In this document: piece after piece, positions 1 through 64,000 of the stretch
Position numbering within the stretch: the first letter of the stretch is position 1
Layout of the letters: every line of letters starts with the position of its first letter
Assembly (NCBI GenBank): GCA_951406725.2
Contig: OX597827.1
Coordinates: 80,352,001 to 80,416,000 of the forward strand
DNA from: Octopus vulgaris
Lineage: Eukaryota
Reading direction: 5' to 3'
Length of the DNA stretch: 64,000 nt
Translations under genes and position numbers: made by a program
The notes under the pieces: generated by a model
What the model was told of the DNA's origin: nothing
The model's database searches: none
The model's input: only the letters and a program-made list of their open reading frames with translations

Positions 1-266
1 ATATATATTTTGGGAGAGGCATTTATGCAGTATTTTCTTCATAATTTCCTTCAACCATATCGCATCATGATTGTGTTCCTTGCTTACATCTGTTTCCCTG
101 CCACAATGATGTTAGTTGTTTCTGGAGTAAAAGAACATTTACAACCCTGAGGGTGTAATCTTTCATACTCTGATATACAACATGTGGGTTTTGAACAAAC
201 TTGTAGTTTATTAGAAAATTACTATTTGTAAATCTCACGACGTGAGATATTCAGCTACAGTACTTT

Positions 267-553
267 GGAGTAAAGATTGTTTGCCAACATAACATGGCAG
301 TCCTGGTTTAGAACAAATGCTGCTGTAATTTAGCCCCAGGAGACATAGTCTCCAGCTGGCTATATGACACGATCTGTGTCCTTATATTTTCGAACAAGGG
401 AATCTAGCACCACCACTCTGCTCAAAACAATATTTGCGTATCACGATTTCCAGGTTATTTCCCTTCATCAGCACAGAATAATTGTTTGGCTAGAGGTGGC
501 AACATCCATCCTAAACCAGGACTGCCATGTTATGTTGGCAAATAATCTTTATT
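267..553. mobile_element. Non-autonomous repeat with ~45-bp inverted arms around a CTGATGA...GAAA core (Penelope-derived or MITE-like)
   Basis: ggagtaaagattgtttgccaacataacatggcagtcctggtttag (267-311) is mirrored by ctaaaccaggactgccatgttatgttggcaaataatcttta (511-551); a second copy lies at 21870-22100. Confidence 0.6.
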
Positions 554-1936
554 GTTTTGCTTTCAAATAATTTTTATTTTTCCAGTAACAAAGTTTTCTT
601 CTCTTACCACTCATAGCTTGAGGTTGGTCTGTTTGCTTGTGAGTGTTTCTTGGTGACATCTCCCTCACAGTTTGGAGTATCTATCATTTAGCTGGAGCTG
701 GTGGTTTGTGAATTCATTTTTTCACTTTGCATTTGATGACTGTCCCTTTGTTGAATTTTTTTCCAGAGCCTGTCAGTTATTTTAGAGGGCTATATCTATT
801 CTGGCTCAGTATTATCTTATGGATTGGTACCTTTTATTCACATCTGTTGTCATACAGTTACTGTGGCACAATATAGCAAAACATTCAAAGCCCAAAAGCT
901 GGGAGTTTGAAATTGTACAAGTTGTTCCCTAACAATTGCATATAACATCAAATTGGTGGTTTTCTCAATTTGTGCTGAGATTGTTTCCATCGTATAATAC
1001 TTTATGTATGTAAATAGAGGAGTTATACTTAAATCTTAATCTAAGCTGCAATTCCAGTTTTTTCATCTTTCTCACTATTGTGAGATCACAAATGACTACC
1101 ACATGTCTGTGTAATGACACTGGTTTGTTCTTGCTGTGATATTTGTTTCCTATCTTTAATAGCCTCCTTACAGAAAAAAGTTTAGTGTTGCCAATTGTAG
1201 TATTATTATTTGTACATTTTGGATGAGTGATTTTATTTGGTAAAGTGAAGTATTTTGTAACAAATGGAGAGAGAAATTTTAATTTTATTGTTGAGGTTGC
1301 TTTAGTTCAGTGATATATTTTTCTAGGGATTTTGTGGGGTTTTCTCTTTTGTTATTTTAGCTCTTTGTTCTTGTTTTGTGAAGAAACCTCATTTCAACTA
1401 ACCTTTTACAGATCAATTCTAAAACACTATTTTCTAAGCCTGAGAAAGCTATTGCACTCCAACAAAATTTTAGAGAGTGCAAGTGCACCTCCTCTTCCTG
1501 GGCCCTTGTCCATTGGACTTTGCACAGAATCAAATATCCAATGAAGTTATCTTTCATGAATGCCTGAAATAAAATAGAATGAAACTGTTATAAAATGATT
1601 TAATTGATGTTTGGTTCTATGTTGACCAGTGATTTATATTTTCTTCGTCAAAGGTGACAAAATACTCCCTTTTGATCCCATAAACCTTTTGTCAATAATT
1701 GTTTATATCTCGTTTCAATTTAGTTTCCCCAATCACCTGACTTTCCTTAAAAATGTACTTACATTTCATACATAATATATTACAGTTCGAGGAAGTCACA
1801 TTACTTCTAACTATGTACAACTTTCCAGGTGGATTCCATTCCTCAGCATTTAGTAATTTTATAGAATCATAATTGGGATCATCTGAATTTGTTTCTGATT
1901 ATTTAAATACAATATTAAAAGATTGGGAGTTTTTAA

Positions 1937-2329
1937 TCTCTTATATATATAAAGCTGAAGTTGTCTGTGTATGACAGGTTTGGTAGCCTTCAACTAACAC
2001 TATCTCCTCCGAGATCCTGCAGCACAAGTTGACCAAAATTGAGAGTATGATGGAAGAAAGCTTGCTCTTCCTTCCTTAGAAGAAAAAATTCAAATCAGAC
2101 CATGTTAACACCAAAAATTATTTACATGAAAAAGGTGCTTTTTTTCTATGAAAATCCTTATTTTTTATGATTTTTTGTGTGCTGTGTTGCCATTTTTTGG
2201 TGTATTTCAACCAGAAAAATGTTCACTTAAAGAGAATAACAAGCTACATAATGCAACATTTTTACTTTTCAAAAATTCCAATTCTAAAGGGGCGAAACAA
2301 ACCCGAGCAATGCCAGGCGATACTGCTAG
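1937..2329 (+). mobile_element. Non-autonomous Helitron-like element
   Basis: Inserted between A and T, with a 5' TC start, an imperfect subterminal GC hairpin (cccgagcaatgccaggcg), a 3' CTAG end and no TSD. Confidence 0.65.
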
Positions 2330-2344
2330 TTACAATTAAAATTA

Positions 2345-2590
2345 GAGGCCTACAGAGTCAAGTAAAATCAAATGGAAATTGTAGCTGTGGCCGATGCCAG
2401 TGCCACCTGACTGGCTCCCGTGCTGCTGGCACGCAATAAGCACCATTTGTGTGTGGGTCGATGCCTGTGCCGCCTGACTTGTTCCCTGTACCATGGCACG
2501 TAAAAAGCACCATCTGAACATGGTTGATGCCATCCCTTCTGCCCTGGCTGGCTCCTGTGCCAGTGGCACATAAAAAGCACCATACGTCCA
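2345..2590 (+). mobile_element. RTE-LINE 3'UTR/SINE fragment (gccagtggcac...taaaaagcacc repeats)
   Basis: Same internal repeat units as the 3' UTR of the RTE element at 41050-41400 and the copy at 22820-23310. Confidence 0.6.
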
Positions 2591-4391
2591 ATACATCTTT
2601 TAGTCAATTTCAGTTTATAAGACAACACAATCTTCCTTACTTTACCCAAATAAAATATTTAACAGAAATATTTGCTACTCTCTCTCTAGTTATCATCCAT
2701 AAAAAGCAAATTTGAAAACATGAGATTATCATCATCACTGTTTTAATATCATTTTTCTTTCCATGGTACCATAAATTCAGTTGATGTGTACTACATAATT
2801 CTGCTTCATTTGTATGTTCTGTTGTGGTTTCCATGTTAACAGCCACCTTCCATTATCAACACAGTACTTTTGCAACCAACAAGTGTTGTGTCTGTTCATC
2901 TCACATGTATATTGGCACAGCTGCACCATTTTGCAAACTTTATCCTTTAATACTCAGCTGTTCTCTTTGTTTACTTGTACAATGCCTTTAGATATTGAAT
3001 GATACACTTATATAAATAGCAATACTCTTAGATTCTGGAAATTTTCACAACAATAATTCATGTTTGATTGTAATTTCATTAGGAAAGATAAAACACAGTT
3101 AACTTTAATTTGTATTTTATTAAAAAAGAATTAAATAGGAAAGACACCACAGGTAATATGTACACATGAAAACCTGACTAAAACATAATTATGGTCTTTT
3201 TTTTTCATGTCACACTATTATAATTCAACCGAACATTACAGACTATATCCAGTGCAATATTTTTACAGTGTTCGAGTCTTGATTAAGTAAATTTGATATG
3301 AAAATATTTAAATATAAATGAATGATAGTAGCTTAAGAATTATTTGAGTGAATCTCAAATTTCAGGCAAGAGATCATTTGAAAAAAAAAAAAAAGAAAGC
3401 AATATAAACTCAGAATCTGTATAAAATAAGATTTAAAAATGTGAATATATAAATTGAGCTAATCCATTTAAATTACTTTGAATCCTTATAAAAGAAAAAA
3501 AAAACAACAAAAAAAAACACAACATTCAATGTCGGCTACATTTGATTAGCAATAAGTTGAATGTATTTCCTATTGCAGTAAACATATCAAGAAAAAGTTT
3601 TACGGAAAATATGTATATTGTTTAGGAAAAAAAAAATAATAAAAACCCCAGCAAAAAACAAATGAGAATGTCAGTTAATATAAAGTAAATAAAATTTATG
3701 AATGATTATCCAGGTTGGAATTCTTTTTCATTGTTAAATATTGAGTGTTCATAAAGAAATTTTTCTCTGAAATACAAATGGACTGGTATGTAAAATTGCC
3801 AAGTTATTATTATGGACATTAATCCATTGTTTTATTTATAACATGAAGCATCACACATGGAAACAAAAACTAGAATTCCACTTAGTTTTACTGTTTTGTG
3901 TCTATTTATTGAAAATTTAAGCATTCTATTTTTTAGTCAATAAGTCAAATTTTTCTGGGAATTGCATATTCCAAAATAAATTAGATATAGTAGAGCAAAT
4001 AATGTTCAGAGCTTATATTTCAATGGATGAATTTTGTAAAGCAGACAAAAAAAAAAAGAAAATCAGAGTAGACTACCATTACTTGGCTTTTATCTCCTGT
4101 AAACACAAATCATCGCTGGAGGAAGGAAGATATGTTCAATCAATCACTTGAATATCATTTGCACCTGAGGTCAGCTCCAGGCAACTTATCACTTCTCTCT
4201 GTTGTGCTTTTAATAATTGTGTTACATTTTATTGGCATTCTGACCTAATTCTTGTTCTTCCACATGTATATCAGTCTTTGCTTCTTTTTTTGTTTTTGTT
4301 TTGTTATTCTATTTCTTTCCTTTTGAAATAATTTTCATTATGGAATACTCTCCTCTGATAAATTAAAAGAGCTGTATTTCCTTTGAGGTTA

Positions 4392-4433
<42 letters not shown>

Positions 4434-5929
4434 AACTGCTTTAGATCTCAACATTTGAAATACATTCCATTTTTCTCTCATTTTATACAACTCAGTCACC
4501 TGAATACTCAACTCCAAATAATTCAATGGTTTACCAAACCTTTATTACATAAAAGGGGGTTTAAAAACCTTACAAAAAACTAGTCAGATGTAGCCGTCTA
4601 TAGGTCAGTTTTTTCATTTAATGTAAAGTATCAAGACTATGTCTATTTTGAATTCTCAGTTTTCTATAATGAATTGATTACAAATTTATTCTAACCCAAG
4701 TGCTATGTTGGTCACATTCATGTTACTTCTCTCCCATATTCTTAGATATACCAATATTTGCATTTTCTTTTCTCGATGAAATATCTTGCCTTTACCCTTA
4801 CAGTATTTAAAATTAATAATTATGTAACTTTCCCCAGTCATAAATATTTTCATTTACAAATCTCAGAAGTTATTGATATTTCTTCCTCTAATGTTTATGC
4901 CATTCCATTACTAGCTTCAAAAGGAACTTTGCATGTGTATCATATAACTGAAAGTTTTGAAGTCTGGGTGTTCCACTGGTTTAGGTTTCTTAAGATCATT
5001 AGCCTTCATCATTCCTTTTTAATGTGTGTCTAACATGAAAGCATTAATTAACAGAACTATAATTTTCATTAATAGAGAAACCTTTGAATCCTATGTTGTC
5101 TGTCCATCTTTACCAAATCAATTCTCTACTCTCTCTCTCTCTCTCTCTGTATTGAACGTTTTCTCCAGTGTCCTTCGTAACAGAGCTTTACTTGTTGTTT
5201 TAAAGATTCACTGATTTTTATTCAGTGAATCAAACATTCGAAAATACATTTAATATATTTGAAACATAAATTTACCACAGTTTACTGAGTAATTGGAATT
5301 CTTTGGAGGAAATATTGTCAATTCGATGAAGACCTTTGACTCTCTGGTGTAGGAAACATGTTCTGAAATCATATAAAAAAAGGTGTGAGGTAGGAATTAT
5401 CTCAGTTCAAACATGTACGAAACAAAAAATATGCAATGATTTGATCAGAGGCTCAGAAACAAATCATATATAATAGTAATTCCTTCATTGAGTGACATGC
5501 AGATTAACGATGTGCCACTTAATGATAGATTTTGGAGCTGTACTTGCTTCACCAGATTCAATCTGAGATTGTGTGGTGGAACTGAAACAGTCACATGGTG
5601 GAAGAGTAATTTTGAACCTTTTAAGAACACAAAATCTGTTGTATTCACTTTATATTCATTTCTTAATAATACTGTCTACAATGAAGGGTCAAGAAGTTTT
5701 ATAATACCTCTGCAATCTGGTCACTGACAGTAAGTGTGTCAGTGACCAGGTTGCTAAAGAGCAATGAGACTTCTTGACACTTCATAGAAGACAGTATTTT
5801 AAGAAATAAATGAACAGAGAATGTAACAATTTTTTGCCAAATTATAAATGTTATGAGAACTTTTGTGAATTAAGAACGTTTTGTGAACTTGTATATATTA
5901 CGCTAATAATAAGTGATTTATTATAGATA

Positions 5930-6061
5930 GGCGTAGGAGTGGCTGTGTTACAGGTTCAGTCCCACTGCGTGGCACCTTGGGCAAGTCTCTTCTACTATAG
6001 CCTTGGGCCGACCAAAGCCTTGTGAGTGGATTTGGTAGACAGAAACTGAAAGAAGCCCATC

Positions 6062-6099
<38 letters not shown>

Positions 6100-6448
6100 G
6101 TATGTGTGCGTGTGTATACATTTGTGTGTCTGTGTTTGTCCCCCCAACATCGCTTAACAACCGATGCTGGTGTGTTTACGTCCCCGTAACTTAGCGGTTC
6201 GGCAAAAGAGACCAATAGAATAAGTACTAGGCTTACAAAGAATAAGTCCTGAGGTCGATTTGCTCGACTAGCATTGCTTGATAACCGATGCTGGTGTGTT
6301 TATGTCCCTGTCATTTAGCGCTTCGGCAAAAGAGACCGATAGAAAAAGTACTGGGCTTACAAAGAATAAGTCCTGGGGGTCGATTTGTTTGACTAAAGGC
6401 GGTGCTCCAGCATGACCACAGTCAAATGACTGAAACAAGTAAAAGAGT
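5930..6448 (+). mobile_element. tRNA-derived CORE-type SINE (family 1) with internal microsatellite and a 125-bp templated insertion
   Basis: Head ggcgtaggagtggctgtgt..ggttcagtccc, core ggcaccttgggcaagt, (TA)n tract, tail gactgaaacaagtaaaagag; related copies at 6716, 13614 and 46686. Confidence 0.85.
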
Positions 6449-6715
6449 TTTTAATTTTTGATGAATGAATATCTTAATGTTGTAAAACTACTTTTTCTGC
6501 AATAAGTCTGTTGTTTGCTTACTACACTTTTTTCTTTTCTTCAAAACTGGAGGGTGTTCAGGGAAATGGAAGCTGTCCTCAGATTAGCTTTTACTACATC
6601 TGGATGGATAGCAAAACCTTCTGATCAATTATGTCTCAGCCTGCTGCTTTATAGTGATAATAATGAACAATCAATTCTATCAAAACTTAAATTTGTTAAC
6701 ATCCACTTTTTGTTA

Positions 6716-7068
6716 TCTCTTTTACTTGTTTCGGTCATTTGACTGTGGCCATGCTGGAGCACCGCCTTTAGTCAAACAAATCGACCCCCAGGACTTATTC
6801 TTTGTAAGCCCAGTACTTTTTCTATCGGTCTCTTTTGCCGAAGCGCTAAATGACAGGGACATAAACACACCAGCATCGGTTATCAAGCAATGCTAGGGGG
6901 ACAAACACAGACACAGAAGCACACACACACATGCGGGCTTCTTTGAGTTTCTGTCTACCAAATCCACTCACAAGGCTTTGGTCGGCCCAAGTGTGCCACG
7001 CAGTGGGACTGAACCCGGAACCATGTGGTTCGTAAGCAAGCTACTTACCACACAACCACTCTTGCGCC
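6716..7068 (-). mobile_element. tRNA-derived SINE (family 1), inverted relative to its neighbour
   Basis: Reverse complement of the family-1 head, core and tail. Confidence 0.85.
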
Positions 7069-7734
7069 TGTGTTAAAATATTATATATTTGTCAATTACA
7101 CCTTCAGAATATATTTGTATAACTTTGTTATCTTTATAATAATTAATTTTCTTACACATTGTATGTTTAGCACAGTTTCTCTAATTTACTCATTTCTGAA
7201 TCTCAACCCTTATTTCAGATTAGACTTTACTTAGATTATAACTGCTCCCATGCTTGTATAATATTTACAATCAGTTCTAATGATCTGTTCCTTTTATTTG
7301 TTTCCTTTTCAAATTTTTCTGCACATATCCAACCACCGAAAAAGCAGACACTGCTTTTATTTTCTTTGTTTGCTTTATTGATTGCGTGAGTGTCTGTTTA
7401 GAATGACAGTAAAAATCAATGATTACTCTGCAAAACAGAAAGTTCTTTGCCTTTTTTGTTCTTTTAATTTTTCTTAAATAAAGTTATTTTGAATAGAGCT
7501 CAGCTCTGTTCAACGTCTTTTATTTAGTCATCTATGGGTTACACAGAAAATGAAATCAGTCACAAGAAAAATGAAATGCAACTGCTACACATTATAGAGA
7601 CTGGTGTCTATACCAGTATTGGTCTTTTAAGGTTTCTGTCGTTAACTCCCAGTTCAACCCTAACAGAGCAAAAGTATGACCACAGGCATTCTAGCTGTGA
7701 TCATCTGATCTTTTCTGAAAGACCCGGAGGCTAT

Positions 7735-8003
7735 TTCTAGAGCGTCGGCTGTGGGGGTCATTCCGAAAAGCTCTACCTGCGACGATTTCATCTCAATCGA
7801 AGGAGAGGAGCTTTCTCCGTCCGGGTTGCGGATCCGTGGAACAAGCTGCCAGACGAGATGGTAAAGATGCCGACGACCGCTTTGTTCAAAGCCTCCCTGG
7901 ACCTCAAGTGGCCTGAACTCTTTACATGAACACCACCCTGTACTTAACTCCATGTCCCCCTACATGGCCTTGCTATTTGCTTTTGAGCCAAACTAACTAA
8001 CTA
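7735..8003 (+). mobile_element. 5'-truncated CR1/L2-type LINE 3' end
   Basis: Encodes GHSEKLYLRRFHLNRRRGAFSVRVADPWNKLP (the RGH..KL..F..RV..WN.LP C-terminal motif of CR1-group ORF2); GC-rich island ending in an (AACT)n tail. Confidence 0.75.
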
Positions 8004-8321
8004 CAAAGAAGATCCCTCACAGTGGTAATAGTAGTAGTAATAATTGTTATTAGTGGCTCTAATAGTTAAGTCTAGTAAAATACATTCAAATACTGATGAC
8101 AGACAGAGAAAGATTGTCCTTGTTTTCATTTGGTAACATTTTTAATACAATTGGTTAAACATTTATTTTGAAAATATATTGGAATAGGAGAGAATTCACA
8201 ACAAAAATAACCTCATTCTTTTCATTGCTATGGAAATATATACATATGATCCTACACTTTAAACTATTGAATCTCATTAAGAATAATGGCATGAATTCTT
8301 TTGACTGAAAAATCTTATTTA

Positions 8322-8815
8322 TCATCATCATCATCATCGTTTAACGTCCGTTTTCCATGCTGGCATGGGTTGGACGGTTCGACTGGGGTCTTGGAAGCCA
8401 TGAGGCTGCACCTGGCTCCAATCTGACCTGGCAGTGTTTCTACAGCTGGATGCCCTTTCTAACGCCAACCACTCTGAGAGTGTAGTGGGTACTTTTTATG
8501 TGCCACCAGCACAGGGGTTAGAGGAGCTGGCATCGACCATGATCAGATGGTGCTTTTTACGTGCCACCAGCATGGGGGTCACAACTACAATTTCCATTTG
8601 ATTTGATATTGATGTACTTGACCTATTAGGTCTCCTCAAGCACAGCATGTCGCCCTATGATCCAAGGTACTTTTGGATGGGCTGGTCATGCTACACTGGT
8701 GTAGGTTACAGCTATGAAATCACTTTATTTGCCGGGTCTTCTCTGTCACAGCATACCTCCAGAGGTTTCTGTCTTTTGCCATTGCCTCTGTGAGGCCCAA
8801 CGTTCAAAGGTCATT
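8322..8815 (-). mobile_element. RTE-LINE 3' end / RTE-tailed SINE
   Basis: (CAT)n-cgtttaacgtccgttttccatgctggcatgggttggacgg is the reverse complement of the RTE tail at ~41360-41405. Confidence 0.8.
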
Positions 8816-10524
8816 TAGCTTTGGTAATATTTCTTTCTGTCCTTCAAATTTTGAATTTTTACTTCTTAAATTACTCATAAACCTAACTTTTACTTCACAA
8901 TTCTTGTTAATTCTATATATTTGATAATGGTCTACTGTACCTGCTTTTCCCTGTTCCAACCCACACTTGATCCTCTGTACTTTTTGTTTGTCTCAGTCTG
9001 TCTCTATTTCTCAAGAACTACTGACTTTAAATAATTTCAACAGTATATTGTGAATGCATAAGTCTCACTCACATTTCTTTGGATCATCTTTATAACTCTT
9101 CTTGTTGACTGTGAATTCTGGTTGTAATCTAACACTCATAGACTAGTTGTTGCCCTTGACAAAAGCAAAACTGTTGTACAAATTTGGAAAGAGAATCCCC
9201 TGCAAAAGCTGCCCACAAATCATGTAAGATTGAATGTCTTTCATCATGGGTCTACTCAATTTAAGCTGAATGGAGGATAAACAAAACTACTAGAAGCCTC
9301 ATTCTTTCACAATATACTTTGACAAAGCTTCCCCTGATTAGCCTTCAAATAGAATGTCCCTATAATGTTCAGTTGTCTTTTTCGCTTTCTTCCCCCTCAA
9401 CTTTTAGATTACTTTCTCTTGCCTCTAATTAAACCCCACAACTCTCCCAACTCCTTTTGCAATTTCAATATTTATGAACAGCAGAGCTAAAAACACACTA
9501 GAAATATTACATTTATTCAAACTCTGTCAAGAACATACATACATGGCATGCCCATACATTTATATAAAATGAACACAAAATTATTCACCTGTAATAATTA
9601 GGAAAGGTATTTTTCTTTGGAAAAAGGTTCAATATTTGTTTGTACCTGGACAATTTAGAGTGAAAATTTCAACTTTCTTTGAACTGCTTGATATATTGAC
9701 TGTATCATGTTCATTTCTCTTCTAGAATAGAATGGAGGCATTTTTTTTTCCTTTCAGTTGAATCACTTTTACATATAATACATTTTATAATATATAGAAC
9801 TTCAAAAAACAACACTAGTCATTAATATTTTCTAATTATTGTTACTAGTTCAACGTTAGCCCTGGCTGAGTACAGTTATAAATGTTTTGTTTACACATAC
9901 AATCACACATATTTTTGATAAGCTGCAGTTGTACATCATTAGGGTCCTGTAAAGGATTATATATCTGTCGGTGAAAGGGATTTTAATGCCAAAATTTTCC
10001 TTTTATGGATTTTCAAACCACTTTCTTGCAACTGAAATTGATATCAAGGCTGACCTGTCCACTCTGTTCAACAGCATTATTACTGACCATGGCATAAATA
10101 ATAAAGCTATTGGATCCAACATTTTAAGAAATAGTAACTGACATTTTTTTAGATTTAAGTGTAAAAAATAATGACAATAAGTAAAATTAATATTTACAAT
10201 AACTTTAAAAAATTTATTTTCTGTATCTATGTTTGTTTTTTTTTTATTTATGTAAAACTACGTATTTAATACATTTTTTTTTATTCATTGAATTTCATTT
10301 ACAGTAACTTTCAAATAAAATTCATTTATTGGAACAAAATGAACAAATTTATACAACAGTTTTGTTACTTTTAAAACAACATTACAAGGAAGACTTTGAA
10401 GTCATGGGGTATTTATAATTCTCAGTCAACAAAGATCAAAACAATTTAAGACATTGTTTGAGTTGTGCAGTTTCCTTTTTGGCTATTACCAAAATACAAA
10501 CTAATTACTGAGATAATTATAAAG

Positions 10525-10630
10525 TTTGTTAACACATTTCGGCTGATATAGCCTCCAGCCTTCATCAGGTGTCTTGGGGAAATTTCGAACTTGGTTCTCA
10601 TTCCTAAGGTATTTTTCAATGTTGTTGTTG

Positions 10631-10665
<35 letters not shown>

Positions 10666-10810
10666 GTTGAGGTCATCGAACTGGGAATCTTGGGGTTAGT
10701 AGCCCGCACTCTTAACCACTATGCCATATGCCTGTGGGCAAGATGAGGACAAATATCTGTCAAATGTAAATAATGTACATAATTCCTCATCTCTTAAAAA
10801 TAGAACTGTA
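10525..10810 (-). mobile_element. Penelope-like terminal repeat relic with a hammerhead-like core, interrupted by (TTA)n and a tRNA-like SINE head
   Basis: Minus strand reads GACAC CTGATGA A GGCTG-loop-CAGCC GAAA T GTGTT at ~10531-10575. Confidence 0.5.
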
Positions 10811-12623
10811 CACTTTCAATGTTTATTTTATTGTTAGTCTGCTGAAAATATGAAGTAACATTCAGTATATTTCTGTTACATTTTACTCTGTATGTATAAT
10901 TTACATTAAACCTTTAATTATCATAAAAATTACTTTGAACAAAGCATCTTTTTATAATCAGAGGGAAATAAAATAAGAATGCTAAATATTAAATAAAATT
11001 ATAAATGAGTAATAAATAATTCCATATTGATCCCTAAGAATGTTTCTTCTGGTGAAACTGCAAGGTAGCAAATACAAGAGAACAATAAAGATTTCACTGC
11101 TTTGTATCCAATACAGAGTACAGCTAACACTTGTTCTCCTCCCCCTCTCAGCTCTATCAACACATAGTATACACTCCATTCATTTTCCTTCCCAGTTGCT
11201 TAAAGCTTCTTGCTTTCTATAGGAAACGAAAACACTACCACCACCTAAACAAAATACCCAATCCTAATCAGATCTGCACACACACACACACACACACCCA
11301 AAATGTTTCCCAATGATATATATATATATAACATAAATAATAAAATGACAAAATGTGAACTTTTGTAACAAAATTAATTCCACCTGGTTAGAAGAAGAGG
11401 ATTGAAAAAATCTAATTGTACTGTTTTGTGTGACTTACTCAGTTGTACTGTTTTTATGGCAGAGTGTGTGTTACAGAGGATTGATGTGAATATATAGCAT
11501 GGCTGTCTGCCTGCTGCTGCTGTATTTATGTTTGTTACTGCCTTCCTGATACTTCAGCTTTCTTTGTTTGTTAGAAGGGGCTGCGGGAAGCAGGAAAGAC
11601 CCTATTGTTTTGTGTTTCTTTTGTCAACATGCTTTGTGTGTTGAATGACAAAGAAGTTTATGTCAAGAGATCCAGTCCATTCAAACATTTTTTCCTACTT
11701 CTCATTATGCTTTATAATAACTATTTAGCTACCAATATCTGCAGCCGAGACCCTTCAACATCTGAGCTCAAGTTTGTTTGTATAGAAGGATCTGCACATA
11801 ACTGAAGAAATACTTAGTTGTTTGTCTCAATCATAGATTTTATTTTAGCAGTAGAGTGTAAGTGACCATGTAGTATTAGCTGTACAACAAAAAACCCTCA
11901 ATAACTAATAATAATTAAGCTAAAGCAGAAAAACCAGTGTGTGTTTTTAATAATGTGCAATTATAGAACAGTAATTTCTTCAGAAATATTTTAAATTAAA
12001 ATTTTCAAATATTGTCATAAAAATTAGATTAATATCAGTGTTTCTTATTTCAGATAAAACTTTAGAGTGGACAAAAATAATATTTCTTAGAACAGTAAGA
12101 CATTAAAAAGGAAGTGGAAATGAAATTTTGTTTTTGCCATTTTCTGAGGATCATCAAGTAATTCCTTTGTGATGTTAAGTTTTAACAATGCATCTGTTTA
12201 TGAGTTTCTTTACTGTTTATATCTGGCTCATAAAATATAGCCAGAGTGGAAAGTCAAGCTACAGAAGTTTGTATCATCAAATATTACTACACTATTAGTA
12301 TTTGAAGCTCAGTAGTTATATCCTGCCATCTATCATGTGGGTCACTGGTTTCTAGCACCAATCAAGGAATAAATGGACTTTACTCACTAACCATCATTCA
12401 TTTGCTGATTTGCAACCTGACACATAATTACCAACCAGTTTTATGGAACCACATCACCAGATTGGTGACAAATTTTTTTGTGATAGCTTGTCATAGAGAC
12501 AAACACCGGCATAAAATATATTTTGGGACCTTATTATAGCAATTGGTACCAGTTTAGAAACACAAGTAACTATAACCATTTTCTTTTCAAAGTAATTTCT
12601 CATAGCATGTTTATTTCCTTATT

Positions 12624-12677
<54 letters not shown>

Positions 12678-13613
12678 TGGAGGAGAGAATGACTACAATG
12701 CTAAATGTTTCTTTATATTGGTAATCTTGTTTAATACTTGAAAAGAAAAATAACAAAGATATTTCTATTGAACTATAAAATTTTTTCTTTTTAGATTTAT
12801 ATTGAAATCAAATTAAATGCTACATAAATATTGAAACACTTCACAGATAAACTTTTTTAATATAGGCAGAAAATATTTAAAAAGCCACGAAATTACAATC
12901 TTTCAGAAGCTAATTAATCCAACCAGTCCTTGCTGTTCATATTAATTTGCTTTCTGTTTACAAGCAATGAGTGTTTGCTATTCACCATTCCCAACGTAAA
13001 TATGCCGTCCCTTTTCCTCTATTATGTTTATCATAAACCCTTTATTTACAGGAGAAAAACACATTCTATTTTGTTGTTGTTGTTGCTGCTTTGCTTCAGG
13101 CTCACTCTGATTGAGTAGGAATATAATCTAAGGCAGTCTAACCATGACTGTCTCATCTTCTCAGATGTATCTAAGAGTACATTATCTCATGTATCCTTTC
13201 CTTTTTTAAGGTGATAGAGTACGATTTGAAGCTATGATTTCCAGCAAATTGAGCAGTTATCTGGTGACTCCCTTGTTGGCTCTTAAAGGCTCCTAACAGC
13301 AGTTTCATCAGAGAATACATAAGTGATTACCTTTTTTTTTCTCTATTATTTAGATTTTGGGAGGTATAGAGTCATAAGATTTATTTATATATTTGTTTGT
13401 AACTTAAGAATAATTAAGGTATATAATTTAATACATACATATTTTCTAATTACTTGATCAGAGTATAAGCTCATAGTTAATTATTTTGCTGATTGTCACA
13501 ATGAAATATTTAATAATGTGGAAATTTATGCAAATTTTTGAGAAGTATTTTATAGTAGTGTATGGAATTTAATTGTAAAATCTTTATATTCCACTTAGTA
13601 ATAATTGTTTTTC

Positions 13614-14008
13614 AGGAGTGGCTGTGTGGTAAGTAGCTTGCTTACCAACCACATGGTTCCCAGTTCAGTCCCACTGCGTGGCACCTTGGGCAAGTCTCTT
13701 CTACTATAACCTCAGGCCAAATAAAGCCTTATGAGTGGATTTGGTAGACAGAAACTGAAAGACACCTGTAGTGTATATATATATATGTACATGTATGTGT
13801 GTGTTTATGTTTGTCCTCGCTCCCAACATCGCTTGACAACTGATGCTGGTGTGTTTACATTCCCATAACTTAACATTTGGCAAAAGAGACTGATAGAATA
13901 AGTACTAGGCTTACAAAGAATAAGTCCTGGGGTCATTTTGTTTGACTAAAGGCAGTGCTCCAGCATGGCCACAGTCAAATGACTGAAACAAGTAAAGGAA
14001 TAAAAGAA
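13614..14008 (+). mobile_element. tRNA-derived SINE (family 1), near full length
   Basis: Head with A/B-box-like tggtaag/ggttc, core, microsatellite and tail match the other copies. Confidence 0.85.
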
Positions 14009-14189
14009 TGGCTCTATTTCTGTGATTTCTAATCTTTACTCCTGTGAACATATAAAGAAGTCTAACTAAATTTTCAATTCAACATTACAATCCTCAAGAA
14101 GTTATTTCACCAAGAAAATAATTCATAATTACAAAGATGTACTTGCATAGCAAGTGACCTGATCTGAGATTGTGTGCTGAAACAAAAAC

Positions 14190-14388
14190 AATTGCAGCGT
14201 GGAAGGTGTTTATAAGCCATTTAAGAACATACAGAAACCATTAGATTCACTTCAACATTTAAATTTAATTTGCCAAAATATTTTTGTTACTTTGAGACTG
14301 CGACCTGTTCACTGACAAAATTCCATGCTGTAGATGCAGCAAGGGATTTTTTTAAATGGCTTCTAAACACCTTCCATGCTGCAATAAT
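14190..14388. mobile_element. Short element with ~33-bp inverted arms
   Basis: ttgcagcgtggaaggtgtttataagccatttaa ... ttaaatggcttctaaacaccttccatgctgcaa. Confidence 0.6.
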
Positions 14389-16637
14389 TCATAAGCAGAT
14401 AATAAATTTAAATGACATAAAAATCTCAACCCCAGTCTTTATCAGTGTGAACATAAAGCAATTAAATATATATGACTCAGAAATGATATTAAGACATTTA
14501 TAACACGATACAGATAAAATATTTTAAAGAATATGTTTATCCATTAATAGTTAATAGAATGCTGAAATGAAACTTACCTCAAATTATATATTCACGTCGA
14601 TTGGAATTTTCAATAAATGAGCTTAACCATTCCATTATCCTGTATCAATGGTATTTTGTTGGTGCAACAGAAATTTAAATCAGTTATTTGATGCTAATAT
14701 TTGCGTGTCACCTTCTCTTACTCTGGACCTTGCATTTTAAATGTGATTATGTATTTGACATGTAATTACTAAGATATAAATTGTTTTTATGAAATATTAC
14801 CAAATGAGTGTTTTCTGATATAAGGAGGTGTGTGTGTATGTATGTATGTATGTATATATATAGGGTGAATTAAATAAATTATGTTATTTTATTACAATCC
14901 TTTATATCCATTACAAGATCTCACTGGATCAAAATTTGCTTTCCATTTTTCTTCTGGTTGATGATATAAGTGTGTACCGGGGCCAGTTAAAAACTTCTTA
15001 TTTATAAGAAAACTCCAACAAATAGAATGTGAATGGTAGACAAATATTTAAATTTGCTGTATCAAGAATACTTTCCTTGTATTCTGATACTTTTTTCTAA
15101 AAAAAATATCATTTTTTAAAAATGTTATCTATGTATGAACATTATTTTTTTTTCACAGAAATATTTCTGAAGTAGCAAGAACTTAATGAACCATGTCAAA
15201 AATAAGTTTTATTACAACTAAATTTACCCTGGTAGCTTATTAAAACATTTAGTTTGAGAAGTTTGAGTTCAGCTTCTTTTTTAAGAGAGCACATACATAT
15301 AAACATTTACAAATACAAGTATACCCCCAACAAAATAGACATAGTTTCTCTTTTTTTGGAGTTGGGGAATTAATGTCACAATATCAATAAATACAAATAA
15401 TTTTAGTTTCCCCTTTTCTCAAAGGGAAAACTTGATAAAGAAAGCTTGTAAAGAGTCCTCTTCAACGATAGTTCTTATTGAGATAAAAACAGTTTCAAGA
15501 AAACATAACTCAGTGCAAAGGAATACTGAGATAACGGAAAATAAAACAATAAGCCTCAAGATATAAAAGGTTGTGTTTTTGAAAGTAGCAATCTTTAAAG
15601 CTATTTTTGTTCTTTGTTATGCCTAGGATATGGGTAAATTGTAGCAGACGTGAAATATTTACATTGTTTGACTTGTCATGGTTTTGAAATTAAAGTTCCA
15701 CTCAAATATTATGCAACAAAATTTCCATTATGTTATCTACATGTTAATTAATAGACTGGGGGCAGATTTGTTTTCATGATTGCTACATGTTTCAAGTCTG
15801 TCTTTTGGTGGTGACTCTTATTCAAGGCTGCTGCTTAATGTAGGTTCCAGTCCCTGAAATGAACCAATGAAATGTTTTAAAGCGTAAATTTCAAATCAAA
15901 TTAAAATTTTATTGAAATACAAAGTCTGAATAGTTCCAGTAATAAAATAACAAAACATTTAACAAAAAAAAACTATTGGAAATTTTGCTTTTCATATAAA
16001 ATACATGATGTTATTTGAAAATAGCTAAACAGTTGTAAGATGTTCTGTTGTGTCTGGGAAAGTCATTTTCCTTTTGTGCCTTACACAGACACAACAGAAT
16101 ATGCTTCAACACACGAACTCATATAAAGAATCTTGCAAACCAAATCCAAAAAACGAAGTAGTAAGATGAGATTTGAATTAAGTTAAAACATTAATAAAAA
16201 TGATATTAAATGATTATCACAACAGCTAATTAGTAACATTAAATCCAACCTGTCGTTAAAAAAAAAACAAAAACTGCCCACCAAACTCACTTCTCAGTTA
16301 TTTCCTGATAGTATTTCATGTTGACTTCATTTGAACCTGTTACTGTCCGTTTGAGTTGTCAATGTGTCTTTTCCTTTCTTGTGCTGGTGGCATTAATAAA
16401 ATGCAATCTGTTAAGTGTGGGACCAGAGGATCCTTTCAATCTTGTAGAAGACATGGCAACTTCCCTAGTGCTGGTGCCAAGAGAAAATGCCTTTTTGTAC
16501 ACTCTGTAAAGTAGTTGGTGTTAAAAAAGGGTATTTAACCATGGAAGACCCAGTCAGCCTATCTCTGCATGGAAACGGAAATGTGTAACAATCACGATGA
16601 TGATAGATATTTACAAGGGCATTATTAAATTACTTAC

Positions 16638-19350
16638 TTGAAATTTTGAGTATTTCTCTATGAAGTTGAAATTTCCCACCCTTGGGTATTGGCCCTATTG
16701 AGTAGAGAGTGAATCAGATGGGGTGTCAGAAGTCAAAGCTGAATAATCTTCTACAGCATCATCATTAGAGTTTACTAAAACTGGTCGGCTGCACTTCTGT
16801 TTAAAAATATAGCAAATGATTAGTAAGGAAAATTATCAATTCTAATCAAAGGAAATTGGAGAAAAATTTTAGTCAAATATGTTTGTAAAAATAAATTTTT
16901 TAAATTTTGTATCAATTTAAAAGTTACTGTCAAGAAACGGTTCTTACCAATAAAAGTTTGGGTAAAGTTCTGCTTTGAACTTTATATTTGTTCTGTAGCT
17001 GACCTTCTGCTTAACATTCACTCTTGGATCTCTCAGAATAGATATTCCGCTTCACCATCTCTTCTGCATTCCTCGACATAGCAACAGAAGTGTTAGTCTG
17101 TTACAACAATTGTTTCATCTCTGCTCTACCTTGGTAGGCTGTATTCTTTGTGGCAGCAGCTGTGTTATCTCTGTGTTTAATACATTTCATAATACACAGC
17201 GTTATAGAAACAACAATAGCCACTGATATTATTACTGCTGATGATACAATGATAATAACCCATGTCATATGGACCCGACCTGAAGATTGTAAAGGTCCAC
17301 TTTTCGACATTGGTGATGTCTCGTTACTAACAGCCAATACCAAAGTGACACTAGTTGTTGACGACTGAACTGGACTACCACTGTCCTTCACAACAAACAC
17401 CAGCTCATAACTTCCAGCATCATTTAGATAAACTTGTCTGGAGAAGGATAAAGCACCACTGTGTGAGTTCATACTAAACAACTGTTTATCATTTCCTTGT
17501 ATGATTGCATATCTGAGGAAAGCATTGTTTCCACTGTCCCCATCAGAGGCTCTCAAAACTGTGATGTCACTCTTACTCTGCGGATGGTACTGCACATTTA
17601 GCGTGTAAGGGTCACTACTAGGATATGTAAAATACGGAGCATTGTCATTTTGATCAAGAATCTCAACAACAACATTCGCTGTGTCATTCAGAGATGGGCT
17701 TCCATTATCTTTGACAAAAACCTCAAACTTATACACATCTTGTTTCTCTCTGTCCAATGACATGGTTGCTGAAATGAAGCCATAACTGGTGATGAGAAAT
17801 GGGAGATTGGATTTTTCTTTACGCAGCAGAGAATATGTGAGTTGTCCAGCAGATTCAAGATCAGGGTCAGTGGCATTGACAAAACCAATAGGGAAGTCTT
17901 TATCTTTGTTTTCGTAGGTGAGGAATTGGAATGTATCTTTGGTAAACTGTGGTTGTACATCGTTGATGTCAGTCACTTGGATAGAGAGGCTTTTAACACT
18001 TTTAAGAGGAGGTAATCCTTTATCTTGACAGGAGACAGGAATGTTATAGTGTCCTTGTGTTTCTCTGTCCACTGGTTTGTTTAGAATGATTTTATATTCT
18101 TTAGATCCCATTGACTGTAGTTTGAATGTAACATGTTTGACATTACAGCTGACCTCTCCATTTTGTCCCACATCATTGTCAGTGACCATCACATAAGCAA
18201 TGAAACTACCAACTTTGATGTCTTCCAGAATGGTAGCTGTGTTGTGATTCTGTGTAGAAATAAAGTTCACATCAATATTTGGAGGATTGTTGTGTTGGTT
18301 GATGACATTTACTGAAACTGTGGTTATAGAACTGAGAGGTGGCTTATCTCCATCTCTGGCCTCTATAAACAGTTCATAAGTTGTCTTTCCATCTGATTTT
18401 CATTATTTAGTTGAAAATATTTCTCTAGTGTTTTCATTTAGATCCAAATATCCCTTTGCTTGGCTGGGAGCATTGGGGCTGAAATGATATGTAACTTTAC
18501 CATTTTCTCTGGGATTAGTATCTGTCTCTCATAAAACAAGTTTCTTTTTTGTCTTAATCTGTTCTGATTGAAATATTATAAAGAAATTTTGTGAACACAG
18601 GAATATTGTCCTTTAGTGTGATTACAGCATCTAAAGAACTTTCTTGAGGAGCAGCTCCTCCATCTTTAGCTACGATTCATTCAGGTATCATAACTGTCTC
18701 TTATTTCAATATCTACTGGTTTTTCAAAGGCAATTCTTGACAAATGATATGTCATCTGTTCTTTTAGAAATTGCCAAAGAAAATACTTTGTTGTGATTTT
18801 AAAAAAAATGTTTGTAATAAATGACTTTTGCATCTCCACATCCTTAACTATGGTGTTTGGTATTGATAACTGAAGTCTCTCGCCATCACTTTCTAAAAAC
18901 TAAATACTGACTTTCTTAACAGAGAACTCAGGCTGATGGTCGTGAATGTCTTGTAGAATAACTTTGAAATTAAGTGTTTCTGTAAAAGGTTTGGCTTTGT
19001 GCACAATAAATTTAATATTTCTAGAACATTCTTTATTATATATACAAAATGGCTCTGCATAAGGTTTTTGAATTTTGTGTCATTCCTTTGCTCGTTAGAA
19101 AGTGGAGTAAAATTATGTTTTGGTTGATTACATGTTATTAATTGTTGTTCTGAAGATTTGATATCCAAGAGTTTTGAGTTGGCATCTGTGTCTGCTGCAT
19201 AAGTTCCAAGTCTTCTTTCTTCTTCTTCAGCCTTATAGATAAAGTCTGTAGCATGATACTTTTGTAAGAAGAGTATTAAGAAGGCCAATGACAGAAATAT
19301 GTTGCTTGCAGCAGTGATAATGATGAAAGGGATCAAATTGAGAATATTAT
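16638..19350 (-). pseudogene. Protocadherin pseudogene psi-E (large exon 16948-19350; tail exon 16638-16796)
   Basis: Start codon reads ATA at 19298-19300 (CAAC ATA TTT CTG TCA vs CAAC ATG TTC CTG TCA in A/B). EC1-EC3 carry many frameshifts and stops. EC4-TM (~16985-18240) is almost identical to the intact genes but has TAC>TAA (17101-17103) and TAT>TAA (~17012). Tail exon KCSRPVLVNSNDDAVED has a TAG. Acceptor at 19351-53, donor at 16947. Confidence 0.9.
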
Positions 19351-20290
19351 CTGCAACGAAAACAAAACCATGTTAAAATATAACACACTGCACTTTCACA
19401 AAAAAAAACAAAAAAAAAAAAGAAATGTAAATGTTGAACTTTGAGATTATTTACTCTATAGAAAACTGAAAACTGTCTGCTAAAAGGTTTACATTAACTG
19501 TTCCTTAGATAAATAGACTTATAGGGGTTCATCAATTTGAACATTATATGAACTAATCCTGCTTTTAGATATTTTGTTTAGAAAGCTTGTTTTGCCTTAA
19601 CTGAGCAAAACTAAGATGACAAACATTCCAATTATGACCATCTCTTCCTTTTGTATATCTAGGATTATCTAGGTTCAAATAGGCGTTCAATTTTTTAAAG
19701 GCAGTGAGTGTTATTTGAGGGATATATGGCAGCTATTTTTGGCAAATTATGAGACCTATATGCATTAATTATCATTTTACAACTATAAACATTTGTTCAG
19801 TCTTGATTGTATAGATTAGTTTTTAGTATCTGGTTCATATATTTACAATTTAAGGATGTGTTTCCTTGAAGTTTGTCAAATATTTTTCAAATAGCTTCAT
19901 GCAGTTCAGGTTAGGATATTAAAGTAATTCCTAATTACAATTAAAACTTTGACAGGCAGGTCTGAAGGGATTCTATCAAATGCTAGAGCTGAGATGAAGC
20001 AGATATATCCGATGTACAGAAAGGGAGATGGAAGGGAACCTCAGTCAGTTTCTTCACAACCAAAGAATATAGATAAAAATTATTCTCATAGACTAATAGT
20101 ACATTTGTAGGTTAAGTAGGTACATTGTTGGTAGAAAAATGGATAAAATAATTAGTCTTAGCCTAATCATAGGCAACAGAACAGCAGCAGTTATTTCCAC
20201 AAATGTATGCTAACCAGGGCTGACAGACGAGCATAAGAATAATTTCAACCAGGAACTCATGCACACTGCCTCAATAATGAAAGGAAGCAA

Positions 20291-20506
20291 GGTGGTGAGC
20301 TGGCAGAAACGTTAGCACGCCAGGCAAAATGCTTAGCAGTATTTTTTCTGTCTTTACATTCTGAGTTCAAATTCTGCTGAGGTCGACTTTGCCTTTCATT
20401 CTTTCAGGGTCAATAAATTAAGTACCAGTTGCGTACTGGGATCACTCTAATCGACTGGCCCCCTCCCCCAAAATTTCGGACCTTGTGCCTTGAGTAGAAA
20501 AGAATA
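20291..20506 (+). mobile_element. tRNA-derived SINE (family 2)
   Basis: ggtggtgagctggcagaaacgttagcacg...gagttcaaattc...gactttgcctttcat...taagtaccagtt; related copies at 25576 and 56354. Confidence 0.8.
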
Positions 20507-21869
20507 ATGAATGGCAGCAACCTTGTTAACGAGGCTGATACCTTTACTGTATATACACCTGTCTATCTGAATAGCAGTTCCCTCGGTTGTGTCCCCTTGG
20601 GCTGGTTACTCTCTCTCTCCCTCCCACAAATTTACCAGCAACCTCTTGTAGTAACATTTCCATCAAGCTTCTTTTTTTGGCAGTGTTGCTGACAGCAAGT
20701 GCACTGCTATCCTTTTGCATACACTCCCTCGACAACATATCAATTTGCAATAACATATTGCTTACATATCAAGAAAAACTTCCCATTCCTCATCCTCTGC
20801 TGAGCAAACCTTACTTTCAGCTTCCATCATTATGAGTAGCTTCTTTTATAGACATCTGACGTTGCTTATTGCTCTTGCCCTTCCTTTAGTCTTTCCAAGC
20901 TTGGATATTGCCCAAACAATAGAAAAATCAAGGCTCAGTGGGGTTCTGTAATGCAAATGACTTAGTGATTTGCAACTTTAATATGAAGAAGCTTACTTGC
21001 CACCTGCCAGGTAAAAATGCAAGCCATATGACTTGATGCTTAGTCGGAAACAAGATGGATAGGCAACATGGATTAGTGATTAGTGACCTCACAAGAGCCT
21101 CCATGAGAAATATAACAAGGTGGAACAAAACAGTTTTTAAAGAGAGGAGCCCTGTAGATAGTCATGTATGTATCCTTGGCTCACCAGAGCTCAGATTGGC
21201 CCTGATTTCAGGATAAGGACTAAACAGCTCAAAGGCACGAAGATAATGTAGAGAATGAATGTATGGAAATTGAAGGATTCCTCAATCAGTTGTAGGTTTG
21301 AAAAACATATTGAGCAACATGTAGGATGAAAAGGAGAAGCTTACAGAGGTTGAGAGAGATTCTCTATTGGCCAGCTTGCTGTGAGCTATAGACCAAATCT
21401 GTCAATGGAACAAGGTTCCAGTTTGGTGGACAGTGACATGGTAGTAGAACTGTACGGCAGTATTAGATAGCATCATAAAAGCTAACAGATAAGCCTGGAA
21501 ATATTGAACGAAAGTGTGTGGGGAGTGGGGGAGATAGCAACAAACAACATTAGGTTTGATATAAAAGAAGCTAGATGTCTGGTACAGATTTGAAAGCCAT
21601 GGGTCAGTACGAAGATGGTGTTGTGGAAAAGTGTGTATGGAATGATAATATGCAAATGTTATATAATTTAAATTTGCTTTATTTCTTTTTTATGTACTTA
21701 AACACTGGAAATAATAGAATATATTTGAAGATGTTAATATATGAAATGAAAATGGGAAAATGAAAAGTCCTAATTATGAGACTAAAATATAATTAAAAAA
21801 TTTACAATGGTAATTTTAAAAAATATTTCTTATATCACTGAAAAAATAAACCAAAACAGATCTTATTCA

Positions 21870-22200
21870 GGAGTAAAGATTGTTTGCCAACATAACATGG
21901 CAGTCCTGGTTTAGGATGAATGTTGCTGTAATTCAGCCCCGGGAGACATCGTCTCCAGTTGGCTATACAACCCGATCTGTGTCCTTATATTTTTGAACAA
22001 GGGAATCTAGCACACCCACTCAGCTCAAAACAATATTTGCATATCACGATTTCCGGGTTATTTCCCTTCATCAGCACAGAATAATTGTTTGGCAAGAGGT
22101 GACGCTGCCAAATTCCTGTTCGAAATGTATAGTTTCCAAAGTGACAACCAGTCACTGAATATCTCACGTTGTGAGATTTACAAATAGTAATTTTCTTATT
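21870..22200. mobile_element. Second copy of the 210-553 repeat
   Basis: 21870-22100 aligns directly with 267-500; 22156-22198 is the reverse complement of ~211-254. Confidence 0.7.
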
Positions 22201-22819
22201 CATAGATCTTATATTGTTATTTTGCAAGTAAGAAATCCAATATTTTGCCATATTTAAAAATTGGATAACAATTTTTTTCCATGATCCTTGATATGAATAA
22301 TATAATTACAGAATTCCTTTTAGGTTTACAAAAATAAAGCCAATATCTGATATCCCTATTGTCATTAACCTTACATCAAGGACTCTAGAAAATTCTTCAG
22401 TCTAAGTTCAGTCAAGTGCATGCAACAGGATTCTGCCATTTACATTCAATGTCTGAGAGCTAAAAATTCCAATTCATTCATCACAAGATGTCACTGGAAC
22501 TTTCCAGACTCTACTCAAAATGTTTATGCCCCAGCCTATGCCACTTAGCTAATATTCAAAATATCTCTTGATATTTTATATTAAATAGTTTATTCTATAA
22601 ATCACAAACAATAATTAACAAATTACATGATATTCAAACCGAGTGAAATGTTTCTAAACCTAAAATAGTGTCATAAGCATCATATTTTGCTTACATAAAC
22701 ATACTAAGCATACTTTAGTAAAAATATATATAAATACAAAAAATCAACAGCAAAATGTAGAAAGGATGATTATGTGTGAGACAAAATACAATAGAAAATT
22801 AATTTAATAATTCAACCTA

Positions 22820-23310
22820 TTGAGGCAAGTGAAATCAAAATCGCTGACGTGGCTGATGGCAGTACTGCCCGATTGGTACTCGTGCCAGTGGAACGTTAAA
22901 AGCACATTGAAGTGTGATCATTGTCAGGGCCACAGATTGGCTCCTGTGCTGGCGGCACATAAAAAGCACCATTCGAGCGTCATCGTTGCCTCACTGGCAC
23001 ATGAAAAACAGCATTCGAGCATGGTCATTGCCAGTGCCGCCTGACTGGCTCCCATGCAGGTAACATGTAAAAAAAATACCTTTTGAGCGTGGTTGTTGCC
23101 AGAACCGCCTGACTGGCTCTTGTGCCGGTGGCATGTCAAAGCACCCACTACACTCAGTGGTTGGCATTAAGAAAGGCATCCAGCTGTAGAAATTGTCAGA
23201 TCAGATTGGAACCTGGTGTAGCCTTCTGGCTCACCAGTCCTCAGTTAAACCATCCAACCCATGCCAGCATGGAAAGCGGACTTTAAATGACGACAATGAT
23301 GACGATGATG
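22820..23310 (+). mobile_element. RTE-LINE 3' UTR / RTE-tailed SINE
   Basis: Tandem gcc(a/g)gtggca..taaaagcacc units, then ccaacccatgccagcatggaa and a (GAT)n tail. Confidence 0.8.
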
Positions 23311-23468
23311 AATTAAAGATTCTCACTTTGTGCAATGATTATTGCACAACAGATACTGGACATTTGCCGATTATGTAAACATAGAACAATTTATATATTT
23401 CTTTGTCCAAACAACGAAAATGTTTTATCAGCAAAATATGAAAACTTGAAAGATGTAACTAAACTTAC

Positions 23469-23600
23469 ATGTTTTGTTTTATGATTGACCCTGCCACTTG
23501 AGGTCAACCAGTTCATTGTAACAATTGCTACTACTACTGCTGTTGCTGCTGGGTCTTTACTGCTCTAACAACAGCTTTACGATGATCAACCAGAGAGGAG
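23469..23600 (-). promoter_or_regulatory. Putative decayed leader exon/promoter of psi-E
   Basis: Donor AT|GTAAGT at 23468, in the position equivalent to the other leaders; only weak traces of the shared motif (ttcattgt...gctg...acaacagctttacgatgat). Confidence 0.35.
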
Positions 23601-24174
23601 CCTGCTACAACATTTCATTTGGTTGAATGTGTGTGTATGTGTGTGAGAGAGAGAGAGTTACTACTTGAATTCTATGCTCTTGCTTTTTTTTCCTCTATCT
23701 GTATAAATGCTAAGTAGCTTGTAGAAGACAAAGTGAAGTACAGAGAATCTAAATGTAAAATAATGGAATTTTAAACTGACTTTGTTTAGAAAGGAAAGCA
23801 AATTTTGAAGGAAATAAAATATCATCAAAGGGCTCTTATATCCTATGGTTGATGTAAAATTAAATATTTGTTATCAAAATGTAACTCTCATGTGTTTCAT
23901 AACTTTAACTAAATAATAGCAATAAAATTTGTCAGTGATCAAGAATTAATCACACAACAAAGAAATTTGCTTTAAAAATAAGTCTAACTTTAAATATTTC
24001 AAGAGGCATCAAAATGATTCAGCCTACAGTTTTGCTTGCCAAAAGTGAACCACACCATGGAGATATCAATTCAAAATGGTACCAGTTTCATAAATTAGTG
24101 ACTTTGAATTAACAGTATATGATAATAATACATTACGTGAAAGTATTTTTAATTCTATATTACAAGATAGAGTA

Positions 24175-24361
24175 TATATATGCATGTGTGTGAGCCTATC
24201 TACCTACCCACCTGTGTGTATATATACATATATATATACACACACATACATACATATAAATACACACACACATACATACATATAAATACACACACACATA
24301 CATATAAATACACACACACACATACATATAAATACACACACACACATACATATAAATACAC

Positions 24362-24415
<54 letters not shown>

Positions 24416-24520
24416 CTACACATATATACACATACATACATATAAATACACACACTCACACACATAAACATGCACACACACACACACACATGTATGTATG
24501 TATGTACTTATATATATATA
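24175..24520. repeat. Compound CA/TA micro/minisatellite (unit ~ (CA)n-TACATATAAATA)
   Basis: Directly visible; it generates the low-complexity HTY/VCM ORFs in the track. Confidence 0.95.
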
Positions 24521-25302
24521 CTGGATGGAGTGGCTGGATCTGTTTACTTATTAATATCATTTCTAACATTGGAGCAACATAAACAGTTGAGTACTGAACT
24601 AAATGACTTTTGGCATTTATTTTGGTCTTTTCATGTTCTAAGTTCAAATCCTAGGCTGGATTTTGTCTTTCATTTTCCTGAAGTGTATAAAATAAATACA
24701 AGTAATGTATTAAGTCTATTTTATGATTTAGCAGTCCTTGCATGAAATTTTTGTCTTTTTTTAGACAAATATTAACCCTGATGAAACGCATATGCTTAAA
24801 AGTGAATTTTTATAAATTCACGAGTGGATATGAATTGAAACAAATTGTAGGATTGATATTTGTTTTAATTATTTATATTATAATTATATTATATAATAAT
24901 GTTAATAAATTTTTAATATGTCAATTGTATTTCTCTATTTCCTTTAATATTTATATATTGAAATTATACCATTTTAAGTTCAGATTTTTTCGCTACTATC
25001 TTGTGGTATTTAACTGAAGAACCAGTGAAAATTGGATGTTTTCCATCCCATTGAAGGAAAGTGTTTTTCCTTGGATTGATTTATATGTACACACATATAG
25101 CTATGCATACACACACACACACACATATATTTAAGTACACTAAAATTGCCTATCTTAAAAAATCTAGTAGTCTTGTTTCAGAATGTCTAATGAAAGCTAT
25201 TTGGGAAGATAATTAAAAAGATAAAACTTCACGATGTCAGTTTAAGAATGTTAGAAATAATGTTTGCCTCCCTAAGACAGATAGAAGATAAAATATTATG
25301 TA

Positions 25303-25382
25303 TTATGTGTGTTTTAGATAGGTTTCCTGGTTTTCATCTTTTTTCAATGTACAATCTTCATTGTTTTTGTAGATATTGTTTC
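25303..25382 (-). CDS. Protocadherin D, coding exon 3 (terminal): (G)NNIYKNNEDCTLKKDENQETYLKHT*
   Basis: Polypyrimidine acceptor TTTCTCATTTCCATTTCAG; phase 1 matches exon 2; homologous in length and motifs to exon 3 of A and B. Confidence 0.8.
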
Positions 25383-25575
25383 CTGAAATGGAAATGAGAA
25401 ATATTCAATAGGAACCAATAAACAGAATTGTTTTAATAGCACAAATTGTAAGAGAAGTTATAAGAAAGAAAATGAATCCATTAAAAATATTGATCCCCTA
25501 ACTTATAAATATAAATTCAGTACACTAAATACAAAATATTAATATAAAATTTAAAATGTTAATTATTAGCACATT

Positions 25576-25803
25576 GGCGAGCTGGCAGAATCGTTAGCAC
25601 GCTGGGTGAAATGCTGAGTGGAATCTTGTCTTCTGTTATGTTCTGAGTTAAAATTCCGCCAAGGTCAACTTAGCCTTTCATTCTTTCTGGGGCGATTGAA
25701 TAAGTACCAGTTACGCACTGGGGTCAATGTAATCGACTTAATCCCTTTGTCTGTCCTTGTTTGTCCCCTCTATGTTTAGCCCCCTGTGGTCAATAAAGAA
25801 ATA
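25576..25803 (+). mobile_element. tRNA-derived SINE (family 2) in an intron of D
   Basis: Head ggcgagctggcagaatcgttagcacg and tail gtttagccccctgtggtcaataaagaaata. Confidence 0.8.
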
Positions 25804-26267
25804 AATATTTTCTTAATGATAAATATTCTAAAATTATTAAGTTGGCCAAAGCTTAATCCTTTTTAATCAGTTATTTTAAATAATATCCAGTAGAGCATTG
25901 TTTTGTCAGGAGATCATGGAATGTGTCCTGTTTTGCTGGACCTGTTTCTCCATTACCTTTCTTTGAACTATGGTAGATTTTGAGCATTATACAACAAGCA
26001 ACACTCTAGAACTATCTCTTCAAATGGCAGTTGAGAGTTAAGCTTCTTTCCCATAGGGTTCAATACCAGTGTGAGGATATCAAAAATTAAGATTTTGGTC
26101 AGAGGTTGGCATTGTATTGATGCAGATACTTAAAACTCCTCACATTATTATCTTCATATATTAATAGAGGAGCTATAGTCTATGGTAGAAAACATTCTCT
26201 TCTCAGCTAATTTGACATCCTTTTAAAATATAGATTATAAAATTCATTAAAATAGTTAATATTTGAA

Positions 26268-26425
26268 TCATCATCATCGTTTAACGTCCGCTTTCCATGC
26301 TAGCATGGGTTGGACGATTTTGTCTGAGGGCTGCACCAGGCTCCAATCTTGATCTGGCAGAGTTTCTACAGCTGGATGCCCTTCATAATGCCAACCACTC
26401 TGAGAGTGTAGTGGGTGCTTTTTAC
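26268..26425 (-). mobile_element. RTE tail fragment
   Basis: (CAT)n-cgtttaacgtccgctttccatgctagcatgggttggac. Confidence 0.75.
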
Positions 26426-26575
26426 ATAAATACTATGAATACTATAAAACATTAACAGCAATGTAAAAAAAGATTCTAACACTAATGGTAAATCTAAAAT
26501 TAATATGCTGTTTCAAATTATACATTTAATTAGATAAATGATCAGAACTATTTTGATTTTGATGTTACTAGTCAC

Positions 26576-26738
26576 CTGACATCTCTGGTATTTCTTCATA
26601 ATGTTTCAGATTTCCTACACTGGGTCCATGTTCGTTATTTCGCTGGGAAGACAGTGTTCCTGTCTGATATGTTGATGTCAGACTACTTACTTCAACAGCA
26701 TCATCATTCGAAGTCACCACAACTGGCTGACTGTACTT
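26576..26738 (-). CDS. Protocadherin D, coding exon 2: KYSQPVVVTSNDDAVEVSSLTSTYQTGTLSSQRNNEHGPSVGNLKHYEEIPEMS(G)
   Basis: Acceptor TTTTCATTATACAG, donor CAG|GTGACT, 163 nt, phase 0 to 1, open; homologous exons follow all five large exons. Confidence 0.88.
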
Positions 26739-26893
26739 CTGTATAATGAAAATAAAAGAAATTGAAAAACATTGGATATTTACTCTTAAGATTAAGATTT
26801 ATAAAAAAAATGAAATTAATAATATAAACAATTACACAAACTAATTTTTTATTTCAAACTTAAGACACAGATGTAAAATATCTTAAGACTTAC

Positions 26894-29266
26894 TTGGGTA
26901 GGTTTTGGTAAAGTTCTCGACTGAACTGAAGATTCATATTTGTTCTGTAGCTGACCTTCTGCATAACATTCACTCTTGGATCTCTCAGAATAGATATTCC
27001 GCTTCACCATCTCTTCTGCATTCCTCGACATAGCAACAGAAGTGTTAGTCTGGTACAACAATTGTTTCATCTCTGCTCTACCTTGGTAGGCTGTATTCTT
27101 TGTGGCAGCAGCTGTGTTATCTCTGTGTTTAATACATTTCATAATACACAGCGTTATAGAAACAACAATAGCCACTGATATTATTACTGCTGATGATACA
27201 ATGATAATAACCCATGTCATATGGACCCGACCTGAAGATTGTAAAGGTCCACTCTTCGACATTGGTGATGTCTCGTTACTAACAGCCAATACCAAAGTGA
27301 CACTAGTTGTTGACGACTGAACTGGACTACCACTGTCCTTCACAACAAACACCAGCTCATAACTTCCAGCATCATTTAGATAAACTTGTCTGGAGAAGGA
27401 TAAAGCACCACTGTGTGAGTTCATACTAAACAACTGTTTATCATTTCCTTGTTTGATTGCATATCTGAGGAAAGCATTGTTTCCACTGTCCCCATCAGAG
27501 GCTCTCAAAACTGTGATGTCACTCTTACTCTGCGGATGGTACTGCACATTTAGCGTGTAAGGGTCACTACTAGGATATGTAAAATACGGAGCATTGTCAT
27601 TTTGATCTAGAATCTCAACAACAACATTCGCTGTGTCATTCAGAGATGGGCTTCCATTATCTTTGACAAAAACCTCAAACTTATACACATCTTGTTTCTC
27701 TCTGTCCAATGACATGGTCGCTGAAATGAAGCCATAACTGGTGATGAGAAATGGGAGATTGGATTTTTCTTTACGCAGCAGAGAATATGTGAGTTGTCCA
27801 GCAGATCCAAGATCAGGGTCAGTGGCATTGACAAAACCAATAGGGAAGTCTTTATCTTTGTTTTCGTAGGTGAGGAATTGGAATGTATCTTTGGTAAACT
27901 GTGGTTGTACATCGTTGATGTCAGTCACTTGGATAGAGAGGCTTTTAACACTTTTGAGAGGAGGTAATCCTTTATCTTGACAGGAGACAGGAATGTTATA
28001 GTGTCCTTGTATTTCTCTGTCCACTGGTTTGTTTAGAATGATTTTATATTCCTTGGATCCCATTGACTGTAGTTTGAATGTATCATGTTTGATATCACAG
28101 CTGACCTCTCCATTTTGTCCCACATCATTGTCAGTGACCATCACATAAGCAATAAAACTACCAACTTTGATGTCTTCAGAAATGGTAGCTGTGTTGTCAT
28201 TGATTGCAGAAACATAATCAATATCAATAGATGGAGGATTGTTGTGTTGGTTGATGACATTTACCAAAACAGTTGCTATGGAACTGAGGGGAGGACTACC
28301 CCCATCTCTGGCCTCTATGAACAGTTCATATGTTGTTTTTTCATCTAATTTAGAATACTTAGTTGAAAATATTTCTCCACTGTTTTCATTTAAATCAAAA
28401 TATCCCTTTGCTTGGCTGGAAGTTTTGGGGCTGAAATGGAAAGTAATTTTACTATTGGAACCCGCATCTTTGTCTGTCACTGACAAAGTAAGAATAGGTT
28501 TTGTCTTGTCGTGTGTGGTTCTAATGGAAATATTATAAAGTGGTTTTGAAAATACAGGTGGATTATCATTCTCATCTTCGACAACAATCTCAACATTTAA
28601 TACACTTTGTTTAGATGGAGAACCTCCATCTTTAGCAATTACTTCTAAATTGTATTTCTCTTTTAACTCTCTGTCTAATTTCTGTTTTAAAACAATCTTT
28701 AACGAGGAAATACCATCAGCTCTTTTGGAAACTGTCAGGGAAAATGAGTCATCAGATTTTTTAACTTTGTATTCAATGAAAGAATTTTGATAACTCACAT
28801 CTTTGTCTATGGCATTTGGAATTGACTTTTTCATTCCTCTCCCATCACCTTCCCTAAATTGTAGAGTGATTTGTTTTTCTGGAAACTCTGGTTCGTGGTC
28901 ATTGATATCCTCTATTACTATTTTGATTTTCAATATTTTTGTAAATGACTTTGTTTTCCGAACAACAATTTTAATAATCCGAGAACATTCTTTGTTGTAT
29001 GTACAAAGTGATTCGGCATCAAGTTTCTGAGAAGTGTAAAGTTTCCCTGTTTTGGTCACATTGAAATATTGTGTCACTTTTCTTTTGAGTTGACTGAATG
29101 TCACCATTTGCTGTTCAGTGGATTTGACATTGTCCAACAGTTTCGAATCGGCAGCAATGTCTGCTACGTATGTTCCTGGACTTCTCTCTTCTTCTATATG
29201 ATAAGTGAGGTCTACACTAAGACACGTATGAAACAGTGAGAAGATGATCCAGAGTGGGAACCACAT
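26894..29266 (-). CDS. PCDH: Protocadherin D, large coding exon 1 (signal peptide, six cadherin repeats, TM, proximal tail); full protein ~871 aa
   Basis: 805-aa ORF with DINDHEPEF, LDRE, A.DGG.P and DQNDNAP cadherin motifs, EC1 C-X5-C and hydrophobic TM WVIIIVSSAVIISVAIVVSITLCIM. Donor CAA|GTAAGT at 26893; 5'UTR acceptor TTGTTGCAG at 29321-23. Symbol is family-level only. Confidence 0.96.
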
Positions 29267-29496
29267 AATTCTCTTTGGTTTTGAAACACTTTACGATCGT
29301 CCGAGTTCTTAGAATCTAACCTGCAACAATAGAAAGAACATCTGTCAAAACATTAACTTCAAAGTGTTAGAAAGGAGGTGATTTCTTATTTATGATGGTA
29401 TTACATCAGAATAAATGAGGAATCACCTTCTTAAGATTTACACAATTCTTTAGTTTCTGATAAAACATTAATAGAGAAATATGTTGTAAATTGGAA

Positions 29497-29550
<54 letters not shown>

Positions 29551-30155
29551 TGCATGTCCTAATTTTCACACTAAATATACAATGTTTACATTCATTAGGA
29601 ATTAAGCAATAAGTTGTAATGCTTAAGTAAATATATAGTGTTGGCTATCAGTCTAAAAAGGCTTGACTGTGATCTCGTCTTTATGTAATAAATGCCTCAA
29701 TCATAGTTTCTTCTATTATTAACCAGTAGAGCAGCTTAAAGCAAAACAACAATGATACACTGATAAAAAAAAGTGTCAAATCAAGGGAAAATAGAAAAAT
29801 ATTTTGGAGACTGAATCTTCCTCTCAGACATAAAATATAAAACATGCTTTTGCATCATTATCAAAGGAGAGCAGAGGATTGTTAGAGTTGATAAAGAGTC
29901 TATTTAATTATAATCCCTTTTATGCCTTGATTTTAAATCCTTTCAAAGTCAACTATGTCTTTCATCTTTCCATGGATAACAAAATCAATCAGCTGTACCT
30001 ATTCCACAAATCTGAGATCTTGTGCAAATATAAGAAATCATTATTATGAAGGGTTAAGAGTAGGTAGTCTAAGGCAACATTATAAGTGTGCAGGACACAC
30101 ACACACACTTTGTGGTATTTAGTTACATCCCTTTACATACTCATTCTGTGATTAA

Positions 30156-30430
30156 CCCTTTCATTACCAACACGGCTGAAACCGGTTCTGGCTCTGTAGT
30201 ACAAGTGTCTTGTTTTCATAAATTTTGAATTAAAATCTTCCACTAAACCTCAGTCACAATTTATGTTCCTAACACTAGCTGAATGATAACCAAATTATTT
30301 TACTAAATTCTTTGTTATATTTAAAATTAATTGAAAGAAACACAGAGCATCTCAACAGAAATCATCATCATCATCGTTTAACGTCCGCTTCCATGCTAGC
30401 ATGGGTTGGACAAATATGGTAACGAAAGGG
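30156..30430. mobile_element. piggyBac-like MITE with a nested ~50-bp RTE tail
   Basis: TTAA|CCCTTTCATTACC ... GGTAACGAAAGGG|TTAA. The uninterrupted copy at 63166-63385 shows that 30363-30411 (catcatc...ttggac, AAAT duplicated) is an insertion. Confidence 0.85.
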
Positions 30431-31090
30431 TTAACTCAGTATTTCAAACTTTTCCTCGGTTAAGAAGTACAAATCAAGAAGTGTAGTCATTACAATGACA
30501 GACTCCTGACTTCAAGTTGGTCACAATGAGCCAATTAATTGTAAGATAGCAGTATTCAGAACGATCAGAGTAGTGAGGATAACTAACACAATAAGGCATA
30601 AACACCAGACTAAATGTATTATTTAGCTTTGTAATCTCAGTTCTGAGACTGGGGTCCTCTGAATATTTACTAAGCACTTGTCTTTCCTCTGCCAATGTAT
30701 AACATCTGTAAAACAAAATATCAGTGAGAGGTTCAGAGAGAGTTGACATGATTGTATGTCACAATAAATGCATTGAAATGTTTGGCCATGGGCTCAGTAA
30801 TGTACTGAGGGACTGAGTTCACTAACGAGATCCATTGTATGATACCTGGGTAAATAGGATTGTAACAATTTCACCATATGAGTGTTTGAAGGAAAGGATT
30901 AGAAAACACACACACACACACACACACAAAAAAAAAAAGAAATGAATGGATTAAAATATATAAGAAGCTGCATTTATTTGTGATGGATGTGTGAAGGTAA
31001 TTTGAGTCCAGGTAGGGATTTAGCTTTGGGGACAACAGTGATTTTGATTTTGCCTGGGATTGGACAAATACGTCTGTTAACTGAAGGATA

Positions 31091-31382
31091 CAGTGGCGAA
31101 CTGGTTCTAAAAATATTGGTTACCAAGAGACTAAGGGGGTCCCACCTGCAACTATAATGCTATCATTTATTTATTTATTTTTTTTGTTAAAAGTATTCTT
31201 TTCGATTGTCTACAAACACAGCCAGGCTGAAATAATGCATTCTTCCAGGAGTGAATAAAAAATTCTCAAACTTGAGGGGATGGGCCCCTTAGATACTAAC
31301 ATGGGCCTCCATATATGGATTCTAATGGCGCAGAGGCCCACTTACCATTGGGCAAGCTGGGAACCTGGCCAGTCCACCACTG
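31091..31382. mobile_element. hAT-like MITE
   Basis: TIRs cagtggcgaactgg / ccagtccaccactg flanked by a perfect 8-bp TSD GAAGGATA. Confidence 0.85.
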
Positions 31383-31761
31383 GAAGGATATAATTCTTTT
31401 ATTGTTCAGTTTCTTAAATTGTTTCTATGCACCCATGACAATCACACAGATCAATCTAGGCTATAACTTTCCCAGGATGTTATATTAAGCTGTAGGAATT
31501 TTAGAGGTTGTTTGAAACCTAAGGATGGCTCTTCCCTTAGTATGGAATCCCTCTACTTGATGGCCATACAAAAGAATTTTTGGTATCTTGCATTCAAACA
31601 ACAGGTTCTGCTCATCTGCATTGAATTCTCAGCAACATGCTTTTGATACTGGAGATATCATATATTTCTAAAATTTTGACATTTGATAACTTATCTTGCC
31701 ATTTTATGTTGCAGATATTGTGCAGACTGCACATGTGAAATGTTTCAAGTTACTTTATCAT

Positions 31762-31780
31762 AATAATAATAATAATAATA

Positions 31781-31833
<53 letters not shown>

Positions 31834-31836
31834 AAT
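31762..31836. repeat. (AAT)n(GAT)n microsatellite
   Basis: Directly visible. Confidence 0.95.
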
Positions 31837-33192
31837 GGTTTCAAATTTTGGCATATCAACCCCAGTGCTCTACTGGTACTTATCAACTCAGGAAGAATGA
31901 AAGATGGATGAAATGCTGCTAAGCATTATTTTCCATGGTGTACTAACAATTCTGCCAGCTCATCACCTTAATAAAAATACTAACACTAATAATAATAATA
32001 ATAATAATAATAATTTCTTTTCTTGACCACAAATATTTTCTCTGCAGCCATGGTAGATGGGTCAAATCCCAAACTTGAAAAAAAAAAAAAAAGAAAATGG
32101 TGCTCTTTAGCAGACTAAGGATGACATTTTCTTGTTCTTATTTTTAAGATGGGAGGATATGGTTTGAGGAAGATTTGGTTGTTATGTTTAACAGATCAAG
32201 TAACAATGTATCATTTATTTAAAATAAAAATGACAGGAAAAGAAAATAATAATCAAAGAAATTCATCAAAATTGACTGAGTTTTTAAGAAAGATTGAAGG
32301 TGAGATAGTAAGAAATATCTAAGGGGGTAGATTGTAGTGAAAACAATAAGTATCATAATTCTATACTGAAAATATTACTAGAAAAACCAGCTGTAATTTG
32401 AATAGATATCCACACTAATATACCTAATTAAATTGGGACAGAAAAATTATCATGAGGTAGTACTAATTTTATATTCATTTTTAATTTCACTAAATAAATA
32501 CCCAATAATCTGGTTAATTTATATATCATGATTATTAAGCTGTTTTTGTGTTTTGTTTTAGTAACAGTGAGGCACACATTAAATGTTCAGAATTATATTA
32601 AATGTTGTTTGCCAAATCAAGGAAATTCTTTTTAAATTGATCATATAATGATGATGATTGCTTCAGATTCTGTCATTCTTTACTAGATTTAACAAACACT
32701 TATAATATGCTGATAGATTTCTCTTGTGACTGCTGTCAACTCTCCTTAGAAACTCAAAGCTCCAGCCCCATTTGTCCTTCTTTAGCATACAGTTTCAGCA
32801 TTTATCAATTCCAATTATACATTATTCTCCCATTAATTCTATACCATATTCCATGTGAATGAACTAATTTTTATACCAAACTGACATAATTTAGTAGATA
32901 TAATAAATATCTGTAGAAATTCAATAGCATTATTTGTTTTTCATCTCTAAGAAGGATTAGTTTGGGTGGTTGTGGAAATTGTCAATGTTAAATCTCAAAC
33001 AACATTTTAAGGTCTCACTACTACCAACCAGTTAACAAACAAAGTATCTGAAGAAGAAAAATATGTCTACTGATCACGGTTTCCCTTTCAGCTTTCATTA
33101 TATAGAGAGATCTATTTCAATAGAATAGGTTAAAACAACAACAAAGAAATAACAAACAAACAACAAACAAACAAAAAAATTTTTAATCTTAC

Positions 33193-33350
33193 CTTAATCT
33201 TTAATTCCATTATTGTTCAGTGTAACAAGAGTCATCAATTTTGTTAGAGCAGAAAGGTCCATTGAAGCTGCAGCTGTGTGTGTGTGTTTGCGTGTGTGTG
33301 CGTGTGTGTGACAATGGCTGTATATTGATGGAGTGGAGCTGTGAGTCAGT
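33193..33350 (-). promoter_or_regulatory. Putative non-coding leader exon/promoter of protocadherin D with the shared 16-bp element
   Basis: Donor AAG|GTAAGA at 33192; element gtgtgacaatggctgt at 33306-33321 plus tgatggagt at 33326-33334; AP-1-like tgagtca at ~33342. Confidence 0.6.
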
Positions 33351-34519
33351 GTGAACACTTACGTTCATGCCAGTGCCTCCTCTCTGTCAATATGTGTAGG
33401 TGAGCAAATGTAAGCATGCATTTTAGATATTTTAGATGGATACGCTTGAATGAGTTTTCCCATCGGCATAGATTGTTAGTTTCACTCATCTGCTGAATAT
33501 TTATTTCAGATTTCAAACAAAAACAAAAAAAACTGATACATCTGCCGTGTACGACTAATTGGTTTGATAGCTTTAGTGAACATCATGTAAAGCACCGCAT
33601 CACTATATTAATTAGATTAATTTAAACTGAAATTTATTTACAAATTAGGGAAAACAAAGTAAAAGCAGGATTTATAATCTTGATGAATATTTTTAAATTG
33701 ACAAAATTCTTAGAAATTTTTTGGTAAATCAATTTTTATATTTATTTTTTTTTAAAAAGCTACGCAAAAAAGGGAGAGAAATTCTGATTGAAGTCAAATT
33801 AACCTGCTTCATATTGTAAACAATGAAGGAGTGATATGTAAAGTTTGAGTTGATTAATGTTTTCGATGGCTGATCTACATCATCATAAAAATATGCACAA
33901 CCTTTAATTTTATGTTATTTCCTTATTATTTGGTAAAACATTAAATTCTTAAATTTAATAATGTTTTACCAAAATTGAACAATGTTCAGAACAAATTTTC
34001 TAGAAAAAGAAATTAAATATAAAAAAATTATTGAATTTCAATTCATAAATGCTTGTTGTGAAATAGTTAAAACTTTAACTATTCCAACATTCCAAAATAA
34101 CCAAAAAAAAACTTGCATTATTTCAGGCAATTCCATTAATGATAATAATGAATATGTAAATATTCACTCATTAAATTTTACAAAAATAAAATCTATTTGT
34201 CTTTCTATGTGTTCCTTTCACTAGATATCTTACTCATCTTGGATAAGTCTACCTTAAATAAGGGTTTACGTGAACTTCATAGAAGTGTTTATTTGAAAAG
34301 AAGTAACGAGTTCACTTTTTCATAATTACATTATTTTGTAGGAAAATGTTCTCTTTTGAATATATTATTATTTTTAAAGAGAAGATATGCTTAACATATT
34401 TCAGTTTTTATTGATAATTTGGAAACTTATTAAGATAATAGAAAAAATAAGTATATTGTTGAGCAAATAAGGATGGATTCATATACTTAGCTAAAACTTT
34501 CTAAACTGATAGGAACTGA

Positions 34520-36880
34520 AGGATTAAACACTCGAAGTCTGTAGTTGATTTTTCGATGTAAAAGTCACATTTTAAATACACTGCTGATATAAGACAGCAA
34601 TAATAATAACAATAGATATTTAGTTATTATTTCCTTTTGCTAAGGTTATATCTGATGTTGAAAGATTGAAAGAAAAATTCAGGAGTGAGGGAAAATATTG
34701 CTTATTGTTGTCTGTGTTTATATGTTTCAGATAATTTTTTTTTTTTTTTGGGGGGGGGGGAGAGATAGTGATTTTGTAATGTAGTTTCTGCATTGGTTTT
34801 GGTATGTGTTATCTCCTAAAACAGAGAGTATAAAGTGATTTAATACAGAGAAATTTAGAGAAAAACATTTTCAAAACAGTTAGCTATCTTATCCCAATGA
34901 TTGTGCTATAAAATCTGTCTAAAACAAAGAACATTGGTTAAAATGTAAATTATTTAAGAAAACGAAGAATCAGTTGATTGAATTTCGTTCTCCTTACTGC
35001 TGCTCCATATCCATATTTAAAATTAAGAAATACAAATATTTCTGAAAAGTTTCAAAGAATAATCAATAAGATAAATACAAGTGGATAAGCAAAATTAATA
35101 GCATAAAGCTTTATTCCTTAAATCTTTGTTAAGGAAATTAAATTTTACCTGATACTCCAGGTATTTCTTCATGTTTTGTATCTTTCCCTATTTCACTATG
35201 TTCTTGAATTGATACTGTGTTGGGTCAGAAATTTCACAGAGTTGAGCAGTCGTCCAAACTATCATTGTTAGATGTGACCAACTGGTTGAATATTTCTAAT
35301 CGAAAAGAAATATGATAGAACTTAGAACATAATTTCAATCAAGATAATAAATTGTCATTATTGAACTAGATTTGCTAATTAAGGATCACAGCTAAATTAA
35401 ATGTAAACTTCAATTATACAATGTCAATGAATTGTTATACATGTCTATAAATAGTGTTTAATAAATTAAAATAAATAAAATAATAAAAATTAAATAAAAT
35501 CTTACTAAAGATTTAGGAAAGGTTCTGTTTGAATAGATATTCCGCTTCACCATCTCTTCTGCATTCCTCGACATAGCAACAGAAGTGTTAGTCTGGTACA
35601 ACAATTGTTTCATCTCTGCTCTACCTTGGTAGGCTGTATTCTTTGTGGCAGCAGCTGTGTTATCTCTGTGTTTAATACATTTCATAATACACAGCGTTAT
35701 AGAAACAACAATAGCCACTGATATTATTACTGCTGATGATACAATGATAATAACCCATGTCATATGGACCCGACCTGAAGATTGTAAAGGTCCACTCTTC
35801 GACATTGGTGATGTCTCGTTACTAACAGCCAATACCAAAGTGACACTAGTTGTTGACGACTGAACTGGACTACCACTGTCCTTCACAACAAACACCAGCT
35901 CATAACTTCCAGCATCATTTAGATAAACTTGTCTGGAGAAGGATAAAGCACCACTGTGTGAGTTCATACTAAACAACTGTTTACCATTTCCACTGCTTTT
36001 TTAGAACTATTTTATATTCCTTTGATCCCATTGACTGTAGTTTGAATGTGTCATCTTTGAGATGACAGTTCACCCGTTGGACACAAACGGTCCTCTAACT
36101 ATTGATATAGACTTTATTTCTACTCCAAATGACATAACTACTATTTCTGAAGATATCAAAGTTGGTAGTTTCATTGCTTATGTGATGGTCACTGAAACTA
36201 CCAACTTTGATATCTTCAGAAATAGTAGTTATGTCGTTATTTGGAGTAGGAATAAAGTCTATATCAATAGTTAGAGAACCGTTTTTTTCATTTATTATAT
36301 GAACCAGAACAGTGTCTACAAAGAGAATATTGCTTTCAACTCTGGCTTCACATATAATTCACAATTTATTTTCAGCCACACATTGATATCTGCTTATTAA
36401 TACTCCAATTTTTCATTTAATTTAAAGTGCTTTAATTTTATATATGATGTTTTAGGATTTGCAATATAATGTTATTTTGCTGTTTTCTCCTGCATTTGAG
36501 CCAGATGCTATCACTGTAATAACTGGTTTCATCTTGTCGTATGTTCCCTCCAGTGATGCACGATAAATATTTTGAATAAGGGAGGCTAATAGTCATCATT
36601 CATGTCTTCAATTTGTTTTGGTACGGCTGTTCTAACTTCAGCAGAAATTTTACCATATCTGTTTTCAAGGTCTCTCTCTCTAATTTCCACTCCACAATGA
36701 TTTTTATTGATTATATCTGATCAAACCTCTTTGCTAAATGATATTCATTTAAAGACTTCTTCAGTCCTACATCTCTATATACTGGAATGGAAGATTTATT
36801 CCTTCACCATATTGATCCCTCAAAGTTATTTCTTCAACAAGAACCATAATGATATTCATTAAAGAATTTTGTTTTAACCT
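34520..36880 (-). pseudogene. Protocadherin pseudogene psi-C (rearranged large exon 35506-~36880; tail exon 35149-35295; possible exon 3 relic ~34524-34590)
   Basis: 35531-35990 is near-identical to the EC6-TM-tail of intact genes. A ~570-bp deletion joins EC4 (KEYKIVLKK) to EC6, a ~66-bp tail deletion is present, and an inverted duplication lies at 36085-36284. EC2/EC3 are decayed (TYDKMKPVITVIASGSNAGENSKITLY). The tail exon ends KHEEIPGVS|GT with stops. Confidence 0.9.
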
Positions 36881-38399
36881 ACCGTAACATTCTGAGTCAC
36901 TCCTACATTTTTCACCACAACTTGCTACAGTCATCTTTGCCCCCATCTCTAGCCATCTCCCCTTACACTCTTATGCAACATCCCCCTTTATCTCCTACAG
37001 ATCACTACTGTTGCTTAAGAAATTTACCAACAGAAAATATCATAATTTAAAGTTCATTTTTCTGTTGGGATGGGTCGGACAGTTTGACAGGATTGGATGA
37101 GATGCAGAGCCACAATGAGCTGTGGTGTCAGTCGTAATAAGGTTTCTACAGCTAGATGCCCTTCTTAATACCAACCACTTTACAAATAAGTATAGGGTGC
37201 TTATTTGATGCAACTGGCACGAGTGAGGTCACCCAATAACTTGCAAAACAAGACAAGAATAGGAAACAGGGAGAAGCCTAAATGGAGAGAGGAGAATATT
37301 CAAGAGTGGGGGAAGGGGGCAGTTGCTTTGATGCCATGTGTAGAGAGATTAAAGTGTGAAAGAGGAACTGGCCCAGGTGAAAGTTTCATAAGAGTGGGCA
37401 AGAGTAACAGATGGTTAGAGATGCAGGTGAATATAGTGAATGAGTGACAAGGGTGTGAGTGGGTTGATGGGAAACACCAGTATGGAGAGGGATAAGGGTG
37501 GGAGATACAGGTATTGGAAGGGGAATAGATCAGAAAATGATGGAATAATGAACAAAGTGTAGGAGCAGTTGGGAAGGAGATAGAGATATATATAAGAGGT
37601 CTGTCTGTGGTGAGCTGGCAATGCTGGATATGAGAAAGCATTATGAATGATAGTAGATATAAGAGATGTTGAAGATGGAATATGGCAGTGACTGAAGGTA
37701 CAGAAAGAAGGTGACTGATGGAAATAGTGGGGGTAGGGATAATAACAAGAAATGAAAATGGTTTCAGGGGTTAAGAAGGAGGGGAAGGTCACTGAAAACA
37801 CAAAGAAAGAGGAGAGGGAATGTAATATATGTTGATTCTACCCTCAGGTGATTACAGTTGCTGAGTGGTACTATAGATAGAAGAGTGATAGATATTAGGG
37901 GATGAGATGTTGGGAATATTTGATGTGGAAGAGACAAAGGAGGGGCTGGTCCCCATTTGTAGAAACATAAGGCAGTTTTAGGACATTGTTTTTTGCTGTG
38001 TTGGATGGGTCCTCTCAAGCACAGTAAGTGGTCAATCATCTCAGTTCTTAGTCATCTCCTCTTTAAGGCTTAGCATCTTAAGATCAGCCTTTATTGCTTT
38101 GCCTCATGTCTTCCTGAACCTCCATCCATAATAAGTGAACTTCCATCCATTATAAGTGACAAGCACTTTTTTAACCAGCAGACCTCATTTATATGCATCC
38201 CATGACTAAATCACTAGTTTTCTCTTCTGCACACTACATCTAAATCCACTTGTGCCCGATTTTTCTCACAATACATCAGCACTTTGTCACACACTCACAC
38301 ACACACTGACATTGCATGACTAATGGAGCGTATACACTTCATTCTTCTCTCGGCTTTGTATGTCCTCTGCACTCTCTACCCATGACTCACTATGTAACA

Positions 38400-41300
38400 C
38401 TGGTGTTTGCCTAGCCCCACCCCACCACCAAATGAACAAAAGGACTACTTTTATGGTATTCTTCTGCAAGCTACCTCAAAGATGAAAGGCAATGATCTCA
38501 TCTTCATAGCTGGGAATTTCAATGGGCATAGTGGGCAGCAGCCAGGTATCTTCCATGGTGTACATGGGGGCCAGGGAATTGGTTCCCAAAATAAAGAGAG
38601 GGAACAAGGCTACTGGAGCTTTGTGATGCAAATAACCTATTGATCTGCAACACCAACTAGAGGAAGCCTGCCAGCCACTTGATAACCTATTAACTGAGTG
38701 ACCATGCTGGCCAGATTGATTACATTCTCACCAGACAGCGAGATACATGGTTGCTCATGAATGCAAAGACCTTCCCTGGTGAAGAATTTACCCACCAGCA
38801 TAAACTAGTCATTAGTGACTTTAATCTTCAAGCCAGAAGGATGCCAAGAAGCAGACCAATCTAGAAAAGAAGGATTTGGAAGCTTAAGGATCCCTTATAT
38901 GGTCAGAGATTTAGGGACACTCTAATTTAGAAATTTGATGAGAAGGAGGAGGAACTACTGACTTGTATCATAGGGGGTAACTGGGAATTCCTGTGGGACA
39001 GCTTGCTGAGTGCCAAAGACCAAATCTGTAGCTGGTGCAAAGTCTCACCCAGACCTAGGGTGATGTGGTGGTGGAATAATGTTGCTGACAAGGCTACCAG
39101 AGCAAAGAGACAGGCCTGGAAGGAGTAGTAGATTGGGGGTAGCAGAGAATTGCAGAAGATAGCCAGAAGGGAAGCTAGGAGACCGGTATATCTAGCCAAA
39201 GGAAAAGTAGAAAAGAAATTAGCCCATCTTCTGTGATGTGAGGACCAGAGACTTGAAGCATGTGAGAGAAAATCGTACTGTGGTATGAGGGAAATGTATT
39301 TGCATAGATGATGGTGCATTTGCATTTATTGATTTTGCAAAGAAAGAGGCTTGGAAATGCTATTATGAAAGGCTGCTAAATGTGGAGAATGGAGAATGAA
39401 TGGGAAAAGGAGCGTATGCCAAATGATGACCCAGCTGGGGGACCAGCTATCCAAATCAACAGTAGCTTAGTGGATAAAGCAATTAAGGATATGAAAACAG
39501 GGAAAGCCCCTGGTTCATCAGGAATCTCTGCTGAGATGATTAAAATATCTATCAGAGTAGGATACAGCCTAGTCACCTGTATAGTTAATCAGGTTATCCA
39601 TGAGGGAGTCATATGCAACAATTGTTGTAGCAGCATTATAGTCAACTGCTACAAAGGGAAAAGTGATGCCTTAGACACAGATAATTACAGAAGCATCACA
39701 TTGCTGGACCAGGCGATGAAAGTCACAGAAAAGGTTATAGTTCAATTAATTAGGAAGAGGGTTAGTGTAAATGAGATGTAGTTTGGATTTGTGCCAGGCA
39801 AGAGCACATATATATTCCTGGGGAGGCAACTACAGGAGAAATATTTAGCCAGAAATAATCCTCTGTATCTGGCTTTTGTTGCCATGGAGAAAGCCTTTGA
39901 CAGAGTCCCTCTGGTGGTCAATGTGGAAGCTAAGGATAGATGAGTGGTTGGTGAGATCTGTACAAGCCATGTACAGGGATGCTATTAGTAAGGCGAAGGT
40001 TAGCAATGAGTATAGCAATGAATTCAGGGTACAAGTAGGGGTTCACCAAAGATCAATCTTCAGCCCCCTCTTGTTCATCTTAGTCCTCCAGGCAATAACA
40101 AAAGGAATTTAAGATGGGCTGCCCCTGGGAGCTCCTCTTTGCTGACGACTATGTTCTTATAGCTGAAACACTACCAGAATTAGAGAAGAAATTTCAGGTG
40201 TGGAAGCAAGGTCTAGAATCAAAAGGCCTTAGAGGTAATCTAGTAAAACCCAAAGTCTTAGTAAATAGGGAAGCAGACGAATCAGAAATCCCTTCAGGTA
40301 GATGGTCCTGTTTGATATATAGAAAAGGTATAGGCAGCAACTCCATAAGCTGTACCCCTATGGATACATAAGAGGCACAGCAATATCAGAGGAAGGATAA
40401 CAAGGAAGAAGGTGAACAGGTACAATTAACATTAAAAATGTATGGAAAATAGACTCTGTCAAATGCCAGGGGAAAAACTACAAGTAGCTGATAGCTTCCA
40501 TTACCTAGGTGACCAGGTCAGTAGCAGGGGTGGATACTCCAAGAGCATAGCTGCTAGAATAAGAATAGGTTGGGCAAAGTTCAGAGTGCTCCTACCTCTG
40601 TTGGAAACAAAGGGCCTCTCACTCAGAGTGAAAGGCAGATTGTATGATGCCTGTGTGTGAACAGCCATGCTACATGGCAGTGAAACATGGAGTATGACCA
40701 CTGAGGACATACATAGGCTTGAAAGAAATGAAGCTAGTGTGCTCTGTTGGATGTGCAATGTCATGTCATTGTGTAAGCATCTTGAAAGAAAAGTTGAGCA
40801 TGAGAGGCATCAGATGTGGTGTGCAAGAGGTGCGACTGTGCTGGTATGGTCATGTGATGCATATGGACAAGGACAGCTGTGTGAAGAAGTGCCGCACTCT
40901 AATGGTTGAAGGAACCTGTGAAAGAGGTAGACCCAGGAAGACATGGAATGAGGTGGTGAAGCATGTTCTTTGAACATTGGGTCTCAAGGAGACAATGACA
41001 AGTGACTGAGACCATTGAAGATATGCTGTGCTTGTGAAGGAAGACCTGGAAAGCCAAGTGAAATCATAGTCATGGCCGATGCCAGTGTCGCATAACTGGC
41101 ACCTGTGCTGGTGGCAGGTAAAAAGCACCCTTTGAACATTGGGTGATATGCTGTGCTTGAGAAGATCTGTCAAACCAAGTGAGATCCAGTCATGGCCAAC
41201 ACTGGCGTTGTGTAACTGGCACCCGTGCCGGTGGCATGTAGAAAGCGCCCACTACACTCTTGGAGTGGTTGGAATTAGGTAAGGCATCCAGCTGTAGAAA

Positions 41301-41405
41301 CATTGCCAGATCAGACTGGAGCCTGGTGCAGCCTCTGGTTCACCAGTCCCTAGTCAAACCGTCCAACCCATGCCAGCATGGAAAAACGGACATTAAACGA
41401 TGATG
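38400..41405 (+). mobile_element. Degenerate RTE-clade non-LTR retrotransposon (APE endonuclease + RT)
   Basis: ORF fragments LIFIAGNFNGH (APE), GKAPGSSGISAEM, NYRSITLL, VGVHQRSIFSPLLF, ELLFADD, MLHGSETW, RGRPRKTW; tail ccatgccagcatggaa...(GAT)n; many stops. Confidence 0.92.
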
Positions 41406-41914
41406 GTAACATCTGCTACAAGTGGTGGACTAGAATGAAACAACTATGCAAACATCAAACATATGAACTATGTTATCAAAGTAATTAGAAAGTAATTATG
41501 AAAGAGCTAAAACACAACTAATTGGGAAGAAAATTAGCTTGATGAGATGCAGTTTGAAATTGACACAGCATTACTGACACTCTTTTTTTAGTGAGAGAGC
41601 TACACACAATTCTTAGAACACCCCTATGATTAGCATTCATGAATCTGGAGAAAAACTTTGGAGAGTTCCTCACTGTTGTTTGGTGCTTGCTACAAAAAGC
41701 AAAAGCAAAAAAGAGGGTGGTGGGAATCACAGGTTTGTGAGAGCAATGCAGGCTACGTACAGAGAAACCAACAGCAAGATGATAATGAGCTCAGTGAGTA
41801 ATTCAACATGCAGTTAAATGTCCATCATGGCTTGGTTCTCATCTCTCTTGTGTTTATTTAATTCACCAAATCATAAGAGTTGTCAGTGGAACTTGTAACC
41901 TAATTATCGTGTTT

Positions 41915-42370
41915 TCTAAGCTGAATCTGTTGAAGATTCAGAGAAGAAATTCCAAACATGGAAACAAAGCCTTGAAATGAGATGCCTCAAAGTAAACCAA
42001 TCAAAGATAAAAGTTTTGGTTTGCCGGAAAGAAGACAGGACTCTTCAAGCATATGGGAAGTGGCTATGCTTAATATGCAGAAAAGAAGTTGGTAGAAATT
42101 TCATATGATGTAATAGTATGCAAAGAAGAGAACGAGCTGGTATGGACATGTGATGCATATCATGGATTACAGTTTGATAAAAAGAAAAAAGTGCCACATG
42201 ATTCAAATGGAAGGAATCTGTGGAAGAGGAAGATGGAGGGAAACATGGAAAGAAGAGGTGAAAGCTGATTTCAAGTTGGACCTAATGAAAGATATGACAA
42301 AATACTGAGCTGGAGAAGACCAATCCAGCCCATGCAAGCATGGAAAAAAGTGATGTAAAATTATAATAAT
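41915..42370 (+). mobile_element. Older RTE-LINE fragments
   Basis: Diverged matches to 40160-40330 and 40840-40970 (gagaagaaattccaaacatggaaacaaagcc; ctggtatggacatgtgatgc). Confidence 0.65.
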
Positions 42371-42395
42371 GACATTTAATAAGGAAAAGTATATA

Positions 42396-43655
42396 CAGGG
42401 AGCACTGTGAAGAATTCCTGATTATTTAAATAAGTTTATTTTATGAAATTTAGTTTGAAATTGCACAAAAATGATTAAAATGCACTCCTCAACATTCAGT
42501 TGTTCGTGCACACTGCACAGTTTGTTTAGTAAAATGTTTCAAAATGACAGTTAACAAATGAAGTGAGATTGTAGCTCTGAAAAAACAGGGCATGGCACTA
42601 AAGTCATGGCTTCAAGGGTTGAGGTTGATCCCAAAACAATCTATAATGTCATGAAACACTATAATGAGACAGGTTCAACGTACAGTAAACCCATTCCTGG
42701 ATCCATAACGATGAATCAATTGGTGGATCTTGTCTAAAAGAGAGTGTTATGAAATTCCCAACAGAGCATGAGGCCAATAGCTAAAAGTCTCGATATCTCC
42801 CAGACAACCATGCAATGGGTTGTGCACAAAGACTTAAATTGTAAGTCATTAAAATTGCTATGTCGATACCTAATTTCAGCCACCTCTAGAGCAAAGTAAC
42901 TGGACAGGTGTAAGAAAATGGCAGAGATTCAGAGCACCAGTGACAATATCTTCATCCGGTCAGATAAAAGATATTCACCATTGAGGCAGTAGCGAACACC
43001 CAAAATGACAAGATTTTGGCCACGAGGTCAGATGTTGTTCCTGAAAGTGCTAGTAAGGTGTTTCACCAAATGAAACCTGCCAGAGTGGTGGTTTGGGTGG
43101 TAGTATCATCCGAAGGTGGAAAATCTCCTCTGGTGTTCATTAAAGAGGGGACAAAGGTCAATTTAGCACTTTACATGAAAATGGAGGATAATGTGTTGCC
43201 ATGAGTGACCGAAACATTTAGAGATGATTACATCTTCATGCAAACGGCGCTCTTTCTTATACATCCAATGTGACACAAAAGTGGTGCAGGAACCATTTCA
43301 GCAGGTTTTGCGACAAGAATGCCAGCCTAGACATTCACCCAATGGACTTTGCTATTTGGTCCATTCTAGAAAGTAACATTTCAAGAGATTTCTACAAAAA
43401 TAGCACCACTCTGAAGAAAGCCTTAGTCATGTCATGGTATCATTTAAGTGAAGAAGTCACCTGGCGTTCCTGTAACTCTGTACTTGGTCGTTTTCAAGCA
43501 ATTGCAAAGGTTAAAGGTAGACATACTGAATTAAACATATCTTAATATGTTACCTGAGCATTTTTAATCAAATCCTAAAGAACCCATCTGTTTTTATGCC
43601 TTTTACTAAAAATTATGACTAAGACTCAATTGGGAGTTCTTTACGGCACACCCTG
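42396..43655 (+). mobile_element. Tc1/mariner-superfamily DNA transposon, full length (1260 bp), inactive; DDD-type (maT-like)
   Basis: TA|cagggagcactgtgaagaattcc ... gggagttctttacggcacaccctg|TA; transposase fragments IRSDKKIFTIE, VVVWVVVSSEGGKSPLVF and SLDIHPMDFAIW. Confidence 0.88.
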
Positions 43656-43797
43656 TACATTTGACAAGGCCCTTAGTTTTGTACATTTGTGCAAATGTGT
43701 ATGAGTACAACATTACAAAATATATGTAATTATACACTTTACATAAACCAAACAATGCAATAAAAACATTTTCATAAGATATTTTAACAAGACTTAC

Positions 43798-43925
43798 ATT
43801 GACAATAATTGTAAAATCCATTGTTGTAAAATCCAAAGACTTCACTTCCGCTGCAGTAAGAAAATCCATTGTAATTGTTGCTGTAGTAGTGTGACAATGG
43901 CTGTAAGGTTGATGAAGTGGTGGAT
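43798..43925 (-). promoter_or_regulatory. Putative leader exon/promoter of psi-C with the intact shared element
   Basis: Donor AAT|GTAAGT at 43797; gtgtgacaatggctgt at 43889-43904; tgatgaagt at 43910-43918. Confidence 0.55.
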
Positions 43926-44957
43926 CAATGTTGTTATACAAGGCAATTAGGTATGTCCCAATACACACTTGTATGGATTGCAGGCTGTTTCAATTATCCA
44001 CCAGGAATTGTATATTAACTTCACTCTCTTGTGTATGTGTGTGTGTGATCATATGGGATTATATCACAAATGGTGGACACATGGAATGTTGGTTGAAAAT
44101 CATCAATTGTGAATTAGTAGAAAAGTTTAATAGTTTTACCAGTAAAAGGGAAAACAATAGTTCTAAGTAATAAATGAGAACAACTGATATTCAAACAAGC
44201 TTTAAATTACAAAATAATTATGGGGAGTTATCTCGTGAGTTTCTAATTTAGGTACAAAGCCAGCAAATTTGAAGAGAATGGATGAATCAATTACATCAAT
44301 TCCACAGTTTCATTGGTATGTTATCAACCCAGAAGAGAAGAAAAGCAATGATGACCGTGGCAGGATTTGAACTCACTATGTAGAGAGTTGGAAGAAATAC
44401 TGCATGGCACTTTTCCAAATGCTTTAATAAGATTAAATATATATTATTTCAATATTTGCCTGAACTTGACATATGAAATTTTAATTATTTTTTAAATTAG
44501 TTTAGATTCATAAGTCATTTTTCTCTATTTCATTTAGTGAGCTATAAAAGTTGCAGATTATGTTTCTGCTTTCTAAAGGGGAAATTGCTTACTTTCAATT
44601 CTAAAACTTGGGCTACTTTGACAAGTATGATAATACATTTTCTCTATCCCATTCTGTCAGAGAGAATAGTAACAGTCTTACACAAAATTACTTCAGTAAG
44701 TGTTCACATCAAATAATATATAATTTAAGGGCATCATCATTTTGAACAAATTTTGCTTAAGAACTTTCAACCAATTATTTTTCAGTGACAAAGGAAGGAG
44801 AGAAGCTATAGAGAATGTAATCAGTATGAAATATCATGTGTAGCTGTATAATCACAATTTGAGTAAAATCTATTATTATAAGTAGAATGTCTTTCTATAA
44901 TGTGATATTGTATGCATTAAAGCTAAAAGAAAATCGAGTTGTATTAACTATCACATG

Positions 44958-45037
44958 TCACACGTGTTTAGGGTAGGTCTCTTGATCCTGATTTCTGTTT
45001 AGTGTTGATGTTATACTGTTTTTATATGTATCATTTC
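44958..45037 (-). CDS. Protocadherin B, coding exon 3 (terminal): (G)NDTYKNSITSTLNRNQDQETYPKHV*
   Basis: Strong acceptor (T)nCCAG, phase 1, homologous to exon 3 of A and D. Confidence 0.85.
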
Positions 45038-45356
45038 CTGGAAAAAAAAAAAAAGAAGAAAACAAATGAAAAACATAAAAATTCATTGCAAAATGAAGTT
45101 TGAATATTTTGACATGTTTCTGTCCACCAAATTCCACTGACAAGATATTGGTCAACTCAAGTCTTTGGTAGAAGACACTTGCCCAAGGTGTCAAGTAGTT
45201 GGATTGAACCTAGAAACATGTGTTAACAAAGCAAATTTCTTAACTAAAAAGCCATGCCTATATAGTTTATAATAATAATTAAACATTATATTTCAAGCAA
45301 AATGTCATGTGATTAGGTTAGAAGGGAAGGTTCATAATAATAATAATAATAATAAT

Positions 45357-45890
45357 AATAAGTGGCTCTCCTGGCTTCTGATCTTAACTGATTGGAAGTG
45401 TTATCATGTACATTGTTTTGTCTTGGTATAAAAGATGGGCTACAGCAAATATTCTGCTCAATGCCACAGATTTGCTTGTCAGTTGTTTGACCGTAACCAG
45501 TTGAGCATGTCCCTTAGTGGCTGATATGTGCATCTCTGACCACAAGCAGAAGTAGTGGGGGAGCATCATAGCCATGTGTTGAGAGGAATTCTTGGAGGTT
45601 TGGATAATTCACCTTTGGAAACATGAGTGGTTTGTTCAACATCCTTAAACAAACCTTTCGAGCAGGATGGGCTACTTGACCAGAAGAAAATTCTAATTGG
45701 GCCCCACCTGCAAGGTCATGCACTGTTTATCTTGATATGGGATCATCATGTCGTGCACATATGGTTGTGCCTAGTGTACCCTTATCAGACGGGTAGTCAT
45801 GATGAGTATATTGGGCTTCTTATATTTGTACCCCAGTGTCACTTTGATGGCATGCACTGCTCTCTCACTCAATAATGATAATAATAATAA
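45357..45890. mobile_element. Unclassified interspersed repeat flanked by (AAT)n tracts
   Basis: GC-richer ~510-bp island bounded by (AAT)n on both sides, inside intron 2 of B; family not assigned. Confidence 0.4.
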
Positions 45891-45899
45891 TGATTAAAA

Positions 45900-46215
45900 A
45901 GGAAATTATTGTGTATAGTGCTCAGGTGTACTACAACTTATCAAAGGTGTATATACAGTACATAGAATTATGTATAAATGTCAAAGTAAGTGAACAGTGT
46001 ATGAGTCATGATATATATATATATGTATGGGGGTGGAGATATCAGGTGTAGTGCTGGTGAATTTCAGGAAGCATGGAGGTTTTAAAGGATAGAATGCTTC
46101 AGCAATTCTGAGTGTGAAAAAATGTTTCTGAATGTCATGGGAGCTGTGCTGTTTTCTGACTTTGCAGACATGTCCACGTGTGTTAAACACATGGAGCTCA
46201 AAAAGGTAATCCAAC
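45900..46215 (-). mobile_element. CR1-type LINE 3' fragment
   Basis: NTRGHVCKVRKQHSSHDIQKHFFTLRIAEA matches the CR1 ORF2 C-terminal RGH..K...FF..R motif. Confidence 0.65.
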
Positions 46216-46354
46216 AGAAGTTGAATAAGATGCTTTGTGTTTTCATTTAGAAGACATCATTTTTATGATGAATTATGAACAGCTATACATTAATACTTGT
46301 TTATTTTGCTTAATTGTTTAAATTCAATTTCAAAACTGGGGATATCTTTCCTAC

Positions 46355-46499
46355 CTGAGGAGGTTACTGGTATCTCTTCATAATGTTTAGTACGACTGCT
46401 AGTCTGACTCGACAAGGTGTTAGTTGGATAGTTCGAAACAACAGATGTATCTTCCACAGCATCATCATTCGATGTTACCACAACTGGTTCGCTGTATTT
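46355..46499 (-). CDS. Protocadherin B, coding exon 2: KYSEPVVVTSNDDAVEDTSVVSNYPTNTLSSQTSSRTKHYEEIPVTSS(G)
   Basis: Acceptor (T)nGTAAACAG, donor CAG|GTAGGA, 145 nt, phase 0 to 1, open. Confidence 0.88.
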
Positions 46500-46685
46500 C
46501 TGTTTACAAAAAAAAAAAAAGAAAAATAAGTTTTAACACAATCAAAATTAAAGAAAAATTAAATTTTTGGTAAAACAGAGAACATCTGCTAATTCCTTAC
46601 AATGCATTAAAATAATGAATATGAAATGCATGAGAGCAAAAATGAATTTAAAAGAAGTAATGTTTAAGTAAATTTAATGATTATA

Positions 46686-47065
46686 GGCATAGGAGTGGCT
46701 GTGTGGTAAGTAGGTTGCTTATGAACCACATGGTTCTGGATTCAGTTCCACTGTGTGGCACCTTGGGCAAGTGTCTTCTACTATAGCCTTGGGCCAACCA
46801 AAGCCTTCTGAGTGGATGTGGTAGACGGAAACTGAAAGAAGCCCGTCGTATATATGTATGTGTGTGTGTGTGTTTGTCCCCCCCCCCAAACATAGCTTGA
46901 CAATCGGTGCTGGAGTATTTATGTCCCTGTAACTTAGCGGTTCGGCAAAAGAGACCAATAGAATCAGGACTAGACTTACAAAGAATAAGTCCTGAGGTCG
47001 ATTTCCTCGACTAAAGGCGGTGCTCCAGCATGGTCAGTCACATGACTGAAACAAGTAAAAGAGGA
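46686..47065 (+). mobile_element. tRNA-derived SINE (family 1) in intron 1 of B
   Basis: Full head-core-tail; explains why this intron is 593 nt versus 155 (D) and 171 (A). Confidence 0.88.
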
Positions 47066-47092
47066 AGAGATTATTAAAAATTGAAATCTTAC

Positions 47093-49468
47093 TGAAGATG
47101 GTTTAGGAAGGGTTCTGCTTTGAACTGAAGATTCATATTTGTTCTGTAGCTGACCTTCTGCATAACATTCACTCTTGGATCTCTCAGAATAGATATTCCG
47201 CTTCACCATCTCTTCTGCATTCCTCGACATAGCAACAGAAGTGTTAGTCTGGTACAACAATTGTTTCATCTCTGCTCTACCTTGGTAGGCTGTATTCTTT
47301 GTGGCAGCAGCTGTGTTATCTCTGTGTTTAATACATTTCATAATACACAGCGTTATAGAAACAACAATAGCCACTGATATTATTACTGCTGATGATACAA
47401 TGATAATAACCCATGTCATATGGACCCGACCTGAAGATTGTAAAGGTCCACTCTTCGACATTGGTGATGTCTCGTTACTAACAGCCAACACCAAAGTGAC
47501 ACTAGTTGTTGACGACTGAACTGGACTACCGCTGTCCTTCACAACAAACACCAGCTCATAACTTCCAGCATCATTTAGATAAACTTGTCTGGAGAAGGAT
47601 AAAGCACCACTGTGTGAGTTCATACTAAACAACTGTTTATCATTTCCTTGTATGATTGCATATCTGAGGAAAGCATTGTTTCCACTGTCCCCATCAGAGG
47701 CTCTCAAAACTGTGATGTCACTCTTACTCTGCGGATGGTACTGCACATTTAGCGTGTAAGGGTCACTACTAGGATATGTAAAATACGGAGCATTGTCATT
47801 TTGATCTAGAATCTCAACAACAACATTCGCTGTGTCATTCAGAGATGGGCTTCCATTGTCTTTGACAAAAACCTCAAACTTATACACATCTTGTTTCTCT
47901 CTGTCCAATGACATGGTCGCTGAAATGAAGCCATAACTGGTGATGAGAAATGGGAGATTGGATTTTTCTTTACGCAGCAGAGAATATGTGAGTTGTCCAG
48001 CAGATCCAAGATCAGGGTCAGTGGCATTGACAAAACCAATAGGGAAGTCTTTGTCTTTGTTTTCGTAGGTGAGGAATTGGAATGTATCTTTGGTAAACTG
48101 TGGTTGTACATCGTTGATGTCAGTCACTTGGATAGAGAGGCTTTTAACACTTTTCAGAGGAGGTAATCCTTTATCTTGACAGGAGACAGGAATGTTATAG
48201 TGTCCTTGTGTTTCTCTGTCCACTGGTTTGTTTAGAATGATTTTATATTCTTTAGATCCCATTGACTGTAGTTTGAATGTATCATGTTTGACATCACAGC
48301 TGACCTCTCCATTTTGTCCCACATCATTGTCAGTGACCATCACATAAGCAATGAAACTACCAACTCTGGTGTCTTCCGAAATGGTAGCTGTGTTGTCATT
48401 GACTGAAGAAACATAATCAATATCAATAGATGGAGGATTGTTGTGTTGGTTGATAACATTTACCAAAACAGTTGCTATAGAACTGAGAGGAGGGCTGCCC
48501 CCATCTCTGGCTTCAATAAAAAGTTCATAGGTTTTCTTTTTACTCAGATTTGAATATTCCCTTAACAAAATTTCCCCACTCGTTTCATTTAACTGAAAAT
48601 AGCTTTTTGCAAGATCTGATGTCTTTGGGCTGAAATGGAAAGTAATTTTACCATTTTCACCAGCATCAGCATCAGTTACAGATAAAACAATGATGGGTTT
48701 GGATTTGTGATGTGCACTTTGTATGGATATATTATATAGAGGTTTAGAAAATACAGGTGGGTTGTCATTGTCATCTATTATGGAAATATTTATGTTTAAA
48801 ATCCCTTGTTTTGCTGGCGAACCTCCATCTTTAGCTATGACTTGTAATAAATATGTATCTTTGATTTCTCTGTCTAATGATTCTTTTAAAACTATTTTAA
48901 GAGAAGAAATACCATCAGCTCTTTTAGACACTGACAGAGAGAATGGTTCTCCATTCTTTGATTTTAATTTATATTGTATTAAGGAATTTTGAAATCCAAC
49001 ATCTTTGTCCATAGCATTGGGTATTGATCGTTTTGTGCCTTTTCCATCTGTTTCCGAGAACTTTAATGAAATTTGCTTTTTGGGAAACTCAGGGTGATGG
49101 TCATTGATGTCTTCTATTACTATTTTGATTTTTAATATTTTTGTAATACTTCTTCCTTTATTGACAACAACCTTCACAGTTCTGGAACATTCTTTGTTGA
49201 ATGTGCAGAGATCTTCTGCATCCAGTGTCTGAGCAGTGTACAGTTTACCTGTTTTGGTGATGTTAAATAACTGTGCCACCTTTCGTTTGAATTGACTGAA
49301 TGTTATCAAATGTTGGTCAGATGGTTTAACATTGTCTAAAAGTTTAGAATCGGCAGCAATGTCTGCTACATATGTTCCTGGACTTCTCTCTTCTTCCACA
49401 TGGTAGGTAAGGTCTATGGTCAGGACACAGTGGACCAGTGACAATACAATAGAAAATGACAGGAACAT
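47093..49468 (-). CDS. PCDH: Protocadherin B, large coding exon 1 (SP, EC1-EC6, TM, proximal tail); full protein ~866 aa
   Basis: 830-aa ORF with six cadherin repeats and TM; donor TCA|GTAAGA at 47092; 5'UTR acceptor CTCTTTTTAG at 49522-24. Symbol is family-level only. Confidence 0.96.
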
Positions 49469-52407
49469 GTTGTTGTTTTATGTTGGTCTTGGTTCTGTGT
49501 GTGTAATGTGGTGCATGGAACCTAAAAAGAGATATAATTACATCAGATTAGATTTAATATGTATGTTATAACAAGGTAACATCATGTTAGGAATTTATTA
49601 TTATTATTAACATGTGAAATCATCATATGCTAACATACAATATTACATCAACATTTTGTCTATTCACACAAAATAACAATGGAGAAAAATCCACAGAGTA
49701 TGTCTGTTAATAAAGCTATATTTTGAAATAGTGTGCAATATAATTTACCTCACTTTAAATTGTGTTGATAATATCATTACTTGAGTTAACAATAAAAGGA
49801 AAATAATTTGTTTTGTACAAAGAACATCATTAGTAAAAGCAGAACTGCTGCAGTGTCTTCATGGAAACAATGACAATAAATTGATGGAAGTCTTGTGTGA
49901 ACTTCTAGGAGTGAATAAATGGCAACAGGAAAAAATATATAATTAATTAATAAAAATATAATTGGTATTGGTACACAAAGATTTCTTTTTTAGTTCTAAA
50001 TCCTTTTTTAACCTCTGAATCAAATAAACCACCCTTGGTAGTTTACAGCTATATCTTTTATCAGCACCAATGTTGTAAAAACCAAAGCTGTAATCAGTTT
50101 CCAACTAAAAAAAAAAAATGATTTCCACACTACAGTTAATTATAATCTTTTACATTCAATTTTATGCAAAAATTAGGGGCCTCATTTTAGTCTATAATTG
50201 CATGTTGTTGTTGTTGTTGTCAACCCAGATGGAGCTATGATTTAGAAGCATTCAAACCATGACCACATTATCTTATGTGTGTTTCTTTTTCAATGGTAGG
50301 CTGAGATTTGAAACGGATTTGGCCGCTACTCTGAGTAAGTTGAGCAACTGCATGGAATCTCCCAAATATTCTTACAAATGAAACATTTTCAACCAATTCT
50401 TTGAAGCATGAAAGAAGGTGGTATTATTTGTAACTCTGGTAGTCTAGAAATGTTACAACTTTTCTTGATATTTGAAACGAAAAAGAAAGAACAACTAGCC
50501 AGTATTTATTATATAGAGAAAAAAGTGGTTAATAAAAGTAGTTAGTGTCTAAAAGTTAGTGAGATGAAATGAAATATTACTTCGTATTACAAATGAGAGT
50601 TAGAAATGGAAGAGGATTTTATTGTAGCAATTTTTCTAAAATCTTCATTGTGTCTTGCAACCTTTTCAATAGTTTTGAAAAGGTTGCAAGACACAACAAA
50701 GATTTTAGAAAAATAAAGAAGGAAATGAGTGGAAATTTTACTGGTGAGTGTGTTAAATTATAAGGCACCAAAAGAGAATGACTCTCTTCAGACACAACAA
50801 AAGATGCTTCAACACACAAACTCACATAAAGAATCTTGCAAACCAAATCCAAAAATGAAATCAAGTTTGTTAATTAAATGGCTAATTTTGAAAAGAAATA
50901 ACATATAGTACCTTTCACTTTTACCAGTCACTCATTTTTTTGAAGCCATTATGGCTGTGACGAAAATAAAAATATAATATTTGTACAAACTTATTGTAAC
51001 CAGCCATATTTTTGAAACTGGGAATAGAAAAAAATGGATGTTTAAAATCTGTGAAAGGATTTTGAAATCGCTACCAATAATACGGATTTCAGATCTTCTG
51101 CTTTCCCAAAAACTTGATTTTAGATTCTCAAAAAGAAGTAATCAGAAATTTCTGTAACATTAACCAAGTATTTGGGTAATTTCTAAAGACATGCTAACCG
51201 TTTTTTTCATGAAAAGACTGAAGTGCATGTTAAGCATAGACCCATACATTTTAAAAGTTCACACATATGATTGTAACATTGCAATGATGTATTCATTGTT
51301 TCCCAGTTAATATGATGAATGCAATTCCATCATGAATAAAATGACATCAAACTATTCAAATAATTATAGAAATTACTGTTCAGATTCTCTCTGGATTAAT
51401 TCATTTATAATCAATCCTGAACAATAATAAAAAGATACATTACAAATTTAATCCAACAGGACAGATTCTTCACTTTATATTCAATCTGTTAAAGACTTTC
51501 TCATTACTATTCACTTCCTGACAGTGGTGTCCACCATTATCTTCAACCCAGAACTCTAACACACCAGTGCCTCATCACTACCAACAACCAACACACTATT
51601 ATTAAAATTCTGGTTTATTTCTTCATATTTTATCCCTAACATATCTTTCAAATGCAATCTAATGATACAGACAAAATATTACATTTTCCATACATCAAAA
51701 GCAACACTTATGTTGGGATAAGTAACAATAGCCGACATACGTGTAACAAATATTATAGAAACATAGTTTGGATTCAATTGAAAAAAATATAAATATTAGA
51801 GTTAAAGTTAAATTAAATCTCTCTCCCTCTCTCAGGTCTACAGAGTAATTGGAGATTATTGCATTGTTTAAGTAACTGAGAGTTCATGATTCCTGAACAG
51901 AAGCTAATCTCATGCAAGATTAACCCACAGCTTCTGCTGGTACTCATTTCCAGCTGAATTAACCAGAGCATCATCAGCTGAGTAGGAGAATAGTTTAAAT
52001 GAAAGTACCGTGAGAAAGAGATTGTTTGTAAAGCCAATGGAATGAAAATCAGAAATCAGAGTAGACAGAGAAGCATAGTAAAACAATGATTTACACCCTT
52101 ACTTTCTACTTCAAATTAAAAATATAAAGAAAAAATCTTTATAATGTTTTGTTTCATTTTACTACTATTTTTATCTCCTTTATTTTCAAATTGTTTTCCT
52201 GAAACAATTTTAACTCTAAATATTAAATGTTTCATGCAACATCATCCAATTGTGAAGGGAGAGGGGGACACAAAAACAAAAAACAAAAAGAACTGTCAAT
52301 ACAGACAATATTAGTGAAAAATATGTGAATAATTATTCAATCATTTACAGATTCAGTGAGTGATTATAAATTAAAATGAGATAGTGAAAGATTAACTAGA
52401 AACTTAC

Positions 52408-52545
52408 CTTTTTGATAATTATATCATTGGTTATTCAGTGAGAAAGAGAAAGATGTATTGTTGTAGAAAGATCCATTGTAAGTGCTGCTGTAATGGTGTG
52501 ACAATGGCTGTTATGGTGATGGAGTAGTGTAGCACGTCAGGCAGA
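52408..52545 (-). promoter_or_regulatory. Putative non-coding leader exon/promoter of protocadherin B with the shared element
   Basis: Consensus donor AAG|GTAAGT at 52407; gtgtgacaatggctgt at 52496-52511; tgatggagt at 52517-52525; TGACGT half-CRE at ~52534; CCAAT boxes at ~52785 and ~52810. Confidence 0.62.
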
Positions 52546-53311
52546 GACTCTGCTGCTAGGAGAGGGTTGCATGTGTCACTGAAGTTGTATGTTTGTAAGC
52601 ATTTGTCCTTAAAGATGATGTTTGTCTATTGTTACTTATGACAGTCTACATATATATAGATATATAGATATGTATTTATATAGCTAGAATATTCTACATT
52701 TAAACATAACTGGTTTAATAACACCAGTAATGCGAATGCTTAGCTTTCTTAGTGGTTTCTTTGCATGTTTTAGAGAGAATCTGATTGGTTGAATGACCTA
52801 AACAGAAGACCAATGATGTTGCTCCTTTACTACTGATTTGTTGGGAGAAGGTGAGACATTCATCCCTTAATCAGGTCTTGGTAATATTGATAGCTAGGTA
52901 AAATTTTAAATACATTTCTTTTTAAATCTCAGAAAATACTGCCGTAATTTTCACTAAAATGCTTTTTTTTTCAATCATGAGAATTTATTTTTGGTTCTCT
53001 ACTCCTTGCATTAATTATCTATACATTGTGGAGTAAATTTTAAAGTAATTGGAATGTTAATGATGAACATATACAAAATATTTGAAAAGTTCACCAACTG
53101 AATATATTTAATAATAATTCATTAATCAACACAATGTAATCTTTAGTAATTAAATTAACATTATGGCTTATTTATAGACTTGTTTCTGCAGAATATACTG
53201 ATATAGCGGAATTAATAAACAAAGTGTATGTTAATGCTGTTTGTGTATTGTATAGTGATATTGTATATTTTTATTGAGAAAAGTAGTTGTGACACTTCAA
53301 TGGCAGTTTAA

Positions 53312-53388
53312 TTAGACATGTTTCACTGGTGTTTCTTCACTAGAATCTTTTGATGTAGATGTGTCATTGTTTTTATAAATACTTTGAT
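53312..53388 (-). CDS. Protocadherin A, coding exon 3 (terminal): (D)QSIYKNNDTSTSKDSSEETPVKHV*
   Basis: Acceptor TTTTGTTTCTAAATTTCAG, phase 1, homologous to exon 3 of B and D (YKN, ET, KHV*). Confidence 0.82.
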
Positions 53389-53739
53389 CTGAAATTTAGA
53401 AACAAAATACACGTTTTACAAAATTATGATGTTGATGACCATTTTGCTAAGCAATATTAAAAAGAAATGCACTCCACAATGTAGAGCAAAGGTTTTTCCA
53501 ATAAAATGATGGACAAATGGGTCAAAAAAGATCTCAATATTTAGGATACGGTTTATATATTAATCTGAAGCTGAACCTGTCATTGGTATTCAGCGTGGCA
53601 ATGAAGGAAAGACCCAACTTTACTAAATATATATGTATTTTCTTCTCTACTATTTAGCTACAAAAAAAAACTTCACAAAGTGATTGAAAATAATAATTTC
53701 TTTGTAAAATTTGCATGAACATGACAGGGATAAGACTAA

Positions 53740-54150
53740 ATCATCATCATCATCATCATCATCGTTTAATGTTCACTTTCCATGCTGGCATGGATTGGAT
53801 GGTTTGACTGAGGGCTGGCGAACCAGATGGCTGCACCAGGTTCCAATCTTGATCTGGCAGAGTTTCTACAGCTGGATGCCCTTCCTAATGCCAACCACTC
53901 CGAGAGTGTAGTGGGTGCTTTTTACGTGCCAGTCAGGCAGTACTGACAATGACCTTGCTCGAATCTTTTTACACATGCCACTGGCACAGGTGCCAGTAAG
54001 GCGACACTGGTAACGATCACGCTTAAGTGGTGCCCTTTTATGTGCCACCGGCACGGAGGCCAGTTGGTCGCTCTAGCAACGATCATGCTTGAATGGTGCT
54101 CTTGGCACCCTACTAGCACGGGCACAAGTGCCAGTAAGGTGATGCTGGTA
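53740..54150 (-). mobile_element. RTE 3' end / RTE-tailed SINE
   Basis: (CAT)n tail plus tandem gtgccagtaagg units. Confidence 0.8.
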
Positions 54151-54399
54151 ACGCATCGCCTTATTCAGTTCTTACATTTTTAAGAATCTAGAATATAAAT
54201 AAAATCTAATTCTTACACCCTGACAGTTTATATACTTAAGAAGTTTGCTTTTCAACCACATGGTTGTGGGACTGATTCCACAGCCAGCACCTTGGGCACA
54301 TGTCTTCTGCTATATCCCTAGGCCAAAGAAAGCCTAGTGAGTGGATTTGGATGAGAGAAACTGTAAGAAGCCTGATACACACACATGTAGTAAATAGGA

Positions 54400-55200
54400 A
54401 TACAGATAAATCACTGGTCCCTTCAGGGAGATGTCCCTACCCAATACATAGAAAAGGTGCTGGTAGAAATTCCATACAACGTGCCCAATCTAAGCTATGG
54501 ACACATAAGAAGTGCAGCTGTATCAAAGGAAGGTTAACAGAGAACGTAGTCATTATGTATGGCAGATGTGCAGGGACAATAAACATTAGGATTATTTAGA
54601 AAATAAAAATTCTCTCAAATTTCTGGGCGATATCCTTAGAAACAGTAGATAGTTTCTGTTACCTAGATGACCAAATTATCAGTGGAGGAGGAAGCTCTGA
54701 AAGTGAAGTTACTAGAATGACAATGGGCTGGGCAAAGTTCAGGGAGTTGCTACCTTATTAACAACAACAGAGTGAAAGGTAAACAATATAACAACTGTGT
54801 ATGAACAGCTATGCTGCATGGCAGTGGAACATGGGCTGTGACTACAGAGGACATGCAAAGGCTTCAAAGAAATGAAGCCAGCATGCTCCACTGGATGGGT
54901 TATGTCATTGTGCATGCATGACAGAGTGTTTAAGGATTTAAGAGAAAAACTGGGTATAAGGGGTATCTGAAGTAGTGTGCAAGAGGGAGGACTGTGCTGG
55001 TATGGTCATGTGATGCATATGGATGAGGACAGTTGCCTAAAGAAGTGCCGATCTGTAATTGTGGAGGGAACTTATGGAAGGGGTTAACCCAGGGAGACCT
55101 GAAATGAAATGGTGAGAAAGGATCTTCAGATATTGAACCTCAATGAGAAGTGAGTGACATGTTTGGCAATTTGCTGTGCTTGAGAAAACACATCAAGCTT
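54400..55200 (+). mobile_element. 5'-truncated RTE-LINE fragment
   Basis: Aligns with 40280-41040 (ggctgggcaaagttcaggg, atgctgcatggcagtggaacatgg, ctggtatggtcatgtgatgc). Confidence 0.8.
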
Positions 55201-56353
55201 AGTAAATCCATACACACACACACACACACATAACTCTATCCTCTGGCAAAACTCATCAACAACCATCCCCCCACAATCCTCACTGCAGGCCTCTCCAGTT
55301 TCTTCTCAACATCACATGTTATTTCTAAAATCTCCTTTATCCCTTCTATGCTACTTATACTCCCTGTACACTACTTATGTTTCCTGTGAGGAGGCTCTCT
55401 CTCTCTCTGACTGTCCCTATCTTTCTCTGTCTCTCTCTCTCTCTCTCACCCCCTCTACTTTCTAGTTCTACTGGGGGAGACAAATATCTCCCCTGCAGTA
55501 AGACAGCTATCCCTGACCCCCTATCATACTTCAGTCTCCCATCTGGCATACACCACTTCTTTCAGTTCCTCTCTCTCTCTCTTAGCAGAGATGTCTTTGT
55601 CTTTGAAACCACTTGGTGACCCCACCCATGGGTAGTGGCACAATGTAAAAAGCACCCATACCAGCATCATGTAAATGCACCCAGTACCCTCTGTAAAGTG
55701 GTTGGCATTAGGAAGGGCATCAAGACAGGAATCATGCTAAAACAGACAACTGGGGCCTGGTGCAGCCCTCTTGGTTGCCAGCTCCTGTCAAACCATCCAA
55801 CCCATTCCAGCATGAAGAAAGAGATGGATGATGATGATGATGTGTGTGTGTGTGTGTGTGTGTATAAAATACATGTGTGCGTGCGTGAACATGTTTGTGT
55901 CTCGTTTGTATTAGTATCACATGATAGTTGTAAACAAATGTTACTGTCATAGAAGTGGTGGTGTTCATTTGCTACGTGTGAAAACCTATCCAGTCACTGT
56001 GATGTTCATGTTCAAAAGACTAGGAGAGATACTACTTCTTGGAAACAGTGAATCTAGATATTTGTTGACAGGTAGAGCAGCTGGCCTTAGGAAAATCTAC
56101 TTTTGTTAATTGAAACTGATTCATACTAACACAGCAAAAAAGAAATTCGATACACTTAGGGTAGAGTCTGCTCCTTATGCAGAGACTGTACTGTGCATAC
56201 CTATTTCTTTACTACCCACAAGGGGCTAAACACAGAGGGGACAAACAAGGACAGACAAACGGATTAAGTCGATTACATCAACCCCAATGCATAATTGGTA
56301 CTTATTTAATTGACCTTATGGCATACAAAGCATTGATAAGTATGCACAGTGAC

Positions 56354-56518
56354 CGTTCTGAGTTCAAATTCCGCCAAGGTTGACTTTGCCTTTCATCCTT
56401 TCGGGGTCGATTAAATAAGTACCAGTTACACACTGGGGTTGATGTAATCGACTTATCCGTTTGTCTGTCCTTGTTTGTCCCCTCTGTGTTTAGCCCCTTG
56501 TAGGTAGTAAAGAAATAG
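56354..56518 (+). mobile_element. 5'-truncated family-2 SINE with a 14-bp TSD
   Basis: gtatgcacagtgac occurs at 56340-56353 and 56519-56532; an inverted partial copy lies at 56190-56315. Confidence 0.8.
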
Positions 56519-56532
56519 GTATGCACAGTGAC

Positions 56533-59500
56533 AATTGTCTCTGCCTACACCCTGCCAAGTGGGTCTACCAAATGAACAAAAGGACTGTTTTTATGATATT
56601 CGTCTGCAAGCTAGGGATATCAATGGGTATGTCAGGCAGCAACCTGGTATCTTCCATTGTGTACATAAGGGCTATGGAATTGGTTCCTGAAATGAAGAGA
56701 GGACAAGGCTACTGGAGTTCTGTGATGCAAATAACCTATTGATCTGCAACACCAACATCAAGAAGCTAGCCAACCACCTGATAACCTACCAATCAGGTAG
56801 CTATGCTAGCTAGATCGATTACATTCTCATCAGACAGTAGGATGCATGGTTGCTCATAAATGCAAAGACCTTCCCTGGTGAAGAATGTACCCACCAGCAT
56901 AGAATAGTCATTAGTGACTTGAGACTTCAGGCTAGAAGGAAACCAGGAAGCAGACCAATCTGGAAAAGAAGGATTTGGAAACTTGAGGACCCTTTATATG
57001 GTCAGAGATTTAGGGACACCCTAATTGAGAAATTTGATGAGAGGGAGGAGGAACTACAGACTTGTAACAGAGTGGGCAACTGGGAATTCCTGCAGGACAG
57101 CTTGCTGAGTGCCAAAGACCAAATCTTCAGCTGGTGCAAAATCCCATCGAAACTTAGTGTGATGAGGTGGTGGAATGATGCTGTAGACAAAGCCATTAGA
57201 GCAAAGAAATGCCTGGAAGAGTGGAGGTAGCAGGTAACTGTATCATATACCCAGAAAGGAAACTAAGAGACAGGTATATCTTGGCCAGGGAAAAAACAGA
57301 AAAGAAGTTTGCCTGTGTTCAGTGATGTGAGGACCAAAAACTTGAAATATTTCAGATTGCAAGACAGTGTGTTAGAGAAAATCGTGATGTCATAGGAGAG
57401 AAATGTATCCACATGGATGATGGTGCAGTTACATTTAATGATTCTGCAAAGAAAGAGGCTTAGAAATGCTATTATGAAAGGCTGCTAAATGTGGAGAATA
57501 AATGGGAGAAGGAGAACCTGCCAAATGTTGACCCAACAGAGGAATCAGCTAGCCAAATCAACAATAGCTTAGAGGATACTGGTGTCTTGCAAATGGCACT
57601 TATGCCAGTGGCATGTAAAAGCTCCCATTACACTCTTGGAGTGGTTGGTGTTAGGAAGGTCATCCAACCGCAGAAACCACGCCAAGTCAAACTATGGTTT
57701 GGTGTAGCCCCTCAGCCTACCAGCCCTTCTCAAACTGTCCAACACATACCAGTATGGACAACAGACATTAAATAATGATGATCATGATGATGATGTATGA
57801 ATGTATGCATACATATCTCTGTGTGTGTGTTTGTATATGTATATATATTTGAGCAGAGGTTTCGGATTTGTGCCATTCAGGAGCACAAGAGATGCTATAT
57901 TTCTAGTTAGGCAACTACAGGAGAAGCCAAAAATAAATCCCTGTTGACATGGAGAAAGCCTTTGACAGGATTCCTCACTACCTTATCTGGTGGTCAATAT
58001 GTAAGTTAGGGAGAGGTGAGAGCTGTACAAGCCCTGTACAGGAATGCTGTCAATAAGGTGAAAGTCAGCAACAAGTATAGTGAGGAATTCAGGGTACAAG
58101 TAGTGGTTCACCAAGGATCAGTACTCAGCCCCCTCTTGTTCATCATAGTCCTCCAGGCAATAACAAAAGGAATTTAAGACAGGCCGTCCCTGGGAGCTCC
58201 TCTATGCTGATGACCTTGTTCTTATAGCTGAATCATTACCAGAACTAGCGAAGAAGTTTCAGGTATGGAAGCAAGGTCTAGAATCAAAGGGCCTTTAACC
58301 TAGCAAAAACCAGAGTCTTAGTAAGTAGGAGGGCAGACAAATCACAAGTTCTGTTAGGCAGATGGCTCTGCTGGATTTGTAGGAAAAGTGTTGCGATAAA
58401 CTCCATAAGATGTATCCAGTGCGTGCTATGGACACATAAGAGGCACAGCAATATCAGAGAAAGGTTAACTGGGAAAATAGTTTTTGTGTGTGGAAAGTGC
58501 ATAGATATAATTAACACTAAAAATGAACAGAAAATAGACACCATCAACTGCCAGTGAGGTAATCTAGAGGTAGTAAGATAGCTTCTATTATCTTGGTGAG
58601 CAAGTTAGTAGGGGGTGGGAGTGGATGCTTTGAGAGCATAGCTGCAAGAATAAAATAGGCTAGGCAAAGTTCAGAGAGCTCCTACCACTGCTGGCAACAA
58701 AGGACCACTCCCTCAGACAGACTGCATGAAGTCTGTGTGAACAGCTATGCTACACAGCAGTGAAACATGGGCTGCAATAGCCAAGGACATGCGTAGGCTT
58801 GAAAGAAATAAAGCTAGCATGCTTCACTGGATATGCAATGCCAGTGTGCATGTACAACAGTGTTTAAGCAGCTTGAGAGAAAAGTTGGGCATAAGAGACA
58901 TCAGATGTGGTGTGCAAGAGAATTAACTGTGCTGGTATCATCATATGATGCCTATGGACAAGGATAGCTGTGTAAAGAAGTGCCGATGTCTAATTGTGGA
59001 GAGAATCTGTGGTAGAGATAGACCCAGGAAGATATGGGATGAGGTGGTGAAGCATGATCTTCGAACTTTGAACCTCACAGAAAAAAAATGACTAGTGACT
59101 GAGACCTTTGGCGATATACTGTGCTAGAGAAAACCCATCATGCCAAGTGAGATCGTAGTTGTGGCTAATGCTGGTGTCTTGTAATTGGCACCCTTGCCAG
59201 TGGCATGTAAAAAGCATCTGTTGAGCATTGGGCCTCACAGAGGTAATGTGGCCAGTACCGGCGGAATGTGAAAAGCAGCTTTTGTGTGTTGGGCCTCATG
59301 GAGGCAATGACAAATGATCAAGACCTTTGGTAATATACCGAGATTGAGAAGATGACTGATGAAGCCAAGTGAAATTATAGTAATGGAAGATACTGGTGTC
59401 TTGCAAATGGCACTTGTGCCAGTGGCATGTAAAAGCTCCCATTACACTCTTGGAGTGGTTAGTGTTAGGAAGGTCATCAAACCGTAGAAACCACACCAAG

Positions 59501-59600
59501 TCAAACTATGGTCTGGTGTAGCCTCTCAGCCTACCAGCCCTTATCTAACTGTCCAACACATACCAGTATGGACAACAGACATTAAATAATGATGATGACG
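56533..59600 (+). mobile_element. Degenerate RTE-clade LINE in intron 2 of A (same family as 38400-41405)
   Basis: Collinear with the 38.4-41.4 kb copy (NAKTFPGEECTHQHRIVISD, HQGSVLSPLLF, ELLYADD), ending in a (GAT)n tail. Confidence 0.9.
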
Positions 59601-59620
59601 ATATATATATGAATGTATGC

Positions 59621-59652
<32 letters not shown>

Positions 59653-59811
59653 TTGTATATGTATATATATTTGAGCAGAGGTTTATATTGGAATTCAGAG
59701 AAGCAACAAATCAAAAAGGCACAGCTTTTTCAAACAATGTTGATAATGATGTTAGAAATAGCCATTACATTTAAAATGATAATGTAAAATATAGACATTG
59801 TAGTTACTAAC

Positions 59812-59965
59812 CTGATACTCCTGGTATTTCTTCATAATGTTTCAAGTCTCCTTGTCTACCACTTCTCTTGGATGACATTGTATCTGATGTATAGTTGCAA
59901 ACCATAGTAGCATTATCTTCCACAGCATCATCACTTGATGTCACCACAACAGGTTGACAGTATTT
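59812..59965 (-). CDS. Protocadherin A, coding exon 2: KYCQPVVVTSSDDAVEDNATMVCNYTSDTMSSKRSGRQGDLKHYEEIPGVS(G)
   Basis: Acceptor TTTGTTTGTCATTAG, donor CAG|GTTAGT, 154 nt, phase 0 to 1, open. Confidence 0.88.
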
Positions 59966-60136
59966 CTAATGACAAACAAACGATAAAGAAATGTGAGAAG
60001 ACACCAAACAATGGAAGTTACAATCAACATGGATAGAGAACAATTTAATAGTGGAATGTATTATTGAAGTTAAAACATATTCAAAGAGATTTCATTGTTC
60101 ACTTTTACAGAGAGAAAATGTAATGTTTCCACTTAC

Positions 60137-62512
60137 TGGGGTAGGTTTTGGTAAAGTTCTTGACTGAACTGAAGATTCATATTTGTTCTGTAGCTGACCT
60201 TCTGCATAACATTCACTCTTGGATCTCTCAGAATAGATATTCCGCTTCACCATCTCTTCTGCATTCCTCGACATAGCAACAGAAGTGTTAGTCTGGTACA
60301 ACAATTGTTTCATCTCTGCTCTACCTTGGTAGGCTGTATTCTTTGTGGCAGCAGCTGTGTTATCTCTGTGTTTAATACATTTCATAATACACAACGTTAT
60401 AGAAACAACAATAGCCACTGATATTATTACTGCTGATGATACAATGATAATAACCCATGTCATATGGACCCGACCTGAAGATTGTAAAGGTCCACTTTTC
60501 GACATTGGTGATGTCTCGTTACTAACAGCCAATACCAAAGTGACACTAGTTGTTGACGACTGAACTGGACTACCACTGTCCTTCGCAACAAACACCAGCT
60601 CATAACTTCCAGCATCATTTAGATAAACTTGTCTGGAGAAGGATAAAGCACCACTGTGTGAGTTCATACTAAACAACTGTTTATCATTTCCTTGTATGAT
60701 TGCATATCTGAGGAAAGCATTGTTTCCACTGTCCCCATCAGAGGCTCTCAAAACTGTGATGTCACTCTTACTCTGTGGATGGTACTGCACATTTAGCGTG
60801 TAAGGGTCACTACTAGGATATGTAAAATAGGGAGCATTGTCATTTTGATCTAGAATCTCAACAACAACATTCGCTGTGTCATTCAGAGATGGGCTTCCAT
60901 TATCTTTGACAAAAACCTCAAACTTATACACATCTTGTTTCTCTCTGTCCAATGACATGGTCGCTGAAATGAAGCCGTAACTGGTGATGAGAAATGGGAG
61001 ATTGGATTTTTCTTTACGCAGCAGAGAATATGTGAGTTGTCCAGCAGATCCAAGATCAGGGTCAGTGGCATTGACAAAACCAATAGGGAAGTCTTTATCT
61101 TTGTTTTCGTAGGTGAGGAATTGGAATGTATCTTTGGTAAACTGTGGTTGTACATCGTTGATGTCAGTCACTTGGATAGAGAGGCTTTTAACACTTTTAA
61201 GAGGAGGTAATCCTTTATCTTGACAGGAGACAGGAATGTTATAGTGTCCTTGTGTTTCTCTGTCCACTGGTTTGTTGAGAATGATTTTATATTCTTTAGA
61301 TCCCATTGACTGTAGTTTGAATGTATCATGTTTGATATCACAGCTGACCTCTCCATTTTGTCCGACATCATTGTCAGTGACCATCACATAAGCAATGAAA
61401 CTACCGACTTTGATGTTTTCAGAGATGGTACCTGTGTTATAATTGATTGCAGAGACATAATCTATATCCATAGATGGAGGATTATTGTGTTGATTGATGA
61501 CATTCACTAAAACAGTTGCAATAGAACTGATTGGAGGATTACCACCATCTCTGGCCTCTATAAACAATTCATAGGTTTTCTTTTTTTCCAACTTGGAGTA
61601 TTTACTTAAGAAAATGCTTCCACTGGTTTCATTTAAAAGAAAATAATTTTTGGCTAGATCTGATGTTTTTGGACTGAAATGGAAAGTAATTTTACCATTT
61701 TCACCTGAATCAGCATCAGTTACAGACAAAACAATGATGGGTTTAGACTTGTGATGTGCACTTTGTATGGATATATTATATAAAGGTTTAGAAAACTCTG
61801 GTGGGTTGTCATTCTCATCCGTTACTGAGATATTTATATTCAAAATACCTTGTTTTGCTGGCGAACCTCCATCTTTAGCTATGACTTGTAATAAATACGT
61901 ATCTTTGACTTCTCTGTCTAATGATTCTTTTAAAACTATATTAAGTGAAGAAATACCATCAGCTCTTTTAGACACTGACAGAGAGAATGGTTCTCCATTC
62001 TTTGATTTTAATTTATATTGTATTAAGGAATTTTGAAATCCTACATCTTTGTCTATGGCATTCGGTATTGATACTTGAGAACCTTTACGATCATTTTCAC
62101 CAAACTGTATATTCACATTCTTTATAGGAAACTCCGGTTCGTGGTCATTGATATCTTCTATTACAATTTTGACTTTTAATATTTTTGTGAAGCTATCCAT
62201 TTTCTTAATAATAACTTTCACAGTTCTGGAACATTCTTTGTTGAATGTGCAGAGATCTTCTGCATCCAGTGTCTGAGCAGTGTACAGTTTACCTGTTTTG
62301 GTGATGTTAAATAACTGTGCCACCTTTCGTTTGAATTGACTGAATGTTATCAAATGTTGGTCAGATGGTTTAACATTGTCTAAAAGTTTAGAATCGGCAG
62401 CAATGTCTGCTACATATGTTCCTGGACTTCTCTCTTCTTCCACATGGTAAGTAAGGTCTATGGTCAGGACACAGTGGACCATTGATAATACAATGGACAA
62501 TGACAGGAACAT
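60137..62512 (-). CDS. PCDH: Protocadherin A, large coding exon 1 (SP, EC1-EC6, TM, proximal tail); full protein ~868 aa
   Basis: 806-aa ORF with six cadherin repeats and TM; donor CCA|GTAAGT at 60136; 5'UTR acceptor TTCTGTTTTAG at 62569-71; the leader exon probably lies beyond the window end. Symbol is family-level only. Confidence 0.96.
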
Positions 62513-63165
62513 GTTGCTGTTGTATGTTCGTATTGGTTAAAGATGTCCAAATGTGTTGAGGAATGAACCTAAAACAGAACAACAGTTTCCTCAATTACAA
62601 TTATTGCATAATACTTATAACTTAATAAAATATATGGTAACTTATTTTGTTTACAACTTTACTCAAGAAGAAAGTGCAAATAAGCTGGAGTAAGGGCTAC
62701 TGGGTACAGTTAATATGGTTAGTGTTCAGTGACTGTGAGAAATTTAGTTGGAATAGAATCCTAGAAGATTCTAAAGACATGCAATAATGTGGAGTAAACT
62801 TTCTATGTGTTAAACCTGTCACAAGAGAGAAAACACTTGTAACAGGTTTAACAGGAGTAATGAGAGAAAGCAGAGGTTGATAAAATGCGTAAGTTTTGCT
62901 GGATGCGATAGAAGGTCAAAATACTCAGAGCAGTAGAGGTTATTGTAGAGCTGATTGAATACACATAATAAGTAAATAGTGTAATCGTAGTTATGTGTTG
63001 GTTGGTTCCAGTCTAGAATGTGTGTGTGTGGATGGAGGGAGGGAGAACAGTGTTGTCCTCTGATGTTTTAAATGTGTAACAGTGAGACAAAAATCTATCT
63101 GGTTTAGAGAAGCAAAGTTTGAGATAATCTTGATCATGTGTTGTTCATGACTAAAATAGGGTTAA

Positions 63166-63385
63166 CCCTTTTGTTACCATATTTCTGTTGAGATGCTCTG
63201 GGTTTCTTTCAATTACTTTAAATATAACAAAGAATTTAGTAAAATAAATTAGTTATCCTTAAGCTAGTGTTAGGAACATAAATTGTTACTAGGGTTTGGT
63301 GGAAGATTTCAATTTAAAACTTATGAAAACAAGACATTTGTACACAGAGCCAGAACTGGTTTCAGTCAGGTTAGTAACGAAAGGG
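63166..63385. mobile_element. piggyBac-like MITE (opposite orientation to the 30156 copy)
   Basis: TTAA|CCCTTTTGTTACC ... GTAACGAAAGGG|TTAA; internal sequence is the reverse complement of 30156-30430. Confidence 0.85.
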
Positions 63386-64000
63386 TTAATATGTGATCTA
63401 ACAGGTTGGTTGTGATTTAATTTAATAGCTATAGGTCAGTCTTCCAGAGGATACTGTTAGACATGCTTGATGATGTCAAAGTGCAAAGTGAACATTGTTT
63501 CCACTGGGATTCTCAAGGCATCCTTTGTGTATTACACAAGTTTTCAACAGATCTGCTTTGCTTAACTCATGTTGATATGTAGTCTTGGTCAGCTCTGATC
63601 AAACTAACCCATGGTCTACTAGGAGTGAGTCACTGACATTAGCATAGCTAGTGGGAGCGGTAGAGGTGGTCTGCCCTGGGTAACACTTTTAAAGAGGCAG
63701 CACTTTTGGGTCTGCTGTAGGTAATACATGTTTTTTGTGGGTTTGGGGGCAGCGAACAGAAGGGCTGCCCTGGGCAACACACACACTAGTTATGCAAGTG
63801 GCCAAAGACCATGTGCTTAGGGCTAGTGCTTTCCAAGGCAGGACATGAATTACTTCAGAATGGAACAAAAGGAAGCAACGAGTGAATAAGACATGCAATA
63901 AAGTTTTAATTAAAATTTCTTTTGCCTGCCTGCCTACTTGTCTATCCATCCATCTATCTATCTATAATAGGTACAGCCATGGCTGGGTGGTAAGAAGTCT

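What the first reader, a model, noticed from the sequence alone, without database searches (positions are those of the whole stretch)
16985..61420. A constant region made by gene conversion rather than splicing: EC4-EC6/TM/juxtamembrane block ~99% identical across the protocadherin array
Seen: a ~1.2-kb block (E ~16985-18240, D ~26920-28190, B ~47120-48390, A ~60165-61420; ~460 bp survives in C at 35531-35990) is nearly identical at the DNA level, including third codon positions. I count only about ten differences between B and D by eye. Immediately outside it, the last ~25 nt of the exon differ, the introns are not alignable, and exons 2/3 and EC1-EC3 of D are heavily diverged, so recent whole-gene duplication cannot explain it. 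Established: vertebrate clustered protocadherins use EC1-EC4 for trans specificity, EC5-EC6 for promiscuous cis dimers and spliced shared exons for a constant tail; domain-restricted gene conversion is known there. Inference: this independently expanded invertebrate array reaches a variable/constant design by ectopic conversion between complete genes. That would yield receptors with interchangeable membrane-proximal/TM modules but private N-terminal and C-terminal ends.
Basis: partly seen in the sequence, partly recalled or inferred. Interest (0 to 1): 0.85.

Follow-up and report, generated by a model that had tools for sequence, protein, structure and literature searches.

The report
Octopus protocadherins share a copied half
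Neighbouring octopus nerve-cell adhesion genes keep overwriting each other's membrane-near half while their outer recognition parts stay different, the same split seen in the separately evolved vertebrate gene clusters, which suggests octopuses may label neurons in a similar way.

Summary
Real. Four protocadherin copies (A, B, D, pseudogene E) share a 1,224-nt block (EC4 minus its first ~27 residues, EC5, EC6, TM, juxtamembrane) at 98.8-99.1%; block dS 0.03-0.05 versus 0.5-1.5 in EC2-3. Gene D equals an Octopus vulgaris protein. Between genera the block diverges like single-copy orthologs (~88%), so this is concerted evolution, not conservation or collapse. Pseudogenes E and C were overwritten too. 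The pattern recurs in other octopod sub-arrays and in unnamed cuttlefish-like records. Corrections: EC1's first 77 residues and most tails are also homogenised, so ends are not private; vertebrates homogenise EC4-6 by conversion as well, so this parallels that process rather than replacing splicing; key vertebrate cis-dimer residues are absent (Arg/Lys at V560 in 115 of 116). Most likely: homology-driven ectopic conversion, with selection protecting EC2-EC3 specificity surfaces. New variant of a known process.

The parts
60137..62512 (-). Gene A exon 1 (signal peptide, EC1-EC6, TM, juxtamembrane), intact
   Evidence: ORF; Pfam cadherin repeats; GT donor
60179..61402 (-). Homogenised block, copy A
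62225..62455 (-). Second homogenised island (EC1 residues 19-95), copy A
   Evidence: A-B dS 0.021, dN 0
59813..59965 (-). Gene A exon 2 (common tail type)
   Evidence: tblastn; splice sites
53315..53395 (-). Gene A exon 3 coding part
   Evidence: tblastn (96% to P0002)
47093..49468 (-). Gene B exon 1, intact (= database protein P0122)
47135..48358 (-). Homogenised block, copy B
49181..49411 (-). Second homogenised island (EC1), copy B
46353..46499 (-). Gene B exon 2 (private tail, groups with Argonauta P0012)
44961..45038 (-). Gene B exon 3 coding part
36081..36313 (.). Pseudogene C: decayed EC3/EC4 junction with a local inverted duplication
35992..36071 (-). Pseudogene C: short EC4 piece upstream of an internal deletion, NOT homogenised (11 of 80 nt differ from D; 25 of 27 aa match the divergent paralog P0168)
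35531..35991 (-). Pseudogene C: 461-nt block fragment (EC6 3' part, TM, juxtamembrane), 460/461 to D
35147..35281 (-). Pseudogene C: exon 2 remnant
26894..29266 (-). Gene D exon 1, intact (= database protein P0001, ortholog of Argonauta P0003)
26936..28159 (-). Homogenised block, copy D
26577..26738 (-). Gene D exon 2 (private tail)
25306..25389 (-). Gene D exon 3 coding part
16948..19300 (-). Pseudogene E exon 1 (5' half with frameshifts and stops; 5' end approximate)
16984..18207 (-). Homogenised block, copy E (no frameshift; stops at 17103 and 17013)
16626..16796 (-). Pseudogene E exon 2 remnant (in-frame stop)

Best explanation
Shown: the block evolves in concert within each lineage while EC2-EC3 keep old paralog identities. 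Mechanism (inferred): head-to-tail copies 10-20 kb apart mispair at their long shared exon-1 stretch, and DNA-templated ectopic conversion (with some unequal crossing-over) copies EC4-to-juxtamembrane sequence between them. The 3' edge falls where homology ends near the first intron; the 5' edge falls where old divergence, probably kept by selection on the EC2/EC3 and EC4 strand-A surfaces, interrupts homology. The copying needs no function in the recipient (pseudogenes E and C receive it). Purifying selection acts on the block in intact genes. Result (inferred): each sub-array makes receptors with one shared membrane-proximal and TM module and gene-specific EC2-EC3, most likely the trans-recognition surfaces, as in vertebrate clustered protocadherins.
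For: Block dS 0.03-0.05 vs 0.5-1.5; permutation 0 of 2,000 in 6 of 6 pairs. Block tree: 22 Argonauta rows one clade (SH-aLRT 96), 24 Octopus rows one clade (98); EC2-3 tree mixes the genera and Argonauta monophyly is rejected, p-AU 2e-5. 36 of 411 block columns are genus-diagnostic, 0 of 369 upstream, 1 of 80 in the tail. D is closer to Argonauta P0003 than to B in signal peptide, EC1, EC2, EC4a and tail (67/87/84/100/69% vs 33/79/68/85/58%) but not in the block (89 vs 99%). Control: 9 single-copy-like Argonauta/Octopus pairs are 85-91% in every domain. E has 5 frameshifts and 7 stops outside, no frameshift inside. In C, the 461-nt piece has 1 difference from D, the 80-nt piece cut off by a deletion has 11. 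Block dN 0.002-0.003 vs dS 0.03-0.05 among A, B, D. The same sites are variable in both genera (Spearman 0.73, residues 96-369), peaking at alternate residues of EC2 132-147; the gamma-B specificity pair 111:294 (PMC5106212, section 5 part 3) maps to octopus 136 and 324, both hypervariable.
Against: EC3 does not favour orthology for D (76% to P0003, 79% to B), and B's EC2-3 does not group with its tail partner P0012, so conversion also reaches EC1-EC3 and orthology is mosaic. Of three gamma-B specificity pairs mapped, one fits fully, one maps to conserved prolines (150, 280), one partly; this is a lead at ~30% identity, not a test. EC2-3 dN/dS is 0.12-0.18 among A, B, D: no positive selection shown. 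The GC signature of conversion is weak (GC3 0.36-0.37 vs 0.23-0.27, p 0.001-0.02; GC4 not significant). No DNA from other species was in hand, so cross-species tests are protein-level, and no read-level check of this assembly was obtained. Conversion and unequal crossing-over were not separated formally.
Confidence: 0.85

Rival explanations
1. Neutral by-product only: conversion homogenises whatever long homology happens to persist, and EC2-EC3 simply drifted past the divergence at which recombination works; no specificity code is being protected.
For: Pseudogenes E and C carry the block; dN/dS in EC2-3 is well below 1; the length-dependence in C shows a mechanical threshold.
Against: The spared region is the same (EC2-EC3) in every array examined: 0 and 3 of 2,659 same-species octopod pairs reach 92% in EC2 and EC3 against 589 and 557 in EC5 and EC6 (90%-cluster representatives only), and in vertebrates (PMC4978886, passages). 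The same sites vary in both genera. Drift alone gives no reason for a fixed position.
Confidence: 0.25
2. One reading: the block is kept identical because it forms promiscuous EC5-EC6 cis heterodimers as in vertebrate clustered protocadherins.
For: The block covers EC5-EC6, the vertebrate cis region (PMC8901172, passages); A570 is kept in 111 of 116 and an aromatic residue at Y532 in 112 of 116 aligned coleoid proteins.
Against: At V560 the 116 proteins have Lys 65, Arg 50, Ile 1; at L555 Asn/Asp/Glu 115; at R595 mostly Ser. V560R is the alpha-Pcdh substitution that blocks the EC6-only side and homophilic cis dimers (PMC8901172), and an Asp at the L555-equivalent blocks surface delivery (PMC5106212). 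The block also extends ~120 residues past EC6 through TM and cytoplasm.
Confidence: 0.15
3. Array growth by unequal crossing-over or segmental re-duplication with breakpoints inside the block, making chimeras, rather than gene conversion proper.
For: B pairs a private tail with common-type EC1-EC3; E joins a P0168-like EC4 start to the block; 20 of 22 Argonauta tails form one clade.
Against: D keeps both its 5' half and its tail linked in Argonauta P0003 while the middle follows the genus, which needs a patch replacement, not one crossover; C's fragment is bounded by foreign sequence on both sides.
Confidence: 0.2
4. Assembly or polishing collapse, or extreme purifying selection, creates the identity.
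For: Two O. bimaculoides fragments stop inside the block (P0165, P0170), so the block does trouble assemblers; no read-level check was obtained here.
Against: The O. sinensis model P0121 reads B-like gene, C fragment, D-like gene in the same order with the same block; D's private I419 is shared only with its O. sinensis ortholog, 2 of 24 rows; Argonauta shows the pattern with a different block; silent sites are homogenised and the block differs by 11% between genera, which excludes conservation.
Confidence: 0.02

Closest known systems
Domain-restricted gene conversion in vertebrate clustered protocadherins (Noonan et al. 2004, as summarised in PMC4978886, passages read)
   Same: Tandem six-EC protocadherins; EC4-EC6 homogenised, EC2-EC3 spared; lowest dS in EC5/EC6; intensity varies by subgroup.
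   Different: Independently expanded, non-orthologous array of complete multi-exon genes; the tract runs through TM and ~70 cytoplasmic residues up to the first intron; contrast between block and EC2-3 dS is 11- to 50-fold, against ratios of about 2-5 listed for the Xenopus groups seen; no shared spliced constant exons.
Coleoid protocadherin sub-arrays (PMC9068888 and PMC6339937, passages and one section read)
   Same: This is one of them; both papers name gene conversion or recent duplication as the likely cause of within-cluster similarity.
   Different: Those passages treat whole genes; none seen reports a domain-bounded block, lineage-specific sweeps of it, or conversion into pseudogenes.
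Vertebrate alpha-protocadherin EC6
   Same: Arg (or Lys) at the V560 position and Ser at R595.
   Different: Alpha-Pcdhs rely on carrier isoforms with V560; none of 116 aligned coleoid proteins has Val there, so no such carrier is evident.

Membership tests
Coleoid clustered protocadherins | Six EC repeats, TM, short tail | tested here: met
   Pfam Cadherin_2 plus 5 Cadherin repeats in A, B, D; TM stretch in ORFs
Coleoid clustered protocadherins | Head-to-tail array of complete multi-exon genes, no shared exons | tested here: met
   All copies on the minus strand, each with its own exon 2 (A, B, D also exon 3)
Coleoid clustered protocadherins | Neural expression | not tested
   One search lists runs guessed to be RNA that hold 73-88% of D's sampled words, but none was laid; tissue unknown
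Concerted evolution by ectopic gene conversion | Paralogs closer within than between species over the tract | tested here: met
   (protein level, genus scale)
Concerted evolution by ectopic gene conversion | Silent sites homogenised, sharp tract edges, flanks keep older history | tested here: met
Concerted evolution by ectopic gene conversion | GC-biased signature at neutral sites | tested here: inconclusive
   GC3 higher in block, GC4 not significant
Concerted evolution by ectopic gene conversion | Non-reciprocal transfer without flank exchange | tested here: inconclusive
   Supported for D and C; B and E look chimeric
Vertebrate clustered protocadherins (alpha/beta/gamma) | Variable exons spliced to shared constant exons | tested here: not met
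   Each gene has its own downstream exons; PMC9068888 states the same
Vertebrate clustered protocadherins (alpha/beta/gamma) | EC5-EC6/EC6 asymmetric cis interface residues (L555, V560, R595 on the EC6-only side) | tested here: not met
   D583, R588, S623 in gene D; Val at 560 in 0 of 116
Vertebrate clustered protocadherins (alpha/beta/gamma) | Strict homophilic EC1-EC4 trans binding | not testable with these tools
   No cephalopod chain among the named PDB hits; needs assays
Vertebrate clustered protocadherins (alpha/beta/gamma) | Stochastic promoter choice per neuron | not testable with these tools
   Needs single-cell data mapped on EC2-EC3

The most novel reading that the evidence does not exclude
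Across coleoids, every large protocadherin sub-array keeps its own constant membrane-proximal/TM/juxtamembrane module by ongoing conversion while selection protects EC2-EC3 barcodes, so cephalopods reached the vertebrate variable/constant self-recognition design independently, but with sub-array-specific modules and without the vertebrate cis interface (a trans-only or differently assembled code).
Probability: 0.4. Interest if true: 0.82.

Novelty: new variant of a known kind. Interest (0 to 1): 0.63.

Why it matters
Whether cephalopod protocadherins act as neuronal identity tags is open (PMC6339937, section 8: nothing known of their adhesion specificity; PMC9068888 makes no functional claim). 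Finding the vertebrate pattern, EC2-EC3 spared and EC4-EC6 homogenised, in an independent expansion is an evolutionary argument that they do, and it supplies natural test pairs: A, B and D differ almost only upstream of residue 370. Practical point: short reads and probes from the block cannot tell these genes apart, so counts, trees and expression maps should use EC2-EC3.

Tried and rejected
No whole genome was held, so the rest of the array was read only through database proteins. No reads were laid on the window (one search gave no result), so the run list is not used as evidence. Complex prediction of two copies of D EC5-EC6 gave no verdict (score 0.00, alignment not used); it is no evidence either way. 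GC-biased conversion: inconclusive. Tail and EC1 trees did not finish; the tail tree was redone quick (76 columns, long-branch warning), the EC1 tree was not redone; the block tree is the quick one. Albertin et al. 2015 was not held and is known here only through PMC6339937; the one supplement held for PMC9068888 (3,805 characters) had no hits; Noonan et al. 2004 and Wang and Ragsdale 2017 were not read. Paper search returned only irrelevant papers. The scan's earlier notes held nothing. cDNA-mediated conversion was rejected by inference: the tract stops before the first splice donor and exon 2 stays divergent in B, D, E. Three of ten contig groups of unnamed records did not show the pattern.
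Full report
Observation. The window holds five minus-strand protocadherin copies. A, B and D have intact first exons of about 790 codons with six cadherin repeats and their own exons 2 and 3. D is identical to a named Octopus vulgaris protein, P0001, and B is P0122. The core block spans D residues 370-777, 1,224 nt, with 11-15 differences between any two of A, B, D, E. dS is 0.027-0.047 inside and 0.51-1.54 in EC2-3; no shuffle of third positions (0 of 2,000, 6 of 6 pairs) gives so long a clean segment. First introns share nothing, and exon 2 pairs are 58-71% identical.

E is a pseudogene: 5 frameshifting indels and 7 stops upstream of the block, no frameshift within it, 2 stops near its end. 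C is a deleted pseudogene; its 461-nt block piece has 1 difference from D, while the 80-nt EC4 piece that a deletion cut off from it has 11 and matches a divergent paralog, P0168, at 25 of 27 residues. So the block was written into copies of other ancestry that make no protein, and the short homology escaped: what length-dependent homologous recombination predicts (inference). A and B also share a second island in EC1 (residues 19-95; dS 0.02).

Cross-species test. I aligned 11 O. vulgaris, 13 O. sinensis and 22 Argonauta hians subfamily rows plus 4 outgroup rows. The cluster look-up listed 15 of 24 members of one cluster; I dropped two apparent isoforms (P0132, P0138), recovered one of two genes in fused P0142, and some O. 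sinensis rows are damaged models or possible duplicates. Within each species residues 376-775 average 96.7-100% per 25-residue window (two O. sinensis windows are 86-87% because of damaged models); between genera the same windows range 72-99%. The block tree puts all 22 Argonauta rows in one clade (96) and all 24 Octopus rows in another (98); the EC2-3 tree mixes genera and rejects Argonauta monophyly (p-AU 2e-5). 36 of 411 block columns are genus-diagnostic, against 0 of 369 upstream and 1 of 80 in the tail. D groups with Argonauta P0003 by EC2-3 (support 84/73) and by tail (82), B with P0012 by tail (93), yet D-P0003 is 89% in the block and D-B 99%. Against this: D's EC3 is no closer to P0003 than to B, and B's EC2-3 does not follow P0012, so orthology is mosaic. 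The control, 9 Argonauta singletons with an Octopus partner (from 39 singletons in all), is 85-91% in every domain: the block changes at an ordinary pace between genera but in unison within them. O. vulgaris and O. sinensis are not separated in the block, and D's I419 is shared only with its O. sinensis ortholog (2 of 24), so homogenisation is slower than that recent split. The O. sinensis model P0121 runs B-like, C fragment, D-like in the same order, which with the above makes collapse very unlikely; no read-level check was obtained.

Generality. Among 117 octopod cluster representatives, 9 within-species groups share EC5-6 at 92% or more by construction, with EC2 at 55-73%; they fall into at least three sub-arrays with different blocks. 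Of 2,659 same-species pairs, 0 reach 92% in EC2, 3 in EC3, 363 in EC4, 589 in EC5, 557 in EC6, 513 in TM; representatives are under 90% identical overall, which removes recent whole-gene duplicates. In unnamed ENA proteins grouped only by equal contig length, 7 of 10 groups show EC5 at 93-99% with EC2 at 67-83%, and 3 do not; 9 of 9 tested score higher to named cuttlefish than to octopod proteins, so the pattern probably extends to decapodiforms (organism not given).

How it most likely works. Shown: concerted evolution of a bounded tract. Inferred: DNA-templated ectopic conversion between tandem genes, ended 3' by loss of homology near the first intron and 5' by old divergence in EC2-EC3 and the start of EC4. 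Block dN of 0.002-0.003 against dS of 0.03-0.05 in intact genes shows purifying selection on top. That the spared region is the same in each array argues for selection protecting it. The same residues vary in both genera (Spearman 0.73), most at alternate positions 132-147 of EC2; by the alignment to gamma-B4 the gamma-B specificity pair 111:294 (PMC5106212) maps to 136 and 324, both hypervariable, pair 125:253 maps to conserved prolines, and 86:369 fits partly. No positive selection was shown. I put conversion-type concerted evolution at about 0.9 and an EC2-EC3 specificity code at about 0.6.

The cis-dimer idea is weaker. Vertebrate cis dimers need an EC6-only side, and V560R, the alpha-Pcdh state, blocks it (PMC8901172, passages). 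Of 116 aligned coleoid proteins, 115 have Lys or Arg there, 115 have Asn, Asp or Glu at L555, and 95 have Ser at R595; A570 and an aromatic Y532 are kept. At about 30% identity this lowers, not excludes, cis dimers. The ends are also not private: 40 of 46 rows share one tail type and EC1 19-95 is near-invariant.

Comparison and novelty. Conversion of EC4-6 with EC2-3 spared is known in vertebrate clusters (PMC4978886, passages). For coleoids, conversion is suggested at whole-gene level (PMC9068888, passages; PMC6339937, passages and section 8). Seven full-text searches aimed at cephalopod protocadherins showed no domain-level report, but I saw only listings for most hits and could not read Albertin 2015, its supplement, the main supplement of PMC9068888 or Wang and Ragsdale 2017, any of which may mention it. 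It works like the vertebrate process and is not a member of the vertebrate family (no shared constant exons, cis residues not met). Verdict: real, well supported, a new variant of a known kind; a convergence that makes the barcode question for cephalopods directly testable. Interest 0.63.

Noticed in passing
window 36081-36313: Local inverted duplication of the EC3/EC4 junction inside pseudogene C, next to an internal deletion whose ends share a short microhomology.
   Followed up: partly
window 18386-18486 vs 28338-28438: E and D share an older, partly decayed tract in EC3 (13 differences per 100 nt against ~40 around it), a likely earlier conversion event.
   Followed up: no
window 18207-18290: E's EC4 start matches the divergent O. 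sinensis protein P0168 rather than A, B or D, so short tracts also pass between subfamilies.
   Followed up: partly
window 38498-41143, 54388-55198, 56600-59232: Two to three copies of a decayed repeat, 68-80% alike over 0.8-1.4 kb pieces, between B and C and in A's second intron; probably a transposon relic.
   Followed up: no
window 267-498 and 21870-22101; 6268-6447 and 6717-6896: A 232-nt direct repeat at 92% and a 180-nt inverted pair at 99%, MITE- or SINE-like.
   Followed up: no
P0121, P0142, P0177-P0179: Database models fuse several array genes into single 1,600-5,400 aa proteins, some named 'Fat 1-like' or 'cadherin-23-like'; annotation artefacts that distort family counts.
   Followed up: partly
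P0165, P0167, P0170, P0124: O. bimaculoides members of this subfamily appear only as fragments broken at the block; P0165 and P0167 keep Thr at 442 like Argonauta, whereas 24 of 24 vulgaris/sinensis rows have Ser, suggesting a sweep after that split.
   Followed up: partly

Follow-up and report, generated by a model that had tools for sequence, protein, structure and literature searches.

In the octopus, about 30 protocadherin genes stand in tandem in one array (array 1), whose end copy, psi-E, is decayed in its 5' part and its 3' end and fresh in between; this half-dead, half-fresh structure has been confirmed as real. The near-identity of its fresh block to intact genes very probably arose by recurrent non-allelic gene conversion from live paralogs of two arrays, a process that would be blind to whether the recipient still functions. 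The window is the whole 64,000-nucleotide stretch analysed (G000:C14:80352001-80416000), and 700 kb around it was fetched for comparison.

The array and its decayed end copy

A 401-bp probe from the block gave 30 matches at 98-100% identity between 80369k and 80670k of G000:C14, all on the minus strand and with psi-E at the end of the row; psi-E was aligned to 28 other array-1 copies for consensus comparisons. The live proteins have six cadherin repeats (in Pfam, Cadherin_2 plus five Cadherin stretches in A and D), and their closest named relatives are Octopus and Argonauta protocadherins. The genes stand head-to-tail, each A-type copy consisting of a long exon 1 followed by its own exons 2 and 3, so that six repeats and whole genes with their own downstream exons are found here as in other clustered protocadherin arrays of cephalopods. 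A second array (array 2) comprises 25 copies at 80.01-80.26 Mb with a homogenised block of its own, which from coding position 1000 onward lies 0-6% from its own consensus in 24 of the 25; the array-2 end gene is fresh only up to about coding position 1700, and the nearest array-2 gene is 107 kb from psi-E. The parts of psi-E and of its live neighbours in the window are the following.

16640..16799, minus strand: decayed exon 2 of psi-E, which carries an in-frame stop, lacks the HYEEIP motif and is 33-43% identical to exon 2 of live copies
16938..16983, minus strand: psi-E's own exon 1 end (6-bp deletion, diverged tail, GT retained)
16984..18169, minus strand: array-1 block of psi-E (EC4-EC6, membrane helix, start of the cytoplasmic part), 9 differences from the 28-copy consensus
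17011..17013, minus strand: private stop (TAA in place of TAT) at a distance of 27 bp from the 3' edge (1 T against 28 A in 764 kb)
17101..17103, minus strand: private stop, TAC to TAA (1 T against 29 G in 764 kb)
18170..18312, minus strand: array-2-type tract of psi-E (end of EC3, start of EC4), 143 of 143 bases as in the consensus of 25 array-2 copies
18315..19300, minus strand: dead 5' part of psi-E (signal peptide, EC1 to most of EC3)
26849..29266, minus strand: exon 1 of live neighbour D, an open frame and the closest relative of the psi-E 5' part
47069..49468, minus strand: exon 1 of live gene B
60107..62512, minus strand: exon 1 of live gene A, with Pfam cadherin stretches

A sequence-only reading of this DNA had described psi-E as lacking its ATG, with a decayed exon 2 and leader and with many indels and stops between 18240 and 19300. 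The start codon is indeed ATA (19298-19300) and the decay of exon 2 is borne out. The 5' part carries five frameshifts, near 19093 (-7), 18815 (-1), 18746 (+1), 18690 (+4) and 18539 (-5), and eight stops (first bases 19082, 18902, 18801, 18679, 18556, 18531, 18405 and 18402), making ten with the two in the fresh block; all the 5' lesions nevertheless lie at or above 18400, and the fresh part reaches 18312 instead of ending at 18240. No decayed leader is visible: nothing in 19300-25300, upstream of psi-E, matches the leader motif that precedes A, B, C, D and, at G000:C14:80315073, a further gene; no exon 3 of psi-E was found. Frame-breaking lesions together with a retained exon-intron layout, the exon 2 remnant standing behind an intron, are features of a duplicated (unprocessed) pseudogene.

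The divergence of the two halves, a comparison that had been proposed, differs sharply: in 100-bp bins the 5' part of psi-E departs from the array consensus by 22-42%, and coding positions 1200-2300 are 0-1% from the array-1 consensus, as in live copies, whose block lies 0-3% from consensus and whose 5' bins reach 32%. Loss of purifying selection is nonetheless seen in both halves of psi-E. Among residues invariant in three live paralogs, 41-46% are altered in psi-E against 9% (D), 12% and 24% in live controls, and at invariant codon positions 25-30% of first and 14-16% of second positions have changed, against 5-15% and 1.5-13% in three live controls (second positions 1.5, 4.3 and 12.6%, an array-2 gene being the high control). 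Recent death of a gene whose 5' half was merely divergent was rejected because this codon-position change exceeds that of the live controls. In a tree of EC1-3 with 30 rows psi-E has an end branch of 1.41, the median being 0.1 and the placement of long rows unsure. The closest copy in EC1-3 is D at 53% identity (runner-up 49.5%); at coding positions 800-1000 (window 18300-18500 and 28250-28450) psi-E and D are mutual nearest relatives, 19-21% apart, which is possibly an old shared tract.

If 4-5% of changes create a stop, the eight stops found over 858 bases correspond to about 20% neutral change since psi-E died; a rough 11-21% was taken, as no live orthologue for calibration appeared among 120 listed proteins (778 further matches lie beyond these). 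One contig of a second organism (organism B) carries the same dead half with 20 differences and one gap in 1040 bp, and one of 18 listed differences hits a stop. The dead half being common to both with a single gap, at least four of the five frameshifts are older than the species split, and the death of psi-E is much older than that split. Judged by these lesions, psi-E reads as a long-dead protocadherin copy.

Fresh tracts of psi-E and psi-C

It had been claimed that 16985-18240 is almost identical to intact paralogs. This near-identity stands, with 9 differences at about 1200 sites, 6 of them private to psi-E, but the single edge near 18240 dissolves into two tracts. Between 18222 and 18312 psi-E has the array-2 state at 18 of 18 diagnostic sites, and from 18169 down it has the array-1 state at 9 of the next 10; the 52 bp between (18170-18221) are identical in both arrays, so that the switch falls there. 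Array 2 as a second donor family had escaped the sequence-only reading, as had a second dead copy, psi-C. Block variants of psi-E are common to disjoint sets of paralogs, namely g08/g16 (17767), A/g11/g15/g19/g25 (17302) and B (18141). Both private stops reported earlier were recovered, each seen once in 764 kb; their presence among six private changes exceeds expectation (P 0.02-0.05, calculated after the fact), which counts against recurrent conversion. The suggestion that dead copies donate stops back to live genes found no example, as neither TAA occurs in any of the 28 other copies of this assembly. Private sites gather near tract edges: those with an edge no more than 50 bp away number 3 of 6 in psi-E and 2 of 38 in live copies (p=0.013, with edges chosen after seeing the data).

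The second dead copy and a fainter remnant consist of the following parts.

10019..10141, minus strand: protocadherin fossil, faint and lacking any fresh part, a contrast case (EC4 start recognisable over 72-103 bp at 69-78% identity, best E 1.7e-13)
35147..35290, minus strand: decayed exon 2 of psi-C, two stops
35531..35991, minus strand: fresh array-1 piece of psi-C, 460 of 461 bases as in the consensus, the lone difference 8 bp from a 571-bp deletion
35989..36077, minus strand: array-2-type piece of psi-C beyond the deletion (identity of 94% with the consensus of array 2 and of 96.6% with its end gene, against 86% with array 1)
36081..36570, no single strand: inverted piece (36081-36195) and decayed 5' remnant of psi-C (81% and 68% identity to consensus, 5 stops)

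psi-C repeats the pattern of psi-E, a decayed copy with a fresh piece. Its array-2-type piece is older than its fresh array-1 piece, and the inverted piece also matches the core common to both arrays over about 40 bp. The fossil, detectable only at the EC4 start, is very old.

As regards selection on the block, the private changes of psi-E comprise 1 silent, 3 replacing and 2 stop, and those of 21 clean live copies 35 silent and 6 replacing (1:5 against 35:6, Fisher p=0.0016; the live count omits six copies with small frameshifts and g29, which has a 108-bp deletion). The protein of the psi-E block is thus unselected, as had been proposed. The broader claim that selection cannot explain the freshness holds for the recipient, which needs none; selection is not irrelevant, however, because the same live counts place the donors' block under purifying selection. 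The all-site private density of psi-E is 6/1200 or 0.50% and the live silent-site density 35/(21 x 296) or 0.56%, so that dead and live copies would be overwritten about equally often if private density measures time since overwriting, a loose estimate from six events. Left alone since its death, the block would be expected to carry 130-250 substitutions; it carries 9.

It might be argued that selection keeps the block for the sake of a product made from another start or by read-through from D, which the stops trim to a tail-less membrane protein. An open frame of 432 codons (17101-18399) with three Pfam cadherin stretches and a Met at 18189 does exist, both private stops lie downstream of the membrane helix, and several runs guessed to be RNA, which may be DNA, hold more than half of the words of 15800-20300. 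This explanation is nevertheless very unlikely: 5 of 6 private changes alter the protein, the frame has no signal peptide, no leader motif upstream and a broken exon 2, the 362-residue product has no exact match in a 15-billion collection, selection would leave the silent-site identity unexplained, and psi-C is fresh yet has no usable frame.

Short reads bear on whether the structure could be an assembly or polishing artefact in which reads of live copies were collapsed onto a decayed locus. Four runs among 24 listed were examined; X3 is of the same species and X7 of organism B, and X1 is possibly from the assembled animal itself. One single-copy contig of X1 spans 16700-17041, 58 bases into the block and 30 bases past 17011, and judging from its end it carries the 17011 stop allele; the 17101 stop stands in an X1 contig of depth 26. 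The psi-E flank contig of X3 and that of X7 run to 17010 plus three leftover letters, an ending that implies a non-stop base at 17011 in both; the 17011 stop is thus young and likely polymorphic. The 3' junction of the block is therefore supported as real in short-read contigs. The earlier argument that private substitutions speak against an artefact has to be qualified, since only the two stops among the six private sites are seen in read contigs, a point that also counts against the best explanation. The missing interior alleles of psi-E in X3, X7 and X11 carry no weight, as the contigs also lack a variant present in 6 assembly copies. Block contigs have about 25-40 times the flank depth, which is not a copy-number estimate.

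An artefact would find support in six copies at G000:C14 80540k-80627k whose 1-2 bp frameshifts and zero stops look like residual error, in the possible identity of X1 with the assembled animal, and in the 5' edge (18312-18353), for which no bridging contig was found among the contig pieces listed (423 others lie beyond these). It is the least probable of the explanations considered, in view of the X1 contig that enters the block and the X3 and X7 contigs that enter it from the same flank, of the psi-C deletion joint, which is present in contigs of both X3 and X7, and of a three-part collinear mosaic drawn from two arrays, which is no simple collapse. Argonauta proteins, from another assembly, also show the same block with a different consensus.

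Probable recurrent overwriting and its alternatives

Concerted evolution of the block is observed in two assemblies. In the block, the proteins of 10 Argonauta paralogs are 99.2% identical to one another and those of 4 G000 copies 99.4%, against 90.7% between the sets; in EC1-3 the values are 73%, 79% and 76%, respectively, and a tree of EC1-3 intermixes the genes of G000 and Argonauta. Of 32 fixed columns, two of which are gaps, psi-E agrees with G000 in all 32. Within array 1 the 21 live copies show a mean of 10 block differences per 1200 bp, and silent sites are homogenised in the 3' block with a sharp edge, as is typical of regional conversion. Among 24 shared variant sites 107 of 276 pairs fail the four-gamete test, to which recurrent mutation can add conflicts, and block distance is uncorrelated with genomic distance (rho -0.04). 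GC3 is 0.36 in the block against 0.21 in the 5' part (consensus values, without a significance test), and the private changes of live copies show no G/C bias (16 against 15).

The molecular route would be germline break repair with a paralog as template. We infer the steps of conversion here from what is directly seen, namely the decay, the two fresh tracts, the donor families, the unselected block and the lineage-specific consensus. Conversion would need near-identity, so that a block with about 29 near-identical donors would stay convertible, and the diverged 5' part and flanks would have fallen below the required identity, dropped out and decayed. Tract edges beside unlike sequence would be covered less often, and private changes would gather there. 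The private density of about 0.5% would equal mutation rate times mean time since overwriting and, set against roughly 11-21% neutral change, would mean that each site has been overwritten some 20-40 times. A rate about that of live copies would make the recipient's protein function unnecessary, and purifying selection on the live donors would keep the pasted sequence functional. The earlier notion that the private substitutions date the last conversion would accordingly need changing, as they measure a mean time since overwriting rather than a single event, half of them lying close to an edge.

The same reading had called homogenisation mechanistic and ongoing. The unselected block agrees with the first term; the second depends on more than the psi-E block. 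Pooled over the fresh tracts of both dead copies, the count is 7 private changes, or 10 if shared variants are included, where per-lineage drift since the split from organism B would give 17 (P 0.005 and 0.04), an expectation based on a 2% distance that includes polymorphism, with 3-5 differences per 1040 bp within species. For the psi-E block alone there is no clear shortfall, with 6-9 changes against 11.4 expected (P 0.06 and 0.30), and a few long events therefore fit it too. One or two long, fairly recent replacements of an old wreck, by long conversion or double unequal crossover and with none continuing, are accordingly conceivable: the 6-9 changes in 1186 bp are within reach of the expectation, and short-read contigs cannot phase the block interior. 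Such a history is unlikely all the same, as the array-2 tract, the array-1 block and each of the two psi-C pieces would need an event of their own, replacement requires a near-identity that is lost in a copy 11-21% decayed, the sharing of psi-E variants with disjoint paralog sets stands against it, and it offers no reason for the live-like silent density or the edge clustering. Repeated overwriting is favoured by the two donor families, edge clustering, disjoint shared variants, four-gamete conflicts and psi-C. Recent duplication of the whole unit was rejected as the cause of block identity because 5' halves and flanks differ.

A bolder extension of recurrent conversion, which we regard as speculative and rather doubtful, is that its rate is equal in dead and live copies, that dead copies at array borders act as neutral meters and that psi-E relays sequence between the arrays. 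For the relay step the evidence is a single short patch of array-2 type in the live copy g10, where five array-2-type bases in 10 bp also occur in psi-E; array 2 itself could be the donor, and an Argonauta paralog has a similar residue at this position. If true, a self-sustaining homology trap would maintain the constant-plus-variable design of these protocadherins, and the dates of 'recent expansions' read from whole-gene trees would be those of conversion instead of duplication.

Known systems and other copies of the arrays

Regional gene conversion in teleost clustered protocadherins was reportedly described by Noonan in 2004. In fugu, clustered protocadherins have a 3' region more than 99% identical, a discrete boundary that falls in EC4 or EC5, a divergent 5' region, a separate consensus per subcluster and raised GC3 (PMC1852091). 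The octopus arrays resemble these in 3' identity, discrete boundary, own consensus per array and raised GC3. Unlike those of fugu, each octopus gene is a complete unit that has an exon 2 and an exon 3 of its own, and the expansion is an independent one (PMC9068888); dead octopus copies also take part, whereas the word 'pseudogene' is absent from PMC1852091. Conversion is weaker in anole and Xenopus protocadherins (PMC2764143, PMC4978886). For cephalopods, the available portions of PMC9068888 and PMC6339937 report head-to-tail sub-arrays, possible pseudogene fragments and conversion as one suggested cause of similarity, drawn from whole-gene trees; these portions hold no block map, donor assignment or dead recipient.

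Conversion between genes and pseudogenes is likewise known, as judged from extracts on CYP21A2 and its pseudogene (PMC3843699), SIGLEC11/SIGLEC16P (PMC5701461) and MHC pseudogenes (PMC3924837), the last also describing a mutation-conversion balance ended by divergence or indels. As in these systems, sequence passes between part of a non-functional copy, here psi-E, and functional paralogs. In those extracts they are noted for flow from pseudogene to gene, whereas in psi-E many live donors of two families feed a dead copy, and no transfer of lesions of the CYP21 type is seen (its stops in 0 of 28 other copies, one assembly). Both regional protocadherin conversion and gene-pseudogene conversion being already known, the dead, half-converted protocadherin is an added case; none was found in the literature searched, most subscription journals and supplements lying outside its scope, and an earlier mention is possible.

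Earlier protocadherin work deduced conversion from silent identity among live genes, where selection on the recipient was not fully set aside. A dead recipient removes this doubt, and its rate, free of such selection, matches that of live copies. psi-E is a clean natural control. The principle itself would hardly be a surprise to a specialist in concerted evolution. The graded series of psi-E (mostly fresh), psi-C (one piece) and the fossil at 10.1 kb (none) is suited to testing how much homology convertibility needs. Old arrays of cephalopod protocadherins can seem young in trees of whole genes, as the intermixing of G000 and Argonauta in EC1-3 suggests; PMC9795677 dates an expansion to 8-14 Ma and does not use the word 'conversion' in its main text.

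Further copies and fragments were noted along the contig. Between the arrays, one live gene (G000:C14:80312653-80315073) is mostly unconverted, with a 126-bp patch 90% like array 1, and another (G000:C14:80260910-80263279) is array-2-fresh only over coding positions 1000-1700. The 25 array-2 copies yielded no long-dead gene whose block is fresh. The six array-1 copies with 1-2 bp frameshifts and zero stops (g17, g18, g19, g23, g24 and g25; G000:C14:80540000-80628000) are either assembly errors or very young pseudogenes. The copy at G000:C14:80615800 was rejected as a second long-dead gene, its 13 stops being read off-frame after small frameshifts and its sequence being near consensus throughout. 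The far-end copy g29 (G000:C14:80669251-80671584), whose 108-bp deletion is in frame and in the cytoplasmic part, has 9 private replacing calls against 1 silent in its block, some of which may be deletion-alignment effects, and is perhaps a copy losing constraint. Past the far end of array 1 lies an orphan (G000:C14:80682041-80682731) with 139 and 278 bp at 100% identity, a 690-bp deletion between them and an exon 2, for which no 5' remnant was found, and then a lone 255-bp block piece at 99.2% identity (G000:C14:80694858-80695112), around which no cadherin sequence was found.

In array 1, two EC2-EC3 types coexist at coding positions 500-1000, D, g06, g14, g20, g22 and g23 differing by 20-30% from the rest, and these types are ancient; EC1 is homogenised in all array-1 copies except D and psi-E. 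Finally, the window contains diverged repeats of ~1-1.4 kb at 75-80% identity (38498-41143 against 56600-59232) and, within 5950-7060, a 180-bp near-perfect inverted repeat (6268-6447 with 6717-6896), all of which are probably remains of mobile elements.

Follow-up and report, generated by a model that had tools for sequence, protein, structure and literature searches.

Upstream of three tandemly arranged protocadherin units of Octopus vulgaris lies a 16-nt sequence that is repeated letter for letter, and the reading that we favour, with a probability of roughly one half, is that the 16-mer forms an invariable core within a longer block at the promoter or first non-coding exon of each unit, where selection would keep it as a putative transcription-factor site driving each paralog. 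The sequences point to an element that is real, apparently constrained and apparently undescribed. The sample consists of three copies from one end of one sub-array, contained in the 64,000-nt stretch of contig OX597827.1 (positions 80,352,001 to 80,416,000) that we analysed and refer to as the window. Octopus and squid have 150-300 protocadherin genes, which expanded independently of those of vertebrates. How single cephalopod protocadherin genes are chosen is not stated in the papers that could be searched, and if the element truly marks gene starts, it would likely give a first handle on how these nerve-cell adhesion genes are switched on.

The minus strand of the window carries five protocadherin units, A to E, placed head-to-tail. 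Units A, B and D are intact, and C and E are broken:

60137..62568, minus strand: gene A, large exon, with its acceptor at 62568 and ATG at 62512
about 59810-59965 and 53312-53388, minus strand: gene A, exon 3 and last exon
47093..49521, minus strand: gene B, large exon, with ATG at 49468
about 46350-46499 and 44958-45037, minus strand: gene B, exon 3 and last exon
34815..36900, minus strand: unit C, broken; what is left of the middle of the large exon, of exon 3 and of the last exon is degraded
26894..29320, minus strand: gene D, large exon, with ATG at 29266
about 26571-26738 and 25303-25382, minus strand: gene D, exon 3 and last exon
16640..19350, minus strand: unit E, broken; the start codon reads ATA, with frameshifts and stops, including a stop in exon 3

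All three intact proteins contain a Cadherin_2 and five Cadherin stretches (six cadherin repeats), followed by a hydrophobic transmembrane segment and a short tail, and the best matches of the window proteins were octopod protocadherins. Gene D was 100% identical to O. vulgaris CAI9733503.1 over 98% of the query, gene B matched P0122 / CAI9733504.1, and a fused O. sinensis model (P0121) has the same order of A-type genes, B, C fragment and D. The exact open-frame proteins, whose frames extend beyond the donors, were absent from the protein collection in which they were sought. Since an exon 3 and a last exon are present separately in A, in B and in D, we regard these three as duplicates of whole genes. 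Unit C retains a 461-bp 3' piece that is 99% identical to A, B, D and E and lacks the 5' end of the large exon, its acceptor and its ATG; a profile of the large-exon 5' end run over the window matched A, B, D and E and found no remnant for C.

The first-pass annotation of this DNA had reported that the 16-mer occurs identically at three sites, and this was confirmed: it is exact at all three, always on the minus strand and once per unit. It had also assigned a copy to each unit, which holds for B and D, while the copy at 43889 belongs to the broken unit C, which has no exon-2 5' end. The predicted leader of gene A would lie outside the window. The features around the three copies are as follows:

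52496..52511, minus strand: 16-nt core of unit B, exact
52463..52534, minus strand: conserved block of unit B, with CATCA, the core and an upstream ATG at 52476
52403..52408, minus strand: predicted leader donor of B, AAG/GTAAGT, last exon base 52408
43889..43904, minus strand: 16-nt core of unit C (orphan leader), exact
43856..43927, minus strand: conserved block of unit C, with an upstream ATG at 43869
43793..43798, minus strand: predicted leader donor of C, AAT/GTAAGT, last exon base 43798
33306..33321, minus strand: 16-nt core of unit D, exact
33251..33336, minus strand: conserved block of unit D, with an upstream ATG at 33262 and a (CA)n expansion at 33275-33310 that breaks the block in two
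33188..33193, minus strand: predicted leader donor of D, AAG/GTAAGA, last exon base 33193

Masking of self-BLAST repeats and of exons removed 40% of the window and left about 38 kb, in which the 16-mer was the sole same-strand word of at least 13 bases common to three distant places. When up to 3 mismatches were allowed, shuffled sequence gave a mean of 0.69 matches, and the window held a single further match, at 43261 on the opposite strand. This copy, with 3 mismatches, was treated as a chance occurrence; its surroundings resemble what we take to be a transposase remnant, for which a Pfam scan gave nothing.

The homology extends beyond the 16 nt. Read in the sense direction, the copies share C(C/T)ACT(C/T)CATCA, a gap of 4-5 nt, the core, a CAGC stretch and CAATGGA(T/C)(C/T)TT, after which about 60 unalignable nt lead to a GTAAG. 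The flanking words described earlier were thus found where they had been placed, with TGATG(G/A)AGT at 4, 5 and 5 nt from the core and TCCATTG..GCTG on its other side. The accompanying statement that the surroundings do not align needs to be narrowed, because the core sits within a homologous block of about 70 nt (57 of 72 positions identical between B and C, ungapped; blastn E 9e-15), outside of which no collinear alignment among the copies was obtained. We also built leave-one-out models from which the 16-mer was omitted. In these the left-out leader scored highest among all non-training matches, with 37.5-46.6 bits against at most 21.7, which indicates that the homologous unit is the whole small exon-like region and not the core alone. 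The GC content is 34-46% around the core and drops to 22-23% in the next bin, which favours the promoter reading; against that reading, no TATA or CCAAT word occurs at a shared position of the copies.

Several features of this block suggest that it is part of a first exon. The large exons of A, B, D and E open at a polypyrimidine-AG acceptor that precedes the start codon by 50-56 nt (56 nt in A, 53 in B, 54 in D and about 50 in E, where the start reads ATA), in agreement with the earlier value of about 50 nt, so that a separate leader exon would be needed for each gene, as had been proposed. All three copies have a GTAAG[AT] donor no more than 125 nt from the core, compared with 5.3% of unmasked positions, and the distance from the upstream ATG to the GTAAG donor is nearly fixed (69 nt in B, 72 in C and 70 in D). 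Measured from the core, the donors had been placed at 90-115 nt; this applies to D (113 nt) and C (91 nt), and B falls outside it at 88 nt. Candidate donors at a conserved position are paired with candidate acceptors before the ATG, and the predicted leader introns would span 2.9 kb in B and 3.9 kb in D. The block would likely lie at the promoter and predicted leader exon of each unit.

In the 5' half of the large exon, which is unconverted, B and D match at no more than 43 of the 90 four-fold sites (52% differ; JC 0.89). By our own arithmetic, sixteen straight identities at this divergence have a chance of 0.48^16, or about 8e-6, so that such a run would be unlikely to arise without selection or conversion. 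In a tree of N-terminal halves, D paired with Argonauta P0003 (99/93), outside the group of A and B, which implies that the split between B and D predates that between Octopus and Argonauta. This tree comprised 31 halves, namely 30 hand-picked from 138 fetched proteins plus A, and left the placement of B unresolved. A tail tree, run in a quick version only, grouped Argonauta P0012 with B (91, not starred). Converted coding tracts show species-specific letters in the protein tails. Given the old B/D split and the 52% divergence at four-fold sites, the identity of the core likely reflects selection, and the element as a whole appears to be homologous and constrained.

Our preferred reading can be put as a sequence of steps. 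Transcription would start inside the block or just upstream of it, splicing would join the leader to the large exon over an intron of 2.9-3.9 kb, a neural activator common to the paralogs would bind the block, and each paralog would in this way be switched on from its own promoter. A guess for the bound factor is an HMG/Sox protein acting on the inverted pair CCATTGT...ACAATGG, which we take to be a Sox/HMG motif; GCCAT, presumably YY1/initiator-like, and TGTCA/TGAT, presumably TALE-like, may be co-sites or alternatives. If whole genes were duplicated together with their promoters, the paralogs would share the element by inheritance and co-regulation would be expected, with no need for competition among promoters. 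The first-pass annotation had instead proposed a convergent mechanism of promoter choice, which we do not adopt, since tandem duplicates are expected to have an element in common through descent. In cuttlefish, working regulatory elements overlap the first exon and upstream DNA alone failed, according to the part of bioRxiv 10.64898/2026.09.23.753964 that was available, and this makes a first-exon placement of the octopus block plausible.

The two broken units offer a further view of the element. Among the columns in which A, B and D are identical, unit C departs from them in 36%, but its core has stayed intact, which counts against our preferred reading. If C were decaying neutrally, an intact core would have a chance of 0.0008-0.0065, a calculation in which decay is overstated if C was already divergent before it broke. 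An intact block is therefore improbable under neutral decay, and the C leader would be either still in use (spliced over 14.5 kb to the acceptor of D, or serving as a decoy or non-coding promoter) or renewed by recent conversion from a leader like that of B. With its orphan leader, the array itself allows one to ask whether a promoter can survive the loss of its gene. Upstream of unit E, no copy of the 16-mer was found at up to 4 mismatches, so that within the window, where the predicted leader of A is not included, the core is intact before B, C and D and not before E. A weak candidate for a decayed leader was noticed by eye and scored afterwards:

23464..23593, minus strand: weak decayed-leader candidate of unit E, with 10 of 16 core positions identical (23563-23578) and GTAAGT at 23468

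When the three intact leaders supplied the spacings, this candidate was the best non-training match on the sense strand and was reached by 3 of 400 shuffles. We rely on this figure and not on the first scoring (1 of 500 shuffles), for which the spacings had been chosen after the sighting. An antisense site at 43247 outscores it (30.8 against 25.8), and both nhmmer and the flanks-only models missed it. That the corresponding position before a broken unit holds no more than a decayed candidate favours, weakly, the assignment of the element to the downstream gene.

Since the block would also be contained in the predicted mRNA, a role at the DNA level and one at the RNA level are inseparable by sequence. 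The element could accordingly be a 5'UTR element whose conserved upstream ATG damps or gates protocadherin translation, a possibility that we consider rather unlikely. In its favour, all three leaders have the upstream ATG followed by G at the fixed distance from the donor, with peptides starting MDL or MDF, and CCATTG(T) can pair with (A)CAATGG across this ATG, as it does when B and C are folded by prediction. The uORFs themselves, however, are neither equally long nor alike in sequence (B has 13 aa, D has 22 aa, and that of C is open at the donor), and the upstream ATG of D has a T at -3. The folds were no better than those of shuffles (z -0.16, -1.10 and 0.00), with D folding differently, and an Rfam scan of 41500-56000 returned seven sub-threshold matches, none of which was at the B or C block. 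A structured RNA hairpin was rejected as a candidate because its stability did not exceed that of shuffles and no Rfam family was found at the B or C block.

The first-pass annotation had interpreted the 16-mer as a cluster-wide element that equalises promoters competing for one activator or enhancer, leading to stochastic isoform choice. By analogy this could operate in addition to the inherited promoter-proximal element that we favour, and it appears doubtful to us. The same position in each unit, the exact identity and the head-to-tail array would all agree with it, as would the analogy with the vertebrate CSE described in the accessible text of PMC7811963. Against this, none of the copies has a CGCT box between -300 and +120, where two scattered AGCG occur at unshared positions; this also bears out the earlier remark that the element does not resemble a CTCF motif. 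Furthermore, according to passages of PMC9712504 a cell has about 19 PCDH and a neuron about 21, of which some are ubiquitous and others enriched in particular cell types, and a similar split between ubiquitous and cell-type-enriched members is described for squid in passages of PMC12240821. These single-cell patterns, as given there, fit deterministic control, to which a stochastic component may be added. The claim of promoter competition is unsupported. The near-identical 3' halves of the genes may blur the per-cell counts. The label "cluster-wide" is likewise not supported, as it would rest on three copies within the window. A related proposal, to which we likewise assign a low probability, is that the block is a non-CTCF cephalopod counterpart of the CSE, shared across the octopus protocadherin cluster, that makes promoters equal and allows neurons a combinatorial choice of paralogs. 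The orphan C leader would then still be live, either as an additional first exon joined to gene D by splicing over 14.5 kb or in the role of a decoy promoter.

A role in the 3'UTR has to be weighed as well. The three copies lie about 0.9, 1.1 and 1.5 kb beyond the previous unit's last exon, counted from the start of that exon. This proximity, which had been left unweighed in the earlier annotation, makes an extended 3'UTR or read-through of the upstream gene (A, B or C), carrying for instance a microRNA or RNA-binding-protein site, a real rival of the inherited element, albeit an improbable one. No AATAAA occurs between the stop codon of B and the element, and read-through fusions are mentioned for PCDH annotation in the methods of PMC9712504. 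On the other hand, gene A has AATAAA at 53275 and 52989, ahead of the element, and the intact gene D has no intact copy downstream whereas the broken unit C has one. A donor at a conserved distance would also be unexpected in a 3'UTR, and the downstream genes require a leader somewhere.

An equally small chance is given to short-tract gene conversion or recent unequal exchange, by which the leaders would have been homogenised and the 16-mer would have no special function. All five units, C and E included, show 96-100% identity in the 3' half of the large exon and far less in its 5' half, from which we conclude that gene conversion is active in the array; it would also account for the intact copy in the broken unit C. 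The identical tract, however, measures just 16 nt, with indels and mismatches at both borders and nothing collinear past the block, and this patchy appearance fits constraint better than conversion. Finally, it is very improbable that the 16-mer belongs to an interspersed repeat or is a chance match: although the window is repeat-rich (exons included in the masked 40%), its repeats run on both strands and do not contain the 16-mer, while the three copies lie on the same strand, one per unit and at the same place relative to the donor.

Full-text searches, whose scope excluded most subscription journals, returned no paper on this sequence or on any cephalopod protocadherin promoter element. The full 16-mer was not found in print on either strand, and among the papers listed, 12 unrelated ones contained 13-mers of it; one supplement file of PMC9068888 gave no matches. 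A link to miR-122, raised by RNA-letter 10-mers, was rejected as chance because an abstract terms miR-122 vertebrate-specific. In metagenome scans the pattern of CATCA, gap and 16-mer had 0 matches, and protein P0001 had 92 pattern matches with 0 confirmed relatives and no cephalopod locus. The leader exons may already stand in the annotation file of PMC9712504. Even on the plain reading, that of a shared promoter element passed on by inheritance and of non-coding first exons that have stayed hidden, the gene models would gain leader exons. A short invariant element at the putative start of each gene is a motif that can be scanned for, footprinted and mutated, and cephalopod reporter transgenesis now makes its mutation feasible.

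The octopus block can be compared with three known systems. In the cuttlefish actin II and syt11 elements (bioRxiv 10.64898/2026.09.23.753964, as far as its text was available), regulatory information lies over the first exon, as predicted here; those elements belong to single genes and were defined by ATAC and reporters. With the coleoid arrays of PMC9068888, which the passages concerned attribute to full gene duplication with gene conversion, the window has in common that multi-exon genes follow one another head-to-tail, that fragments of pseudogenes occur and that some tracts have been homogenised. A leader exon and a shared promoter element are predicted for the present array and are not mentioned in those passages. 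The likeness to the vertebrate CSE, with its CGCT box and CTCF site, consists in a short element at a fixed 5' place in each tandem protocadherin with diverged flanks, as described in the accessible text of PMC7811963. The vertebrate element, which is bound by CTCF/cohesin and looped to a shared enhancer, is located just upstream of a variable exon, whereas the octopus element would sit in or by a non-coding leader of its own, at a distance of 3-4 kb from the start codon. The octopus units are moreover whole genes with their own 3' exons, in contrast to vertebrate clusters in which variable exons are joined to constant ones, and the octopus family expanded independently of those clusters. Having neither the CGCT box nor the variable/constant exon design, the octopus element is, judged by these sequence features, not a member of the vertebrate CSE family.

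Homogenisation of the protocadherin large exons was found to be polarised, with a uniform 3' half and a varied 5' half, in the five head-to-tail units A-E (minus strand):

16956-19226, large exon of E (broken)
26894-29320, large exon of D
35531-35991, large exon of C (broken)
47093-49521, large exon of B
60137-62568, large exon of A

The 3' half, which comprises the last cadherin repeats and the membrane segment, was 96-100% identical over all five units, broken C and E included, and the 5' halves shared about 46-97% identity. Judging from these alignments, the pseudogene units appear to have been refreshed by conversion, which appears to have left diversity in the outer cadherin repeats.

Several other elements lie in the window:

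38498-41405 and 56600-59594, collinear copies (74-81% identical) of a ~3-kb interspersed repeat
54388-55198, partial third copy
46691-47070, ~390-bp repeat inserted a little past the large-exon donor of B
5954-7069 and 13614-14007, further copies of the ~390-bp repeat
43200-43540, plus strand, transposase-like stretch
50633-50711, near-perfect hairpin in the predicted first intron of B
24516-24545, CCACTCCATC word, similar to the upstream part of the D leader block

The end of the ~3-kb repeat is common to a ~190-bp repeat present many times. Pfam searches of the ~3-kb repeat and of the transposase-like stretch, which resembles a decayed Tc1/mariner transposase, gave no match. This stretch also contains a 3-mismatch copy of the 16-mer, the exact word at the core of the leader blocks. 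The hairpin matched several miRNA models, all scoring under their gathering scores; it could represent either an inverted repeat or a miRNA precursor missing from the annotation. The CCACTCCATC word, which immediately precedes a ~270-bp microsatellite, is possibly a second remnant and possibly a chance resemblance.

Broken unit C (remains at 34815-36900) has lost its own acceptor and start by deletion, yet its leader block (43856-43927) is intact, donor included. The C fragment was also found in an O. sinensis model.
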